From the NCBI GenBank assembly GCA_965178125.1, contig OZ237751.1, positions 558,001-622,000 on the forward strand: a DNA stretch of 64,000 nucleotides, written 5' to 3'. Within the stretch, counting starts at the first letter, position 1. Each line of letters begins with the position of its first letter. Below, piece after piece: positions 1-64,000 of this stretch. The notes under the pieces were generated by a model. That model worked only from the letters and a program-made list of their open reading frames with translations. It was not told the DNA's origin and did not search any database. The stretch comes from Bilabrum cf. latius (lineage: Eukaryota). Both the position numbers and the translations under genes were made by a program.

Positions 1-2748
1 GTACTTGGCTCGGTTGGCAGATACTGCACCCCCGCACGCCGGCTCCTCTTCCGCAAGCAGCTTCTCGAGCGACTGGCTTCTGCGCATGCCGGACGGACTG
101 CTTAGGGCGAGCCCCAGCTCCTAGTCCATGTCTGACATGGCTGAGAACTGCCTGCTAGGGGTGGGGGCAGGGATACCCCCGTGTGAGACCACCGATGCCG
201 CGCCAGAGTATAGCCCGCTGCTCGTACTCCACGACCTGGTTGGCTGCACAGGCGCGTTTGGGTCTCGCTTGGGCCCGCAGCAACCCCCTTCCTCAACGCA
301 CTCCCTGCCGCCGCAGCAAATGCAGCATGGGCATTCCAAGCAGCACATCCACGGCTCTGAAAGTGACACCGTCATGCGCTACAAACCCTTTAGACAGCCG
401 CGGAACGTCTTTAGAACGCACGAGCACTCCAGCCTGCACGTGAGAAACTCCTCCCCAGCATTGTTTGTGGTCGTCTCGCACACGCAAAGCCTGTCATGCC
501 CACCTGCCACGGCGCGCTTCTTGGCTTCATCGTCTTCCATCTGCTCCAGTGCCCTGCGCAGCCGCTGCACGCGCTGTTCGCGCAGCCGCTTCGCGTTCCG
601 CTTGACCTCTCGCGGAATGTTCTCAAGCACGTCAACGGCGGATGCATCCACCCTAGTGATGGCAGAGCAGTCTACGATGACCGCTTCCGGTGGCAGTGCC
701 GGGCCCATCCCCGGTACCGTAGGCACGTCAGGCGGAGGCGGGGTGGCCTCGTAATCCGCTGGAGTCAAAGGCTCGTAGTTGCCGCGCTGCCTCCAAGGGA
801 ACGAGGCCCGCATGACTTCGTCCCTAAAATGAAGAGCATTTGCAAAGTACAGGTGGGATTCGAACCTGAGAACAGCAACTCCTGGCTCTTCTTTTGCCCT
901 TCTATAGTGCCTGCCAAAGTTGATCCAGCTCTTTGTACCCGGTGCTCGCCCCAGGCGACTCACTCGCGGCGCAGCGCTCTCCTGCAACAAACGACCGAGC
1001 GACAGCACCGCACCGACAGCTAGCCCATTCTGCACACCTAGCCCAACGGTCGCCAGCAGAGTCGCAAAGAACACGGCACAGTCGCGTTTGTCCACCGCCC
1101 ACAGCATCCTGGGAATCTCGGAGTCGAACTGCTTGAGAACAGCGTAAATGATCATGACTCCGAGCGCTACTTGGGGCAGGAAGAAGAACAGCTCAGTGAG
1201 GTACACTAAAGTCACTGACAAAAAAGCTGCCGTGATCCATGAAGACATGGGTGTCCGAGCTCCGGCATCTGCGTTCACGCTGGACCGTGAGAAGGAGCCA
1301 GTGATCGGGAAACCACCGACAGCTGAAGCCGCAATGTTGCCGGCCCCCACCCCTACCATCTCTTGAGTCACGTCCAAAGGCATATCGTACAGGTTCTCTG
1401 CACCTTTCCCTACAGACACGAGCTCGAGGATGCCCAGCCCGGCCGCCACCGCAGCCGGTCCGATGAGCTGCTGCAGGTCCTCGCCGACCGAGGGCACATC
1501 ATCGCCTGATATGCCCTCTGCGCGAGCTGCTCGGTTTGTTTCGGCATTAGAAAACGGATTTTCCAGCACGGGCAGGCCGCTGGGTACCTCGCCCACGATG
1601 CGCACGCCCCGGTCCTGCAGGCCCATGGTGTACACCGCCACGGTGGACAGAGCCACAACCACGAGAGGAGCAGGGATGATGCCTACAGCTCGCTTCCAGA
1701 ACCTGCTCCTATCGTGCTTCACCTGAGGCAGCGACGCGAGGTACGTCTTGGTCCAGGACACGACGAGGAAGGCCAAGAAGCAGCACACGGACAACGCGGC
1801 CGATGCCGCGTGCGTGTCACCCAGCCTCAACCCGACCTGGTACCACACCTGCACCGCCACGGACCGGCGCGGCAGCCCGCTGAGCCCGAGCACCCGGGCC
1901 AGCTGGGAGGACGCGGTGGTGACCGCCACACCAAAGTGGAAGCCCTTGAGCACCGGCTTGGACAAAAACTTGACGATCTGGCCGAACCGAAGGAGGCCGA
2001 GGGCCACCTAAACGAAGCCCACCAGGATGGCGAGGCGGGCCGCAACTGCGGCGTACCGCGCGGAGTTGTACTCGTCGCCGTCGTCCTGCGGCTCCAACCC
2101 AATAGATACTGCTGCTTCTGCGGTCAGAATCGCCTGGAGAGATGCTGGGCCCATCGCCACGGCTGGTGAAGTCGACAAGATTGGGTAGATGACCAGCGCT
2201 GCCAAGCCAGCATACAGCCCGTAAATTGGTCGCAGACCGGCCAATACGGCGTACGCCATGGCCTACGGCACAAGCATAACTGCAGAGGGCGGATGGAGAA
2301 GATTGATGAGATGAAAGTAGGTGCGAACACTAGGTGGCTTGCGGCGTTGCAGATTCTGCGGAGCTCTGATACAACTGGGCGCACTTCACGGCAGTCGCAA
2401 CGGCAGCAGGTACTATAAGCACAATGATACATCAAGTTGATACGGTTTGCGCTTAGAGGGGCTGCAAAGGGTCGAACACCGAAACTGCAACTCACCAGTC
2501 GTCACAAGCCCAGCAGAAATATCGCCTACCGCTGCTGTACCGCTGGCTGTGGGAGCCAAATACTCCAAATTAACCCATTTATGAATATATATTTGTGGAA
2601 GAAGGGACCAAACTTGCAGTAACTGCTCCGATGGGCACGAGCAAGCGCACGGTGATCGCTCAGTTTCTGTTGGACCGTCATCCTTAGCTTGCTGCTCGGC
2701 AGCCCGGCTCCCGACAACCGGCGGCTCACCTGCCGCCGGTGTTCCCAT
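1..2748 (-). CDS. SLC26/SulP family sulfate/anion transporter with STAS domain (3' end runs off window)
   Basis: Exon 1 2748-2496, GT-AG intron 2495-2280, then GDISAGLVTT-V-MLVP[TAG]AMAYAVLAGLRPIYGLY (SulP signature), GSFSRSSVN and STAS-like VLRFESHLYFANA...VIVDCSAITRVDASAV. In-frame TAG at 2263, 2008, 379, 121; frame open to position 1. Confidence 0.93.
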
Positions 2749-3186
2749 CCTTATATCAGAATCTCGGATAGAGACAAGATTATCTCCCTGCTAGCGGAGA
2801 GATTCGTCGGTCATTGGAACCGTCGTTGTCTCTGTATTATTGCAAAGGTACACGCAACTTGAATCTTCAACTCGGGCAAGGAAGACACGTCCCCGGGTGC
2901 CGTGGCAGGCTAGAGAAAGACAATTTGGATGTGGGGCTGGGCTACACCAATCCATATCAAATCGTTTACAATCGGGTCCGGTTAGCTTGCAGAGCAGTAC
3001 ATTAGTACACGTGCTTGTGACAGGCAGAAGCCAGCAGCAAGCACAGCCAAGCAGCCAAAGGGACCCGCACCAAGCAGAAAATCCATGGTTTAAATAACCA
3101 ATGCGGGACAGACAGCACCAGCAGAGCACTTGTTCTCGCGCTCACTCCCTGCCTGCTCCTCACCATCCTCACCACCATCACATGCC

Positions 3187-6100
3187 TCAACCGCTGATCG
3201 CCAATCCGGCAACGAAAGCCTGCTTCACCTTGTCGATCGCATCTGGCCTAGTAAGACCCATCTCCACCAGATGGTTCACCCCGCCTTCTCTCACGTCCTC
3301 CACCTCGCCCTGGGTGAGGCTAAACTCAACGGATAGTCCCACCGAGGACTTGAGGTTGAGCACCGCGTGGCTCCACAGATACCCCACGAACATTACGTCG
3401 CCAGCCTGCTGGGTGCATTCCAGAGGAGCCTGCGGCAGCTCGTCCACTTTGGCCATCCCCTACGGGGTCACTCCGTCAATGTCACCCACGAGACGATCCC
3501 CCAGCCACCACCCGCTGATGCTGCGCCGAGTATAGACCGCCTTGCTGGGGGGCAGCAGGAACCAGCGTTTGGTGCCCGACAGCAAGAACGCAAGAGCAGC
3601 CGAGTGCAGGTGGGGCGGGGCACCGCTCCCAGGCGGCCCGATGAAAAGCTGCTAATTGACGGGCCGCATCAGCCGAGGGCTGTAGATGTGCGGGAAATCC
3701 AGAAGCCTCTGCTTGAGCTCGTCGTCCACGCCAAAGTCGTTGGAGACGTACAGCGGGTCCTTCCCATGGTCCCAGCTCAAGCGATTCCGCAGTGTTCCAG
3801 CTTCTCTCTGCTTCTCGTCCGAGAGACGACCGAACGGAGACAAGGCAGCATCCACACCCTCGATCTCCACATCGCTGCTGTTCTGCGACAGCAGGCTTTC
3901 TTCAATCTCCGCGCGGATGCCGTCCCCGTACAGGTACCGGTCCCTTGCCATCCGATTGCGCTGCTCTTCCAACAACCGCACGCGCTCCGCAGACATCTCG
4001 TCCTCCTCCTCTCGCTGATCTCCCGCTGCCGACACGTCAGTCTGGTTCTTGCTGGAGCCCGACTGGCCGTCGCTGAAGCTGCCCATCGCGACCACCTCCT
4101 CATCGCTCGAGTCCTCGCCGATCTCTGCGGGGTCGTACTATCCCGCATTCTTCTTGGAAGCGCTCTCGCTGTCCTCGCTCACCCCGCGCCTGCGCCTCCG
4201 GCGTTTCTTCTTCTGTCTCTGCTGCCTCTTCATCTTGCGCATTCGGTCGTTCTGCTTGACAAGCTCGTCCGCAAAACGAACGGCAACGGATGAGGTGCTG
4301 GGGGAGCGCATGTACTGCAAAAACTCTATCATGGTCAGCTCCAGGTCGGGCAGCTGGAACTGCCTCGAGTAGGGGATCGTGCCGATCTTGATCTTGAGGT
4401 GCCCTTCGTCCTTCACGAACTAAGTGGGGTCGAATCGGCGCCACCACTGCGAAGTCGAGTTGAGCGCGTTCCGGATCAGGACGGGCCTGGAGGGGATCAC
4501 GTAGTCACGGATGAATGTCTCGGGGGTGAGCCTGGAGATGTCGTCGATCACGTCGATGTCGCACGTGTCTGCAAGCCCGCTGCTGCTGCCTACTGCGGTC
4601 TCACCGCTGGTGTCGGCGTCCGGCTCAGCTGCTTCCGCCGCAGCCACTGCGCTGGGTAGCAGGCTCTGCACCCTTGCGGAAGTCGCTGCCTCCATGGCGG
4701 CACCACGCAGGCGCCATGACGGATGCGTCAGCGTGGCCCAAACGTCGGAGAGCTCTCGCCCCAGCTATCTTGGCGAAGAAACGCCGGCAAGTGCAGAAGA
4801 AGCATCAACTGGTCGCAGCACCGTGGCACGCCACTCTAAAGCGCTCATCTGCTTGCGCGATCGCGCCACGTGTCCCGTGGCGATGTGCAGCAGGAGCTGC
4901 CTGCCGGGCTCCATGGTTGGGGGCGAATCTCTCGATTGCTGCGCGAACCGAACCAGAGCACCATCCAGGGACGAGCCGTCCTCCAGCACTCGCGCGTCAA
5001 TCAGATCGGCAATGTGCCCCCACATATCCTCGTCATCCTCCAGATACATCAGGTCCGAAGTGGTCACCAACAAGTTGCGAACCTGCCTGCGCGCTCGGCG
5101 ACGTACCCACCTGTTGCGTTTCTGCGCCACTACCTGGCGAGGAATCCAGACACGGGGGAACGTGGCATCCTGCAGCGCTCGCATCGTGGCAAAGTCCTTT
5201 GTTGCAGCTGCTTGCGCGGCCAGCTTCGCTCGGGTCTGCATTTCCACAACGGATGCGCCATCGACGCCTTCGTCCTCGTCGGTTTCCACCAGCTGCAAAG
5301 CCACTTCGTAGGGAACGATGGGGAGCAGGTGGCCGTCCAGACTGGGTGATAGCTGCCTCGCGCCAGTTCGAACGGCATCCATTCCTCCGCCGGTGGAGAA
5401 AACCTCGGACTGCTCGATGGACTCGTCGAGTGGATGCAGGTGACTCTCGATTCGCTTCGCAGAGCCGCTTACGTCTCGCTCCAGGGACGTCTCTGCCGCG
5501 CTGCAGACTGGAATATCCGCCTTTGCACCGGCCTTCTCAAGCATGTCCCACACATCGTCCAGCAGGAAGCCTTGCAGGCAGAGAAGATCCATCGCGGTGC
5601 GGCCAGCCGCGTCTGGGCGATTGGGGTCGATGGACGGGTGCTGCAGCAGCGCATGCACCACTCGTGTGAAGCCTCTAGGAGCGGCGTAGTGCAGCGGGGT
5701 AGCTCCGTGAGAAGACATAACGTTGGGATTTGCTCCTGCGACTAGCAGCAATTCCACAGTGGGGAAGTCGCCAGTCATCGCTGCGACGTGCAGGATCGAC
5801 AGCCCGTTGCTGCTGGTGAGATCCAACCCGCAGCCGTAGTAGTGAGCACCGTCACCTGCAGTCACCATCTTTTTGAGTGCAGCGTGGCCGGACTGCATCT
5901 TCCTCAAAGGGGCTCCGAGTCGGCCCTGTTCCCCGGGCGTCAGACTCACGGGGTGCCTCTAGAAAATCGAGTCATCCGTTTGGAACCCAGCCTCGTTCTC
6001 GTCCTCATCCTCCTCTTCGTTCGCCTGCTCGTCCGTAAATCGACCAAACTCGTCGCCGTAGGGGTCAGCGTAGTCATCCTACCGCTCTTCGTCGTCCTGC

Positions 6101-8837
6101 TCCTCCCCGTACAAGTCGATGAGATCTTCCTCCTGGTCCTGCAATGCCGCACCGTTCCTGCCGAGAGGCTGCTTGCACACATCGATCAGCTGTCGCACCA
6201 CGCCGGCCATAGAGACGCCATCTGTTGCCATTCTGTTCACGAGCATGGAGTACGTGATGGATTTTATCTGGCTTGAGGAGGAACTGCCACCGTACTGCTA
6301 AGCCGCCTCTTCGTACGACGAAGCGGCAATCGCCTTGCCAGACGCCTCGTGCTGCTGCTCTGCCTCAAGCAGCTTGTCGAGCTCATCCGGCGGCGCCGGC
6401 ATAGACTGCATCATGCGCATGGTAGAGATGGTGCTGGAAGCGATTCCCAGCATGGAAGCCAACGGGGTGTTGCCGGTCAGGTCAGCGGCGAGGATGTCGC
6501 ACTCTGCCGCACCTGACTTGCCAATGTCATCCACACCCCTCGGTCCTGCCGGGGGCTCCAGGCTAGGCAGCACGCCAGTCTCCTGTGCCTCTGCGAGAAT
6601 CTCGGACATGTTCAAGTTGCGAGCCTTCGTGGTGGACTGAAACCCGGGTTGCTTGACAAGGAACTTGAGCGCCTCGATGTCATTCTGGGCCACTGCGAGG
6701 TGGAGGGGGGTCTAGCCCAGCGCGTCTCGGTCGCACATCCTGCCACCTGACGTGACGATCTCCTTCAGCATCCGGCGGCGAAGCGTGTTCTCTAGCTACG
6801 AGATGTCCTGGGCTCGCTCCACGATCTCACCGGGCGCTCCTGCTTGCTGCATGGCGCGCACCTCTGGCGATGTGGACGAGTGGTGCACAACGATCGTGTG
6901 TGCTGCCGTGTGACCAAGCACGTTCGCGAAATTTGGGTCTGCTCCGAAGTCTAGAAGAAGCTGCACGATCTTCGCCTGGTCGTGGGATGTCGTTTCCTGG
7001 TATCCGGGCTGGGCCTGGGCGCGGCGCCGCTCGTCGTCGCTCGCCCCAAAATCAGGGCGTACTGCCAGCATCGATTGCAGCACAGAGTAGCGAAGGGGGC
7101 GACTGGGGGCGTCGGGACGGGCTCCCATTTCCATGAATGCCTGTGCCATCTGTGGATCGTTCCTCTTGCAGATCTCAAGGAGCACAGAGGACCCGTCCAC
7201 CATCCTCGTGTCCGCTAGGTCGGCCTGAGAGTCGTCCTTGAAGATCTGCATGCCGGGGGCATCGAGGGAGGGTCCCGATTTGGAGGCACTTGCAAGCACG
7301 TCGACGATGCCGTCGCCGTCGAGATCGATGCCCCCGTCGTCGAGAATCTTTAGCGTGCGCTACATGCTCTGCTGACCCGCACCCGCAAGAGACTGGAGAG
7401 CAGCAGCGGATGCCCCGCCCTCTCCCTGCATGCCACCGCTCATGGCCATCCGAAGAAACTCCCTGTGCTGCTCCAGACGCGCCCCCATGGGTACCACGGG
7501 CCCGCAGTGCGTGATGCACGTCATACTGACGTCCTCCGGGGTCGTCCAGACGTGGTATTTGGGACTCATGACCTGCAGGTTGTTGGCAGCGTAGCCCGGT
7601 GGGAGCCGAAATAGGCCGCTGGATTGCCACAGGAACGCATGCTCCGCGCCTTCTACACCCGCCACGCCTCCATGCAGCCCATCCAGAGTCCCAAAGGGAA
7701 CAACGTCACCAGAGAGACCCTCGCGAAGCCGTCCTGCTGAAGCCTCTGCTTCAGCCTGCAGAGCAATGTGAGACTCGTTACCGAAGTGTTCCTTGCCACT
7801 CATGCTCACCATGCCCTCCACGATTGGGAAGAAGAAGAGGTTTTCGGCGGCCTCCTTGTCGCCCTGATTGATAGCGGCGCGCGCCTGCGCTAGTGTTCCA
7901 GCGGGGAATCCCGGGTATGGCACCTTGGCGGTTGGGTCCTGCACAGGGATCTACGGGCTCGCAGCTTCCTCCGTTTCATTAAAAAATGCCTACGGCACTT
8001 CCAAGAAAGCCCACCTTGGGTCCATTTGATCCCTCTTGGGCAAGTGCTTGGACACATAGTCGAGCATATCTCGCCTCATGTCGTTGTCAATCAGAAGCCG
8101 GTCACGAATTTCATCAGTGGCCATGTGCCTCGGCATTCCAGAGTAGCGAACCAGTCGAATGTCATGAGACCAACCCTACAGCTGCGGCACCAGCTCCACG
8201 CCATCTCTGCTCCTTGGGAATGGTGCACCGGTAGGCGGCTGCGGCAGGTCGATACCGGACTCGATCCACTGCCGCACTTCTTCAGCGTGCTCATTCGTGT
8301 CAATCCAGTAGTAGTCTATGAACGTACGATTTGGGCGGCGCACTGCCCGGCTGACCTCATCGCTCAGAGCTGCGCGCGTTGGGTGATAGATTAATGCAGG
8401 ACAGATACGAAACGGATCAGCGTTGCGACCCGATTGTTTGAATAAACAGTAGCTAAGCTGCAGCAAAACTCACCGTGCTGTGTAATGGTCTTCTCGGTGG
8501 CCTCGCAGATCGTTCTAGCGACGCCAGGCGCTAAACCAGTGTTGCACGTTGGGCCGGGCACAAGCATTAGGACCGCCATGCATGACAGCGGGTGGCCGAG
8601 CATCTTCACCTCATTATCATCCATCCCATCAACCAAATTGTCAGCTTCTGCATGCCGGCGTTCAAGGTGCCTGAGCATGTCTGACGGGCTCGTCCGAAGT
8701 AGGATTGGGGTTCGACTCCTTCTTGGCACGTCTTCTGGTGTGTTCTCTTTTAGCCTGGGCGTTTTCCAAGAGCCCATCGAAACAACGCAAGTTGATAGTA
8801 GCACAAAAGAAGATGCTACAAGCATTTGGGCACTCAT
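3187..8837 (-). CDS. Large signal-peptide protein with ankyrin repeats and C-terminal JmjC/cupin domain (JMJD8-like)
   Basis: Hydrophobic N-terminus MSAQMLVASSFVLLSTCVVS; intron ~8473-8370; one frame thereafter with >=14 in-frame TAG. Ankyrin motifs (GHTAAH, G[TAG]TPLHLA, GLSILHVAA, GATPLHYAA, GRTAMD); JmjC motifs TFIRDYVIPSRPVLIRN, QLFIGPPGSGAPPHLH, GTKRWFLLPP, CTQQAGDVMFVGYLWSHAVLN; ends TGA. Confidence 0.8.
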
Positions 8838-9003
8838 GGCCCAGCAAAGTCGCAGTATGTGATTGCGTGTCGATCCACTTGTCCGGTTGCGCCGCGCAGT
8901 TGGCTGCGGAACTTCAGGCTGGTCGCACCTCTGGTCGCATCCGGATGACTGTAGTGAATTCATTTCAATAAGCTCTTTATGGAGCAACGCACAAGCAGAA
9001 CAG

Positions 9004-11967
9004 TTAACCCAGCCCGAACCTCCGCTAGAAGTTCTCGACCAACGAGCCCGTATCTCCGCCGTTGCCAGCCTTTCGCGGATCCTTGCCCAGCTTCTTGAGG
9101 ATATCCTACTACGCCCGCGTCTCAATGCACTTCAGGTCCATCACCTTGGCAAGCTCCTCTTCCGTTGCGGTCTTCCACAAGGCATCAAAACTCTCCGCGA
9201 GGCGGGCCTGAGGCACTGCGAGCAGCTTGAGCAGGAGGTCGATCCTGGGGAGCTCCTTCTGCACGTGCCTCTAGTAGTGGGAGGGGAGGGCAGGTACCTC
9301 AATGTCTTCTTCTTCTTCTTCCGGTGTCTTGGCGCACGGACACGACAGCAGCAGCTGCCTGACGGTTTGAGAGTCCATGAGCATCTGCTGGGCGCCGACT
9401 TCGTTCACACTCTTCACGCGGTAGACCCCAGCCATGTACCTCGGAATGAAGGCCTTGCCGAACCGGTCCAGGAACTGCCGGTAGTACACCGAGTTGATCC
9501 TCTTGCGCACCAGAGGAAACATGTACCTCATTGTCACGCCGAGCGGCCCCACCCACGATTTGTCAGTGACCTGCTCCATGTTCCGGAGGTCGGTCTCACG
9601 GATAGTAGCCACGTGATGGTCCAGCAGGCTGGCGCAATACCCAGCCATGGCCTGGTTTGCATCCACCAAGAGCTTGTAGAACAAGTCCTCTGAGTCCTCC
9701 ATGTTCACACTTGACTTGAACTCGTCCTCCAGCCTGGCAGAAAAGTTCTCCCCAAGCGCCTCGCACGCCTGGGCCATGAACTCGGCAGTGCTCACCACCG
9801 CGCAGAGCCGCTGGACCGTCGCGATCGCGCCTTGCGCGAGCGGAACCGCCCTAGCGGGGCGACCATCCGCGCCAGCCCCAGCGCCGCCGGACGCAGCACC
9901 GCTGGCGCTCCCACCAGCATCGGAAGGCGGGGGCGGCACGCTATACGTCGGTGTCGACACGGGTCCCAGCGGCCCTGCCCTCTAGGTCGGCTGCGGCACG
10001 TGCTTGCCCAGAGCTTCGTGGTACTGCCCGAGCGTCTTCTTTGCTTCCAGGTACAGCTAAAAGAGGATTTCTCCTGTACCTAGCTGCACGCATCGCTTGA
10101 CCGACGACTTGACCTGGTTGACGAGCCCCATGGCGCTGTCGAGGATCACCAGCCGGTCGTCACTCTTCTCGCCGTCTGCCTCTCCGGCCGTGATCTTCTC
10201 CGTGGCGACCTTTTCGACCAACGCCTTGAAGTTGCGCTGCTCTAGTCTCACGTAGGCACCCGTGTAAGGATCGAACACGTCGCTGATGGCGCGATGCAGC
10301 CTCCTGATTCCGGGCAGTGCGTCCAGGGCTTTCTTGGAGTCCGCGCCCACCTCCCTCTCTCCTGTGCCTAGCTGCTGCAGCCACTGCTTCTGCGCCTCAT
10401 CGGCCGAGAGCTGCTCCGTCTTCCTTCGCTTGCTCTCCTCCCACTCTCGCTTCCGCCTGTACTTGAGCTTGATGCCCTCGGCCGTGCCTGGGTCCACAAC
10501 TGCCCCATCGTCGTTGATCAGGGGAGCGTTCGGGTCGAACTCTTCCTCTTGCGCCATGCCACCCGCGCCGTACCCATACCCATTCGAATCCGGCCCGCCC
10601 GCCCCCGCGCCGGAAGCAGGTCCGCTCCCACCCCCGCTCCCGCTCCCGCCGTCGTCTTCCTCCCCGAACACGCTGGGAGGCAGGTCCCGCTCATACCTCT
10701 TGGCCTGCTCCTTCTCGAACTCGAGTGTGCGCTGCAAGGCCCGCACCACCAACTCGGGGGGCACGTCATCAGGCGATTCGTACTTGCTGAGAATCGAGTC
10801 GAAGTCTGTCCTCGTCTGGTCGCAAAACTGAAGGCACAGCCGGTGGCTAAGCCTCCAGTGCTTGGGAAAGACCTCGCCAAACCTCGCCTCCAAATCGCGG
10901 ATCTTGCGACGGAACCAGCTGAAGCGCCTGTCCACCGCATCTAAGGACTGCGCGTCACCCTGCCGAAACTGTTCCCTGTAGGGCTTGAGCTCCTTGCGGC
11001 AGAACTCGCCCAGCCTGTCGCGCAGCACCTCTCCCCCCAGCGCGTCGATGACCTCGCAGGCAGCTCGGAGCTTGGCCATGGCGCCGTCGGGGGGTAGCTT
11101 CGGAGCCGTGGAGGGACTTCCGGCTCCGAGTCCCGCGTAGGAGGATGATCCGCCCCGGGACCGCCTCCTGTCCTGGCCGGCGTCCGCCTGCGCCGCCTCC
11201 TCCACCCCCACCAGCTCAGCGACGGCTTCCTCGGTCAGCAGCTCGAAATTTTCCTGGATTTTCCTTCGAAACACCGACTTGACATCATCATACTGCTGGT
11301 GGAGCTCCTTGACCTGCGGGACTTCGTCCGAGTATCCGCTGAAATGCGTCAAGATCTGGGCCACAACCTCCAGCAGCCTGCCGACCCCAGCGTACGTGCC
11401 GTCCTCTGCAAGCGCCTTCAGCTAGATCAAGCTTGTTGATAACATTTGAATCTTGTCGATAGTAGCGATCGCCTTGTCAAGGTTTGTCTTGGCGTTGTCA
11501 AGCTCCTTAATATCCTTAGAGATCTCTTGAACGAGAGATTCGCTTGCCTCGCTCTTTTCCCGGATAAGATCGGTCCTCTGCTTCAAGTCGTCAATGCTAT
11601 CGCGTGCCGCTTTAATGTCTTTGGCTGCTCTTTCCCCGGCGCTTGCTTGGTCACGCACCGCCGAGAAAAGCTGCTCCTCTAGCTTGCCGGCCTCGTGCAC
11701 CCATCGCTGCACGAAGCCATCTGCACGGTCCAACGAGGCTTCGTCCGGAAAATGCCGGTTGATGTACTCGGTGACGTTGAAGTCAGCTACGTCAAGCTCA
11801 TCACCTGATCCGCCAAGAACCTGCATGGATGGACATGCACCCAAAAATCGCAAAGACAAAGTCTGAGACTGTACGTAGTGTTGTGTCTCGCCTCATACCA
11901 GCTAGAACCTTACCTTCATTAATACCTATTCAACCTCATCGCTCAGCTAACCAGCGTCCATAACCAT
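9004..11967 (-). CDS. VPS53: Vacuolar protein sorting 53 (GARP complex subunit)
   Basis: Exon 1 11967-11914, intron 11913-11821; DELDVADFNVTEYINRHFPDEASL, ISKDIKELDNAKTNL, LDAVDRRFSWFRR, FPKHWRL, GAQQMLMD, VMDLK; ~9 in-frame TAG; ends TAA at 9004-9006. Confidence 0.93.
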
Positions 11968-12072
11968 GTCGCGTGAGCCAATCGCCGGACACGAAATATT
12001 GGCGCCGCGCACGAATCGAGGTTCCGCAAATGCGACCAGAGGCGAACGAACGGAAACTGCACAAAGTATAGC

Positions 12073-12531
12073 ATGGCCGGCGTTGCAGAAGAGCCGTTGG
12101 AGGCAAAGCCTTACACGGAGGCGCTTCGATAGTTTTTGAGCACCTGGGAGCTTAGCGATGGTGTTCAGTACGCTCTGAGAGTTAGAGAATTGAGCCCAAC
12201 GTCAAGGGCATGGCACTACCAGGTTCGCTGGAGCTACGTCACGAAGGAACGACCAGTTGCCGATCATTATTGCACAATGCATGTTGCTGTTATTCAGCAT
12301 GCAACGGGAGGGTATGAATTCTAGTGCAGGTTCGAGCAAGACGAATCGGTGCACGATGAATCACGTCTGGCCAGCGGGGCCGCGCAAGCAATCATCGATG
12401 GGCACATCGTAGCCAAGCGCAAGATAGCAAACGAGTACTCTGGTATCCTTGGCTTGGTCGAGGATCACGACGGGTCACGATTGCCGAAGGAGTACGCAAT
12501 TGATGCTCCGCCAAAGGCTGGTCTGGCGTGA
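12073..12531 (+). CDS. Small protein resembling AKAP14/AKAP28 (ciliary A-kinase anchor) family
   Basis: ATG 12073, two in-frame TAG, TGA 12529-12531; FLSTWELS...WHYQVRWSYVTKERPVA resembles the AKAP28-family W...Y.VRWS.PT...P pattern from memory. Confidence 0.5.
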
Positions 12532-12689
12532 GGACAGCCTGATGAAGACCTCCATTGTTGTTCGAAAGCCAGCGCAGTGAATCGCCCGTGATGCACTTCA
12601 TCTATACACAATTAAGTTGTCCAAGCATGCCAGGTCATTCGACAGCGCTGCTCCACTGAATCGCAACGGACCCGAGAAAAAGCGAGCCA

Positions 12690-13752
12690 TCAGAACATGC
12701 CGAACTTCTTCGTTGACTGCATCGAGGCAGCCTGCTGCCAGTGTTCCTCGCTGTGGCCCAGGGGCTTGCTGTACCTCGCCTCGTCGTCCGGACGGCCTAC
12801 AAACACCACCTCGGAGTCGTTATCGATGCTCGCCCCCTCGTCCTTGGTCGCAAGGAACGAAGCAATTGCCTCGTCGATGTTCGCCTGCACCAGCTTCCTC
12901 TCGTCCTCGGTATTAGCCAATGAGAGCACTTTCTCGGCGGCCTCCGGGTGATCCAAGAGGACTCTTCCTGGGCTGAAAGATTCCGCGCGAGCCAAGAGAC
13001 CGCTGTCCATAACAAGCGAATCTGTCTCGCGCACCTGGAGTTTGTCTGTGTAGCCGAGCATGATGAGCTGCTGCCGCAAGAATGAACTCTGACCCCTACC
13101 CATCTTTGGATGACGGGTTTCCACACGCGCCTGCAGGTCCTGGCTCCAGTCCTCGTCCTCCTCGTCGCTCTCAGAATCGTCGTTGTCATCTGCTGCACTT
13201 GATCCGCCACGCATGGCTCTCTCTTCCGCTTCCTGTTGCGCTGCTACTCGCTCCTTTTCCTACTAAGACTATCTCTTTCGGAATGCTGCTTCACCCAATG
13301 GGTCCTGCTCAAGCGTGACTTGCAGGTTGCCCTCGTCGTCCTCGTTCATGTTGACGTACTTGTGCATCGTCTTCAGACCGTGCAGGGCAAGACCAACGCG
13401 AAACTGGATCTTTTCAGGGTCTGTCAAGTCCTTATGGTCACGAAATTCTGCGAGTATAGCGCAAAAATAGTCTCAGTCGACACGCAGCACGTCGACGTGG
13501 TGGAAGGTAGAGCTGCTGTGGCGGCAGCGACAAACGTCATTCGAGCTTGCATGCACATAAAGTTACCTTACCATCCTTGATATCCTCAATAAGGGCGTCT
13601 CGCTTCATTGAAGGAAAATGGCGTGCCGTCCTCAGCAACACGCGGTACAGCTTCAGAATTCTGTCCCTACCTGGTCCTTTGCTCGCATGGCGAGATGCTG
13701 AGGATGAAATCCTACGAGTAAGCTTCGATGAGGCAGCAATATACCGGCGCAT
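12690..13752 (-). CDS. LYR-motif (Complex1_LYR-like) protein with C-terminal extension, likely mitochondrial
   Basis: Arg/Ser-rich presequence-like N-terminus, ILKLYRVLLRTARHFPS...IKD|EFRDHKDLTDPEKI across intron 13571-13448; TAG TCT TAG TAG at 13271-13260 in frame; ends TGA. Confidence 0.75.
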
Positions 13753-13832
13753 CGGAACTTTTGGCTGCTGTTTGAGTGTATCGAAAACTTTTCGATTGTC
13801 ACAATATCTTCATCTTCGAAACTCAAGCACGG

Positions 13833-16085
13833 TCAAGCTTTGGGTGCAGGGCCGAATCTGGACGCCTTCGAGAAGCCGTGACGCGGACTGGACTTCTAGT
13901 GGGACGCTACAGGTTTCTTACCAACTGCCCCGTCGATCCTGCACAGCGTTGGATCCCCCGCCTCCCTGCCAGTCTCTTTTGGCCGGAAGGACATGCTCAG
14001 CCCCGGTGCTCGCTTCCTGTGCGCATCGCCCGGAAAATAACTGGCAGGGCCAGGGCCAGAATCTCGAGATGCTGCTCGAGGTGATTTCGCTCGCCTGCCG
14101 GCAGAACCAGCGGAACCAGCGGCGCCGCGCGCTGACTTGGAGAAGGCCCCGCCTCGGGGGGAGGAGGCCCTGGGAGAGGACTTGCCCGGCAAAGCGATAA
14201 ACCCGGCCGGGTCCCGCAGATCGTAGTCGCCGGGACCCGGAGTCGTATCTTTTTTGCGACCGACACGAGAGGCAGGTGCTCCGGTGCTCGGCTTCCCGCG
14301 CTGCCTGATGCCAGCCGGCCCCTTGGTGAGTACCGTGTGCTTGGCACCCAGCACGAGGCTGGACGGAACCATGTACGCACCGGGTCCCGGACCTGCCTGC
14401 TCTGCATCATCAAGTGGCCGTCTTGCCGATTTCCCGAATCCGATCCTTGGGCTCCGTGACCTCGTGCCGTCCCCTCCAATGCCACCGCCATCGGTTGCAA
14501 CCAAATTGTAGGAGCCTGGCCCGACCTGAGCACCTGCTCCGGGCTCCATGCTCGCCCCGAATGGCTTCCGCCTGGGCTGGATGCTGTACGCAGGCGCGCT
14601 GCTCAGATGCGCCCTCCCTATCTGCGAGTAGTGGCCCGGGCCAGGCGACTCGACCCTCTTCCTCTCTTCGCTCGCACCCGCTCCCCTGGAGGCCTTGCCC
14701 ATGCTGCCCCCTTGCACCGACTTCCAGCCGCCCCTGGCCTGGCGACCCTTCGACTCCCGCAGCCCCTTCGGTGGTCCCACAAACTGCACGCCCCGACCCT
14801 CAGGCCGAGGACCAGGCTCTCCCAGCCGAGGAGACAGTGACACGGCAGGCGCTCGCCGGGCCCCGCTCGACGCCTGGCTCGCCCGATCCACGTTGTACCG
14901 CCCCGGCCCCGGAGACCGCTCCCGGCTCCCTCGGTCCGTGCCCGCCTCTCCCCTTGGAGACTTGCAGAAGCCCACCCGGGGACTGCGAGGACGGTGAGGG
15001 TCCGCCCTGCCTGCGCCCACAGAGTAGCTGCCCGGCCCAGGCTCCGACGACGCAGCCCGCTGTCCTTTCCCAAACGCCCCGAAAGAGGTGCGGGAGGCCA
15101 GTCGCGGGGAGGGCGCTCGCTGCTTGGTGTGCTTGAGGCTGACGGAGAATCCGGCGGGGCCGGGCCCGTGGCGCTCTGCATCTGGGGGCATGCCAGACCG
15201 ACTGCTTCTTGGGAATCCGATGGAGGGAGCTGCTTTGCGCACCGTGCCTGCGCTCCCGACCAGATCGTACTCTGGTCCTGGGTTCATGTCGGAGCCGCTG
15301 GCGACGGCTCGCCTGGGCTGGATGCTGTACGCAGGCGCGCTACCCAGATGCGCCCTCCCTGTCTGCGAGTAGTGGCCCGGGCCAGGTGACTCGCTCCTCT
15401 TCCTCTCTTCGCCCGCACCCGCTCCCCTGGAGGCCTTGCCCATGCTGCCCCCTTGCACCGACTTCCAGCCGCCCCTGGCCTGGCGACCCTTCGACTCCCG
15501 CAGCCCCTTCGGTGGCCCCACAAACTGCACGCCCCGACCCCCAGGCCGAGGACCAGGCTCTCCCAGCCGAGGAGACAGTGACACGGCAGGCGCTCGCCGG
15601 GCCCCGCTCGACGCCTGGCTCGCCCGATCCACGTTGTACCGCCCCGGCCCCGGAGACCGCTCCCGGCTCCCTCGATCCGTGCCCGCCTCTCCTCTTGGAG
15701 ACTTGCAGAAGCCCGCCCGGGGACTGCGAGGACGGTGGGGGTCCGCCCTGCCTGCGCCGACAGAGTAGCTGCCCGGCCCAGGCTCCGACGACGCAGCCCG
15801 CTGTCCTTTCCCAAACGCCCCGAAAGAGGTGCGGGAGGCCAGTCGCGGGGAGGGCGCTCGCTGCTTGGTGTGGTTGAGGCTGACGGAGAATCCGGCGGGG
15901 CCGGGCCCGTGGCGCTCTGCATCTGGGGGCATGCCAGACCGACTGCTTCTTGGGAATCCGATGGAAGGAGCTGCTTTGCGCACAATTTTGGTCCCTGGTG
16001 CGACGTCGTACTGTGGTCCCGGCGTTTTTAATGTTTCTGTTTTTACTTCCCTGCGGGATCCTAGTGTAGGTCCATTGGTTGACAT
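13833..16085 (-). CDS. SHIPPO-repeat (PGPGxY) protein, ODF3/STPG-like axonemal family
   Basis: Many PGPGSY/PGPGRY/PGPGHY/PGPGAY/PGPGDY repeats with aPafsf-type spacers; one TAG at 13896, TGA at 13833. Confidence 0.8.
14569..15983. repeat. Near-identical intragenic direct duplication, period 741 bp (247 codons)
   Basis: ~14569-15242 matches ~15310-15983 with only scattered substitutions (identical ORF text at 14695 and 15436). Confidence 0.95.
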
Positions 16086-16231
16086 ACGAAACGGAAAGGA
16101 CTGTCTTCTCGGTTTCCGTTGGCTCCACCTGTGGATTGCAATGCAGTGCACTTGCAAACCGAATGATGATAAAATGCATAGATCTAGACATCATGTCATA
16201 TTGAAAGCGACTAAACAATCTCAAACAAGTC

Positions 16232-19200
16232 TTAGTCGTCAGTTCCAGCGGTGACATCGGTCAAGGAAGGGCCATCCTCGAAATACTCCGTAGTTTCTTC
16301 CTCCTCTAACTCTGTGATGCCATTTCGCACTACCCTTCGCACGCGCCGAGTTCGCCTGACAATGCGGCCTTCTCCACCAGAACTTTCAATTCCATTTGCG
16401 CTATGCTCTCGCTGGGAGTTTCCAGACTCTGCCGCTGAAGCCTTCAAGCCACCAGCTTGCTGTAGACCTAGCCGGCGATCCGATCCCTCCTTGGGGAGTA
16501 CAACCGGAACGCTTCGATTTCCACCTGCATTTCCATTTGTAGGAGACATAGCATCGGCCACAGTGGGGGCACGGGGGTCATTGTCAAGGTCGAGGTCCTG
16601 ATCCTCCTCCATTGACGCACAGGCAGCTGCTCGTCCACTGGTGCTGCCGTCGGCCGGTTTTCCAGCCGATACCGATGCCTCATGACTCGGATCCAGGTCA
16701 TCACTAGAGGCATGTGCACTGTGATTGGCCGCGCCTGAGCTCTTGCCAACGGATGCTGAGGAGCCTCCCTCAGAGATCGCCCCTCCATCACTGTATCCCC
16801 GGGCACTACCCTTCAACCGGTCGGCTGCTGCACCGCTGCCATCGGCGCCTTTCACCTCCTCGTCGTGATTGGTGGCGGAGGCCTGAATGCCAGCAATGGC
16901 ACTAGCCTAGCTGGTTTGCACTGAAGCCTTGCCCGCGCTTGATCCAACCGCCCGAAACGAGCTCTTGGGGCTCGGGCTCCACTCCCGCTCCCCCTCCGTG
17001 TGACTGCTAGACGGCGAGCTGATTCTCGCGGATGATAGGACAGGGTGCCCCTGGCGAGATGTTGGGCGGTGCACGCTTCCGGGAGCGCTGTTAACAACCT
17101 CGCCTGGATCAGCACCGGACTTGTCATCTTCATCTTCGTCGTTTCCAGGTGCTGACTGCTTCTGCTACTGGATTTGAAGCTCACTATTGCTGCCAAGCGG
17201 CAGTCCGTCCATACCGCTGATCTGGCTGCGCCCCACGTCAAGACCAGTCCACTGCAACGCTTGCTGGTCAATGGCATCGTGCAGATTCCCAAGTTGAAGT
17301 GCACCAATACTGCCTTTGTCTTTCTGCTGAACCCCGCTGCTGCCTTGCGATCCTTTTGCTGCAGACGCCGCTGCTTTTGGCTGCCTGTGCGGGCTCGGTA
17401 GCGACAAGTCCTACATCCCTGAGGACTAGGCCGTGCTGTACTCTCCGCCGATGGTCCCTGGTCCTCCTCTGTACTGGTTGTGGGGGGAGCCTGGTGTGGC
17501 TGCAAAGCTGGCTGGCGTGAGGGGCTAGGCCCCGATCGACTCGCCAAGCGCCAGCCCCATCTCGCCATCCCTGGCCATCTGCGGCGACTGAAACGCATTC
17601 CAGGGGCCGCCCTTTCCTTGCTCCTTGTCGAGCGAATGCGTCTGAATATGAGGCGGCGGGGACACACTTCTGTCTCGCTGAGCTGTGCTGTTCTTCCTGC
17701 TTCGATTCTTATTCTTCGTGCTTGCTGGGGACAGGAGCATCTGCTGCACCTCTCTCCTCGAAGCGATGCTCGCCTTCTCGTGGATCTCAGTCACCATGCG
17801 CTGGATGACTGCGCGCGTCTCTGCATCGCTGTCTTGGTCGGATGCCTCTTGCATGCCATCGTGCGAGCGGGGCGCATGCGGAACGCCGCCGCTGCTGCTT
17901 CTGCTGTCAGTATGCCCTGATGGTGCCTGCTAGTGGCCCGGCGATCTGGCAGCCGTAGACGATCCTAGCCCGTCACCGAACCATATGCCCCATCTCCTAG
18001 CGAGATCATGCAAGACCCTGGTGCGGAACCTTCGCTGTGCCCGTCTGAGCTTTTGCATGATTCTCCTCCTGGCGTCCCTCGCAATGAGCTGCATGGCGAG
18101 TGACAGAAGAGGCGGTTCGGTGAGGTCCCATTCCGCAAAGCTCGCCGCTCGAATAGCCTGCATGTCTTCTTCTCCTGGCTGAAACGAAGCCAGTCTCCTC
18201 TGATCCTGCAGGGCCTCTGCATTCTCCTCGAATTTTCTCGTGGACTGGTACACCTGGCGAAGGGATGCGACGCTGCCCCTCTTCTTGCCCCTGTTCTTCC
18301 CTTTGCCCTTGCGGGTCGACTTGGGTGATCTCGAGGCCTCCAGGCTGGAAAGCGCAGTAAAACTAGCTGATGTGCGCAGAGAGCTCGTCAGCCTGCTGCT
18401 AGCTGCACCGAATGCGGCTGGATGCTTGGGCGCATCGCCTCCTGCCGGGTCGTCACCTGGAGTTGCGCTGTCGCTCCCGTGGCTTTGCATAGATCCTGGA
18501 AGCATGCTGGATTGCTACATCCCTCCATTGCCGCTACGCCGCCAGTGCGATGCGTTGTATCCCGAGAACGATTTGGACAGCTGCAACGGCTGCTCGGATT
18601 TGGCAGGCTGGGCCGCTCGTCTCCTGCGCCGGCGTGGGCGCTGGCCCTCCCGCACGTCCCCTCCATCGCTCATCTGAGAAGGTGTGTCGATTGACTCGTC
18701 CTCTTGACTAATAATAGACTCATTTGCGGCAGAGACGGTTGCAAATCGGCTCGCATACCGCGGCAGCTGCACGCTGCTGTGGGCCTCCTGGGCGAGTTGC
18801 AGCAGCCGCTGCTGGAAGACGTCTGCGTGTTCCTTTGCGATTGCCACCCTCCTCTTCTCGGTCTCGAAGCGAGATGAAAAGCTAGCAGAGAAAATACTGA
18901 TGGGAAAAGCAGTCAGGATGGTGCCCGCGAGGAGCACGAGTGAGCCGATCACCTGCCCGCTAGGAGTCTCGGGCAAGATGTCGCCATATCCGACAGCCGT
19001 TGCAGCAATGATGGAAAAATACACACCGTCTATAATCGACTGAAAATGGGTCGGTGTGCTATCCGATCTCACGTACGTTTTCGAGTCCGCGTCAGGAATG
19101 CCGCGCTCCGCGTAGTACACAGCAGAAGCGCACAGCAGGAACCCGATCACGGCCAAAAAGGCCGCCATGCCAAGGGGAGCGGCAGAATCTGACAACGAAT

Positions 19201-20038
19201 CTATCAGCATTTTCATCCACGATATGTATTTTGTCGTCTTGAGCACACGTACGATCCTCACCAGACGGATGGGGCCGAACAGCGCCTGGTTCACTTCCCC
19301 TCCACTCGAGACGATACCAAGCTCGATATAGAAGGGAAGAATGGCAAGCAGGTCCACATAGTTGAGAACACCGACGGCAAACGTACCGTAGTCCGGCGTT
19401 GACACAAGCCTCAGCATAAACTCGGTCGTAAATACGCACACGCTAGCAACCTCGATCCCGTACAGCGCGGCAGACTCACCCATGCCTGGCTCTGCCTCGA
19501 GCACAATTGTGAGGCTGGACACCATGATAATTGCAAGAATAATCAAAGACAGCCAGTACGCGAGTGCAGAGAACTGGGGGTCCTCGAACGTGAGCCAAAC
19601 CACCTCGCGAACAGTCATGTCTGCGCCCGTCAAGCCGAGGACCCAATGCCCCGCTGGGAGCCCAGTTTTCCCCTTTTCTTGCGCGATCAGTTTCAGAGTC
19701 TCCATAATCAGGTTGAACTCTACCTTTGTCAGCTGTCCGTTGCCTTCCACGTCCATGGCAGCCACCAGCTGCGAAACCTCAGACCTCGAGGCCTGCGCAC
19801 CGACCTCAGTTAGACGCTCTTCTAGGTCTTCAACATGTATTGTATTATTACTGCACAAAAAATACGATGTTGGCGGCCAAACTAACATTATTAGTACAGC
19901 AAGGCAGTAATCAGCTCCAGACTCCCTAGAAACCCAACGGTCTTACTATTGTCCCTTCTGCAGCAGTGACTACCAGAGCCTCTCGTGGTGCTCTACTTGC
20001 CACAGTTCAGGAATGTCTTGCCCAAACACAGTGCTCAT
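16232..20038 (-). CDS. Voltage-gated K+ channel (Kv-like 6TM) with N-terminal EF-hand-like motif and long low-complexity C-terminal tail
   Basis: Exon 1 from ATG 20038, intron ~19946-19851; DVEGNGQLTKVEF (EF-hand-like loop), VWLTFEDPQFS, YVDLLAILPFYI, S4 IRLVRIVRVLK, pore ATAVGYGD. Five ORF-track fragments are in one frame separated only by TAG; ends TAA at 16232. Confidence 0.88.
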
Positions 20039-20181
20039 AGCGTTTAGCTTGCTCCAAGCCACGCGCAGTGAGCGGAGCGCGCACCAATGTCGAGCGGAAC
20101 CAACTTGAAGGATGAATCGGCGGCGCCCGGCCACAAACGAAGGTTCCACGTGGCAGGAATGAACCTGGACACTTCAACGAG

Positions 20182-20688
20182 ATGGACGGCAACAAGGTTA
20201 TCCAGTATGCGTCCACTATTGGAATTTTGGTTTCCGTGTATGCTCTTTATGTCGAGTTGAGCGTGGAAAACAACCCGATGAGCGCAGGTACACACTTTTG
20301 CGATATCTCAGCATGGGTTTAGTGTTCGAGAGTGCTTACCTCTCCCCAGGGGAAGATGCTCTCGTACTTTGGCATTGTTCCGAAAGGTTTTATTCTAGAT
20401 CTTCCGAATGCAGCGCTTGGCATGGTATTCTATACTGCAGCGCTGGTGCACGATGCTGTGATCGGGAGCCTGCTTGGGTGCGGGTCCAGAGCAGCTCGTT
20501 GGGTCATGTTTGCCGCTAGCCTCCTGAGCATCGGGGCAAGCACGTTCCTTATCTATACTTTAATTGCGATGAACGACTTTTGTGTTGTTTGCGCTGCAAC
20601 GCACGTGATCAACTCTGTCATTCTGTTGGCATCAGCCAGTCGTGTTTGGTGCGGAGCTTGCCTTGGTGACAAGCAAAAGAAGCAATGA
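20182..20688 (+). CDS. Vitamin K epoxide reductase (VKOR) family protein
   Basis: GILVSVYALYVE...FCDISAWV[TAG]CSRVLTS...PNAALGMVFY...FCVVC (loop cysteines and CxxC active site); ends TGA. Confidence 0.88.
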
Positions 20689-20888
20689 TGGCCGATAATC
20701 GTGGGGAAAATAAACGGATTCTGTTGGTAGGAGTGGGGAGAGGGGGGAAAGGGTGGGGGCGGGGGTTGATACTAGAGCTAGACTGGGAATCGCTCTGGCG
20801 AGCGTTGCTGTGAATAAACAGAAGCCATCATCTAACAGCTGTAATCATAGGATCGAAGGCAATCTGCACCTAAATGAGTTTGAACTCT

Positions 20889-23344
20889 TCAATCATCTTC
20901 ATTCTTACCCTCTCCTTCCCCATCACCGACCAAGTCAGATCCAGCATCCCCACCTGCCCCGCCCTCCCCTGCCTCTGCCTGCTCCTACTCTGGCTCACCA
21001 CCACCTGCCCCGTCCTCGCCGGCCTCCTCTCTCACCTCCTCTTCCTGGTCCTCGCCATCATGTACATCGATGGAGCGTGCGGTCGCCGCGCCACTCGCAG
21101 AAGACTCGCCAGCATCGAGCTCCCCGTCCTCTCCTTCACCTTGTCCCACACCATCCAGGGCCAGCGCCTCTCGTGCAACTCCTCCTTCACTGGCACCTGC
21201 ACCTGACTGCTGCCCTCTGGAACCGCTGTAGGGAACAATTCCATCATCCGGCGCGTCGTTCGGCTATCCGACGGCAGCCATGCTGTCGGCATCGGCATCA
21301 GCATCAGCATCAGCATCAGCCACAGCACCAGCACCAGCATCGCCGTCAGCACTTGCCCTGCCGCCATCTTCAGCTGCCTCACTCCCACTCTCATCCTGCC
21401 CCGCCTCGTTCACCTCGCCCTCGCCGGAGCCGGGGTCTCCAGAGCCTCGGGAACCGCTCCTCGAACGAGATTGGTGCAGCGTGTCGTGCCTCGGCTCATC
21501 TCCTGCGTCCTCTCCCTCTACCTCGTCTCCTTCGTTTGCGTGCCTTCCGCCGGCAGCGTCTCCGGTGCGAGGCGATTCGGAGCTGGAATCTGGCCTGCCC
21601 CATCGGGTGACGTCCCCACCCCCGCCGAGCCCGCTCGCCCCCCCTGCTCCCTGATTTGTTCCCTGAGAAGCCGCCCCGGAGTATCCGTACCCTTCATCAG
21701 TACCACCCTCTGCAGAACTGTCCTGCCGGTTGCTGCCGTTGCTGCTGGCAGAGACGTCTGTGGTGCTGGAGTACTGCACGTTGCCCCGTCGTCTCAGAGT
21801 CTCCCGCTACTAGCCTGCCCGTCCACTGTCCTGCTGCCCCTCACCCTCGCCCACATCTTCATCTTCATGCCTGTCGTGTCCTTGCTCGTACCCTTGCAGC
21901 CCGGATCGACCGCCGCTCCCGCCATTCCCCCTACCGAACGACGGCCCGCCCTCCTCCCCACTGGCATCATAAATGTCCTCGCTTTCCGCCTCATCATCGT
22001 CATCATCGTCACCGACGTACACGTCGCCCGCAGCAGCGGCACCAAACGCGTTGCTTCCGCGCGCCCCGCCGCCATCATCTCCTCTCGGAGCAACTGCTCC
22101 GTTCGGCTGCGGTGCTCGCACGGGAGCCCGATCGTACGGGTCACCATCGTGATAGACCCCAAACTAGCCGTCACCGTAGCTTCCTGGGGGGCTTGATTCG
22201 TCTGTTTTCCTCGCAATGTCCCCCCCTCTCTCAGCCATCTCCAGCTCGTGTGTCCTCGCCTGGTCAGCGTCCCGCTTGGCCCGCTCTTCACGCTCCTTCT
22301 TGCGCTCTTCTGCCTGCTTGCGGCTGCGCTCTCTTTGCAAGCGCTCCCTTTCGTTAAATCTATGCACGATCCAGTCGTATGTCCCCATACCAATCCACAG
22401 CAGGTAGGTGTGGAATCCCCAGAGGGAGGCAACGCTGCCGCCGGCGATGACAGCAAGGAGGACGTGGATCGAATTGAGGACGTAAAACGCGATTGAATCG
22501 TCCACGCTTGGCAGCCTCCAAGCTGTCATTATCAGTATTCCGACGATTGCTTGCCAAAAAAGCTGGAGCGTTCCTGTGACACGACAAAAGCAAGTTCACC
22601 CGTTTAGATCAGATGCTGCTAGAAGGCTAACTCGAGCGCAGGAGCATATAGCATCGGTATTTCAATCGCTCACCGGTAACTGACATCAAGTAGAACTAAA
22701 AATAGTTTCTTGTTCCAATGTCAGTGTTGAGCCACATGCAGTGGTGGTCCAGACCAGGGGTCGACTTGTTGCAAATTCGGCAATACCGGCTTTGGCGTTC
22801 TTGCGTGTACGCCATGCACATACAGCGCACTGTGCCACATCCTTCCTGCGACAAGTAAATGCAGTAAATGCCTGATTCGGACTGGCGCTAGGACAGGGCG
22901 GTCCCAAATGTTCGCTGTTGCATGCCGTCGCCCGCCTCACTGCGTCTCCCGGGTCTACCAACTCGCAGTATATCCAGCAAGCAACCGTGATAATGGCCAA
23001 GATGCCATAAACAGATATTGATCCAATAAGCTGCGCAATGGTAGCATGGTACATTAAAGATAAGACAGTGATGCGGCCCGTATTCGCATCTATGATATGG
23101 CCCGTGTTCGAAACGTACCTCAGCATTACCTTCGATGAGAAGGGCAAATACCACGAAACCAGTCTGTGAGATTTAAAGTCTAACATAATTCCCTTGAAGT
23201 GAGACGTAGACGTTGAGCAAGAGCAGAGACAGGACTATTCCTTACAATAGTTAGAACCACGTAGCTAGCGGAAGCAGCAATCTATTCAGTTGTATAGGGT
23301 GGTTGCAAGCCATTCGAACGCTTATTTCCGCCAAATGCGCTCAT
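20889..23344 (-). CDS. DHHC-type palmitoyl acyltransferase (ZDHHC1/11-like) with acidic Gly-rich tail
   Basis: N-term RSNGLQPPYTTE[TAG]IAA; YCRICNKSTPGLDHHCMWLNTDIGTRNY at ~22790-22700; GFHTYLLWIGMGTYDWI; at least 3 GT-AG introns (start of second exon uncertain); ~7 in-frame TAG; ends TGA. Confidence 0.88.
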
Positions 23345-23666
23345 TGCTACAGCCACCTCGGTTCAAGGACACCTGCAACGGATATTGAAACCAACGAGAA
23401 CCCACCACAACGTTTACAGTGCGATGCAATTCAAGTTGCGACCACGCACGCTGCGCTCAGCTCGAGCTGTGCGACCGTTCACAAAAAGCGAGCACAACAT
23501 TCATTTCTCAAAGAAGGCCGCTAGTTTTTGGGACATTTGAGGGTTCAGCATGTTTAACTAGTCTAAGGATGATGAGATCATGCTTGCATTGGTTGGAAGC
23601 ACCCAGTTTTCGGGCGACAAAGACCGAGGCGCTCGAGCTGCTCGCACAAGCTCATCGAGCAGCAGC

Positions 23667-26600
23667 ATGGCCGCGATGCAAGACGAATCGCCGCATGCCG
23701 TGCAAGCAACAACAAAAAACAAAACTGATTCATTTCATGACGCCGAATCATCCGTGTTTGGGACTCCTCCAACGATGAAGCGAACAGTGAGCAGTCAGTG
23801 GGGTGAGCAGTGGTCCGACGTCAGCATCGGCAAGCATCTCGGCTCGCAACAGGCGCCTGGAGTTCAATTTCCGATAGATGAGAAGCGACAGGAAGCGAGA
23901 GCAGGCACTTAGCCTCCTAGAGCAGAAGTCAAGGCAAAGAAGGTGGTTCCCAGAGCAACCGGCTTCTTGGGCGGCAGCGAAGCTCGTTTGCCGAGCAGCG
24001 GCTCGAGCGACGGTATCCTGCTCGACAGTGTCATGACAGGAGCAAATAGGTCTGCTCTGAAAAAGTACACCAAGTTGAACAAGGTGCAGAGCGCTTTCTT
24101 CGATTCACTGTTCTGCTCCGACGACAACGCGGTGATTGCAGGTCCGACGGGAGTTGGAAAGACGCTCGCAGCTGAACTGGCCTTCTTGCGCATGATCAGC
24201 AGGCAATCGGCACATTCAGAAGGGACATCCTTGGGTAAGCCAGATTCTAGGGGTCGGGGCAAGATGGTGTACCTTGCTCCAAGCCGGGCGCTGTGTATCG
24301 AGAGGGCAAGCGATTGGGCTGCTCGATTCGAGGGCCCGCTCAAAATCAAGGTGGAGTGCCTTCCCTCCGATTTTGGGAGCCTCGATGCAAGCTCCGCCAG
24401 TCTGAATTCCAGACTTGCTCGGGCGGACTTGCTGTGCACAACTCCCGAGAAATGGGACTCTGTGACGAGGCGGTGGAAGTCGAACGCCGACCTCATCGGA
24501 GAGGTGTCTGTCGTCTGCATCGACGAAGTACACACTCTCAGCGACGATCGGGGAGCCACACTGGAGGCAGTAGTGGCTAGGATGCGCACGATTGCGTCCT
24601 CTAACGCCGCAAAGCAGAAGGGTTGGCCTTGCACCAACCTCAGGCTGGTCGCCTTGTCGGCTACGCTGCCCAACGTCAACGACGTGGCTGCGTGGCTGCG
24701 GGCGCCAGCCAAGTCCACCTTCCAGTTCCCCGCCAGCTCCCGCCCAGTCCCCCTTCAGCTCCACGTGAAAGGCTACAACCACCGTGGTAACGACTTCCTC
24801 TTCGTGAAGCAGCTGCTCGACAGAGTCTACGACGTTTTGCTCGAGCTCTCCGACTAGAAGCCAGCCCTCGTGTTCTGCACCTCACGGTCGCAGGCCCAGA
24901 CCCTCGCTGCGCAGCTGGCGGCCCAGGCAGAGACTGGAGCGACAAATTCCTACCTGGCCAAGCAAAAGATGAAGCAGACGGGAGGCAAGTCTGGGGTGTT
25001 CGCAGCAGTGTCGTCCGCGCACGGCGGGCAGGTTGCACGGAAGTCTGCTCTCTCCAAGTTCGTCATCTCAGAGGAGCACAAGCAGGCCCTATTCACTGCT
25101 TCACTGGATGTCAAAGACAAGGGGCTTGCCAGGCTGCTGTCCCTCGGGGTGGGCTACCACCACGCTGGCATGGAGCCGTCAGACAGGGAGCTCATCGAAC
25201 AGCTCTTCAGGGACAGGGTGCTGCCCACCCTGTGCACCACGTCAACTCTGTCTGTCGGAGTGAACCTTCCCGCTCATCTAGTGGTGGTTGCTTCCACAAT
25301 GGCGTGGAGGGGCCAGGGAAGCGGCTACCAAGAGGTACCCAGGGCGCAGATCCTGCAGATGCTGGGTAGGGCAGGAAGGCCCGGGTACGACACGCACGGC
25401 GTGGGCGTGGTGATGACCAAGCTTGATGATCGCACTAGGCTGCAGCGCTCGCTGACTGGCAGTGAGATCGTTGAATCAAGGCTGGCAGACCAGCTGGTGG
25501 AGCACCTGAATGCAGAGATCAGCTCAGGTGCCATCACCAACGTGACCGATGCCGAGCGCTGGCTACGCAGCACGTTCTTCTTCGTTCGACTCATGCGGAA
25601 TCCTGCCATGTACCTTCGCTTCTGCAAGGCTGCGTAGCCCGCAAGCAACGAGCAATAGACGGGTATGGGAGCCGCAGTGGGACTGCCAGGCACTGCTGCC
25701 ACGGGTGGCGCAGCAGCTGCAGAGAAGGAGCAGCCCAGCGGGCAACCGTATTCGAAGGAGGTGAGCTATCAAATGAAAGCACCGATGCGCTATTATGCTT
25801 TGTTTTGCTATCCTACTGTAGCTATTGCCACGTGCTACTTGCAATTTCGTACCCCTTGCACCGCAGCTTCGTGCCCTCGCCAATCGGTGCATCGACCGAC
25901 TGCAGCAGGCTGGCATCGTCGAGGTGGTGCCAATGACAGACGGCTCTTCGGCAGGAAATGGATCAACCGAAGCAAAGGTGCTGCCCAAGAGTCAGTCACA
26001 CGTAATGTCCAGGCGATATCTGCGGTTCATCACCGTTGCACAGGCTGTGAAGATGGGCCAGCGTGAGTGGCATTCCAGCACGAGGATGCGGTAATTGTTG
26101 GCACCGACTGACATGCACGCATTGCTACACACACCTCCAAGTAACTATTCCAAATCTTATATTGTTTTGCAGTGGTTGGCCTCGAGGACGTGCTGAGGAT
26201 GGCGTGCAGCTGCAAGGAGCTGGACGACACGTGCGTGCGGAGAGACGACCGAGTGCCCCTCAGCGAGATCTGGTCCGGGAAACGGCCAGGAGCGCGGTTC
26301 AGATCAAAGGAGAAGATCAAGTCAAAGACAGACAAACTGTTTGTGCTGGTGCAAGCGTACATTGCACGGACTGTGCTTTCAGGCGCCAAGGAGAGCAGAC
26401 TGAAGGAAGACGGGCAGCGATCCGCGCACGTGCTCCAGCGCGTGCTGGACGGAATCCACGAGTAAGATCCGTAGCAACACTTGCCCGGTGAAACAGCTTC
26501 TGGTAAATGTCCTAATTTGCATGCTTCTATCTTCTTGTTTCTCGCGCATGCACAGGATCATGGAGAGCAACGACATCAGGGCTCCGGGGGCCGTCAATGC

Positions 26601-28729
26601 ATACATACTGGCCAAGTGTCTCCGCCTGCGGCAGTGGGACACACCAATGACAGCTTCTGCTGCCATGGCTGGTCAAAAACGCAAAAGGAGAGGCAAGATC
26701 GTGTCTGCGAACGAGAGCGAGTTTCGCTAGCTGCTTCAGGTAGACGAATTTGTGAGCCAGGATCGCTCCGTTGCTCATATGTCTATCACTGCACAAGCCA
26801 AGCCACGCTTTGTTCCCTATACTATCTTGACACCCCCACGTATCTCTTACATTCTGCAGGGAAGTTTTATTTCGGATGATCAGGTGACTCGGCTTGAAGA
26901 GGCTGGTATCCTCACCTTCAGGCAGCTGCTGGCGACACGAGTAGACACTCTTGCTGTGTGCATGCAGACTCCCACCGCGAGTGTGCAAGGCCTTCTTAAC
27001 GCGCTGCACAGGATCCCACAGGTACAACTCAGCGCTCGAATGGTACATACTGTAGCCAAAGGATCGGGACAGGGAACGCAGTACATGGTGCAGATCCAGA
27101 TTGTCCCTGGTGGCAGCAAGCAGACTCACGGTTTGCACGGCATTTGCACGAGCCTCCGTGTGTTCGTCTACGTCCCATGCATCGGTGGTCTACTGCTCAG
27201 CACAGAAGTACAGGCCGGATCTCAAAGGCTGAATGTACTCGTTCCGTCTACTCTAGTGGACGATTTCTCCTCGGCCGGGGAGATCGATTCCATGGCGGCG
27301 CAGGTGCTTGTCTCGAACGCGACTCTTTGTAAGCTCTACAGTCGCACAGGACCGATCCAAACCCACTGATCTCACCCCAAGCGTCGATTGTTTTCAGCTC
27401 AAACGTAGCATTATTGCCATTCTTTTCGCAGTTGGATTCAATGTTCAGCTGCAAGTGCCGTTCAGTGAGGCGGTGTCCTTCGAGTACGCAGGCAAGGACC
27501 CAACTGCCGGGATGATCATCGCTGCAACAGACAACATGTGGTCGGAGAAGCAAGCCGGTAGCAACCGTACATGGGGCTCCTCTTCAGAGAGGCAGATGCA
27601 GCAAAATGGCCCGGGGCAGGCCAGCGATGAGCCACCTGCCAAGCAGGCCAGGACCACAGTCGAGCTGCACAGCGCCAACGCTCCAGCCTTCTCGCCTGGA
27701 TTGCCGACCCAGCAGAAGAAGAAGCCGCGCTCCAGGAAGCAGATGCAGTCAAATCTTAAGAAGCTATTGATGGACCGCATGAAGTAGAAGGCGGAAGAAC
27801 GAGCGGGGGACGCCTCATCTGGTACATCTGGGTCAGCTGCAGGCCCCGCGCCAGAGGCTCTACCACCAGCTACTGCAACAAGCTCGAGCGGACCATCTAC
27901 AGCGCAATCGAGCCGCAAATTTGACTCCCACGAGCAACAAGAAACATCTGTGGAATTCTCCGCTGAAGAGCTTGCAGCACTCTACGCGTTTGACAACACC
28001 GTGACCGACACATACAGCGCAGCAGTGCCAGCAGCAATGGTGCAGGCCAGTGCAAGCGCGGCGTCATCGACACATCAAGACGTTCGGCAAGAACAGTGGT
28101 TGGGTGTAGGCCCAGATATGACTGGAGCTGTGCAGGACATGTCGCGTGGATATACTGGAAGACCTCCTGCCCTTATGTCAACTGGGCACGCCCCTATCAC
28201 TGGCGCCGGAGCTGCTGCGCGGCGGCAGATGTCGGATTTGTCTGTGCAACGCGGTCAAGCATGGGGTGGTAGGGAGTACGCCACATCAGGCGGCCGTGGC
28301 ATGGGTCCAGATTCATCTTCCACTTCATCTAGTGGACCGCACGGCCCATCGATGATGGGTGCCGATTGGGCTAGTGCTGCAGGGTACCAAGGAGGCGCAG
28401 CTGTTGTCCCCACATCAGGACAAGCGTTAATTCAGCCACATACTGCACCGTTGGACCAACAAGGTGACATCTGGCGCGCTGCTGCCGTCCGACCCTCCTA
28501 GTTCCACCAGCAACCGCACTACAGGCCCCAGGGGGGAACTGGTGCTTCGCAGTGTGTGCAGCCCGTCAGCACTGCAGCAGCGCAGAAGTCTCCATTTTTT
28601 GACGCGAGAGGGGGCGCTAGTGGCTACGCCGGTAGCGCGGTGTCAGCTGGTGGTGTGAGTAGGGGTGCAGATTCTAGCAGCCGTGTGGCAGGCGGCGGTG
28701 CCGACGACCTGAGTGCCCTCTTTGACTGA
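23667..28729 (+). CDS. MER3: Meiotic Ski2-like DEVH helicase MER3/HFM1
   Basis: GPTGVGKT, YLAPSRALC, TTPEKWDSVTRRW, DEVHTLSDDRGATLEAVVARM, LSATLPN, SD[TAG]KPALVFC, GVGYHHAG, GVNLPAHLVVV, QMLGRAGRP, HLNAEI, VMSRRYLRF, Sec63-like region; several introns. Start may be 23580; ends TGA. Confidence 0.85.
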
Positions 28730-28843
28730 TTTGTCACGTGCGATGCCTGTCCACGTCGGCGTTGTGTAAGGTTACGTAATATCCGATTGTAAGAAGGAGC
28801 CATTTCGATACTATTATAGCAACAAGACCGCAGCAGATGCCAC

Positions 28844-30949
28844 TCACAAGTCGTCATCATCGTCTGCAAGATTTCCACCCAGCGGACTGAGCCCACGCTC
28901 GCTCATGTAACCAGCGAGGCTGTCGATCCCCGAAGCATACCCGTCTGGCAAACCTCCCAGGGGAGCAGCAGGCATTCCACTCGCCCACACTTTCTGTGAT
29001 GCCTCTGCCGGAGCGCCTGCAATCATGGCGGTGTCACCACCGCTAGTGTTTGCGTGCTGTGGCACTCCCCTCGTCGGCCCCAAATCGCCATCGCCGAGCC
29101 CGAAGGCAAGTTCTGCCTTGTCGCCCCGTGGAGCCGGCTCCTCTCGCACCACCTGGTGGTACACTTGATAGCCACCATCCTGCCTCGAGTGTGCCCTGGA
29201 CCCGCCCTGGCTCCCATGGGAGCTGGCCCTGCTGCTCTCCTCACCAGCTGCCAGCGAGGCCGTGCTGTCCGGGCGGCCCCCGGGGGAGCCCTGCCCGCCA
29301 GCATAGCCCACGCTGGCATGCATCATCCTGAGCTTCTCGGCGGGCGACATGCCGCCACCCATGGTCTGGCTGCCTGCCATCGAAGTGCTCAGGCTGTGCT
29401 CTGCCACCACGGGGGCTCGCACCCTGATCCTCTTGGCCGATGAATAGTCACTATCTTGGGCTGTGGCAGGGCCCCGCCCAGCCTCGGCCTCTTTCCTGTC
29501 ACTCAGAGCAGGTCCGTCCGCTGTAGTGCGGAGGTAGTCCGCCGTGTCAGTCGCGCTGGGCGGATACACGTACCTGCCGTTCGATTTCACGAATCCTTGG
29601 TTCAGCGCTGCAGCCCTCTGCGCCTCCTGCCAGAGAGCCACCCTGTCTCCTGCGCCTGCACCTGCACCCTGCTCCTTACCACCACTTGACGGTTGTTGTC
29701 CAGCGAGCGTCGAAGAAGAGGAACTTGCCGACTCGGCGTACATCCTGGCGACAATAGGCTCTGTCACTGCAGCCAGAATGCCGCCGAGCCTCTGCGACGA
29801 AGTCATGAACGTGTCGGTACCCTCAGACAACCCCGGCAGCTTGCCCGACATGGCAGCTGCGCCGGGGAGTTGCGTCTCCGCCTCATCGAGGAAGCGGCCC
29901 AGGGACCTCTGCATCACGGCGAGGCTCTGGGCCATGCCGGCGGTGCTTCCACTCAGACCTGAGCTCACCACGGCCGGACTGCGTGCCAGGGCATCCACCT
30001 GTGCCTGGATCATGGTGGCCTGTCCAGCCACCTCGTGCAGTGCCCTGACCGCTGCCTGAAGCGAAGCGCGCAGCCTCTGGGCTTCATCGTGGGATCCGTC
30101 GTGATGATGATGATGCTGCGGAGCTTGGAGCATTGTTGCGGCTTCTCGGGCCGCAGCTGATGATCCGGGGTGTCCGGTCGACACGGAGGAGCTGACGATG
30201 CTTCGCGTGTCTCCTTTGCTGCTGGGAGCAGGCGACGCGAGAGACGCCCGCATCGCGGCCTATGCTGCTGCCGCTGCCATGGTCGCGGGGGTTGGCTGCT
30301 GCAGAGGTGGTGCGACCGAAGCGGGGGGCGAGGCCGATTTCTTCTCGTTTGACATTCGAGAAGCTTTTCTTTTCTGCTGCTTTCGCCTGGGGATTCGCGC
30401 GGCTTCTTCGGGGTGACCCTTTCGAAACTGTGGATTCTCGAACACGGCAGCTTTCGGGTTTGTCTTTGAGAAGCTGTAAGAGTTCAATTGCCGCACGAAC
30501 GAGCAGAATGAAGTCGACTTGCATAACACGGGCAGTACAACCGAACTAAATCGATCAAAGGAACCTTCAGGCACAACGAACCCTGCGAAAATACAGCCAG
30601 TTGACACAATAACAATACGTGGCACGGCGTTGGAGCGATAGTACCGCTGCAGAGCCAACGCCTGCCTTGAGCAGTTGTACTTCAAGCCCAAACTCTAGTC
30701 CAAAGTAAGATAATGGTGCTAGAATGCTCCGGTAGAAGTGGAGAGGATCTCAAGTGAAAATGCGTCTAGAAGCTCATTTTGTCCGCCGCGATTCTCACCG
30801 TGATCTCCGTGCCACTGGATCATTTCGTCTGTCTCCTAGTTATCAACTACATAGTACAGCCGTTCTACAAATGGTTTTTTCTCCATCCCTGTGATGGCAG
30901 AAAATCTGGAAGGAAGGAAATCCGCCAAATCCAAGCTGCTACCGTCCAT
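28844..30949 (-). CDS. HSF-type DNA-binding domain transcription factor
   Basis: KKPFVERLYYVVDN[TAG]ETDEMIQW...G|FVVPEGSFDRFSSVVLPVLCKSTSFCSFVRQLNSYSFSK...FENPQFRKGHPEEAARIPRRK after removing intron 30798-30583; coiled-coil-like segment downstream; ends TGA. Confidence 0.88.
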
Positions 30950-31161
30950 ATTAGATATAGGCCTCGGCAGCTGTCTTACCTTTCGGAAGCTTAAGAACAC
31001 TATCATAACTAGCCATTCGACTCGGTTCAATCTGTCTGGATGCCAGTACTCAGCAATGAGTGCTGCAAATTTCGCACGCAGAAAGGAAGTCATCAAAAAG
31101 TACTCGCAACAAAATCATATATTGCATCGCGACGAAGTGCAAGTGCTCCCAGAACATTGCG

Positions 31162-34100
31162 ATGTACGGTATTATTGGAATGGTACTAAGTTTAACTGTT
31201 GCTGAAGCTACAGTTCTGGCTGTAGGGAAACTGGAAGCATGCTTATAGAGCGGTGGTAGTACCACGCAGCCTAGCGGTCAAACTGGAGACAGTCTGCAGT
31301 GCTCGTAGAGATTTGTCGTAACCCTATCTGTGCAAAATGGGGAGACTGGGACTGAATCAGTATCATCATACTCGCTTGACAAGGCCTTTGATGAGGATGG
31401 CAGGGAGCTTGATGTTCTAGACGACGTTACAGTCACCTTGAGCAAGTCTGCCATCTCGCTTCGATATCCTCTAATATACGAGCAAGTAAGGATTTACCCC
31501 GGTGTAGTCATAGGAGATTAAAATGTGATGCTATGCGTAGCTCGAACTGCGCTACGAATAACGGAGTCTTGGATGCCGCAGATGATTCTGAACCGAAAAA
31601 CGCCACTATCGCCGACCAACCTTGCCGCTGCACGGGCACTCACCCCAGTCCCCAAACTCAGTTCTACCCGTCCCAATGCAGGATTTTAACTCTCAGCCGT
31701 ATGAATTGATACTAACTAGAGATCAGGACGGCGATCCGTACAGGTGGCCGCTGAACCAGTGCAGAGACGATCCAGACGACACAGCCTCAGCCTGCGGTGT
31801 GATGATTGACTCCAACTCGAACACTGCTGTTCCCTACAGCCATGGATTCTGTTGCAAGTGCAGCCTGCAGGACTACGTGAGCTCCGCATCTTCCATATCG
31901 AGAGCCAACCTCCAGTGCCAGCTCCTGAGCAGCAACGCAGCCCAGGGGGCTCACTGCCTCAGGTTCTCCAAGCTGTGGTACTCAGCGTTCTAGATGCGCG
32001 CGCCGGTCGTAGACTACACGGTCACTGCGCATGTGCAGCGATGCAGGCAGCAGACGGGCGCATCACCCAGCGCTACCAATGCGAATGGGACAGACTCGCC
32101 TCCGAGGCAGTGCACGGAGACAACCGTGTCGCTGGGACCTTCAGTACCAGGGGCCTGCGTAAACCTGCCTGTCGGAGCGGATGATGATGGGGATAATGGA
32201 ATTCCTTGTACGGTACTTGCATCACTAGAGGGCGATTTCGCTGCATTTGAGAGCGCGCCCGACTACGGCAGCAAGTACATGATGATTCCGCTCACCTGCA
32301 ACAGCGCGGCACTCTGCGGCTCCCGGGTGCTCGAGACCTCTGATCGGTGGATGATGGTAGACAAACACGCGGTGACGCTGGATGGCACTACATGCAACAA
32401 GATTGGTGTGTCTCACGAGGCGTTCTACTCCTAGTCGCAGAGGTGCGACAAGTATGCCAACAGCTGCCTTGACAACCAGCTGGAAGACCTCTACCAAGCC
32501 GATCTCGAGAAGGAGACCGAGGGCAAATCCGGGGATTATTTCGTCAAGTTTTAGCAGTATGGAGACAAGTTCAATCCCGAACTTAGGTCCAGCGACACAG
32601 CAGCTGCGGTGTTCCAGACGAATAGGTTCCAGAAGAGCGTGGTGACGCTGATGCTCGATGCTGATTCCATCCGGTGGACCATCAAAGTTAGTCCGGCCTC
32701 AATAACCTAGGCTGAAATCGAAAATTTCGAGGCAATGAGCAGTAGCGGGTACCTTTTGGTCGACGTCCAGAACGATGGCACGGTGGCAGGGACGTACTAC
32801 GTGCAGGTGAACTGCTCCGAGGGCATTGCACCTGTCCCTGCGCAGCCAGTAAGCCTTGCAGAGAGCGGGTCAGCCGGTGACGCTGGTAGCGTGCGATTTT
32901 CAATTTATACCACGAGCACTTTCCAGCAAGCCATGCAGGCATTGGATTAGAGCACGACCGCAAGCAGCTGGTGCCGGGTGACGCTGGTCGATAGCATCTT
33001 CAGGACGATGGACGCGACTCGCATCAACTTCACCGTGTCTCACATGGTGCAGGACAAGGGCACTCAGGGCGGTAATTTGTCCGATGGCGCTCCTACCAAC
33101 AGCACTGGCACTGGCCAAAGCGGTCCGGGGCGGCTGACAAACTCCGCAGAAGAAGGGTGTGCTGGCTGCTTCGCTCTGAATCTTTACTGCCACCTCGCTC
33201 GCTCCTGCTTCGCTCCAATCATGGCAGATGCCGCGGTGCTGCTTGGAATTGCAGCGCTAGGTTTCCTCGCATTCAAGTATCCTTCTCTGCTGTTCTGTCC
33301 GTGCCGTACCCTGTGCGGGTGCCTGTGCTCGGGCGGGGGGGACAGGGACAGCGACAGCTCTGGGTGTTGTGGCCCCAGTAGAAGCAGTGACAGGGGCAGG
33401 AAAGACAGGGGCAGCAAGAAGCGAGAACGGAGAAAACGACGCCGTGGACGTTCAGAGTCTTTGTCATCTTCAGACAGTCGGTCGAGCAGCACCAGCAGCG
33501 GTATCCGAGAACCAGGCGCTGAACCCGCATCTTGCTGCGGATGCTTAGGGTCAGGTGAAACCGTCACTACCAGCAAAACCGCCGAGAGCTAGCGAAAGCG
33601 GCAAGATTACCGTCACAGAACAAGTGGAACTCCTCAAGACAGGGCAAAGCATCGCGGGAATCGCACTCATAGGCGGCGCGCGTCCTCTTTCGACGATTCG
33701 TTTACGCACAAGTCCCGCCCCAAGTGGAGTGATGCACCAAGGATTGAAACTGGTGGAGATCGATTCTAGCAAGAGGTAGGTATGTCATGTTCAAGCGGGA
33801 GAAGGCGAGCGTCGAGTTTCTCCGCAGTCGCGGCCGGACACTGGAGTGGTGGCAAGCTTGGAGCAGCAGCGCCCGTTGCAGCTGCCTTTGGGTGCAGTGC
33901 AAATGGTCGGCATGCGGGTGCTGCTCCTGCGGGTCTCGAGGAGACCATGATGGACTACGCCGGCCATATTGCTTTCAATCAGGAGGATAGAGGAACCGTG
34001 CAGTCCATTGATAGCGATTCTATTGGTTCTGTGGCTGAACCGGCCGAGGTGAGTTGGGGCGGGGTCGGTGGAGGAGGGATTGCCGAGCCCAACGCGGAGA

Positions 34101-34690
34101 AGGGGCCACGCAACGGCAGCAGGACTGGCATTTGGGGGTCAATTGTGGGCGGGCTAGGATTGTGGGGGAGCCAATAGCCATAGGAGTCAGAGCAGCACAA
34201 CCTAGGGGCAGACCGTGACGCATACCGCAAGCGGTGGGCGACGAGGAGGCTGTCCATCCAAGTGAGCCGCACAAACCTCGGGGCAGTGCATCGGAAGAGC
34301 ATACTGCCGCCACGGTAGAACCCCTTGTGGCAGGCAAGGGAAGTTGATATACAAGATCAGGGTGTGCCCGCGCTTGCTGGTTAGACCCGCCGGCTAGCTG
34401 CAGCAAAGGACGAGGTGTCTATGTTCCGCGTCAGGGGGCGGCTGGGTCACGCTAGGCATCTTACCTCTGGAGCCGTGCTTGGGACGCACCGAGCTGGAAT
34501 CGGTACTATGTCGACTTTCTCGCACCAAGTGAACCCTGTAGCAACGGTTCCTTAGATTTTCTCGCGGGAAAGGCATACAAGGATGCCAATGGATCGAGGA
34601 GGGCCAGAGCATTTCGGCCTAGTGTCGAGTAGGCACACCCGTGCAGCGAAGTCTCTAGCCCTCAGCGCAAGGAAAAAGCCGTGGGAATGA
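31162..34690 (+). CDS. HAP2: HAP2/GCS1 gamete membrane fusogen (class II fusexin)
   Basis: Signal peptide MYGIIGMVLSLTVAEA, GKLEAC, LQCS[TAG]RFVVTL, YPLIYEQ|DFNSQPYE (intron 31486-31681), SHGFCCKC, AHCLRFSKLWY, CNKIGVSHEAFYS[TAG]SQRC...SCLDNQL, FEAMSSSG, TM segment and Cys-rich/basic tail; ~15 in-frame TAG; ends TGA TGA. Confidence 0.93.
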
Positions 34691-34792
34691 TGAGTCAACT
34701 GTTATTGTTTTTGATGTGAATGCATGCATTGTTGTCTTAACTATTGTGTTTGGTCACTGGATTCTGCCAGAGCAGCGGCTGCACTTTGCAAT

Positions 34793-37700
34793 TCAGTCTG
34801 AATCACCTCCGTCAGAGTCTGCGGCGTCCGTGTCTGAGAAGTCGGACCCAGAGTCAGACTCTGAATCGACTGCAATGCGTGAGGACCGCGAACCTCGTGC
34901 TGCATGTTGCCGCGATCTGCGAGGTGCTGCAGATGGCCCAGGGAGGCTCGTGGTCTCAGTCCTCTCCTGCTCCGCCTCGCCTGGGGATCCACCCCTCATG
35001 GCTTCAAGACCTTCACTCCCTGCGGGAGGGGACGCCAACACGCGTGCTCCCATCGTTCGCGGGCGCCTTGGTTCTGGCTACTTGCCTGCGTCCGATGATG
35101 CATCTTGATCTTCGTCTTCGATCGTCCACTCCACGCGTCTGGGCTGCTTGGTACCAGCCGCAACCCTGCCGACGCTGGTACTAGCCATGCCTGTGTCAAT
35201 CGCAGCCGAGGCCAAGCCCGCGCCACCTGCGGCTGCACCATCGAGCGCAAGAGACTTGCTCTTGTTGAACTACCTTACCGCTGTCTTCAGTCCGCCAGGT
35301 GCTGCATACAGCCCGAACAGTGCTGTGCTCTGGTCCCACATCTCTTGCCGGTGAGACACAACTACCACGCTTGTTCCTGACTGCAGCGCGGTTTCTCGCA
35401 GGATCTTTGCCAAGCGGACTACCTTGATCGTGTCTAAAGCTGCATCAATCTCATCCAGGATCAGGAACGATGTGGGAGACGCCGCGTGTAGACCTAGGAA
35501 CAGAGCGATCGTCACGATGGCCTGCTGCCCGCCAGACAGCATCCCAGTGGGCCTCCAGCCGGCGTCGTCTGGCCTGGCTTCGATTCGAAGGCTTCCCGAG
35601 AGTAGGTCTTTCACGTTCGACGAGTATCGCAGCACGGCGTCACCTGTTCCGCCGGTCATCGTCCGGAACACCGTGCGGAGCTTGTCGCTTACAGTCTGCA
35701 TGACCTCCATTAGGCCACGCCGCCGAAGCGCGTCGCACTGCTGTTTCGAGGCGCCGATGGACTGCTGCACCATCTGCAGCTTCTATCGCGTGGATGACAC
35801 CGCATGACCAAATTTGACTCGCTGCATGGTGTCCTCAAGGACACCAGAGGTGGGCTCTTGGGATGTAGACGAGGGTGTCGAGCCTCTGGCTGGTCCGGAT
35901 TCCAGCGCATCACTCAGCTGAGATTCCGTTAAAATGGCACCACTGGATTCAAATGACGACGCAATTCGCCTTTTTGCTAGGCTGCAGAGCCGCGTTCCCT
36001 CGGTTAGGGCCGTCTTGACCTCAGCCTACTGCGGACCAGGGGCTGATGCGACAAGGGCCGCGAGCTGCTTGATTGCGTGCTGGCAGCGGCACATGCAATC
36101 CTCTAGCTTGTCGCTGCTGGCTTCACGACCACCCGCGTCACTGTCATCAAACAGGGACGTGCCGCTCTCCTCTTCGTCAGTGCTCAACTCGGCGGCTACA
36201 CCTTGCCTGGTACTACGCCGAGTGCGCCGCCTGATCGTGTTGGCCGCTCCATCTTTTTCCTCCTCCTCGTCCTCATCCTCGTCAGAGTCAGGGTCAGAAT
36301 CGGATCCCTGCCCGCTGTTGTCGCTGTCACTATCTACAGCATCGACATTCCCGAAATCGTTCTCCTGCTGCTCAAGGGATTGTGCGGATCGTGCCTTGGA
36401 CAGCCAGCGGGCAAGCTTACGGAGACTCGACTCCCAGTTGGACATGAACGTTGAGCACTTCTCGCAATCTCTTGGGAAGCTTAAGTCTTGCACTTCGGAT
36501 GTATTGAGCATGTCAGAGCATGAACCCTTTGATTCAGACCCTTGGACTCCCCTGCAGCGACCGGCACCCGAGGACTGCAGGGCCTCAAGAACAGAGAGCA
36601 CACCGCTCCGAACGTCCTGCCACTGAGCGCGAGTCTCTGTGCGCAGCTGTGCCATGCTGATCTAGATTGCCCTAAGGCTCGCTTGCTGTTGATTCATATT
36701 GGATTGGAGTGCAGAGACTGATTCTGCCGCCTTTTCGCACTCCTTGCGCTGCTGCTTGGCAGCTTCGTCCGCAGCTGTGACCGAATCCTGGTGCTGGCCA
36801 AGAGACTCTTCGATCTTGGCCAGTTGTGTGACCAAGCCCGCAATGCTTTGACGGAGCTTGACAAGTTCTATCTCATGCTTCTTCCTAGCTTCGGTCAGCC
36901 TGTCATTCCTCTTGGAGAGCTGCAGGGCACGGGCATCCAGTTCAATCGCCAGCCTGTCTGACGCATCGACAGCGACACGCAGCTCGCTTGCTTTGCCCTG
37001 AGCCGCACGGTAGGAGCGCAGCAGCTTTGCAATAGCAGCTGACGTGCCATTGGACGCAATCTGTTCACTGGACTCAAGCCTTTGTAGGAGCAGTTGGCAG
37101 GCTTTTCGTCCTGGCCTGACCTTCGATTCGAAGGAATGCCAGCCGCTCATGAATGCATCGAAGTAGCCCTAAAACCTCTTCAACGCATCCTCCTCGCGCC
37201 TGAATGCACGATCACAGCAATGCTGCAGGTGATCAATCTCACGGGCAATGTCTTGCTCGTTCGAATTGGCCTCAGACTCCACTGCTACCAGCCGCTATTC
37301 CTCCGAGACGGCTCGCTAGACCTGATCGGAAGCAGCCTGGTACTCCTTCTGCCTAGCTCCAAGCAACTTTTCCATCGAGTCTAGCTCTTCCATGCTCGTC
37401 TTCAGCTGCGTACGTATCTTGCTAGTGTCCGTAGCATCTGGAATGTCACTCTACTCTCGGAATAGGGGGACATGGATCGCAGCCTGCTTGCCACCGATGA
37501 GCTCCCCAGATGCCCTGACAATCTCACCCTTCAACGTCACGCAGCTCTCACCTGTTGCCCTCCTCACGCTAGACGCGGCCTCAATTGTACTGCACAGCTG
37601 CCACCCGGACAAGAACTTCTGGAGTACTACCTGCGCAGCCTCAGTCTTGCTCTGTACAACGTCGGCTAACGGCGTGCCGCCAGACGCACCGCGTGACCGC

Positions 37701-39688
37701 CCTCGACCAGAGCCGCTTGCACCACCCTTGCGGTAGTCACTCACCACAATGCACTCGAAAGGACCGACACGGGCCGCTTGTGCGCTGCGGAGGAGGGTAG
37801 ATGCCGCCTCCCGAGTCTCCACTAGAACGCACCGTGAGGCTCGCGTTCCGAGCACTGTGTTGACAGCAACCGCGGCGTCGTTCCTCTTCAGAACGCAAGG
37901 TTGCTCCGTTAGGAGGCCGTGCACGTCTTTTGACAAATGCTATTGCAAGAAAGATACATTTCTTTTGTACCAGCCCGGGATGGACGCATCGGAGTCGCCA
38001 CTGCTCTTGTGCAGAATGGCCTTCAGTTGGGAGACATGGGACCGCTTGTGCTGAAGTGATGTCTCTGAGCTCTGCAGAACAGACTATATCGACTGCAGGC
38101 GTCTAGTAGCAGACACGACCAACTTAGATGTCTCCTGGCGCATTGATGCTAGTCTTTGCGCTTCTGCCGCGTATTGCTGCTGTCGTGCCTGCATGCGTCC
38201 CAGCAAGCCTTCCTCGGGCTGCCCGGCCTGGGCCATAGCAGCGTCGCGAAGAGCCGCCACCATTCCCTAGACAGAACGCTACGTGCAATGGGAGAATGCA
38301 TCCCATACGTTTGCATCGGCTGCCACACCAATGGCATCAAGCTCGCGGCCGGCATCTGTGCCTCCCAAGTTCTCAGCCACATGTTCCCAAGTGCGGACCG
38401 CTGCGCTCGATTTGGGGACATGACAGCCCTTAAGTAGGCGTTCTGCTTCTCTAAGATCATTTTTGCCCGCCTTAACTGCTTCCATGGCTTCTAACACGAC
38501 TTGTTGGACCTCGGTTGCAGCTTCGACCGCGCTGACTGCAGCTTGCAGCACAGGCGGGCTAGGTCCGTCGAGCTCACCTCTGTCTGGAGAGATGCCCCGA
38601 GACTCCATCTGACTCTTTAGGTGTTCGCCCGCTTCGACTGCGGCAGTGTACTCCTTCAAATGTGATGAAGCGCCTTCTCTGGCCTCTTTGGCTTGCTTCT
38701 GGAGGGCTGCCAGCTTCTCGATCAGCTGCTCATGCTGCTTCATCGCCCGTGATGACTTGGCTTCAATCCGCTTAATCTCAATCGATTTGACATCTTTGTC
38801 GGATTTTAGCGCTTCGACGCGTGCCTCTGCTTTCCGCTGCTTCTGCTGTGACTGAACGACTGCCTTCTTGGCTTCCTACGCGGAGGCCCGAACGGCAAGC
38901 AGATGCTCGCTGGCTGCGGCATGCTGCATCTGCAACGAGCGCAGCTCAGTCTAACCGCTCTTCGACTTGTCGGTAAGCTTCTTCATTGAATCTGACGCAT
39001 CCTGATCGCGCTTTTCCATCGCAGAAACGCTCGACCGAGCAGCCTTGCATGCTAGGGTAAGGGCATGCACCGCCTGTTGGGCGGAACCGACCAGCTCGTC
39101 CGTGCCGTCCACCGCAGAATCGACTGCCTCAGAGGAGAGGAGGCCAGAGCTTGAAAGGGCCCCCAGTAAAATGCCCATTTCCTTACTCCTGTTCCTGAGA
39201 TCCACTCCAACAGTCGCTCTCTCGATGATGTCGGCCAGCCCACCAGCATCTGCGAGCAGCGTCCGGCCTGCGGCCACCTCGTGCTAGGTCACAACAGAGC
39301 GTTTCATTGTTGCCATTACGTCGCAGTCCACTAGCTCGGACATTTGTTTGACAAATGCTGATCTTGACGCGAGTTCTCCGTCGATGGCATAACTAGAAAT
39401 GCACTTTCCGTCGCTAGTTTTCCTGAGCTGGCGGGACACTTCAATGGACTCATCCCCTTGCTAGAAGTGCACAGAGCAACAAGCTACACTACTCTTATTA
39501 TTGATTTGTGAAGAATTTCCTCGAATTCCCTGCAAACACCACTACAGGGCTTCAATGAGGCAACTCTTTCCGAGACCGTTCGCACCAACGATCGACGTCA
39601 GCGATCTGGGACTGAAATCAATGTGAACTTTATCCTTAATGCCCTTGAACCCTTCAACCTCAACAGATTTTATTTGAAGGGCGGACAT
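34793..39688 (-). CDS. Divergent SMC-family ATPase (~1631 aa, apparently single exon)
   Basis: IKSVEVEGFKG, IVGANGLGKS (Walker A), VVT[TAG]HEV (Q-loop), coiled coils, hinge-like VHGLL...AVNTVLG...VLVET, LSGGQQ signature, FLILDEIDAALD, VVVSH; ~18 in-frame TAG in one frame; ends TGA. Confidence 0.88.
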
Positions 39689-39863
39689 TCTCCGATTAGA
39701 TTGAAATGACTCAAAGTGTGCGATGAGCAGAAGGTGACCACAATCAAGCAGCTGCTCCGAGTCGATCCGATCCCTCTGGTCGCATCGCATGATCTTGCAG
39801 GGACACGGGCCACCTCCAAACACAAGCACTAAATGTATGCACCAGATATACATCCGTCCATGA

Positions 39864-42800
39864 TCAGCGCAATTCCATGCTAAATCTCCACTGGTACGAG
39901 CCGTGCAAGGTGCCCTCCTCGGCGCCTGCAAACGGCATCCAGAAGATGTAGTTGGTGCTCCACGCGTTGTCAACCAGAATCACGTTCGCCTCTGCGGTGC
40001 CCTGACCACCGGATGACAGCGGGGTAGGGTACGGCGAAGCTGGTCCAAACTTCACGACGCCTGCGTCCGGAACGAGCACGGTTAGGTTCCCCTTGCTCGC
40101 CTGCTCGGCGCTCCCCTGAAACCGGATGGCGTCCCCAACGGCCTGTACTGCCGTGCCGCCCCACGCAACACCGTCGCCAGCGTTTTGCCAGCGGCCGAGC
40201 TTCCGGATGGACCACGCCGACAGCTTCTCTTTCAGAGCCGAGACGTCTTGCAGCACGGGGGGCTTCCGCATCCCGACCCTGCACCCCCTCTCCTTGCAGG
40301 TCCCCAGCATCTCCAGCGTCTCTGGGTCTTCGAAGGCCTCGTAGTAGGGATTCGCATCATAGGGAGACTGGAAGTGATGGACAGAGCGGGAGCCGTAGTT
40401 CTTCGAGTGGTGGTGACCCGCCCTCGTGCTGTTGCCACCGGCCGCAGCTCGCGTGCCAATCGGCGGGTGGGCGAGCGTCCTTGCCGCCCACAGCCTCTCC
40501 ATGGGATGCACCGGGTTTAATGAGCTGATCGACTTGGCCAGAGAGGCCACCTTGCCTGCCTATGCACTAGCAAGGGGAGAACGGCTGCTTGGCTGAGTGG
40601 CTTCCTTCCCTTCGGCGGCGGCAGCAGCTGATGCTCGCTTCATGGCGTCACGAATGGCGCCGGGGCGCAGGTACTCGGGTCCGTGTGGCGAGTGCGCGTG
40701 CGTGTGAGGATGCTCCGTAGCGTGGTCTCCATCTTGCGAAGGATTCTCGTGATCGTGACCCGCGTGCAGCCTCCTGCCGTCGCCCTTGCCGCTGCCGCCG
40801 CTCGCCGCCTCCTTGGGGCCGTCAGCTCCGAGTGGGAGCATGCTCATGTATGCCCCTTCCAGCATGCGCGTGCTGGTTTTGTTCCAGAACTGGCACGTCA
40901 CGTTGACGACAACGTTGGGCGGGCCTCCCTGCGCCTTCTGCTCCTCTTCCCCCCTTGACAGGAAGCCGGTCGCGGCCTGGCTGCCGGGGCCCACTGACAG
41001 CACGGTCCAGACCTCCTCCGGCCCGCCGTAGTTCACGTGCAGCCTGTCGTCATCGAATGCCTGCCGCAGCACGATCGCGGTGATGTTCACACCGGCGGCA
41101 TTCGGCCCCGTCCTGCTCCAGGCCTGCAATACCCTGGGGGACGCGAGGGTGTAGTTCGGGTTTGCCTCCTCAATGCCGTACTTGCCGTATGTGTTGTTGG
41201 CCCAGCTCCTGTCGGTCATGTAGTACAGGTACTGGTCGATGAAGTCGGTGTAGTTGACGGCATTGAGCGTCTGGTACCGCACCCTGGCAAGCTGCTCGTC
41301 GGTTGATGCCCAGTTCCTGCTTCCTCCTGACGAGGAGTGGTCGATCAGCCGCGTGATGCCGCCTGTTGCCACGTCGATGCTGAGGCTGGCAAGCCCGCCA
41401 GCGATGCCGTTGAGCTTAATCTGCCCGTCCTCGCTCTCGGCACCAGGCACGGGGAGGGGACTGTACCCGGCAGTGCTGGGCATCTTGGGCCGCTGATCCT
41501 CCACGTCAGCTTCGATCCTCTGACGCAGGGAGGAGGACTCTGGCAGCGCGGACAGCGGGTAATCGTAGGCCCACTTGCGCTGGATGGTCCACGAGAGCGG
41601 GTTGGTGTGGAGCTCCTTGGCACCTGCCTGCACCTCCCTGTGGAAATCGACGTTGCTCCAGTTGGTCGACCGAAAGTCCCCCAGATTGCCTCCAGACACA
41701 CCCCAAGTGTGCTCGGATGCCTTCATTAGCAGCCTCGAGAAGTTGTAGAAGGGGCTGCTCGCGGGGGAGGGTGCCAGCTCGCCATCTACAGAGCTGGGGT
41801 AGGCGCACTCTTGTTCCCCGGCAGCGACGCATTGTTCCCTGATTCGCTGGGTGCTACGCATGCGCATGGTCTTTACCGGGTCGCTGGGCACTCCCATCAC
41901 CCACGTGTCTCCGATTTCCGCCGTGACGAGCGGCACGTTCTGCTTGGCGCCCGCTGCGATGGCGTGCGTCGTGAAATTGTCGAGGGTGCTTACGACCACC
42001 TGTGCCCCAGGGAACCAGCCCTGCACCTCCTCGAAGTCGCCGAGCACCTCCTTCGTCGACTCTGCCGGTCCGTGATTGTCATTGCGCCAGGCGTATACCA
42101 GAACGTGAGGACACCCGGGGATCTGCAGGTAGTCTCGCGCTGGAGGCGCCCCGCCCTTGCCGCCCGACATCTGCTCGATGTGACCTCCGTGCAGTTGGCG
42201 GTGCATTGCACTGCCGTGCTGCTGCTAATGCTGTCGATGCTGTTGATGCTGATGTTGGTGCTGGTGCTTTGCTCGCATCGCTCGTCGCTGCCCGAAGCCC
42301 GCCTTGTGGATGAGCTCGCTGGCGGTGCTGCCATCCGAGGGAAGCATGCCGTAGCCGAGGGCATGCCACATGACGAGCTGCTCCGTGCCTGTGGCATCAT
42401 CCCTCCACACGAAGGCCGGGGGCACGTTCGGTGGGTGCATTGCACTGTTGCTCCCCTCGCTCAGAGCCCTCACCCCGACCTCTGCTAGGAGCGGTACGGC
42501 GGCCCGGGGGAATCCTGGGACGTCTCGCTGGGACAGCACCGTGGGCAGGTCAATGCCGATTCTCTTGGCCAGGTCCCTGGTCATGTTAACTCCGAATTGC
42601 AGCAGCGAGGGTTCGAGAACCTCCAGCTCCCCGTTGTGTGGGAAGGCGTGCAGCTGCACGTAGCCCTTCCGGAGGGCATCCTTGTACTGAGCGATCTGAG
42701 AGGCGTTGGGACACAGCACGCCGTCTTGCTCGTATCCGATGGGACAGCTGTCCATCATGCTGGTGAGGAAAGAGTGGGAGAGCCACTGCAGCCGCTTTCC

Positions 42801-43369
42801 AGGCTGGCCCAGGGCGTCCATCTGCTCTCCGACGGAAGCAGCACGAGGGAAGAACATGTCGAAGTACTCGTCCACCACCAACCTGCGCAGAATAAAATAA
42901 GTAAACAAATACCGAAATATAGAGAGCTAACATGCTGCTAGTGCTGAAAGCCGGAGCAACGGACAAGCGCAGCCCAAGATTGGGTGGACGCCGCTGAGCC
43001 TCGCAACCGAATTGAGTGGACAGAACATGCTCACGGAGCCAGTGCAGTGTACCCAATATCAAGGTGGTTGCTAAAGATGACGTGCACGGTTTCCACGGGG
43101 ACGCCTTCCCCGGCGAAGTAGCATGACGGACTGCCCGCCCTCTTCTCGTAGCAGCAGCCACGGGAGAGACACTCATCAGATGCAATGCCCATGTAGCCAC
43201 AGTCTGTCCTGTTCTGAATTGCTGAGCACTGCTGACCGTCGGGTGCATTGTGAACCTCATTCCCAGTGAGCACAGGCTGCGGTCCACTAACGAACTCATT
43301 AGCGCGACAATCTCCGACGAGCATCCCAGCGGTGATCAAACACCACACAGCGCAGAGAGAGGTCTTCAT
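39864..43369 (-). CDS. Secreted glycoside hydrolase-like protein (GH38/57-type N-terminus, DUF5054-like) with trefoil (P-type) domain
   Basis: Signal peptide; CSAIQNRTDCGYMGIASDECLSRGCCY...PSCYF trefoil; VHVIFSNHLDIGYT; HAFPHNGELE; SQRDVPG; EIGDTWVMGVPSDP; EHTWG; NAWSTNY; one intron ~43033-42883; TAG at 42225 and 40560; ends TGA. Confidence 0.75.
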
Positions 43370-43546
43370 GATTGACCGCAGAGCCTTACTGGTTTCTGTT
43401 GCACCAGCCTAAAAATGGGGCCAAGCCTTGGAAATTCCGGGGCCCACCCACGAGCACTGGCAGTGCCGCTCCGGATCGCTCCCGGCACCTCAATTAACGT
43501 TGCTGCTCGTAGAGAGAACCACGTTCATGTCATGAATGGGAATCGA

Positions 43547-44683
43547 ATGTCTGCTCGTGATGAGCTCTTTGCAGCTCCGGGGGCGAATTCCCGGTTGAGA
43601 CAGGGGCGAGAGCCCGCTCGCTCCTAGAATGATTCCTCTCGCGCGTCCGCCTCTCTCGAGAGGTCGCGGCAAGTCGTCCTGGACCAAATCAGCAAGATGA
43701 ATGCCGCAAGTGCCACCATTCAAAGCGGCAAAGAGTCCCTGCAGCGCACTGGAGATAGCCAGCAGAGCATTTTCGGCCAGTTGACAGTTGCAAACAGCCT
43801 GTTGGATGCAATGGGATCTCGAGAAGACCGGGAGCGAATGGTGCTATCTTTGGCGTTTTGGTTCTTAGTAGCAGTGTGCACGTACATTATTTGGGCTCGC
43901 TTTGGCTATGTGACGGGCGCCCACGTTGTCCTAGGTTGGGTGTCCTGGGCAGCTAGAGCTGCGTTTGCTTGGGTTTGGTATCCCATTGGGGGAATTTTGC
44001 ACTATGCTGGGTTACTTCACGCATCAAACACCGGGGAAGAGGGGCTGGCACCCCAAATTTTGGAAGCAGCCGCCACTGGGCCCAGAGCCTCAAGCGCTTG
44101 GCCGGAGCATCTCGCGAGGGACGCAGATGGTTTCAATGGCGTTGCGCGAGAAGGCAGCACAGAATCGACGTGGGAGGTATCTGCACAGGGCATCATGCGG
44201 CCTATTGTGGCCTCAGACGGCCTTGCTGCCGAGTGGAGTGAACATGATGGTAGACAGATGGAATTCAGTGACGGGGCGGTCGATGGGGGCATGGATGATA
44301 GGGCAATGGATGGGGGCATGGATGACAGGGCAATGGATGGGGGCATGGATGATAGGGCAATGGATGAGGGCATGGATGATAGGGCAATGGATGGGGGCAT
44401 GGATGATAGGGCAATGGATGGGGGCATGGATGATAGGGCAATGGATGGGGGCATGGATGATAGGGCAATGGATGGGGGCATGGATGACAGGGCAATGGAT
44501 GGGGGCATGGATGACAGGGCAATGGATGGGGGCATGGATGACAGGGCAATGGATGGGGGCATGGATGATAGGGCAATGGATGGGGGCATGGATGACAGGG
44601 CAATGGATGGGGGCATGGATGATAGGGCAATGGATGGGGACGTGAGTGACCAGGCAGTCGATGGGGGCGAGAGTGCCGGGTGA
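43547..44683 (+). CDS. SEC20/BNIP1-like SNARE with unusual repeat-containing C-terminal extension
   Basis: ASLERSRQVVLDQISKMNAASATIQSGKESLQRT...ANSLLDAMGSREDRERMVLSLAFWFLVAVCTYIIWARF matches the Sec20 SNARE+TM pattern; one TAG at 43625; ends TGA. Confidence 0.6.
44282..44638 (+). repeat. 27-bp coding minisatellite, 13 copies (MDGGMDDRA)
   Basis: GATGGGGGCATGGATGA(T/C)AGGGCAATG tandem array with no spacers. Confidence 0.97.
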
Positions 44684-45047
44684 AAAGGCTCGGCTGCCTC
44701 ACGCTAGGATGCCACATAGAACATCCTGTGCAGGAATAGGACGACTGTGGGCCTGTTACAGGGCCGCCTGAGTGCAGACATTGCCAACAGTGTATGGTGC
44801 AAGTGTATACGTGCTTGCTCTCGACACAGGCTGCGTGCACCGACATCCTCACATCAAGTCACTATACTACTAGTATACTAATTGGCGTCGTATTAGACGC
44901 AAGCAAGCCGAATTTCGTTCTTGTCCTCATGAGACCCAGCACTTTCACAATGCGCTGCACCTGCCGATGGGTAGTTCCGGTATTACCCGGCTCGTCATTT
45001 CTGGTGTTCCACTTTTCTGTACTTTCTGCTCGACTTGAGTGTCTGCA

Positions 45048-45941
45048 ATGATTATTGCAAGCTTGGTGCTGGCTTCAGTTTGCCTGGCGGCTACTGGACC
45101 ACCGTTTGCCCCCTCAAATTGGGAGCTTGACTTCGAAGATGAATTCGAAACCCTGAACAAGACGATCTGGTATCCCAAGAATGGAACCCACTCGGGAAAT
45201 GCCGAAAAAGAGTTCTACACGCCTGAGCAATGCAGTATTAGGGATGGTAAGCTAGTTTAGACGGCAATTCCCAAGGAGACGTACGGATACAACTACACTT
45301 CGTGCTGGGTCGATACCTACGGCGCGCCAAACGGCTCTGCAGCCTTTACGTACGGCCGTTTTGAGGTCAATGCCAAACTTCCGTGGAGCAAAAGCATGTG
45401 GCCGGCACATTGGTAAGTCACGCGCTCCGACTCTCTGGCGATTTCACGCGCAATAGCACCCCGATACCGTGCAGCGTTCCTGCCTCCTCGCACCTATGTC
45501 CATCGCAGGCTCATGCCTCTGAAGGGGTTCTGCTGGCCCATGGGCGGGGAAATCGACATCATGGAGTCAGTGAGCCCCGAGGCAGACCAGGTGCACGCTG
45601 CAGTGCACTACAGTGAGAGCCAGGACTGGTCCCCCTGCGGCAACAGCAACCACGGCGCTGCCAACTTCAGTGCCAAGGTCCCTGACGGGCAGCCCAAGTT
45701 CAACGAGACCTTCACGACCTTCGGGGTGGAATGGGACCTGGATTCCATGGTGTACTATTGGAACGACACCAGTTACCTCACGGTCCCATTGCCACAGACG
45801 CACTTCGTTCAGAGCCCGTTCTACTTCATCCTTAACCTGGCTGTGGGAGGAGGTTGGCCGGGTAACCCGGACAACACCACTGTGTTCCCTCAGGAGCACG
45901 TCATCGACTGGGTGAGGCATTACGCCAAGAAATCGGACTGA
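45048..45941 (+). CDS. Secreted GH16 beta-1,3-glucanase (laminarinase-like)
   Basis: Signal peptide, WELDFEDEF, YGRFEVNAKLP, MWPAHW|LMP (intron ~45413-45508), catalytic GEIDIME, FYFILNLAVGGGWPG, IDWVR; one TAG at 45258; ends TGA. Confidence 0.92.
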
Positions 45942-46211
45942 GTCCCCGATCGGAGGAGGGGGGTTGCTTCTTCTTCTTCTTCGTACATGGCCCGAGTGGT
46001 GGTCAATGGTCATGCATGCAAGTTGTCGAGGCTCCACTTCCGTTGCTGCTTTGCTTCGGTCTACAGTTTTCGTCACATGTACTCAAATAGTGCTTATCGA
46101 TTCAAATCACACAAATCTTGAGTGCACTAATTCAAGCAGCAATTCGACAGCCAGGGCCGACTCAATGCAATGCAATGCAATGCACTGCACTGCACAACCG
46201 CGGTCCGATCA

Positions 46212-47556
46212 TCACGCAAACACCGGCAACACGACAGAATTCCACCACTCGTCCGAGAACCTCAGGTGGTCCCCCTGGAACTCGGCAAAGTGCACCTTAC
46301 CTGCCTGGTCCAGGGTCTTGAGCCCGAACGCGTCGTTCTGGTATTGCGACCACTCTCTCATCGTGTAGATGGTCTTGGTGTCCTTGTCGCCGTTCGTGAA
46401 CTTGTAGCCCCCGAACTGCTCGCTCTGGTGGGGGTACACAACGGTGTCGTTGAGCGCCATGCCCAGGAGGACAAGGTCCAGCGACTTGAAGTTGGAGGTG
46501 TAGGTGGCGTTGCTGCGGCCAGGCAGCTCGTTGTTCAGGTCGGGCAGGAACGTGTTCTGGCTGAGATACTCCGACTGGTTCCAGAAGGTGACGAAGTAAT
46601 CGGAGAAGGACAGCGGGATGGACCCGTTGAACAGGAAGTGGTAGGGATCGTCTTCGAAAAGGCCGCACAGGAACGGGATGATCTTGTAGGTGGCGGGGCA
46701 GTCGTACACCCCGTTCTCCACGCCGCACACGGCCACGTATCGCCTGACTGGTGGGTCGTTGTACTGCTCGATGTACGCCCGCACCACTGGCCCGCCCTAG
46801 CTGAGCCCAACAGCGTCGAACCCATTGGAGAGCTTGGGGTCCGCCCGAACCGTCTTCGCGAACTCGTCCACCTGCGCGGATAAAGCAATCAATGACTCTA
46901 AATTCAATTTCATGATCGGGCTGTGCGTTCATCTCGCTATGTACCGTCAGCGCATTGCCGACGAGCTGCGAAAAACCGCAGATGGCCTGCCAGCAGCTCA
47001 ATCCCCAACGGATCGCCAATTTCAGTTTTGATACTCCGTTTCCGCCTCACCTGGTCTTGCATGGGAGTGATAAAGGAGAAGAGTCCGTCAGCGACGTCCA
47101 CTGCGACGGCATACTTGCCTGGGTACTTGGTCTGCAGTGCTTGTGGGTCCCAGGAACGGCACGTTCATGGCGCTTAGGAAGCAGTACAGTAGGAAAATCC
47201 GCATGCTTTCTAAACAATTCAAAAACGAATCATCGAGTATTGCGTACGCGGCGAAGCAGTAAATGCAATTAAGAGTGCACTGGATGCCAAGATCGTCTCA
47301 CGGAAACAGACTTAGCAAGGGACTGCATTCCTGGGTTGTCGCCAGCGTCCCCGAGGCCGTGCATAAGAACTACTGGGGTGTTATCATTAGCATCAATATC
47401 TGCTTCCACTGCAGAGACGTCGACGATGGGCGCGCTAAACGGATTGGCGGCGCTCGCCAGGAAGGCCTCGATCTTGTCTAGCTCTGGGACATTAGCAGCA
47501 CCCGCAAGCAGCGCAGAAGCAGATGCACTTATTGCGAATAAAGCTGCAGTGCGCAT
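46212..47556 (-). CDS. Palmitoyl-protein thioesterase (PPT1-like)
   Basis: Signal peptide, PVVLMHGLGD, two introns, GFDAVGLS[TAG]GGPVVRAYIEQYNDPPV (nucleophile elbow), FLPDLNNE, DTVVYPHQSEQFG, DAFGLKTLD, GDHLRF; ends TGA. Confidence 0.92.
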
Positions 47557-47657
47557 TTTTGTTGAAAGATCTTATGTTGTGAGCCCTTGCGATATTTTCA
47601 TTTATTAATTCCGGTTCTTAAAGCTATTTTCGTCATTCTTGCATTTCTTCCGCGAGT

Positions 47658-50079
47658 ATGGGGCAAGGGGCCAGTGAGGTTGAACGGGAAGGAAGGGTTT
47701 CGGAGGAGTGAGGCAGTCTGGGGTGGCGGACGCGTGCATTGTAGGATTCGCAACTACACCTTCACATTCTACCTGTTGCCGCGAAGTCTCTGCAGAGAAG
47801 ATGTCGAGAACAGGATCTTGCATGCGGTAGTCAGCAATGACGTAGTTACACTGAATAGAATTTAGACCGATCATGTCTCCTCTATTGTGTGGTTGAAGCG
47901 ATATAAGCGGGAGGTGAGCTTTGGTGCCTTGTTGCCCTCAACCGGTGGTTGTGGCGAGAATGCGAACTAACTTGATGCACAGCTTCAGCCACGCTTCGCA
48001 GATGATGAGAACAGCACTACATATCGCTGTGAAGCACGATAACATCGCCGTTATCACATCTTTGTTGCGAAGGGGCGCCAGCCCAGACGTGCCTGACTCT
48101 GTGAGGAGCTGCAATAAGGACGGAAAACTCGCGCCGCTACAACGAATCTCGCGACCACTAGCACAGTCTCACGTTTATTGTTCATTTTAAGACACATTGT
48201 ATTTTGCAGATGGGCCGCACGCCGATACATGCGGCCATCGAAGGCTAGAACATAGAGGCACTTGACGCGATGATAAAGGCAGGGGCCGATCTATCCAGCC
48301 AGGACTCAGTGAGCGCCAGTGCCGGTGGCAATTTTCGATGATCTTTTTGTTTTTTGGTTTTTAACCGCGATATCGATCACTCACGAATCACACGCGGTAC
48401 GCTCCTGCAACACCCACACCTGGATGGCCAAGTACTCACCCTGGATGGCCAAGCACTCACCCACCCCCTCTTGATCGCAGGAGGGCCGCACCCCGCTGCA
48501 CCTTGCCAGCGCCCTAGGCAGAGGGGAGGCCATGGCGCACATCATCCTGGCGGGAGGCTGGTTCGCAACCGTAGAGCACACCAAGCCCGGATTGGAGCGG
48601 CACACGAATCTTGCAGCCGCCACATTTTCTCACGCGAATCGAAAGACGCAGAGAGAGGTCAGGGACATGATTCGAACGCACGCAGGAAACAGGCCCCTGC
48701 TGGCCATGAGTCTCAGCTCGCTGTGGAAACAAAGCGGGTATTCCAAGTCGTCAGTTCCGCTAGTTGCGCGGCGCCGGCTAAGGCTGATCCAATGGAGGTC
48801 CAGCAGGCTGATGGGACGTGGGATGGAGATAGCGTTCATCGCAGCGTCCGAGGGCAGGCCACTGGAGCTGGCCAGGAGGCTGCGCCAGGGCAAGCAGGCC
48901 TCCGGGCTGTTCGCGACGGGCACGCTCAAGATACCAGAGGGGGTGGAGGGCGCCGGTGAGACTGTGACGAATGTAACGTGCATGATGGCGGCCGCAGCGA
49001 ATGGACACTCCGAGTGCGTTAAGACCCTCGTGGAGTTCGGCTGGTAGCTGTCGCTTGCAAGGCAGGATAGCAAGGGCCGCACGGCTCTGTGGTGGGCTAG
49101 AGACCTGGAGATAAGGAACATGCTGCTGTCCACTAATGAAACCGACGCGGTGGACGGCCTGTTTCGTCAGTGCGACGACCTTGCAACCGTGATTGCAAGG
49201 AGGAGGAGCAAGCTAAACGAGTACGTCATCTCCCTCGCCACGGAGCATGCCATCGCGCCAGCTCTCGAGAATGCCAAGATCCGTGCTGCCGCTCTAAGGG
49301 CAGAGGCCGAGCAAACGCTCAATTTGGCCAAGGGGGTCGAGCGATATCTTCGATCTACCTACAATGTGGCCAAGGAACAGGTCAGGGAAGCCGTTTCCGA
49401 GCAGGATGCGGTGCGGGTCGCCATCGGAACCGAGACCGAGACGCTCATCAACCGGGTGTCCCAGCTCAAGCACCGCACCGCAGCCGTGCAGGCCGCGATG
49501 CGCGATGCCGCGGAAGTGCATCGCAAAGAGGCAAGCATAGTTGCAAACGTTGGTGAACTTGGAGATGCTGCCGAGCTCAGGGCTGAAGCAGATCGGTTCG
49601 ATCAGATTCGGGCCAAGGTCGCCAAGCAACTTGAGAGCAGACTTGGCGCACAAGGCCGTTCCGGCTAGAGGCGGTCAGCAGGAGCGGCTAGTGGTGCAGG
49701 CGCTGGGGATGGAAGCGATTCGGGGAAGAGTCCAAGTGATCTAGGAGCTAGTGCTGGCGTGGGCTCCGATACCGACATGATGGCGCTGGCTGGAGCTTCG
49801 ATTGAGGCTGCTCGCATGGAGCTGGCCAAGCCAAAGATCAGCAATGTGCGGGAGCTTCCTGGGCATGGAGGCCAAGGAATGCGTAAGGCTTTAGGAGGGG
49901 ACATACAGTCATTGAAATTAGTCCTGGAACGAGTGAAGAGCAAGGTCAAGGAGCTGTCGGAGAGCCGGAGCAAGCTGGCTGAGAAGGCAGAAACAACTCT
50001 GGCTGAAATATCCGCTAGCTTCGACGAGCTGCTTCCTAGGGTGGAGAGAATTGTTGCAGACACTCCTTTGTTGCAATGA
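47658..50079 (+). CDS. Ankyrin-repeat / coiled-coil protein with possible N-myristoylation motif (MGQGAS)
   Basis: Short exons with GT-AG introns encode RTALHIAV, GRTPIHAA, GRTPLHLA, TCMMAAAANGHSECVKTL, GRTALWWA; ~5 in-frame TAG; ends TGA. Exon boundaries partly inferred. Confidence 0.75.
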
Positions 50080-50230
50080 AAACGCGCAAGTGTTGTATTG
50101 AGAGTCTGCAAGTTGCGACCAGAGCTTGCGACCACCCAACGTGGAACTTGCTCGGTTGAAGCGAGCAAGGCGGTGCAGTTCATTCCACGGGGTCTTGACG
50201 TCCATTGTATCGGCTCATTCGGCTGTCAAA

Positions 50231-53200
50231 ATGGAGGCCTAGAATCAAATACAAGTACTCGATGCATTATCGCAGCGAATGCAGGTGTTTATGCAGTCAA
50301 TTTGCACGGGGTTGGACGACGTCGCGGCAATCGTGTCCGGGCAATCAGCGCAGATAGCCTCGATTCCGTCCGCGCGTTCGAGCGAAGAAGGTACTACTTC
50401 AGCAGTCGAAGCAGCTAAGCAGGTCTTCAAGTGCTTTGAACAGGTTCTGAAGCGCTAGGACCTCGTGACGATGCTCGAGCACGCAGGCGGAGCACCGTTC
50501 GGCAGCGCTCGTACAATGAAGGCAGGGTTTTTGAAGTACTCAGACCTCCTTCGTTGGTGCATCAATACTTGCAAGAGGCTTCTCAATACCTGCACTGAGC
50601 TAAAGAAAGGCCTTTCGGCCCATCGGCACTCTCATGGAGTGACCTGCCTGCAAGCTCTCCTGCTGTCCAACACTCCGATAATGCTTGCCAAGAACGTGAG
50701 CAACCCAGCAAACTAGGAGTCAACAGATGCAGATTAGCTCGAGGCATGCAGGTTCATGTACTTTTCCTGCATACCGGCGCTGCACTCGATCATCGTGCAG
50801 CTGCGCAAGCAGGGCGAGGATGAGCTCGCGAAACGCCTCCGCCTGCACACGGGAGAAGGAATGCTCATTTTGGGCGATCACGTGCCTTTTGCAACAATAA
50901 AACTCCTTAGTCATGCGCTTAATACGATCAAGGCGGGTGCGCAGCACTGCCGGGTGAACCCACAGGCTGCGAGCGACGGCATGGGCGATGAGGACCTGTA
51001 CCACGCGTCTGTCGCGAAGACCTACATCGACAGAGTCGAAATTTGCTATGAGAGATTAGTATGCAAACTTGACTCGGCTATGCTTGTCGGGTAGCTCGAT
51101 TCCGGGAGCGCAGGAGCCCACGGATCTGAAGGCGTCGGGAAGCAGATCGAGGCGGCGGTGCAGGACCTTCACGAGTTTTGCGAGGAGATGAGCAGCGCCA
51201 TGCAGCACTGCAATGCCATTAATGACGCTAACATGAGGCTGCGTGTCTGGGTCAAGACAGTGACCGCTCTCTATGGTCCGTACAGCGACGCCATCCGGGC
51301 CGCAGTGGCAGCTCACGCCCAGCGACCAGAGCCGCCCTCGGGGTCCCAGCACGGGGCCGGGAGCGACGAGGAGGCATCTAGACCATTCATGATGCTCGTG
51401 AGTGCTGCACTGGCGGTGGTTCGCATGCGGCAAGGGGCCATCGCCAGGCTGGTCGAAGCCAGGGAGGCCGTACTGGCTGAGGCAGCCGAGCAGGCTGACG
51501 ATGAGGCCGAGGAGAACCACGACGAAGAGGGGGAACCTTCCTCGGGGGCAGGCGCGGCGGCATCATCTCGGAGGCAGCGCAAGTCTGCATCCGATTCAGA
51601 CCCAGTCATGGATCGGGCGAGGGAGTGGCAGGTGGCTGCGAGGGCACATGAGGCCGAGCTGCTCGCCATGTAGGGCAACGTGTAGAACGCCCTCAAGATC
51701 GCGAGGCAGTGTGCCGACAGCAGCACCAGCCCGCTCGATGGTCTCAATGTCATGGTTGCGCGGATGCTGCTTAGCACGGGCGGATTTGGCGATGCCCTTG
51801 CGGCGCTGGAGGATGCAGCGCAGGGCATTCTCGACCTGAGCAGAGAGCAGGACGAGACGTCGGGAGACGCACCTGGCAGCAGCCGAAGCGCAGCGCCGAG
51901 CAACGCATCGATGATCGTGCTCGATGCGCTGGCAAGAACAGATCAGTCCTACAGGTCGTTACATCTGCTACGGTCCCAGAGCAGCGGCGGGTCATGGTCA
52001 CCAAAGAAGCTGGCTGTCGCATGCATCGGCCGGACGCTGTACCAGATCCTCTCGCGGTAGGGCCATCGGCTCGATGCCCGTCAGCTGCAGCAGTGCCTGC
52101 CTACCGTTCTACGGTGCATTGTGAGCGTTTCTGGACGGAGTTGCGCCGACTTCATCTTGGTGAGGCTATGCGAGCACCTCGCCTCAGCGCCACAGGACGG
52201 TGGGATGAGCGCGTTCCGAGTACTGGATGCACTGCAGTCCTCCGGGGAGCAGCAACGCGACACAGATGGGTGCTGGGAGACCGAGATCGTCCATCAGTGG
52301 CACAAAGTACATGCCGATGAGCCACGCAGCGGCAGTGCTAGCTCGTCCAAGTAGCAGCCGTTGTGGCAACAGCTGTGCTCCCGCTCAGAGGCGAACGAGT
52401 GCCTGCAGGGCGTGTGCTACGCCGCAACTCGCTCCGCACTAGCACAGAAGCGCTTCAAGGAAGCCGCCAGGCTGTGCGAGTATCACCTGCAGCTCCTCAA
52501 CCGCTACGCCAAGACAACCGCGGCCCACAAGTCGGTGCCGATGAGCCTAAGAGCTCTGGCTGTGAGCCGGACGGGTGACACGGACCGCGCCGTGGAGACG
52601 GCCAAAGCCGCCTTTGACCTTAGCAAGTCACCGCAAGCCCTACTGGTGCTGATTGCAGCGCATCTGGAGCGAGGTTCCAGGGACGGTTCGGACGAGGAGG
52701 CGGTCAAGTCCCTGCTGCCAGCCCTCTCTCGTATGCCAGGCAGCAACTCACGTCTGCTCGCATACGTCGCCATGCAGGCAAGGCGCACCGAGAGCTACGC
52801 AGCAGCGATCGCGACTCTCGAAACCCTGCTGCAGCGGCCCTTAAAGATGGCAGCGTAGTCATCAAGCGGGTGGGAGCACTCGGTCAGCACAGCGCTCGGC
52901 CTACCCGCTGCTTCATCCGGCGCAGGCAGTGCAAGTGGCATCTCCGGGCCGCTCGGTACCGGCAGCGAGGATGGAGCGCAAGGCACAGTAACCGATTCTG
53001 CCACGTATGCCATGCTGTGGATCGAGTGCTCGATGAAGCAATTAGAGAAACAGCACGCCTCCCAGTAGCACCGTGGTGATGGCGACGAACAGGGCCAGGC
53101 CGGGTAGAGCGAGATCCCGTCGGCTCTCGCGAGCACCATCTCTGCCGCTTCCATGCGCGATAGACTGCGCGAAGTGATCCAGACAATCGCGAAGTGCACG

Positions 53201-55156
53201 GACAACCCCTCCAAAACGCTCAACTCAGCTGCAGGCGACAGGCTGCTGAAGCTCGCGTGCCTGTCGTACACTATTTTGCTACAAGCTAGCGGGCAGCAGG
53301 GCAAGCTGTCAAGGGCAGCGCAGGCAGAGGCGTACGAGCTGCTGGCAGCTCTGCTTGCATCCATCCCGTCGAGCACGACCTCGCTACTGGTGGCACGGCT
53401 CAAATGCGTGCTACGAGCCATGCAGCTTCGTCTCGCGGTCGGACTGGCACTTCCAGCCGGAGACACCAGGGCTCGGCACCTCCAGCGAACCACAGAGCTC
53501 GCGGCTAGTTCGATCGGCCTGACCCAAGAGGCCCGCGGCAGGCTGCAGTCGCATCTGCAGCAGGGAGGCATAGCCTCTGCTGGGACCATGCAGGCCGCGA
53601 GCTGGAAGGCAGTAGACCAGCAGCTCAAGGCAGCAGCGCTCTCAGGCGCAAACGGCCTCGAGGTCTTCTTTCCCGAGCCAGAGCTTGCACCTGGCGCCGT
53701 GGGGGCGCTGTCCGCCCTGGACTCCGATCAGTCTGACTCGGCCGCAAGTGCAGCCTTGGAGGTGCTGCACGCTCTTGCCGCCTCTTCTGCAGCCATGGCT
53801 TTCCACGCGAAGGCAGCCCAACCTGTAAGCGCGGTCTCGAACGAGAGACTGGCAGATGCAGCGAAGCAGCTTTCAGAGCAGTATCCGCAGCATCCAACCG
53901 TGCTGGGGTATGCCGCAGCAGCCGCATTCAAGAGCGATGGCAGGGTCCCGGTGGCCGTGAAGGCACTCGCGCTGTAGCTGCAGGTCCTCCTGCGGTCTGC
54001 ACACCGCAGTGGGGAGGTGCTGGCGTCGGTGACCACGCAGCTGATCCGGTGTACTACTGCCCCTAGCAAGAAGCTCAAGTGGATTGCACAGGCCGCGCAG
54101 CTCCATGCAGATTCTGCCCTGCACCCGCCGTTTCCCGACGCCGCCTTGGATGGGATTGCGGTAGACTGCTGGAATTTTGGCGTGTCGCTGCTGCAGTCGC
54201 TCAGCTACAAGCCCGCTCTTGAGTTCCTGAGGCAAGCCATGGCCATGAGGCACAGCTGCGAGACGGTGCTGGGGAGGGAGGCTGAGCTCGCGCACAGCAT
54301 CAAGGTCGTGCAAGCGCTTGCAATGGGAAGGTCTCCCCCGGCCAGGGTGGTGGGGCAGCTCAGTCGGAATGAGGCAGCTGCTGCGGTGCCTGGCAGAAGC
54401 ATGGCCCGGACTTCTGGGAGCTCTGCCCCCATGGACGCTGCTGATGCTGCTGGTAAGCCATCAGGTGCCGGCAGTGGCCTTGATGCTAGTAGCAGTAGCA
54501 GTAGCGGTGATGGTGGTGGGGATATTGCCATGTTGGCCGCCGCCACCGTCGCATCCAAAGCTGGATCGACCGCTGCGCAACATGCGGAAGGCGCCGAGGG
54601 TGTGGAGTGCGGTGGAGAGGTGGAGGATCCCTCAGCTGCTGGGACCACCTCACCTGCAGCAGGAGGTTCGAGTGGGTCTGGTGCAGCGATTGCATCGACT
54701 GCTGTTGCACATCTTGCGTCTGACGCAGAGGGTAGGCAAGCTGTCACTGGCAGTGGCAAGAGCCCGCAACGGGAGGCTGCGGCGGCTGCTGCCGGGAGCA
54801 GCCCCGGGGATCAAGAAGGCGATGAGGGCGCTGCGACTCCAAAGAAGAAGAACTCCAATGAGTACAGTGCACTCCACGGTGCGAGAGAACCGCCAGCTCG
54901 GCGGGAGCCGGCACTCGGTAAGAAGCGAGGTCGAGAGGATGAGCTGGCTGGCGATGCACAGGAGGGCTTCGATGGAGACTCTGCCGCTCCACGAGACGAC
55001 ACCTAGCAGAAGGATGCGATTAGAGCTGATGAGCACGGAGGAGCCGACCGTGATGATCTTGAGGGAGAGGCCTAGGAGATGGATGAAGACGGCACGGAGA
55101 AGGCGGAGGTTCGAGCATCGAAAAGGTTCCGAACCGAGCCACCAGCCGAACTCTGA
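50231..55156 (+). CDS. Large helical TPR-like protein, probable ZIP4/SPO22/TEX11 homolog (~1641 aa, single frame)
   Basis: All ORF-track fragments 50465-55006 share one frame separated only by TAG (~14). TPR-like ALAQKRFKEAARLCEYHL...LAVSRTGDTDRAVETAKAA; C-terminal FPDAALDGIAVDCWNFGV resembles the ZIP4/TEX11 'P..E..WL...WN.G' segment from memory; ends TGA. Confidence 0.55.
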
Positions 55157-55312
55157 GCACCAGCCGGGACATCAATCTGACTCTGAGATGGTCGATAATA
55201 TTTAATACTGTTCGCTGAAATTTCAATCGCAGTTTGTTTCAAGCAACGTGTGACGAGAGCTTCTATAGAAACTTTTAATTGCCCGCACACACCGAATTTT
55301 AAGCAACCGGCA

Positions 55313-57777
55313 ATGATTGGTCTACTTGATGCATGCTTATTAGTGCTGCCATTTGTGGTCACGTTTGTGTACTTGTTCTGCAGTCCTGGAACCAAGGTGG
55401 AAGAAAGTTTCAATCTGCAGGCAACTCATGATATCATTTACCACGGCTTCGATCTCGATTCAGTGAGAAACTCCATACCACAATGTGTCTTACCTATTGT
55501 TATATCAGCAACACTAGAATTTCTGCGACCAACCCTTCTTTTTTTATGCAGTATGATCACTTGGAGTTTCCAGGTGTGGTACCGCGAACATTTCTTGGGC
55601 CGATCGCCTTGGCTGTACTTGCCAAGCCCATTCAAACAGTGCTTAGTTTTATCGGAGATGAGATTGCCGAGAAGGCACTGATGCAGCTTGTGGTCCGGGT
55701 GCTGCTTGGCGGCTTGGTATGCATGGCTATTGCTCGGCTGGCATTGTCCGTAAGGCGCACGATGGGTGCTATAGCCATGCGCACGATGCTGCTAGGAGTC
55801 TGCTGTACGTTTCACTTCTGTTTTTACGCGTCGCGGCCGCTGCCAAACACGTTCGCGACCGTGCTGATGACGTACGCGGCTTCGATCTACCTGGACACAC
55901 GAGGAGCAAAAGGAGCCGGCTGGACAGGAGAGTGGGTGGTGCAGCTCGGGTGCCTCGTGGCTGCCGCTGGTCTATTCCGGTGCGACATGATCATGCTCGC
56001 AGTTCCCATGCTCCTGATGCAGCTGCTCAGAGGAAGGGTACAGCTGGTGCCCCTCATTGCTTGGGGGCTCCTCCTCTCGGCTGGGCTGGTCGGCTTGAGC
56101 GTTGCCGTCGACTCGTTCTTCTGGCGACGATGGCTCTGGCCTGAGGGGGAGGTCTTCTTCTTCAACGCGATCCTAGACAAATCGAGCCAGTGGGGTGTGT
56201 CACCGTGGCACTGGTACGGGACACACGCCCTTCCAAAAGGAGCGATGGTTTGGTTCCCACTGGCTGTCGCCGCACCGATCGCTGGGACGGTGGCTCGATC
56301 TCTGTTGTGCTGCTGCTACCGGAGGCAGCGCACCGAAGGAGCCAAAATGCTTCGTGGTGATGCCGCAAAGAGTGATGCATCTGGAGGGCCCGGGGTCATC
56401 GGGACCTGGGTCAGCTTGCCGCTCGAGTCGTCCTTGTCATCGGGCCTGCAAGCACTCGGGATCGACCTGGGTGAAGGATTGCTTGATGCGTGGTTTCCGG
56501 CTGTGTTCTTCGTATTGCTATACAGTCGGCTGCCTCACAAAGAGCTGAGATTTCTGCTGCCTGCCTTCCCTCTGGTCTTCGCCTCGGCCGGCGCTGCTGT
56601 AGGAGCGGTGCTGGGCGAGACATCGACCATGTGGGCTGCGAGACAAGCGCTGGATATTTCGTTAGACGGTCCGGCTGACAGCAAGAAATCAGACACCAAC
56701 TCTATCGAGCACGAACAGGGCAAGGGGCAGACGGTAACGGACAAGGATACCTCTGGCGGCAATTCGACATCGGATTCGAAGGACACTCAAGAGTTGCGGA
56801 GGCGTCGCCGCAAAGCAGCAAGTAAGGAAGAAAGCGTCGATGAACCGGCCAAAAATCCAATGAATGCACCTGCTGTAGATAGCGGTGCGGGCTCGAGTCG
56901 AGCACTGCTGGGGACTCGATTAGCCACTCGCCCAGAAGCATCCTTTGCCTTGCGAGCCACTGCGACTGCAGGACTAGCGTTCTGCTCGCTGATTGCAGCG
57001 TCGCTGTCCGTTGGAGTGTTCCTGCAAGCAGCAAAACAGAATTACCCCGGGTATGACGCCATGAGATGGGTCGACCGAAATTGCGGTTTCTTGGCAGCAG
57101 CTGCTCTGCGAGGTGCCGGGTTCTCAAGGCAAGCGAAATTGACCGGCGAACTGCCCGGATGGGTAGTGCATGCTGGCTAGAATGATGACAGTGAGATGAG
57201 TGGTATTTCTATCCAGTTGCATGTTGATGTTGCATCTGCCGAGCAGGGCGTGAGTCGATTTCTCGAGCCGAGACTTGGGTTCGTGTGCGTTGCGATCGGC
57301 GGCAGCGACTCTCCTCGGGTGCATGACGGTGATTTAATCGACTGGCTTGGAGCATCGGGCGTGGCTGCGGCAAGGCGTGCCACTGCCTGTACGCAGACGG
57401 AGAATGGCAGGAGCGCAGCCCAGGTGCTTCGGGTGCCGGTTCGGCTTGACATCAATAAGACGGAGGGGCTCGGTGCCGCCGAAATGGGCGGATTTGGGGC
57501 AGCGCTGCACTCGGTCTAGTCCAAGACGGTGCGGAAACGGAGGGGGCGCGAGCTAGAGGAGGGCAAGATCGCAAGCTGGCGGCCAGTAAAGCGATTCTCT
57601 AGATTTGACCGAATGCAATTTTCATCATTTGGTGAGCTGCGGTCCATTTGGGCCGGCTTGGCGACCGCTGCACTGCCTGGTGACGGCTCGTTGGCCGGAG
57701 GACTTCGAGCTGTGCTCGCTGCTGTGCTGCCGCGCGCGATTGCGAGGCCTGAGCTGGCTGTGAGCGTCCCGGAGTAA
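55313..57777 (+). CDS. ALG12: Dol-P-Man alpha-1,6-mannosyltransferase ALG12 (GT22)
   Basis: [16 protein letters not shown]...[16 protein letters not shown] (intron ~55463-55551), [15 protein letters not shown]...[38 protein letters not shown] at 57178 and 57517; ends TAA. Confidence 0.93.
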
Positions 57778-57938
57778 TATTAAGTCGTGGATCTAATTCA
57801 CAGATCACTAGCTGCTCATCCAATACGGTTTCGTTTAACTTGCCGTTACGCCGTCGAACCTGCTTTTTACCCTCTTGAAGCAACGTGCCTTGCACTAAAA
57901 GCCACATTCTCTAAGCAAGTCCCACTCCGATCCAGCTC

Positions 57939-58393
57939 TCACGTCTTCACTCCCGGGTGATACCGTGCCATGTGTGCCTTCAGGAGTGTCTTACTCGTGG
58001 TCTCATGCCCGCACTCCGAGCACCGATGCATCACGCCCAGATGCATCGCCCGCACGTGCCGCGTCACATGGCCCCTCTGCACATCCACATACTCGCAGCC
58101 AGGGCAGCACCACACAGGACGGTCACGCGCGTGCTGCTGCATGTGTTGCCGGAGATTGCCAGGCTGCGACGCCCGCACTGGACACGTGGATCCGCCAGGC
58201 AGCTGCAGTCCGCACGCGTAGTATCCTCCCGTGTGCTTGCGCTGGTGTCTGGCGCTGTTGTCCTTGGCATCGCCCTTCCTCCCCGCATGTGTGGGCTTGA
58301 GGCAGTCCGCGCACAGGGCCGTCCACGGCTTGGCGCTGCGTCGGGGGTCCTTGGCGGGCCCGGCCATGGCCTGGCGGTGCATGGCGGCGTGTC
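57939..58393 (-). pseudogene. 5'-truncated copy (or alternative 3' cassette) of the C2H2 zinc-finger exon
   Basis: Four fingers, open frame and TGA at the same position as in the 61368 gene; upstream similarity ends abruptly at ~58393. Confidence 0.55.
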
Positions 58394-59952
58394 TTGAACC
58401 TAGACTACAGATCAGATTTGTTCCTTCAACCACACCCATTGGCGCGTCTTCACGGCTGCTGCAAATCCCACTGGTTGGCAGTTACCAAAAAGAAAAATTC
58501 CTGCCCCCGGTCCCGCGGACCCACTGGGCTTCACCCCGAACGACTGGTTCTTCAGCGGTCCACCTGAATGCGGTATTCATCTGACACTACGAATGTACAC
58601 ACCACTTTCCCCATGCACCCGACTGGCCTTGTCGCCACATGGCTTCCTGTTCCTGTTCCCCGCCCTAGGGACCGTGTGCTTTGCTCCCAGCATCGCCACC
58701 TTGGCCCTATCCTTTCAGCTTGCACGCGCCGGTCCTGGCCGACCTGCCGTGCGCCCCATCTGTCCACCCACCTGTTGGCCTTCTGCGTGCTGCTGGCCAT
58801 GCAGTCCGCTGCCACCCGCGTCTCCCTCGTGCCTTGCACCTGGAGCCCCCATTCCTCCCGTTGTGTTCTCCCTGTTGACACCGCACTGTCGTCGCCTGTG
58901 CCGGTGTCCCCCTCTTCTTCTCCACCTCCTGTCCTCCCACCTCGTCTTCCGTCTCACCTCTGCTCCCCGTTGCTTCAATCCTGATGTCCGAGTACATATA
59001 ACAGGATCTGACGTGTGCCCGCAGCTGGTGTATGTGTGGGAAGGTGGTGTTGCACTCGGGGGCGTGGCAGGACCGGAGGGCGGGGGCCAGTGTGGATGTG
59101 CTGCTGTGATCGTTGCCTTGATCGGAGTGTGGCACGATCCACGTCTTGGTGGCAGTGGCGATGCGGGGCTGCATATCATCGATGGCGGCGTCGATGATGG
59201 GCGTTGTGCAGGTATCGCGGGCGAGCTGCTGCGGTGTGAGGCTTGTGCGGGGCTGCCATGGGATGCAGAAGAAAACTTCCTGCCCCCGGTCCCGCGGACC
59301 CACTGGGCTTCACCCCGAAGGACTGGTTCTTCAGCGGTCCACCTGAATGCGGTATTCATCTGACACTACGAATGTACACACCACTTTCCCCATGCACCCG
59401 ACTGGCCTCGTCGCCACATGGCTTCCTGTTCCTGTTCCCCGCCCTAGGGACCGTGTGCTTTGCTCCCAGCATCGCCACCTTGGCCCTATCCTTTCAGCTT
59501 GCACGCGCCGGTCCTGGCCGACCTGCCGTGCGCCCCATCTGTCCACCCACCTGTTGGCCTTCTGCGTGCTGCTGGCCATGCAGTCCGCTGCCACCCGCGT
59601 CTCCCTCGTGCCTTGCACCTGGAGCCCCCATTCCTCCCGTTGTGTTCTCCCTGTTGACACCGCACTGTCGTCGCCTGTGCCGGTGTCCCCCTCTTCTTCT
59701 CCACCTCCTGTCCTCCCACCTCGTCTTCCGTCTCACCTCTGCTCCCCGTTGCTTCAATCCTGATGTCCGAGTACATATAACAGCTTCCTAGTGTGATGGA
59801 CAATTGGACTACACGAGATGATTGCGATGCTCTTTGTGGGTGATTGCGTGTATGCTAGCTGGCTATGGATAGCACACGATACTCGCTTGCAATCCAATCG
59901 CCTCCCATGATTGGGCCTCATTCTCTCCACAAGTCCCACTCCGATCCAGCTC

Positions 59953-60672
59953 TCACGTCTTCACTCCCGGGTGACACTGTGCCATGTGCGCCTTCAGGTA
60001 TGTCTTCCTCGTGGTCTCATGCCCGCACTCTGAGCACCGATGCATCACGCCCAGATGCATCGCCCGCACGTGCTGCCTCACGTTGGCCCTGTTCACATCC
60101 ACATACTCGCAGCCAGGGCAGCACCACACAGGACGGTCACGCGCGTGCTGCTGCATGTGGCGCCGGAGATTGCCAGGCTCCGACTTCCGCACTGGACACG
60201 TGGATCCGTCAGGTAGCTGCAGTCCGCACGCGTAGTGTCCTCCCGTGTGCTTGCGCTGGTGTCTGGCGCTGTTGTCCTTGGCATGGCCCTTCCTCCCCGC
60301 ATGTGTGGGCTTGAGGCAGTCCGCGCACAGGGCCGTCCACGGCTTGGCGCTGCGTCGGGGGTCCTCGGCGGGCCCGGCCATGGCCTGGCGGTACATGGCG
60401 GCGTGCCTGGATCTGACGTGTGCCCGCAGCTGGTGTATGTGTGGGAAGGTGGTGTTGCACTCGGGGGCGTGGCAGGACCTGAGGGCGGGGGCCAGTGTGG
60501 ATGTGCTGCTGTGATCGTTGCCTTGATCCGAGTGTGGCACGATCCACGTCTTGGTGGCAGTGGCGATGCGGGGCTGCATATCGTCGATGGCGGCGTCGAT
60601 GATGGGCGTTGTGCAGGCATCGCGAGCGAGCTGCTGAGGTGTGAGGCTTGTGCGGGGCTGCCATGGGATGCA
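59953..60672 (-). pseudogene. Second 5'-truncated copy (or alternative 3' cassette) of the C2H2 zinc-finger exon
   Basis: Five fingers, open frame, TGA at the homologous site; upstream replaced by unrelated repeat modules. Confidence 0.55.
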
Positions 60673-61367
60673 ATGATGCTTCCTAGTGTGATGAACAGTC
60701 GGACTACACGAGATGATTGCGATGCTTATTGTGGTTGATTGCGTGTATGCTAGCTGCATATGGATAGCACACGATACTCGCTTTGAACCAAGAAAAATTC
60801 CTGCCCCCGGTCCCGCGGACCCACTGGGCTTCACCCCGAACGACTGGTTCTTCACCGGTCCACCTGAATGCGGTATTCATCTGACACTACGAATGTACAC
60901 ACCACTTTCCCCATGCACCCGACTGGCCTCGTCGCCACATGGCTTCCTGTTCCTGTTCCCCGCCCTAGGGACCGTGTGCTTTGCTCCCAGCATCGCCACC
61001 TTGGCCCTATCCTTTCAGCTTGCACGCGCCGGTCCTGGCCGACCTGCCGTGCGCCCCATCTGTCCACCCACCTGTTGGCCTTCTGCGTGCTGCTGGCCAT
61101 GCAGTCCGCTGCCACCCGCGTCTCCCTCGTGCCTTGCACCTGGAGCCCCCATTCCTCCCGTTGTGTTCTCCCTGTTGACACCGCACTGTCGTCGCCTGTG
61201 CCGGTGTCCCCCTCTTCTTCTCCACCTCCTGTCCTCCCGCCTCGTCTTCCGTCTCACCTCTGCTCCCCGTTGCTTCAATCCTGATGTCCGAGTACATATA
61301 ACAGCAATCCATTCGCCTCCCATAATTGGGCCTCATTCTCTCCACAAGTCCCACTCCGATCCAGCTC

Positions 61368-64000
61368 TCACGTCTTCACTCCCGGGTGACACTGTGCCAT
61401 GTGCGCCTTCAGGTATGTCTTCCTCGTGGTCTCATGCCCGCACTCTGAGCACCGATGCATCACGCCCAGATGCATCGCGCGGACGTGCCGCCTCACAACG
61501 CCCCTCTGCACATCCACATACTCGCAGCCAGGGCAGCACCACACAGGACGGTCACGCGCGTGCTGCTGCATGTGTTGCCGGAGATTGCCAGGCTGCGACG
61601 CCCGCACTGGACACGTGGATCCGTCAGGTAGCTGCAGTCCGCACGCGTAGTATCCTCCCGTGTGCTTGCGCTGGTGGCTGGCGCTGTGTTGCTTGGCATG
61701 GGCCTTCGTCCCCGCATGTGTGGGCTTGAGGCAGTCCGCGCACAGGGCCGTCCACGGCTTGGCGCTGCGTCGGGGGTCCTTGGCGGGCCCGGCCATGGCC
61801 TGGCGGTGCATGGCGGCGTGTCTGGATCTGACGTGTGCCCGCAGCTGGTGTATGTGTGGGAAGGTGGTGTTGCACTCGGGGGCGTGGCAGGACCTGAGGG
61901 CGGGGGCCAGTGTGGATGTGGTGCTGTGATCGTTGCCTTGATCCGAGTGTGGCACGATCCACGTCTTGGTGGCAGTGGCGATGCGGGGCTGCATATCGTC
62001 GATGGCGGCGTCGATGATGGGCGTTGTGCAGGCATCACGAGCGAGCTGCTGCGGTGTGAGGCTTGTGCGGGGCTGCCATGTGATGCTGTCCAACATGCCA
62101 GCGTCAGCGTCAGCTCGAGCACGCATAGAGATGCTTGTAGGTGCAGTAACCCGGCCTCGTCGCTGCGGCTTGCGAGCCGGGACCAGGCTCTGGGGCATGT
62201 AGTCAGGTATGTCGTTGACTTCAATCCCATCCGACGCGTCACAGTCGCCGTCCGACTCGCACGAGCCTGGCTCGCTGACGACCACATCATCCATTGAATG
62301 TGCTCCATGAGCCGCGTCGTCCTTTGCCTGAATGCGTGCTTCAAAGCTCCTGTATCCGGAGTCAGAGCTATCGTCCCCAGCATCACTGCTGCTGCTGCTG
62401 CTGTTGGATCTGGAACTTGCGATGGACGCTCCGTCCTCGCCGCTTGATGAGACCTCCTCATCCGAGAAACCAGAACGCATACCAGCACGATTGATGCGGG
62501 ATTCGCTTGCCGCAGATGAGTCAGATTGTGAAGTCCATCCCGAATCAGAAGCAGACGACACCTCCGAGGACTCAGACGAGGCGTCTCGACGCCATTGTTT
62601 GCCACGCCCCCGAGTTGTGCCATCGTGAAATCGACCGAGCTGCTTGCTCATTGCCACACTCTCAGCTAGCTTCACCAGCTTGCAAGCGGTGTGTTCTCTT
62701 TCTGAAATAGCAGATGCCCCCATCGGAAGGCTTGGCGTGCTACTTGCATCGGGCCCTTCACGCTCCGAAGTGGATCTCATCCACCGATCGATTGCTTTGC
62801 CAGGCGACACCGACCCATGCCGAAGCTGTCGCACAATGCGCCTGCGCCGCTTGAAGTACTTGAAGAGGCCTTCATCACGATCTTGAATGGCTGTGTGAAA
62901 GTCAAGCGAAGGTATTGGCCAATCACTGGGATCATCACCTTCCCTGTTGCATGGCTCTACCGAAAGCGATCGGAATCTTGCTACTGCACTTGCCGTCCTG
63001 TCTGTGCTTCGCTCAAACCCCACTCCGAGATACCCCTTAGTCTGGACGTTGATGCCATGCAGAAGAGTTGGATGGCTGTCTAAAGATACTACATGATGGG
63101 TCGTAGATCTAGAGTCATGATCCGATACCCACAGCTAGCTCAGCGCAGAGCGACAAGCTGTGGCCCAGTCCAATCGAGCCCTATCCTATGACCGACTCCC
63201 TGACTTTTCAGAGTTGGGTTGTGCGTCACATGGATTGCATGGATCCGAGGGCTCGTTAAGCATGCTATATTCAGAACCACCAGCTGAAGGCTGCTATCTC
63301 GCTGCATGGAAAAGTGCACCGAGCGGCTAGTCGTACCTTGTTGACGGCTTAAGATCACTAGACTCGGACCGTTGCTCCTTGAGCAGCACGTCCAGCCAGT
63401 GCACACCATTCAGCTCAATGCTCAGGCTGGCTTCATCGTTGCGGTACACCGCCCGCCTGAGCTTCTGGTATTGCGACAGTGCAGTGCAGAGAATGTCGAC
63501 GGCTAGGAGACGCGCAACGACGTCCTGAATGCGATCAATACTGCCACCATTCGCATGGCTTGTAGCATGTTTACGTCTGTGCAACAATAGCTAAGCTGCT
63601 GATAGTGCACCTATGGATTGCAATTGCTGTCGCCAAGGCATCAGCTCCCCGTCCTGCCATTCCTCGACCCCATCAGGCACAAGAGCTGATGAAGACCTGA
63701 CGAACCACTCTATCTGCTGCCTCGACGCAAAACGCACGTGTACGAATACAAGCCGCTAGACTCTACTGTTTTGCATTGACTGGGTAACCTCATCCGGAGC
63801 ATAGAAGCCAAGCTGGTGCTTGGCCAGGCAGCCACGAATGGCCGAGCAGACCTTCTTCTTCCACCAGTTGGCCGACGAGCTGGGCCGAAGCAGCGTGCTC
63901 AGTAGCTGAGCCGTCGACTACTTTGGCTCAGCTGTTATGATGCGACCATTATCAAGTTCAGTCAACAGCGCGGTAGATCGAACCGCTTGCCACATGCTGG
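61368..64000 (-). CDS. Protein with C-terminal five-finger C2H2 zinc-finger array (5' end beyond window)
   Basis: CHAPEC...H...H, CADC...HQRKHTG, C...C...HMQQH, CPGC...HVRAMH, CSEC...HMAQCH; with TAG as sense the frame stays open from 64000 to TGA at 61368 (~7 TAG between 63135 and 63920). Confidence 0.8.

Follow-up and report, generated by a model that had tools for sequence, protein, structure and literature searches.

The 64,000-nucleotide stretch of DNA analysed here (the window) carries in-frame TAG triplets in gene after gene, and the question it raises is whether TAG is a sense codon in this genome, which amino acid it stands for, and whether TAA and TGA have kept their function as stops. 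The features of the window are collected in Table 1; the domain searches were performed against Pfam with TAG entered as X.

Reading frames and gene ends

Under the standard code, the longest stop-to-stop ORFs in the six frames of the window have 764, 588 and 582 aa, and five ORFs reach at least 500 aa. With TAG taken as sense, 16 ORFs of at least 500 aa are obtained, those of 1760, 1728, 1684, 1236, 1064, 1032 and 962 aa being followed by further ones. Taking TAA as sense brings no gain—the longest ORF still has 764 aa and the number of those with at least 500 aa stays at five—and with TGA as sense the longest ORF has just 834 aa, even though TGA is the commonest stop triplet of the window (1773 on both strands vs 982 for TAG).

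The 17 long ORFs, covering 16,351 codons, contain 110 in-frame TAGs, i.e. 6.7 per 1000, the off-frame rate of TAG being 7.6 per 1000. Their TAA (three) and TGA (13) triplets are all terminal, with none of either found internally in the 16,351 codons; judged by the off-frame rates of 3.4 (TAA) and 20.5 (TGA) per 1000, some 390 internal TAA/TGA would be expected were these frames noncoding. Four TAGs beyond the 110 are located in the genes for PPT1 (one) and the LYR-like protein (three), and the GH16 and DHHC exons contribute a few extra ones, the overall total thus being approximately 115-120, with at least one TAG in 19 of 19 ORFs counted. These figures agree with the first-pass annotation, which had given about 120 in-frame TAGs distributed over all of its approximately 21 genes and had described similarity as continuing on both sides of them. 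The latter is borne out by the Pfam domains spanning TAGs read as X—Sulfate_transp (residues 35-442, two TAGs), HAP2-GCS1 (residues 30-539, five TAGs), SMC_N (residues 103-1562), Cupin_8 (residues 1318-1707, four TAGs), Vps53_N and Palm_thioest.

Concerning the gene ends, 17 complete ones were examined. UGA terminates 14 of them and UAA three, neither occurring internally, so that both remain stops as previously proposed; it should be noted that for UAA the basis is these three ends only, TAA being rare in the genome anyway. An earlier count had given 17 TGA and three TAA among 20 ends. The accompanying caveat, that such ends had been defined by reading through TAG, also applies here, the ORF ends having been set by TAA/TGA so that a gene-terminating TAG is not directly visible. 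It is partly lifted by PPT1, the alignment of which extends to residue 277 of 279 in the solved protein and 236 of 238 in the ORF, followed by TGA, and by Vps53, with 940 aa vs 949 aa in its best homolog; otherwise it stands.

Ambiguous stop/sense codes are found in Condylostoma, karyorelicts, Blastocrithidia and Amoebophrya sp. ex K. veneficum. In a code of this kind, UAG would mean glutamine inside genes and would also terminate some of them depending on context, and genes ending in TAG would have escaped notice for the reason just given; moreover, the last TAG of the Vps53 gene lies just 7 codons upstream of its TAA, and four other genes have theirs at most 45 codons from the end. These five of 17 genes do not, however, represent a pile-up, 4.4 being expected at uniform TAG density, although the power of this comparison is low. 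TGA terminates PPT1, a gene in which the C-terminus is conserved, and in the related metagenome contig L001 the frame stays open for 1021 codons past the TAG that had ended the standard-code gene call. A dual role of UAG is thus considered unlikely.

The amino acid encoded by UAG

In the alignments of HAP2 (150 homologs), SulP (120) and Vps53 (4), 16 TAG columns were examined, of which 13 with an occupancy of at least 50% were used. The summed log2 odds at these columns are +17.5 for Q, the next best being E with -15.4; H has -18.9, and L, K, S, T, Y and W all lie below E. In the calibration, the standard meaning was recovered for 59 of 59 sense codons with at least five columns. Q has a mean fraction of 0.374 at TAG columns, compared with 0.207 at those of CAG/CAA and 0.027 in the rest, the other mean fractions at TAG columns being 0.071 (S), 0.049 (E), 0.048 (L), 0.027 (K), 0.026 (Y) and 0.007 (W).

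Glutamine is the commonest residue in six of the 13 columns, including those where it is present in 116 of 118 homologs (the first SulP TAG, equivalent to the conserved glutamine in the PQ motif also in 4/4 PDB alignments), 121 of 148 (HAP2, query residue 253) and 84 of 119. The remaining seven columns are at variable positions, with E, F/Y, S, T/D, D, P and T as the commonest residues. With TAG read as X, the second SulP TAG is aligned to Q in three of four PDB alignments, and that within the SQGG motif of PPT1 corresponds to Q in all three PDB proteins. Among the four Vps53 homologs, Q is found at residue 135 in all, at 906 in two and at 907 in three. In the long ORFs, UAG accounts for 110 of 856 glutamine codons (12.9%), the CAA:CAG ratio being 184:562.

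The comparison with relatives points to the same residue. Over 758 aligned codons, L001 shares 76% protein identity with the window; its frame of 1810 codons has 12 TAGs read through and no TAA or TGA. One TAG is common to both at a conserved Q site, one window TAG is CAG in L001, and two L001 TAGs are CAG in the window; two other window TAGs, in poorly conserved tails, are aligned to ACT (Thr) and GAA (Glu). P0005 (98% identical) has glutamine opposite one window TAG and is truncated at two more, the fragments P0253 and P0296, from relatives with approximately 80% identity, begin or end precisely where the window has a TAG, and two window TAGs are aligned to E and R of P0291, again in poorly conserved tails. 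The window's own standard-code fragments of the SMC gene, P0292-P0297, are likewise broken at TAGs. The environmental organism behind L001 thus has the same code, which makes it a property of a clade and not of a single strain.

UAG as sense, but standing for Glu, Leu, Ser, Lys, Tyr or pyrrolysine instead of Gln, would find support in the HAP2 column where E is the commonest residue (37/137) and in the single window TAGs matching GAA in L001 and E in P0291; nuclear codes with UAG=Leu and UAG=Ser are, in addition, known (PMC11687900). The odds and mean fractions given above nevertheless favour Q over each of the standard residues scored, and three TAG/CAG exchanges separate the relatives, making this reading very improbable. 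UAG=Leu, as in the rhizarian exLh, was considered on its own and rejected, the fraction of L being 0.048 at TAG columns vs 0.47 at Leu codons. The assignment of UAG to glutamine made in the first-pass annotation is thus upheld by the odds, the SulP and PPT1 motifs and the TAG/CAG exchange.

TAG in spliced RNA contigs

Five GT..AG introns that are kept in the X1 and X5 DNA contigs are absent from those of X6 and X7; from the spliced contigs we infer that X6 and X7 are RNA runs, coming from two studies. Among the matches listed, at least 35 of the 36 in-frame TAGs at positions 1-20000 are covered by X6 and at least 13 of the 36 by X7, without a difference at any of them. The X6 contigs span, for example, 2956-8369 joined to 8474-8846 in the ankyrin/cupin gene and 16171-19850 in the ion channel gene, both with 0 differences. 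The sequence is identical across contigs of four studies, with 0 differences at TAGs, the sole difference among the matches listed being C>A at position 9070 in one X7 contig.

UAG is thus frequent within real, expressed genes. The mRNA check for CAG at TAG sites, suggested earlier, gave TAG at every site within the spliced contig matches listed; since TAG is unchanged in those of two studies, RNA editing and assembly error are excluded, and an artefactual or noncoding origin—consensus error, UAG-to-CAG editing or a run of pseudogenes—has no observation in its favour and can practically be dismissed, given also the identity at TAGs across four studies and frames of up to 1760 codons devoid of TAA and TGA, unlike those of pseudogenes.

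Table 1 Features of the 64-kb window
Feature	Coordinates	Strand	Evidence and structure
SulP/SLC26 anion transporter	1..2760	-	Pfam Sulfate_transp 4.9e-81 and STAS; 4 TAGs; truncated by window start
SulP gene structure	exon 2 1-2279, intron 2280-2495, exon 1 2496-2760	-	joint 2279/2496 spliced in X6 and X7
Ankyrin-repeat and JmjC/cupin protein	3187..8846	-	Pfam Ank, Cupin_8; 14 TAGs; TGA stop 3187-3189; intron 8370-8473
Vps53 (GARP complex subunit)	9004..11818	-	Pfam Vps53_N 4e-79; 7 TAGs; TAA stop 9004-9006; intron ~11819-11911
LYR-motif-like protein, long C-terminal tail	12690..13722	-	weak Pfam Complex1_LYR match (8e-4, under gathering score); 3 TAGs; TGA stop; intron 13448-13571, spliced in X6 and X7
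PG-rich repeat protein, internal duplication	13833..16190	-	ORF translation; direct repeat 14569-14868 / 15310-15609, 97% identical; 1 TAG; TGA stop
Voltage-gated-type ion channel, long tail	16232..19850	-	Pfam Ion_trans 1e-30; 7 TAGs; TAA stop; intron 19851-19946
DHHC palmitoyltransferase-like, more than one exon	20889..23172	-	Pfam DHHC 7.8e-12 on 22609-23172; long acidic tail ORF 20889-22595 with 5 TAGs
Ski2-like helicase (Brr2/ASCC3/Mer3-type)	23541..26465	+	Pfam DEAD, Helicase_C, SNRNP200_wHTH; PDB ASCC3 2.3e-141; first ORF 5 TAGs; Sec63 domain (Pfam) on downstream exon 26145-26465
498-aa ORF, without assigned family	27233..28729	+	3 TAGs; TGA stop
HSF-type DNA-binding protein	28844..31114	-	Pfam HSF_DNA-bind 2.3e-12; 4 TAGs; TGA stop
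HAP2/GCS1 gamete fusogen	31592..34690	+	Pfam HAP2-GCS1 4.9e-92; PDB 7s0k 2.3e-61; 12 TAGs (5 in ectodomain); TGA stop
SMC-family ATPase	34793..39688	-	Pfam SMC_N 1.2e-32; 18 TAGs; TGA stop
DUF5054-domain protein	39864..43058	-	Pfam DUF5054 1.4e-24; 3 TAGs; TGA stop
Protein with 27-nt tandem repeat	43376..44683	+	array 44282-44639, 13.3 copies; 1 TAG; TGA stop
GH16 / SKN1-KRE6-like glucanase exons	45039..45941	+	Pfam Glyco_hydro_16 7e-7, SKN1_KRE6 9e-6; 1 TAG
Palmitoyl-protein thioesterase (PPT1), at least 2 exons	46212..47571	-	Pfam Palm_thioest 2.6e-49; 1 TAG (SQGG motif); TGA stop
Ankyrin-like / coiled-coil ORF	48475..50079	+	2 TAGs; TGA stop
1684-aa ORF	50102..55156	+	no family in Pfam search; 15 TAGs; TGA stop
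ALG9-like mannosyltransferase (GT22)	55432..57777	+	Pfam Glyco_transf_22 1.2e-44; 2 TAGs; TAA stop
C2H2 zinc-finger protein	61368..63998	-	7 TAGs; TGA stop; truncated by window end

Proposed decoding and known codes compared

Four independent lines—the residues of homologs, the TAG/CAG exchange, the TAGs in spliced RNA and the lack of internal TAA/TGA—thus support the reading of UAG as glutamine and of UAA and UGA as terminators. The window very probably belongs to the nuclear genome of a eukaryote that is rich in GC (59%), has GT-AG introns and reads UAG as glutamine in cytoplasmic translation, UAA and UGA being the sole terminators and UGA the main one. UAG would be decoded by a dedicated tRNA-Gln with the anticodon CUA, and eRF1 would have lost—or would lack—recognition of UAG while recognizing UAA and UGA. 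A CUA-anticodon tRNA has been argued not to read UAA (PMC11687900), and its inability to wobble onto UAA would explain why the latter is kept as a stop. No tRNA gene was found in the 64-kb window or in L001/L002, the Rfam search gave no match, and the eRF1 gene is absent from the window.

The precedents named in the first-pass annotation, Iotanema spirale and some ciliates, agree with PMC5304391 and PMC11687900. In the nuclear code of the fornicate I. spirale, UAG means Gln, and UAA and UGA are stops, used at 104 and 15 of 119 ends, respectively, with UAG making up approximately 8% of Gln codons (PMC5304391). The window resembles it in that only UAG is reassigned, to Gln, and as a minor Gln codon (12.9%), and differs from it in having UGA as the main stop (14/17) and 59% GC, whereas UAA predominates in I. 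spirale. UAG has likewise taken on the meaning Gln, without UAA following, in two lineages of phyllopharyngean ciliates and in Protocruzia tuzeti (PMC11687900); the window, for its part, has UGA as the main stop, GT-AG introns of 93-216 nt and about 20 genes sharing a contiguous piece of at least 64 kb. In Iotanema and the phyllopharyngeans, the known lineages compared for stop usage, the main stop is UAA.

The UAR=Gln code (NCBI table 6), known from many ciliates, Hexamita, Ulvophyceae, Streblomastix and Amoeboaphelidium (PMC11687900), is rejected for the window, where TAA is not sense: approximately 36 internal TAAs would be expected at the CAA:CAG ratio and none was found in the 16,351 codons, nor did TAA as sense extend the ORFs. 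The rhizarian exLh (UAG=Leu) and Scotinosphaera (UAG=Ser) are like the window in having UAG uncoupled from UAA in a nuclear genome outside the ciliates, but use another amino acid, the odds of both L and S being strongly negative here. Code 15 of the crAss-like and Lak phages (PMC9523058) also assigns TAG to Gln; these are, however, phages of bacteria with phage-borne suppressor tRNAs, whereas the window belongs to a spliced cellular eukaryotic genome.

A nuclear code with UAG alone reassigned to Gln is rare, but of a kind already described. The lineage represented by the window looks like a new one for this code, without an earlier report for it, and an independent origin of UAG=Gln is plausible in view of the 59% GC and of UGA as the main stop, unlike the known UAG=Gln lineages in which stop usage was checked.

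Gene content and reading frames

The 64-kb window exhibits a GC content of 55-62% across its length and carries about 20 protein genes plainly eukaryotic in kind, including a SulP/SLC26 anion transporter, an ankyrin-JmjC protein, Vps53, a voltage-gated-type channel, a DHHC palmitoyltransferase, a Ski2-like helicase with a Sec63 domain, an HSF-type factor, the gamete fusogen HAP2, an SMC ATPase, a DUF5054 protein, a GH16 glucanase, a palmitoyl-protein thioesterase, an ALG9-like mannosyltransferase (GT22) and a C2H2 zinc-finger protein. The closest homolog of Vps53 shares only 36% identity with it and a PDB search with Vps53 as the query gave no match, while the standard-code version of the GT22 ORF matched only clusters labelled ‘Eukaryota’ in the protein cluster search. 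Five introns, defined from spliced contigs within the first 20 kb, range in length from 93 to 216 nt; read on the coding strand, each starts with GT(A/G)AG and finishes with CAG. A giant virus or phage as the source is rejected, the GT-AG introns being spliced and the genes being of cellular type. Further features of the window, as well as the tail of a related metagenome contig, are collected in the table.

Features observed in the window and in the related contig L001
Feature	Position	Strand	Observation
SulP gene	1-2280	-	Crosses the window start, so that the visible part cannot show whether an L001-like extension is present; among the matches listed, three closer ones at 99%, 79% and 41% identity, the remaining ones 30-39% identical, with organism-bearing names all bacterial, mostly actinomycete, which may reflect a word-based search favouring GC-rich bacterial sequences
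LYR-motif-like gene, exon 1	13573-13722	-	LYR-type motif present; ATG absent from the 50 codons preceding the splice donor; either another exon or a non-AUG codon may provide the start
PG-rich repeat protein gene	13833-16190		Internal duplication, 97% identity, spacing 741 nt
Interruption of X1/X5 DNA contigs	14598-15936		Contigs fragment here, exactly inside the PG-rich repeat protein gene
Neighbouring genes of sex/chromosome mechanics	23541-39979 and 50102-55156		Ski2-like helicase with Sec63, HAP2 and SMC ATPase, a 1684-aa protein without family being counted among them; closeness may be coincidence
ORF with tandem array	43376-44683		Contains the 27-nt array
27-nt tandem array	44282-44639		13.3 copies, 97% matches; encodes a 9-residue acidic repeat rich in Gly/Asp/Met
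Repeated-DNA block	57875-62000		Segments of 177-300 nt present 2-3 times, identity 85-100%; spacing 779 to 2014 nt, with 1405 and 1415 recurring; overlaps the 3' part of the zinc-finger gene and long GC-rich ORFs without family match
SulP frame tail in L001	4696-7761 (of L001)		Frame goes on for more than 1000 low-complexity codons past the conserved transporter and STAS part

Concerning the reading frames, the longest stop-to-stop frame under the standard code is 764 aa, while with TAG taken as a sense codon the longest ones reach 1760, 1728, 1684, 1236, 1064, 1032 and 962 aa. Taking TAA as sense leaves the lengths unchanged, and taking TGA as sense yields no frame longer than 834 aa, despite TGA being the most frequent of the three stop triplets. 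The 17 long ORFs (16,351 codons) contain 110 in-frame TAGs, i.e. 6.7 per 1000 codons, near the off-frame rate of 7.6 per 1000, whereas TAA (3) and TGA (13) occur in them as the terminal codon only; at the off-frame rates of 3.4 (TAA) and 20.5 (TGA) per 1000, some 390 internal TAA/TGA codons would be predicted and none was seen. With TAG read as X, the Pfam envelopes span the TAG positions (Sulfate_transp 35-442, HAP2-GCS1 30-539, SMC_N 103-1562 and Cupin_8 1318-1707). The first-pass annotation had given roughly 120 in-frame TAGs, by hand count, and gene ends that are mostly TGA with three TAA; both agree with the present values, namely 114 TAGs counted over 19 ORFs, with a few more in smaller exons, and 17 ends of which 14 are TGA and three TAA. 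A code like that of Amoebophrya sp. ex K. veneficum—described in PMC12005148 as AT-rich and reading all three stops—is rejected, the window being free of in-frame TGA and TAA.

The residue at TAG positions

In order that the alignments not be biased towards glutamine, TAG was translated as X. They comprised 150 representatives of the HAP2 ectodomain, 120 homologs of SulP and four of Vps53, covering 16 TAG columns, three of which (SulP 634, SulP 720 and Vps53 934) were dropped for occupancy below 50%. Glutamine is the commonest residue in six of the 13 columns kept: SulP 6 (116/118) and 91 (84/119), HAP2 253 (121/148), and Vps53 135 (4/4), 906 (2/4) and 907 (3/4). The remaining seven columns are variable, the most frequent residue there being E, F/Y, S, T/D, D, P or T. 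When the background-corrected log2 odds were summed over the 13 columns, Q scored +17.5 and every other residue was negative (e.g. E -15.4 and H -18.9); applied to the 59 sense codons having at least five columns, this procedure recovered the standard meaning of every one. On average, the fraction of Q amounts to 0.374 in the TAG columns, 0.207 in the CAG/CAA columns and 0.027 elsewhere.

As to the solved structures, the first TAG of SulP corresponds to the Q of the PQ motif in all four printed alignments and the second one to Q in three and E in one. Two TAGs of HAP2 face Q, S, E, E and E, Q, Q, Q in four structure chains, two of which represent one protein, and the TAG of the thioesterase coincides with the glutamine of the SQGG motif in three of three structures. 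The helicase TAG (residue 439) falls at a variable site, with A, D, K and G in the printed alignments, and is uninformative on residue identity.

Fragments of close relatives are also present in the protein database. One of them, P0005, 98% identical to the SulP gene, starts just past the first TAG of the window copy, stops just before the third and has Q at the second. Two fragments of about 80% identity, P0253 (HAP2) and P0296 (SMC), begin or finish exactly at TAG positions of the window, which is the expected effect of standard-code gene calling on a genome with TAG as sense; another one, P0291 (89%), has E and R opposite two TAGs of a tail that is poorly conserved. The metagenome contig L001 (7763 nt, GC 58%) could be aligned with the window over 758 SulP codons at 76% identity. 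The conserved-Q site of SulP is TAG in both; one further TAG of the window is CAG in L001 and two TAGs of L001 are CAG in the window, while two TAGs in the tail of the window copy are replaced by ACT and GAA. The L001 frame runs over 1810 codons with 12 TAGs and without TAA or TGA, extending 1021 codons past the TAG that ends the database protein. The code is thus common to a clade.

RNA-derived contigs and termination

Contigs from four public sequencing runs were compared with positions 1-20000 of the window. Those of the DNA runs X1 and X5 are colinear with it, whereas those of X6 and X7 omit the five GT..AG introns, and therefore these two runs derive from spliced RNA, even though their records do not state RNA. 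This region has 36 in-frame TAGs, 35 of which lie in the listed pieces of X6 and 13 in those of X7, with zero differences, by which an mRNA carrying CAG at these sites, or a consensus error—both named beforehand as outcomes speaking against the recoding—is removed. The sole difference reported in the four runs is C>A at position 9070, in the Vps53 coding region of one X7 contig of depth 3.7; either polymorphism between strains or an error may account for it.

Since the ORFs were bounded by TAA and TGA, the assignment of the stops needs independent evidence. In the thioesterase, the alignment extends to residue 277 of 279 in the solved protein and 236 of 238 in the ORF, followed by TGA, and the Vps53 protein (940 aa, ending at TAA) agrees in length with its best homolog (949 aa). 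TAA is rare in the genome and only three ends depend on it; X6 pieces start at 8970 and 16171, 34 and 61 nt past TAA stops, which hints weakly, at best, at the ends of transcripts and is not counted among the evidence. If TAG ended some of the genes, the last TAGs would cluster a short way ahead of the following TAA or TGA. The last TAG lies within 45 codons of the end in five of 17 genes, 4.4 being expected, and this lack of a pile-up is, in a test of low power, no sign of TAG termination.

Based on the above results, there is strong evidence that the nuclear code is real, with UAG as glutamine and UAA and UGA as stops (table 15-like). The glutamine assignment proposed initially is borne out by the score of Q (in bits), by the exchange of TAG and CAG with L001 and by the retention of TAG in the spliced RNA contigs; the two stops proposed along with it stand as well, with none internal in the 16,351 codons and with gene ends in the thioesterase and Vps53 that fit the homologs. 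To the extent that sequence allows, UAG is shown to be translated into glutamine in the cytoplasm. By analogy with established codes of this kind, it would be decoded by a tRNA-Gln(CUA), which, as argued in PMC11687900, would read UAG without wobble onto A, leaving UAA untouched; eRF1 would have lost release at UAG. For the Iotanema factor, PMC5304391 discusses a change of the GTS motif and reports T32G. The genes for both had been placed outside the window, in agreement with a tRNA search that found none in the 64 kb and an Rfam search without match in the window; L001 gave no Rfam match either.

Comparison with other nuclear codes

As a rule, UAA and UAG are nearly always reassigned jointly. 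According to PMC11687900, the nuclear lineages known to split them are Iotanema, a rhizarian, Scotinosphaera and a small number of ciliate lineages. Reassignment of UAG alone to Gln is given in PMC11687900 and PMC5304391 for Iotanema spirale, Protocruzia tuzeti and two lineages of phyllopharyngeans, that to Leu for a rhizarian as well as some ciliates, and that to Ser for Scotinosphaera. The kind of code is thus already known, and the present one is a new case of it, unless the depositors have already published it. In the literature searched, the coverage of which was partial so that the unpublished status is unproven, no report was found of a GC-rich non-ciliate, Iotanema aside, with a code of UAG as Gln only. 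The chances seem about even that the organism, its 98% variant and the 76% environmental relative—GC-rich and with UGA as the main terminator—represent a further independent UAG-to-Gln origin in a clade neither ciliate nor fornicate. If so, simple codon capture would not explain the reassignment, because in a GC-rich genome AT pressure would not have made UAG rare, and the lineage would offer a natural test of how eRF1 drops UAG yet keeps UAA and UGA.

Any further case would be an independent data point on the CUA-anticodon tRNA and the eRF1 specificity that let UAG alone be captured, the present one being GC-rich, with UGA as the main stop and with DNA and RNA data apparently both in public runs. 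It should also be pointed out that standard-code gene callers shatter the genes of this organism—the protein database has the SMC gene of the window split into six fragments (P0292-P0297)—and its annotation requires table 15. According to the published descriptions, Iotanema has UAA at 104 of 119 gene ends, whereas the window has TGA at 14 of 17; the phyllopharyngeans use UAA most and UGA least at a GC content of 27-54%, in contrast to 59% here. In this comparison, which covers Iotanema and the phyllopharyngeans, stop usage and GC content point to, rather than prove, a lineage different from both.

Follow-up and report, generated by a model that had tools for sequence, protein, structure and literature searches.

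Few nuclear genetic codes give UAG a meaning of its own, different from that of UAA. The closest described systems read UAG alone as Gln (NCBI table 15) and comprise Iotanema spirale (Fornicata) and the ciliates Hartmannula sinica, Trochilia petrani and Protocruzia tuzeti; in the papers that describe them (PMC5304391, PMC11687900), UAG lies on conserved Gln columns, UAA and UGA are kept as stops and there is no sign of a dual meaning. For Iotanema, the decoder was predicted to descend from tRNA-Gln(CUG) by a one-base change (PMC5304391), and no suppressor tRNA was found in the two Gln cases treated in PMC11687900. The same paper describes UAG-only Leu in a rhizarian (exLh) and three ciliate metagenome-assembled genomes (MAGs), and UAG read as Ser in Scotinosphaera; its Discussion lists no stramenopile among the UAG cases. 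In the UAR-to-Gln codes (table 6) of Tetrahymena and other ciliates, Ulvophyceae, diplomonads, Streblomastix and Amoeboaphelidium, UAG is likewise read as Gln by a tRNA-CUA (PMC11687900). Our literature searches, which took in part of PMC11412368 and had most subscription papers outside their reach, found no nuclear code change in a stramenopile or bicosoecid.

The assembly that holds the locus described here (48.6 Mb in 111 contigs, eukaryotic) very probably uses a nuclear code with the table 15 assignments, UAG alone specifying Gln and UAA and UGA terminating translation, as judged from sequence comparison. As in the known UAG-only Gln systems, UAG falls on conserved Gln columns, both other stops are kept and there is no sign of a dual meaning. 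Those systems belong to other supergroups, whereas the present organism, a single-celled eukaryote, is probably a marine flagellate of the Bicosoecida (Stramenopiles). UAA accounts for 87–98% of stops in the phyllopharyngean cases as described, in contrast to 26 TGA among 33 gene ends here. A cognate tRNA-CUA was found in this genome, whereas the published accounts report none for H. sinica or T. petrani and only a predicted one for Iotanema; the T32G change of Iotanema eRF1 is absent. The UAG-to-Leu (exLh, TARA phyllopharyngean MAGs) and UAG-to-Ser (Scotinosphaera) systems resemble this one in that UAG is uncoupled via a CUA anticodon, and in exLh, too, eRF1 is altered at Leu69 (PMC11687900). 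In the ciliate MAGs, as described, the suppressor comes from a tRNA for the same amino acid (Leu), whereas here it apparently comes from another isotype and the residue is Gln. Table 6 systems differ in that TAA still terminates genes in this genome (7 of 33 ends) and a tRNA-UUA was not found. The UAG-only Gln code type is already known; new, within the reach of our searches, are its lineage, the dominance of TGA among the stops and the apparent origin of the tRNA.

An in-frame TAG in PPT1

The window, the whole 64,000-nt stretch of DNA that was analysed, carries on its minus strand a PPT1 gene whose coding sequence comprises 331 codons in three exons, contains one TAG in all and terminates at TGA. 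Exon 1 (47302..47556) encodes the presumed ATG start, a hydrophobic leader and the HGLGD motif; exon 2 spans 47051..47131; and exon 3 (46212..46871) contributes 219 codons and the TGA stop, and contains the TAG together with all three catalytic residues. Two GT–AG introns flank exon 2, one 170 nt long at 47132-47301 and the other 179 nt long at 46872-47050, and the joints that skip them, including that at the 3' end of exon 1, are present in contigs of runs X5 and X7. The Pfam Palm_thioest profile (PF02089) matches the frame with an E-value of 7.7e-51 and 173.7 bits against a curated cut-off of 26.8. The best PDB matches are PPT1, and the GFSQGG of the bovine enzyme (1eh5) aligns with the TAG-bearing motif.

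The original prediction read the minus strand as GGG CTC AGC TAG GGC GGG and placed the TAG on the conserved Gln next to the catalytic Ser. Re-reading gave the same letters: positions 46811-46788 are GTT GGG CTC AGC TAG GGC GGG CCA, with the TAG at 46799-46797. This TAG (46797..46799, minus strand) is codon 137 of PPT1 and is equivalent to Gln116 of the bovine enzyme, in whose numbering the catalytic residues are Ser115, Asp233 and His289 (PMC3500292). The Ser codon AGC (46800..46802) of the G-L-S-Q-G-G nucleophile elbow aligns with Ser115 and with S in all 79 residues of its column. The Asp codon of N-D-T-V-V (46446..46448) and the His codon of G-D-H-L (46266..46268) lie downstream of the TAG and align with Asp233 and His289. 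Among 85 aligned homologues, the TAG column holds Q in 79, a gap in 6 and no other residue, so the predicted conservation is borne out by the alignment, with no homologue departing from Gln. The Ser-Asp-His triad and the G-x-S-Q-G elbow are both present, and elbow, triad and hydrophobic leader are alike in this protein and in known PPT1 (PF02089, 1eh5); the sole oddity is the codon used for Gln.

The proposed assignment to Gln rather than Trp, Leu, Tyr or pyrrolysine agrees with the 79 of 79 Q at this site, with genome-wide log-odds that are far lower for Trp, Leu and Tyr, and with the lack of a PylRS match, which is weak as an absence. The site supports Gln, but its description as the cleanest single-site evidence is too strong, the switch-II Gln of small GTPases and eRF1 position 44 being comparable. 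Misleading single sites also exist: at eRF1 position 69, TAG stands on a column that is Leu in 111 of 117 homologues. The PPT1 site alone is compatible with a nonsense mutation, so a relative, dN/dS and other genes are needed to exclude one.

A DNA contig of run X1, which may be the source sample, spans 45000-48879 with no differences from the window. Spliced contigs of X5 and X7, runs from two other study codes, also cover the PPT1 TAG with no differences, and in them both PPT1 introns and the intron of the neighbouring GH16 gene have been removed. We take X5 and X7 to be RNA because their contigs lack introns, no run being recorded as RNA. At the level of contigs, which hide rare variants, TAG is thus confirmed in DNA and RNA as anticipated, CAG appears in none, and mature mRNA retains UAG. 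The in-frame TAG of the GH16 gene (45258..45260, plus strand) is unchanged in the spliced RNA contigs, and two in-frame TAG in a neighbouring ankyrin-repeat gene (49045..49047 and 49666-49668, plus strand) show no differences in the X5 and X7 contigs. The convergent GH16 (plus) and PPT1 (minus) transcripts, at 45055-47567, lie inside one 2,092-nt spliced X5 contig; this suggests that their 3' ends overlap, although one contig over two genes proves no single transcript.

Two of ten metagenome loci (L126 and L127) represent a relative with 79% nucleotide identity and the same neighbour genes, in which TAG is kept at the PPT1 codon; the remaining eight, all more distant, have CAG or CAA there. 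In-frame TAG also occurs in the Sec20 and DUF5054 genes of L126. Downstream of the TAG, dN/dS of PPT1 against L126 is 0.067 (194 codons, dS 1.4). A metagenome protein with 98% identity (P0004) has Q at the PPT1 site, as read at the protein level. With TAG present in DNA and spliced RNA and kept in a relative, and with dN/dS low, the data are at odds with a pseudogene, with a sequencing error and with editing, and the in-frame TAG is not damage. We are highly confident, as for the code reading as a whole, that it is read as a normal Gln codon, in what is predicted to be a functional thioesterase of lysosomal type. The PPT1 protein itself is ordinary, and the site is a good marker of the genome-wide UAG-to-Gln code. 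The relative has an additional glycoside-hydrolase-like gene between PPT1 and GH16 (L126:1661-3048) that is absent from the window, and the Sec20 frame of the window finishes with a long array of tandem MDDRAMDGG-type units (44250-44650) that is absent from the L126 Sec20.

TAG and gene ends across the genome

HMM matches were counted with read-through of all three stops. The 28 dynein AAA_6 matches contain 20 TAG and no TAA or TGA, and the 65 Ras-family matches contain 48 TAG, 1 TAA and 2 TGA; taken at face value, the last three count against the reading. Dynein heavy chains were followed at 19 loci, each of 10 kb: with only TAG read through, 11 of the frames extend over the full 3,333 codons, as against longest frames of 315–2,478 codons at the same loci under the standard code. 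The 19 frames hold 270 TAG in 61,982 codons. A UAR-to-Gln code (table 6) was considered and rejected, given that TAA ends 7 of 33 genes and is absent from all 28 dynein matches. Within the window, frames of at least 600 codons number 1 under the standard code, 13 with TAG as sense and 14 with TGA as sense. Since reading TGA as sense lengthens frames equally, frame length alone is not diagnostic, and HMM matches and homologue columns were relied on. The lack of TAA and TGA in the 13 window frames was left unused, since these very codons had set the limits of the frames and the argument would be circular.

The dynein frames were aligned, with X at each TAG, to 149 outside dynein proteins, the near-self P0301 being omitted, and columns with at least 30 of the 149 homologues were scored. 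TAG columns are Q in 9 of 10 cases at a conservation of at least 90%, 17 of 23 at 70% and 27 of 44 at 50%; the corresponding counts for CAA, used as a control, are 14 of 14, 26 of 34 and 35 of 60. The six non-Gln columns among the 23 comprise 5 Glu and 1 Val, a scatter similar to that of CAA (8 of 34). In this test, each of the 61 sense codons returns the residue expected under the standard code, and none of the 44 conserved TAG columns is Tyr or Trp. Summed over 181 TAG columns, the log-odds are +134 for Gln, −73 for Glu, −77 for Lys, −213 for Leu, −310 for Tyr and −456 for Trp. The switch-II Gln of small GTPases (DTAG-Q-E motif) is encoded by TAG in 4 of 7 cases and by CAG in 3, two further regex matches being other sequences. 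P0301 was also considered as a TAG-truncated fragment and rejected, its ends not falling at TAG codons.

CAG is the usual Gln codon of the dynein genes (2,262 against 270 TAG) and TAG the rarest. The share of TAG per dynein gene (L057-L075) ranges from 1% to 25% and is higher as GC3 falls, so that TAG behaves as an AT-leaning minor codon. Standard-code annotation cuts short the genes of this lineage.

C-termini could be defined for a subset of all genes, by homology at 13 of the 19 dynein ends and by the prenylation motif at 20 of 29 GTPase loci. The dynein genes end in 10 TGA and 3 TAA and the GTPase genes in 16 TGA and 4 TAA, giving 26 TGA, 7 TAA and no TAG over the 33 ends. TGA is the main stop here. 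In-frame TAG was found 12 and 20 codons upstream of true stops; over the final 60 codons of these genes, TAG makes up 2 of 47 Gln codons, compared with 9% overall, though these numbers are small. One dynein gene contains 48 TAG in 3,333 codons, a density at which termination at each site can only be very low. Rare or low-level termination at UAG may be compatible with the 33-gene sample.

A tRNA with anticodon CUA and the release factor

An Rfam search that scored 63 of 780 candidates gave 48 tRNA matches. A tRNA with anticodon CUA lies at G000:C23:907607-907679 (69.8 bits) between long TAG-containing frames, has a fully paired canonical cloverleaf with an oligo-T run downstream, and is single-copy in pattern and DNA searches of the genome. 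ARAGORN labels it "Pyl", a label that we rejected as reflecting the anticodon only; the fold of tRNA-Pyl is not a canonical cloverleaf. A PylRS search gave no TIGR02367 match, which is weak as an absence. None of 5 short-loop and 21 long-loop pattern hits is a tRNA-UUA, although atypical tRNAs can be missed by such patterns. An anticodon with C34 reads UAG and not UAA (PMC5304391), so UAA should be unreadable by tRNA-CUA and UAG uncoupled from it. We propose that this tRNA decodes UAG and would be charged by GlnRS, for which one gene was found in the genome; its alignment revealed no change attributable to anticodon recognition. The tRNA-CUA motif was absent from the prokaryote genomes and viral contigs searched, a phage BLAST returned generic tRNA matches only, and a D-loop pattern proved too loose, with about 15,000 matches, the same as the control.

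One eRF1 gene was found, with two in-frame TAG and a TAA stop; we read the other two matches as Pelota-like. Human position 44 is TAG on a column that is Q in 115 of 117 homologues, and position 69 is TAG where homologues have Leu in 111 and Q in 4 of 117; L69Q is also seen in one plant eRF1. The GTS, NIKS (TASNIKS) and YxCxxxF motifs, E55 and S70 are intact. The protein has diverged beside GTS and TASNIKS; A27T, R28K, G29A, N30D, I35V, S60V and K130H are each found in at most 2% of the 117 homologues; the 27–30 block lies at a splice junction and is read from genomic DNA only. Only one branch of the tree is longer than that of this eRF1 (0.79). In yeast eRF1, L69A raises UAG readthrough slightly, N30A has no effect on termination, and S33 and S70 serve UGA (PMC4381064). 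The N-domain substitutions would lower recognition of UAG, with S33 and S70 keeping UGA as the main stop, and judging from its sequence a weakened response of this eRF1 to UAG is plausible.

Other explanations of the TAG codons have to be weighed against a reassignment to Gln. Under the standard code, the PPT1 TAG would be a single-site accident, either a CAG-to-TAG nonsense mutation in a pseudogene or a sequencing error. It stands one transition from the usual Gln codon, and the near-identical P0004 has Q at the site; however, the TAG recurs in three runs, is kept in the syntenic relative despite 79% nucleotide identity with dN/dS of 0.067 at dS 1.4, and is one of hundreds of in-frame TAG, those of eRF1 included. 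Conservation in the relative and the genome-wide pattern have already refuted an accident, and we give it next to no weight. U-to-C editing that restores CAG in the mRNA before translation would also result in Gln at every site, but spliced contigs from two studies keep TAG at PPT1 and GH16, contigs of the same runs keep it at the two ankyrin sites, and a tRNA-CUA exists; we consider the probability of editing negligible.

A UAG of ambiguous or context-dependent meaning, which specifies Gln inside genes yet terminates close to certain 3' ends or acts as a leaky stop at which the tRNA competes with eRF1, would be in keeping with the intact core motifs of eRF1, the single copy of tRNA-CUA, the position of TAG as the rarest Gln codon (rarest in high-GC3 genes, 1–25% per dynein gene) and its 2 of 47 Gln codons near gene ends, a small sample. 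It is very unlikely in view of the 33 genes of which none ends in TAG, the TAG 12 and 20 codons before true stops and the dynein gene with 48 of them. That UAG encodes not Gln but Tyr, Glu, Leu, Trp, Lys or pyrrolysine, or else a Gln/Tyr mixture, could be argued from the Tyr stems kept by tRNA-CUA (12 of 14 and 8 of 10 bases) together with C1–G72, a eukaryal Tyr determinant, and from the five conserved TAG columns that are Glu. We regard this as extremely unlikely, as Gln leads by more than 200 log-odds units, no conserved TAG column is Tyr or Trp, and tRNA-CUA is without A73 and G34, has a canonical cloverleaf and is unaccompanied by a PylRS match. A minor mischarged fraction of tRNA-CUA may be compatible with the data. 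We therefore retain UAG as Gln.

The origin of tRNA-CUA was examined against 34 nuclear tRNA sequences of 25 anticodon types, a set in which nuclear Trp, His and Leu are missing. The best match is tRNA-Tyr(GUA), aligned without gaps (score 76), followed by Glu (59), with the two Gln tRNAs at 58.5 and 55. The acceptor stem agrees with that of tRNA-Tyr at 12 of 14 bases and the anticodon stem at 8 of 10, together 20 of 24; the same 24 bases agree at 12 and 6 with the two Gln tRNAs, and 268 pairs of different isotypes give a mean of 8.5 (sd 3.0, maximum 16), although these two stems were picked after inspection. Both differing pairs are compensatory, a G27–U43 wobble is common to both tRNAs, and a C1–G72 start is confined to these two of the 34 sequences. 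Over all four stems, the agreement with Tyr (29 of 42) is not above the null maximum of 30, and the D-stem matches tRNA-Gln(UUG) at 8 of 8 and Glu at 7 of 8 positions. Compared with tRNA-Tyr, tRNA-CUA has lost A73 and G34 and presents G73, G2–C71, A37, U35, G10 and a D-arm of Gln/Glu type. A73, G34 and C1–G72 are listed as eukaryal Tyr determinants and G73, G2–C71, A37, U35 and G10 as bacterial Gln determinants, eukaryal Gln determinants not being tabulated there (PMC9976931, Table 1). The genome's own Gln tRNAs have C2–G71, unlike the G2–C71 of tRNA-CUA. Within the incomplete tRNA inventory, tRNA-CUA is not closest to the genome's own tRNA-Gln, and only its D-arm is Gln/Glu-like.

A path from tRNA-Tyr(GUA) to tRNA-CUA would involve G34C, loss of A73 and gain of G73, G2–C71, A37 and the Gln/Glu-type D-arm. 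We lean towards this descent, a Tyr-derived amber suppressor captured by GlnRS in a Tyr-to-Gln identity switch; su3 mutants of tRNA-Tyr with A73G reportedly insert Gln. A smaller but appreciable chance belongs to descent from tRNA-Gln or from a tRNA outside the set, such as tRNA-Trp(CCA), the likeness to Tyr being due to chance or later conversion. The D-stem, the four-stem count, the post hoc choice of stems and the gaps of an inventory whose 25 anticodon types do not include nuclear Trp, His or Leu favour such an origin, and a Trp-derived amber suppressor accepts Gln in E. coli (PMC9976931). Against it stand the 20 of 24 stem bases shared with Tyr, beyond the null maximum and the values for Gln, the compensatory pairs, the shared wobble, the gapless alignment and the restricted C1–G72. 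Glutaminylated amber suppressors made in E. coli from tRNA-Trp, -fMet and -Ser resemble the proposed Tyr-derived tRNA in that U35 and changes at the acceptor end hand a non-Gln body to GlnRS; they are described as bacterial laboratory mutants (PMC9976931), whereas the tRNA here, if charged as predicted, would have arisen naturally and become fixed in the nuclear genome of a eukaryote. The tRNA-Tyr(GUA) gene at L012:1501-1573 (G000:C1) is without an intron, although eukaryotes are reported to conserve the intron of tRNA-Tyr more than any other tRNA intron (PMC12168002).

A Tyr-derived, Gln-charged tRNA would run counter to the one-base change in tRNA-Gln(CUG) that the literature leads one to expect. 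The fuller scenario we judge to be evenly balanced between true and false: two or more species that form a bicosoecid clade would have the first known altered nuclear code of the Stramenopiles, arising via a tRNA-Tyr-derived suppressor turned Gln, with eRF1 dropping UAG through changes outside the classic motifs and a virophage using the same code. If it is true, our literature searches give no earlier instance in which a eukaryotic decoder of a stop codon arose naturally from a tRNA of another isotype. Having the tRNA, GlnRS and eRF1 together in one organism with expression data makes the origin of stop-decoding tRNAs and the loss of UAG by eRF1 testable.

Lineage, an integrated virophage and other genes

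A quick eRF1 tree of 81 rows (80 of 120 hits) contains a nine-row clade with Bicosoecida sp. CB-2014 (SH-aLRT 99), into which the longest branch, that of Willaertia, is not drawn. The first PPT1 match carrying an organism name is Cafeteria roenbergensis. A mitochondrial contig of 38.4 kb (G000:C111, L137-L140) reads TGA as Trp (code 4) and, with genes named by characteristic sequence features, presumably has atp8-atp1-atp6 consecutively and an N-terminal nad11. Code 4, this gene order and an N-terminal nad11 have been described for Cafeteria and Cafileria (PMC6723347). Mitochondrial atp1 is also found in oomycetes and others (PMC4824035), and the mitochondrial traits support Bicosoecida without being exclusive to the order. 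A search for cox1 homologues returned one named row among 120 and gave no placement. The 18S rRNA was read over 1,700 nt. The C. roenbergensis genome, described as 34-36 Mb with about 70% GC, differs from this one in size and GC (PMC6972860). From one gene tree, made by a quick method and with a long branch, and from the mitochondrial traits, the organism is likely to be a bicosoecid stramenopile.

The mitochondrial contig has only 10 tRNAs by ARAGORN, and all its recognisable genes end in TAA. Two adjacent ORFs, one at 27680-29287 and a nad11-like one at 29288-30154, have a short segment in common. Should the mitochondrion import cytosolic tRNAs, its avoidance of TAG stops might be tied to the nuclear code, which is speculation. 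A second 18S sequence on L001 (G000:C95, 17.9 kb), which presumably is diatom-like, is 83% identical to the main array on C12 and indicates another organism in the assembly.

A low-GC (33–44%) island at G000:C12:915001-932000 (L187, L188), interrupted by a high-GC stretch, is an integrated virophage. It carries major and minor capsid genes (Sputnik-type Pfam matches), an rve integrase with a chromodomain, a GIY-YIG nuclease and weak ATPase matches. Ten virophage frames contain 84 TAG against 90 CAA and 22 CAG, which suggests that the element makes heavy use of the host code. No relatives of its capsid were found in the viral contigs. Cafeteria carries endogenous mavirus-like elements, which this virophage recalls. 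Viruses of this lineage have to cope with the host code, and giant viruses with predicted variant codes have been described (PMC13524828).

Elsewhere in the window, 23541-26066 encodes a DEAD/H helicase, 31592-34690 HAP2/GCS1 (E 1.9e-93) and 50102-55156 a weak SPO22/ZIP4 match. We take the helicase to be of the MER3/HFM1 type, and the three genes are suggestive of sex and meiosis. Duplicated segments at 58400-61400 copy each other and part of a zinc-finger frame at 61371-63998.

Follow-up and report, generated by a model that had tools for sequence, protein, structure and literature searches.

Concentration of differences at base-contacting positions among three local copies of a C2H2 zinc finger cassette points to diversifying selection

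Diversification of the base-contacting residues of C2H2 zinc fingers is held to be metazoan, chiefly vertebrate, in those parts of the literature that are drawn on here. In the sections of Emerson and Thomas (2009; PMC2604467) concerned, vertebrate KRAB zinc finger (KRAB-ZF) expansions display positive selection at helix positions -1, 3, and 6 and less of it at positions 2 and 5, and the fly and mosquito expansions are without such a signal. Similarly, the relevant part of Najafabadi et al. (2017; PMC5588721) describes the motifs of non-metazoan C2H2 proteins as evolving slowly. The literature searched contained no report of contact-residue diversification in a protist. The locus described below lies in a 64-kb window, i.e. 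the whole stretch of 64,000 nucleotides analysed.

Three copies of a C2H2 cassette were present on the minus strand, each with 152 alignable codons and an identical ending (...HPGVKT-TGA; Table 1). The cassettes were 94-96% identical to one another, none contained a stop or frameshift, and no further cassette copy was found in the 64-kb window. The upstream contexts of the three copies were all different. Read with the standard code, the open reading frame (ORF) of gene C spanned 551 codons (61368-63023), which became 876 codons, still open at the window end, when its seven TAG codons were read as sense. Copy B lacked the N-terminal part of gene C, a loss of at least 560 residues if TAG is sense, and the first in-frame ATG of its ORF was located in its own segment J; this copy may be, or may formerly have been, expressed on its own. 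The junction between segments J and N was intact in copy B, unlike in copy A. The first-pass annotation had assumed a different setting; the cassettes are indeed duplicates, but two of the three are N-terminally truncated, one of these being interrupted by a repeat, only gene C is long, and the copies are mosaic. All three share a start directly before ...WQPRTSL, which in copies A and B is preceded by a pyrimidine-rich stretch ending in CAG. The copies are best read as young local duplicates of the DNA-binding domain of a transcription factor.

Table 1. Coordinates of the features of the three-copy locus, in window positions
Feature	Position	Strand	Remarks
Z_A, cassette of copy A	57939-58394	-	F2-F5 and TGA stop
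Repeat, third and longest copy	58395-59003	-	'I' plus 95 bp 'x', ~610 bp
N_A, upstream half of copy A	59004-59267	-	Contains F1; separated from its cassette by the repeat
Repeat 'I', second copy	59269-59783	-	Insertion separating J from N in copy A
J of copy A	59783-59888	-	
Copy B	59953-60876	-	ORF of 307 codons, stop to stop; upstream side bounded by TGA or TAA; F1-F5
Z_B	59956-60411	-	59953-60411 including the stop
N_B	60409-60672	-	
J of copy B	60678-60783	-	106 bp; shares 92% identity with its counterpart in copy A
Repeat 'I'	60790-61304	-	515 bp; between the 3' flank of gene C and J of copy B
Gene C	61368-63998	-	Sole long copy; ends in TGA
Z_C	61371-61826	-	152 codons; 61368-61826 including the stop
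F5 of Z_C	61386-61451	-	
F4 of Z_C	61470-61535	-	
F3 of Z_C	61560-61643	-	
F2 of Z_C	61662-61742	-	
F1 of gene C	61818-61889	-	Within N_C
N_C	61824-62087	-	Upstream segment common to the copies

In this genome, TAG is a sense codon, most likely for glutamine, TAA and TGA remaining stops. With TAG as sense, 16 long ORFs tiled the window and whole Pfam domains fell within single ORFs, indicating that introns are seemingly rare here. A nuclear code with TAG as sense and TAA and TGA as stops is of a rare type, according to the relevant part of Panek et al. (2017), and every gene model in the genome depends on it. The earlier expectation that the N-terminus of the protein lies beyond position 64000 fits, solely because of this sense reading of TAG. 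The window also held HAP2, flagellar SHIPPO repeats, and an ALG9-like neighbour, and the non-standard code, together with HAP2 and the SHIPPO repeats, makes an origin in a protist plausible, as supposed earlier. Rfam and tRNA scans of the window yielded nothing. The long N-terminal part of gene C contained a Ser/Asp/Glu-rich stretch and no recognised domain. A Pfam search of its 551- and 876-residue readings within the window retrieved finger families only, and no KRAB, SCAN, BTB, SET, or other effector domain; even with E allowed to reach 0.1, SET had no match in the 876 residues inside the window, which ends before the N-terminus of the protein.

The five fingers (F1-F5) were heterogeneous, with linkers that merely resembled TGEKP (HTGGYYAC, HARDRPVWC, and HLGVMHRC), and none of their 20 zinc ligands varied among the copies in which they occur. 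The ligand spacing canonical for C2H2 fingers (Pfam PF00096, PF13909, and PF13465), Cys-x2-4-Cys-x12-His-x3-5-His, was found in F1 (x4, x12, x4) and in F4 and F5 (x2, x12, x4). F2 (C-x2-C-x18-H-x3-H) and F3 (C-x9-C-x12-H-x3-H) deviated from it, so that the canonical contact map may fail there. For the register, position +7 was assigned to the first His in every finger, and solved DNA-binding arrays served as a check. F2-F5 were in register with those of Aart (2i13; E 5.9e-8), HIC2, and CTCF, and a phmmer search of solved chains returned 23 C2H2 proteins at E <= 1e-3, Aart being the best. Pfam matched zf-H2C2_5 and zf-C2H2 on F4 and F5, with zf-H2C2_5 scores of 33.6 (A), 26.5 (C), and 24.1 (B) bits against a curated cut-off of 27, and zf-C2H2 scores of 25.0, 23.2, and 14.8 bits over the three copies against a cut-off of 25.2. 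An AlphaFold model from a three-row alignment (mean pLDDT 56.9) placed helices where expected for F1, F2, F3, and F5, that of F2 beginning four residues early; F4 (pLDDT below 50) was drawn as strands, and parts of F5 were also below 50. The fingers of gene C presumably bind DNA.

The differences among the three cassettes were concentrated at the base-contacting positions, as the first-pass annotation had observed by hand. All variants that it quoted were reproduced (AKDNSARH/AKQHSASH, SQPGNLRQH/SEPGNLRRH, VQRGHVTRH/VNRANVRQH/VQRGVVRRH, and TSKTLLKAH/TRKTYLKAH). Among the 152 codons, 22 carried an amino acid change and seven were synonymous only, one of the latter (codon 1 of copy A) falling outside the homology. 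Helix positions -1, 2, 3, and 6 of F2-F5, i.e. 16 of the 152 positions, accounted for 11 of the 22 variable residues (hypergeometric P = 1.2e-7). The excess persisted when F2 was excluded (8/14 variable residues at 12 contact positions out of 97, P = 8e-6) and when F1 and segment N were added (11/24 on 20 contact positions in 236 codons, P = 1.0e-7), and inside the helices the contact positions held 11 of the 12 variable residues (P = 0.0018). Three of the four fingers varied at each of positions -1, +3, and +6, two at +2, one at +5, and none at +1 or +4. The contact residues of F1 did not differ among the copies.

Each copy contributed to this divergence, contact changes between copy pairs numbering 3-8. 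Changes specific to gene C clustered in F2 (codons 40, 42, 46, 47, and 50), so that the intact copy has its own contact changes at positions 2, 3, and 6 of this finger; those specific to copy B clustered in F3 and F4, and those of copy A affected F4 and F5, mainly the latter, together with the 3' flank. Position +3 of F4 displayed three states in three copies (H/N/V). As also noted earlier, several changes involved more than one nucleotide, namely two or three in each of six codons (46, 76, 84, 107, 110, and 138), five of which were contact codons. In segment N, by comparison, six changed codons were synonymous and four non-synonymous. The mutation spectrum was mixed, with transitions (15) as well as transversions (20) of every kind, which ruled out RIP-like or adenine-targeted hypermutation.

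The rate estimates were consistent with this distribution. Tree totals by the Nei-Gojobori method gave a pN of 0.43 at contact positions versus an overall pS of 0.08, a ratio of 0.61 at non-contact positions, and an omega of ~1.0 over all codons. A maximum likelihood codon model, with a contact/non-contact partition fixed a priori and three sequences only, yielded for the 152 codons an omega of 6.5 at contacts and 0.40 elsewhere, estimates to be read with the six multi-nucleotide codons in mind, as such changes inflate omega in standard models. A single omega was rejected (2dlnL 45.2), and so was a contact omega of 1 (2dlnL 18.2, P = 1.9e-5). For the 236 codons covering all five fingers, omega was 4.3 at contact codons (above 1, P = 1.8e-4) and 0.28 at non-contact codons (below 1, P = 0.0017). 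Counting each changed codon once, as a guard against multi-nucleotide changes, left at least 12 events versus 3.6 expected (P = 3.4e-4). A single tree for all sites is a simplification for mosaic copies, in which imported tracts could mimic bursts of substitution. Taken together, the excess at contact positions, the contact omega above 1, and the conserved scaffold make selection for a changed DNA specificity the best reading, in agreement with what had been proposed before the codon-aligned dN/dS analysis. The pattern of substitutions thus probably reflects diversifying selection for base specificity, accompanied by gene conversion among young local duplicates; the new specificities might serve against transposons or in recombination, as the first-pass annotation proposed.

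The three copies are mosaic, with runs resembling gene conversion tracts (P ~5e-4). Lineage-specific sites were arranged in runs (BACAAACABBBCCACCCCBAABBBBBBBB*CBABCCAAAAAAAAAAA; P = 0.00045 for B-C and P = 0.0007 for A-C by permutation), their lineage differed by region (chi-square P = 0.0025), and copies B and C were identical over the last 149 nt, 3' flank included. In addition, the read runs X1 and X3 each gave one A-like cassette contig at 2-3 times depth, which suggests that the copies are homogeneous in these other strains; conversion would then be strong, with a divergence possibly confined to the present strain. These runs, this homogenisation elsewhere, and the cassettes being less alike than the copies of the inserted repeat (99.2-99.4% identical) would also be expected if unseen alleles or paralogues had donated the variant helices in short tracts, the pattern then reflecting the diversity of a donor pool. 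This explanation is considered unlikely, as a run of eight B-specific sites (codons 76-109) contained no synonymous change and the read depth of N and Z was just ~2-3 times single copy at >=88% likeness, so that a large donor pool is not evident; nor did the window hold other copies. Moreover, a donor pool variable at contacts only would itself need diversifying selection, which would be relocated rather than removed.

Decay of dead duplicates is much less probable. If copies A and B were pseudogene fragments, neutral drift would have acted on structurally unconstrained surface residues, in line with the missing N-terminal part of copy B, the in-frame TAA in the repeat that splits copy A, and the overall omega. 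However, drift allows an omega of at most 1 for any site class, whereas that of the contact codons was 4.3-6.5, with 1 rejected. The constraint on non-contact codons and on segment N, the open cassettes, and the contact changes of the intact gene C also argue against it. A slimmer chance still is given to the idea that the partial copies form a store of alternative DNA-reading cassettes, exchanging segments with the full-length gene by conversion, as in the logic of silent-copy systems for surface antigens. If true, a single transcription factor could have its base specificity switched by the locus, possibly in answer to the invading high-copy repeat.

It is even more doubtful that the assembly placed allelic or strain variants of a single gene as false tandem copies. 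A repeat of high copy number crowds the locus and makes assembly difficult, and of the words sampled from the stretch the best read sets contained just 0.65-0.70. Yet the N-terminal part of gene C had single-copy read depth across 62051-63100, and, relative to this depth, the cassette contigs stood at 3.0 times in X1 and 2.2 times in X3, those of N being likewise at 2-3 times. Furthermore, read contigs bridged two junctions of copy B without difference (Z_B|J in X1 record 6 and N_B|J in X3 record 12), and the three copies occupy distinct upstream contexts. Contig cover in X1 and X3 was absent over 60101-60277 and 61517-61693, and such holes prove nothing. Least probable of all, splicing of the upstream part of gene C to N_B-Z_B or N_A-Z_A, giving isoforms that differ in DNA specificity, would make use of the shared start and of the pyrimidine-rich stretch with CAG ahead of it in copies A and B, but introns seem rare in this window.

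The repeat itself was read at 100-250 times the depth of its flanks, and contigs of its other genomic copies diverged from the locus at 58394 and ~59008. Its longest copy interrupts the cassette of copy A precisely at the boundary of codons 1 and 2 and is readable in frame except for one TAA (58482-58484). A terminal inverted repeat, a target-site duplication, and a coding match were sought for 'I' and not found. The idea of a dinoflagellate, raised by a faint likeness of the repeat end to a spliced-leader relic, was rejected, as a leader motif had no match at <=3 mismatches and a shorter piece had one match versus 1.5 expected by chance.

In the libraries searched, a single, distant relative of the whole cassette was retrieved, namely P0003 (279 amino acids, C-terminus cut), which was 45% identical across 188 residues (E 6e-48). 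This protein matched the cassette in F1-F5 order, in the odd spacings of F2 and F3, and in the linkers; its differences were dispersed along the full length, its N-terminus was unrelated, and it added a fourth state (S) at position +3 of F4. P0003 had the majority state at 9 of the 16 variable sites compared, indicating that most B-specific and C-specific states are derived. Word-index searches with the full protein, the cassette, and P0003 found only P0003, and a metagenome scan gave 592 pattern matches, none of which was confirmed.

Under diversifying selection with gene conversion, the history of the locus may be outlined as follows. Gene C would encode a sequence-specific DNA-binding protein in which a long N-terminal part precedes five C2H2 fingers at the C-terminus. 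The 3' part of the gene (N with F1 and Z with F2-F5) would have been duplicated twice, directly downstream, after which the zinc-binding scaffold would have been kept while the base-reading helix positions -1, 2, 3, and 6 were driven apart, gene conversion among the copies producing the mosaics. Later, the high-copy repeat would have been inserted three times in the locus, splitting copy A. This tiny but clean case, from an orphan finger family in an unrelated eukaryote, would show that evolution of this mode can arise wherever a finger cassette is duplicated, and the three natural variants offer directly measurable motifs.

The label 'PRDM9/KZFP-like' given in the first reading holds for the evolutionary mode, by analogy, and not for the protein, as neither an effector domain in the 876 in-window residues nor a finger minisatellite was found (Tandem Repeats Finder, no rows for 56000-64000). 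Like the KRAB-ZF expansions, as far as PMC2604467 describes them in the sections concerned, the locus consists of recent local duplicates with a conserved scaffold and linkers and short conversion tracts among paralogues. Unlike them, it lacks KRAB, SCAN, and BTB within the window, comprises three copies only, two of them partial, and has five mutually dissimilar fingers, two with unusual spacing, instead of a long, TGEKP-linked canonical array; moreover, its host is a non-metazoan-like eukaryote with TAG as sense. As in PRDM9, the base-contact positions are hypervariable on a conserved finger scaffold, but no PR/SET domain was seen in the window, there is no minisatellite of near-identical units, and the variation is between gene copies rather than repeat units or alleles. 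Finally, a short finger array at the end of a protein with no other recognised domain is shared with the non-metazoan C2H2 factors, as treated in the relevant part of PMC5588721, whereas, in contrast with the slow evolution given there, the base-contacting residues are here the fastest-evolving part.

The zinc-finger locus consists of three neighbouring minus-strand C2H2 modules (copies A, B and C, gene C being the sole long copy), the ORFs of which share an identical terminus, ...HPGVKT followed by TGA. Self-comparison and a hand-checked alignment delineated a 152-codon cassette with fingers F2 to F5 (Z), a shared upstream segment with finger F1 (N), a unique N-terminal part of C (U), a segment present in B and A (J), and three copies of a high-copy repeat (repeat I), the longest of which contains an extra 95 nt (x). 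Identities among the copies amounted to 99.2-99.4% for repeat I, 94-96% for Z, 97-98% for N, and 92% for J, and the remaining 57 kb of the window contained no additional copy of the cassette or of repeat I. In copy A, a single reading frame (57939-59309, minus strand) runs through N_A, the inserted repeat, and Z_A, with a TAA (58482-58484) as sole true stop; the inserted repeat carries three TAG codons in this frame. A candidate GT...AG pair, spotted by eye, would splice out most of the insert in frame. An ALG9-like mannosyltransferase ORF (55432-57774, plus strand), which lengthens from 565 to 781 codons with TAG as sense and ends with TAA, adjoins the locus; only about 160 bp separate its end from the stop codon of the oppositely oriented cassette A.

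Features of the zinc-finger locus, listed 5' to 3' on the minus strand, followed by other features of the window
Feature	Position	Strand	Basis or remark
U, unique N-terminal part	63023-62088	-	extent per standard code
N_C	62087-61824	-	self-comparison and alignment
Z_C and 64 nt of 3' flank	61823-61304	-	self-comparison and alignment
Repeat I (flank of C / J of B)	61304-60790	-	self-comparison and alignment
J (copy B)	60783-60678	-	self-comparison and alignment
N_B	60672-60409	-	self-comparison and alignment
Z_B and flank	60405-59889	-	self-comparison and alignment
J (copy A)	59888-59783	-	self-comparison and alignment
Repeat I (between J and N_A)	59783-59269	-	self-comparison and alignment
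N_A	59267-59004	-	self-comparison and alignment
Repeat I and 95 nt x (between N_A and Z_A)	59003-58395	-	self-comparison and alignment
Z_A	58394-57901	-	self-comparison and alignment
SHIPPO flagellar repeats	13899-16190		
HAP2-GCS1 gamete fusogen gene, 12 TAG	31592-34687	+	Pfam, E 4.9e-92
SMC-type ATPase gene, 18 TAG, spanned by SMC_N, adjoining the HAP2-GCS1 gene	34796-39979	-	Pfam
Example TAG sites	24855-24857 (+); 40562, 42227 (-); 53975 (+)		

Read depths and bridging contigs showed that the duplication is real. Contigs of four read runs were placed on the window, an approach that cannot prove absence. The N-terminal part of C was single copy, with a depth of 91.6 in run X1 and 42.2 in run X3; a 377-nt contig over cassette codons 2-127 (58018-58394) reached 275.6 and 91.5, i.e. 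3.0 and 2.2 times single-copy. The latter contig is A-like apart from codons 66 and 68 (also 43 in X3), where it has the B/C state; the two runs belong to one study. In addition, a contig of segment N had a depth of 98.9 in X3, and the junctions of J with Z_B and with N_B were each spanned by contigs. A contig of run X6 is identical to C over codons 92-142, indicating that C-type F4 is present elsewhere. There are hints that other strains have copies with no differences over F2-F4, and the divergence observed in the window may accordingly be young or particular to this strain.

Repeat I turned out to be a discrete dispersed element of approximately 610 bp, given a read depth of 100-250 times single-copy over the four runs, many variant contigs, and the departure of contigs from other loci from the window sequence at 58394 and about 59008. 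Its three copies, about 515-610 bp long, are all oriented alike in a 3-kb interval and were inserted between flank and J, between J and N, and between codons 1 and 2 of the cassette, each site being clean when compared with the paralogous junction. None of the three copies had a target-site duplication, and no terminal inverted repeat was found. Divergence among them is roughly one-tenth of that at synonymous sites in the surrounding cassettes. The first codon of Z_A is non-homologous, the true codon 1 lying where N_A ends; this lowers the number of codons in Z with synonymous change only from seven to six.

The reading of these frames depends on the genetic code: in this genome TAG encodes an amino acid, and TGA and TAA still act as stops. 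Among the 27 in-frame stops with at least 120 open codons on each side, 20 were TAG, seven TGA, and none TAA, although overall TGA was the most frequent of the three triplets (1773 TGA, 982 TAG, and 455 TAA). With TAG as sense, the longest ORF grew from 764 to 1760 codons and 16 ORFs tiled the window, containing 105 TAG (6.7 per 1000 codons); no comparable lengthening of the longest ORFs occurred with TGA or TAA as sense. The 15 tile ends inside the window were TGA (12) or TAA (three), with more stops soon after. Likewise, Pfam domains became whole, Sulfate_transp covering profile positions 12-380 instead of 97-380 and Vps53_N reaching 4e-79. TAG most likely codes for glutamine, judging from aligned homologues; the first TAG site of the sulfate permease corresponds to Gln in all five solved homologues shown, and the second to Gln in four and Glu in one. 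One TAG of a Brr2/ASCC3-like helicase falls within a gap-free alignment, in a variable column. No suppressor tRNA was found in the window. Codes that reassign UAG alone are rare, according to PMC5304391. With TAG as sense, gene C spans at least 876 codons and continues past the window end, with no further Pfam domain in this 876-codon reading; copy A and copy B (307 codons) are bounded by TGA or TAA and so remain short. TAG is absent from every cassette. The G+C content is approximately 58%, and the source is probably a eukaryote that is flagellated and sexual and has a compact genome with few introns.

Within the cassette, F2 follows C-x2-C-x18-H-x3-H, F3 follows C-x9-C-x12-H-x3-H, and F4 and F5 follow C-x2-C-x12-H-x4-H; F1, in N, follows C-x4-C-x12-H-x4-H. 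Pfam matched zf-H2C2_5, zf-C2H2, and a double-domain linker model, with scores at or just below the cut-offs. Comparison with solved chains (phmmer) placed F2-F5 in register with the arrays of Aart, HIC2, and CTCF, which fixes the helix numbering with the first His at +7. AlphaFold, run with only three aligned rows, predicted F1 and F2 confidently (pLDDT 78-90) and helices at F1, F2, F3, and F5, and failed on F4. For changes at -1, 3, and 6 such as Q>E, Q>R, R>Q, N>H, R>S, and V/H/N, textbook recognition rules would in each case predict a shift in the preferred base of the triplet.

The first-pass annotation had claimed that the cassette copies differ mainly at the DNA-contact positions (helix -1, 2, 3, and 6), several changes being multi-nucleotide. 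All variants that it quoted were retrieved in the codon table of the three copies, six codons indeed carry multi-nucleotide changes, and 11 of the 22 variable residues occupy the 16 contact positions among 152 (P = 1.2e-7). Hence, in a sample of three sequences, two of them partial, the contact-position excess is real and far beyond chance. It persisted when F2 was left out (8/14 variable residues on 12/97 positions, P = 8e-6), when the 3' third was left out (P = 1.2e-6), and when F1 and N were included (11/24 on 20/236 positions, P = 1.0e-7). Inside the helices, contact positions accounted for 11 of the 12 variable residues (P = 0.0018): positions -1, +3, and +6 vary in three of the four fingers each and +2 in two, against none for +1 and +4 and one for +5, indicating that variation tracks the helix face turned towards the DNA rather than the helix in its entirety.

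The overall dN/dS of approximately 1.0 hides two site classes. Nei-Gojobori tree sums gave a contact pN of 0.43, an overall pS of 0.08, and a non-contact ratio of 0.61. A codon model with a fixed site partition (F3x4 frequencies; three branches; kappa and synonymous rate in common) estimated omega over the 152 codons at 6.5 for contact codons versus 0.40 elsewhere, rejecting a single omega (2dlnL 45.2) as well as a contact omega of 1 (2dlnL 18.2, P = 1.9e-5). Over 236 codons and five fingers, the values were 4.3 versus 0.28, and omega = 1 was rejected for both contact (P = 1.8e-4) and non-contact codons (P = 0.0017). The dN/dS above 1 at contact sites that the suggested diversification called for was thus recovered (4.3-6.5) in this three-sequence model. 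Because six codons carry multi-nucleotide changes, each changed codon was also counted once, which left no fewer than 12 events where 3.6 would be expected if omega = 1 (P = 3.4e-4). In N alone, six changed codons were synonymous and four non-synonymous, two of the latter at the homology edge. These rate classes indicate a scaffold constrained in all copies and an accelerated reading surface, a combination that decay of dead copies cannot yield.

Gene conversion seems to have acted as well. Lineage-specific sites cluster, those of C in F2, those of B in F3 and F4, and those of A in F4, F5, and the 3' flank, and this clustering exceeds chance (GENECONV-style permutation, P = 0.00045 for B-C and 0.0007 for A-C). 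The last 149 nt are identical in B and C, synonymous and non-coding sites included, a tract for which conversion or a more recent shared origin is the most plausible reading. The cassette family is nearly orphan: among the best 150 of 4536 HMMER hits, one relative (P0003) was the sole one-stretch match across the cassette (45% identity over 188 residues, with shared finger order and odd spacings), the others being generic multi-finger proteins. Where B or C differs from the other two copies, P0003 mostly agrees with the majority, so that most B-specific and C-specific states look derived. The eight consecutive B-specific sites in F3 and F4 are all non-synonymous, which, together with the conversion-like clustering, indicates that conversion and selection are both active, as in other tandem families.

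This locus is best explained, with moderate confidence, by diversifying selection on putative DNA-reading residues in concert with gene conversion between its young local duplicates. A literature search, judged by its result entries, returned no protist case of such contact-residue diversification. According to Najafabadi et al. (PMC5588721), non-metazoan C2H2 motifs evolve slowly and their base-contacting residues are constrained; the present locus behaves in the opposite way. It rather shares its evolutionary mode with the vertebrate poly-ZF and KRAB-ZF expansions, for which PMC2604467 describes conversion tracts together with positive selection that acts on helix positions -1, 3, and 6 and to a lesser extent on 2 and 5. 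The mode resembles that of PRDM9 too. The initial PRDM9/KZFP-like label therefore holds for the mode of evolution but not for family identity, as the locus departs from both the KRAB-ZF and PRDM9 families in effector domains, judged on the 876 in-window residues of gene C, and in array structure.
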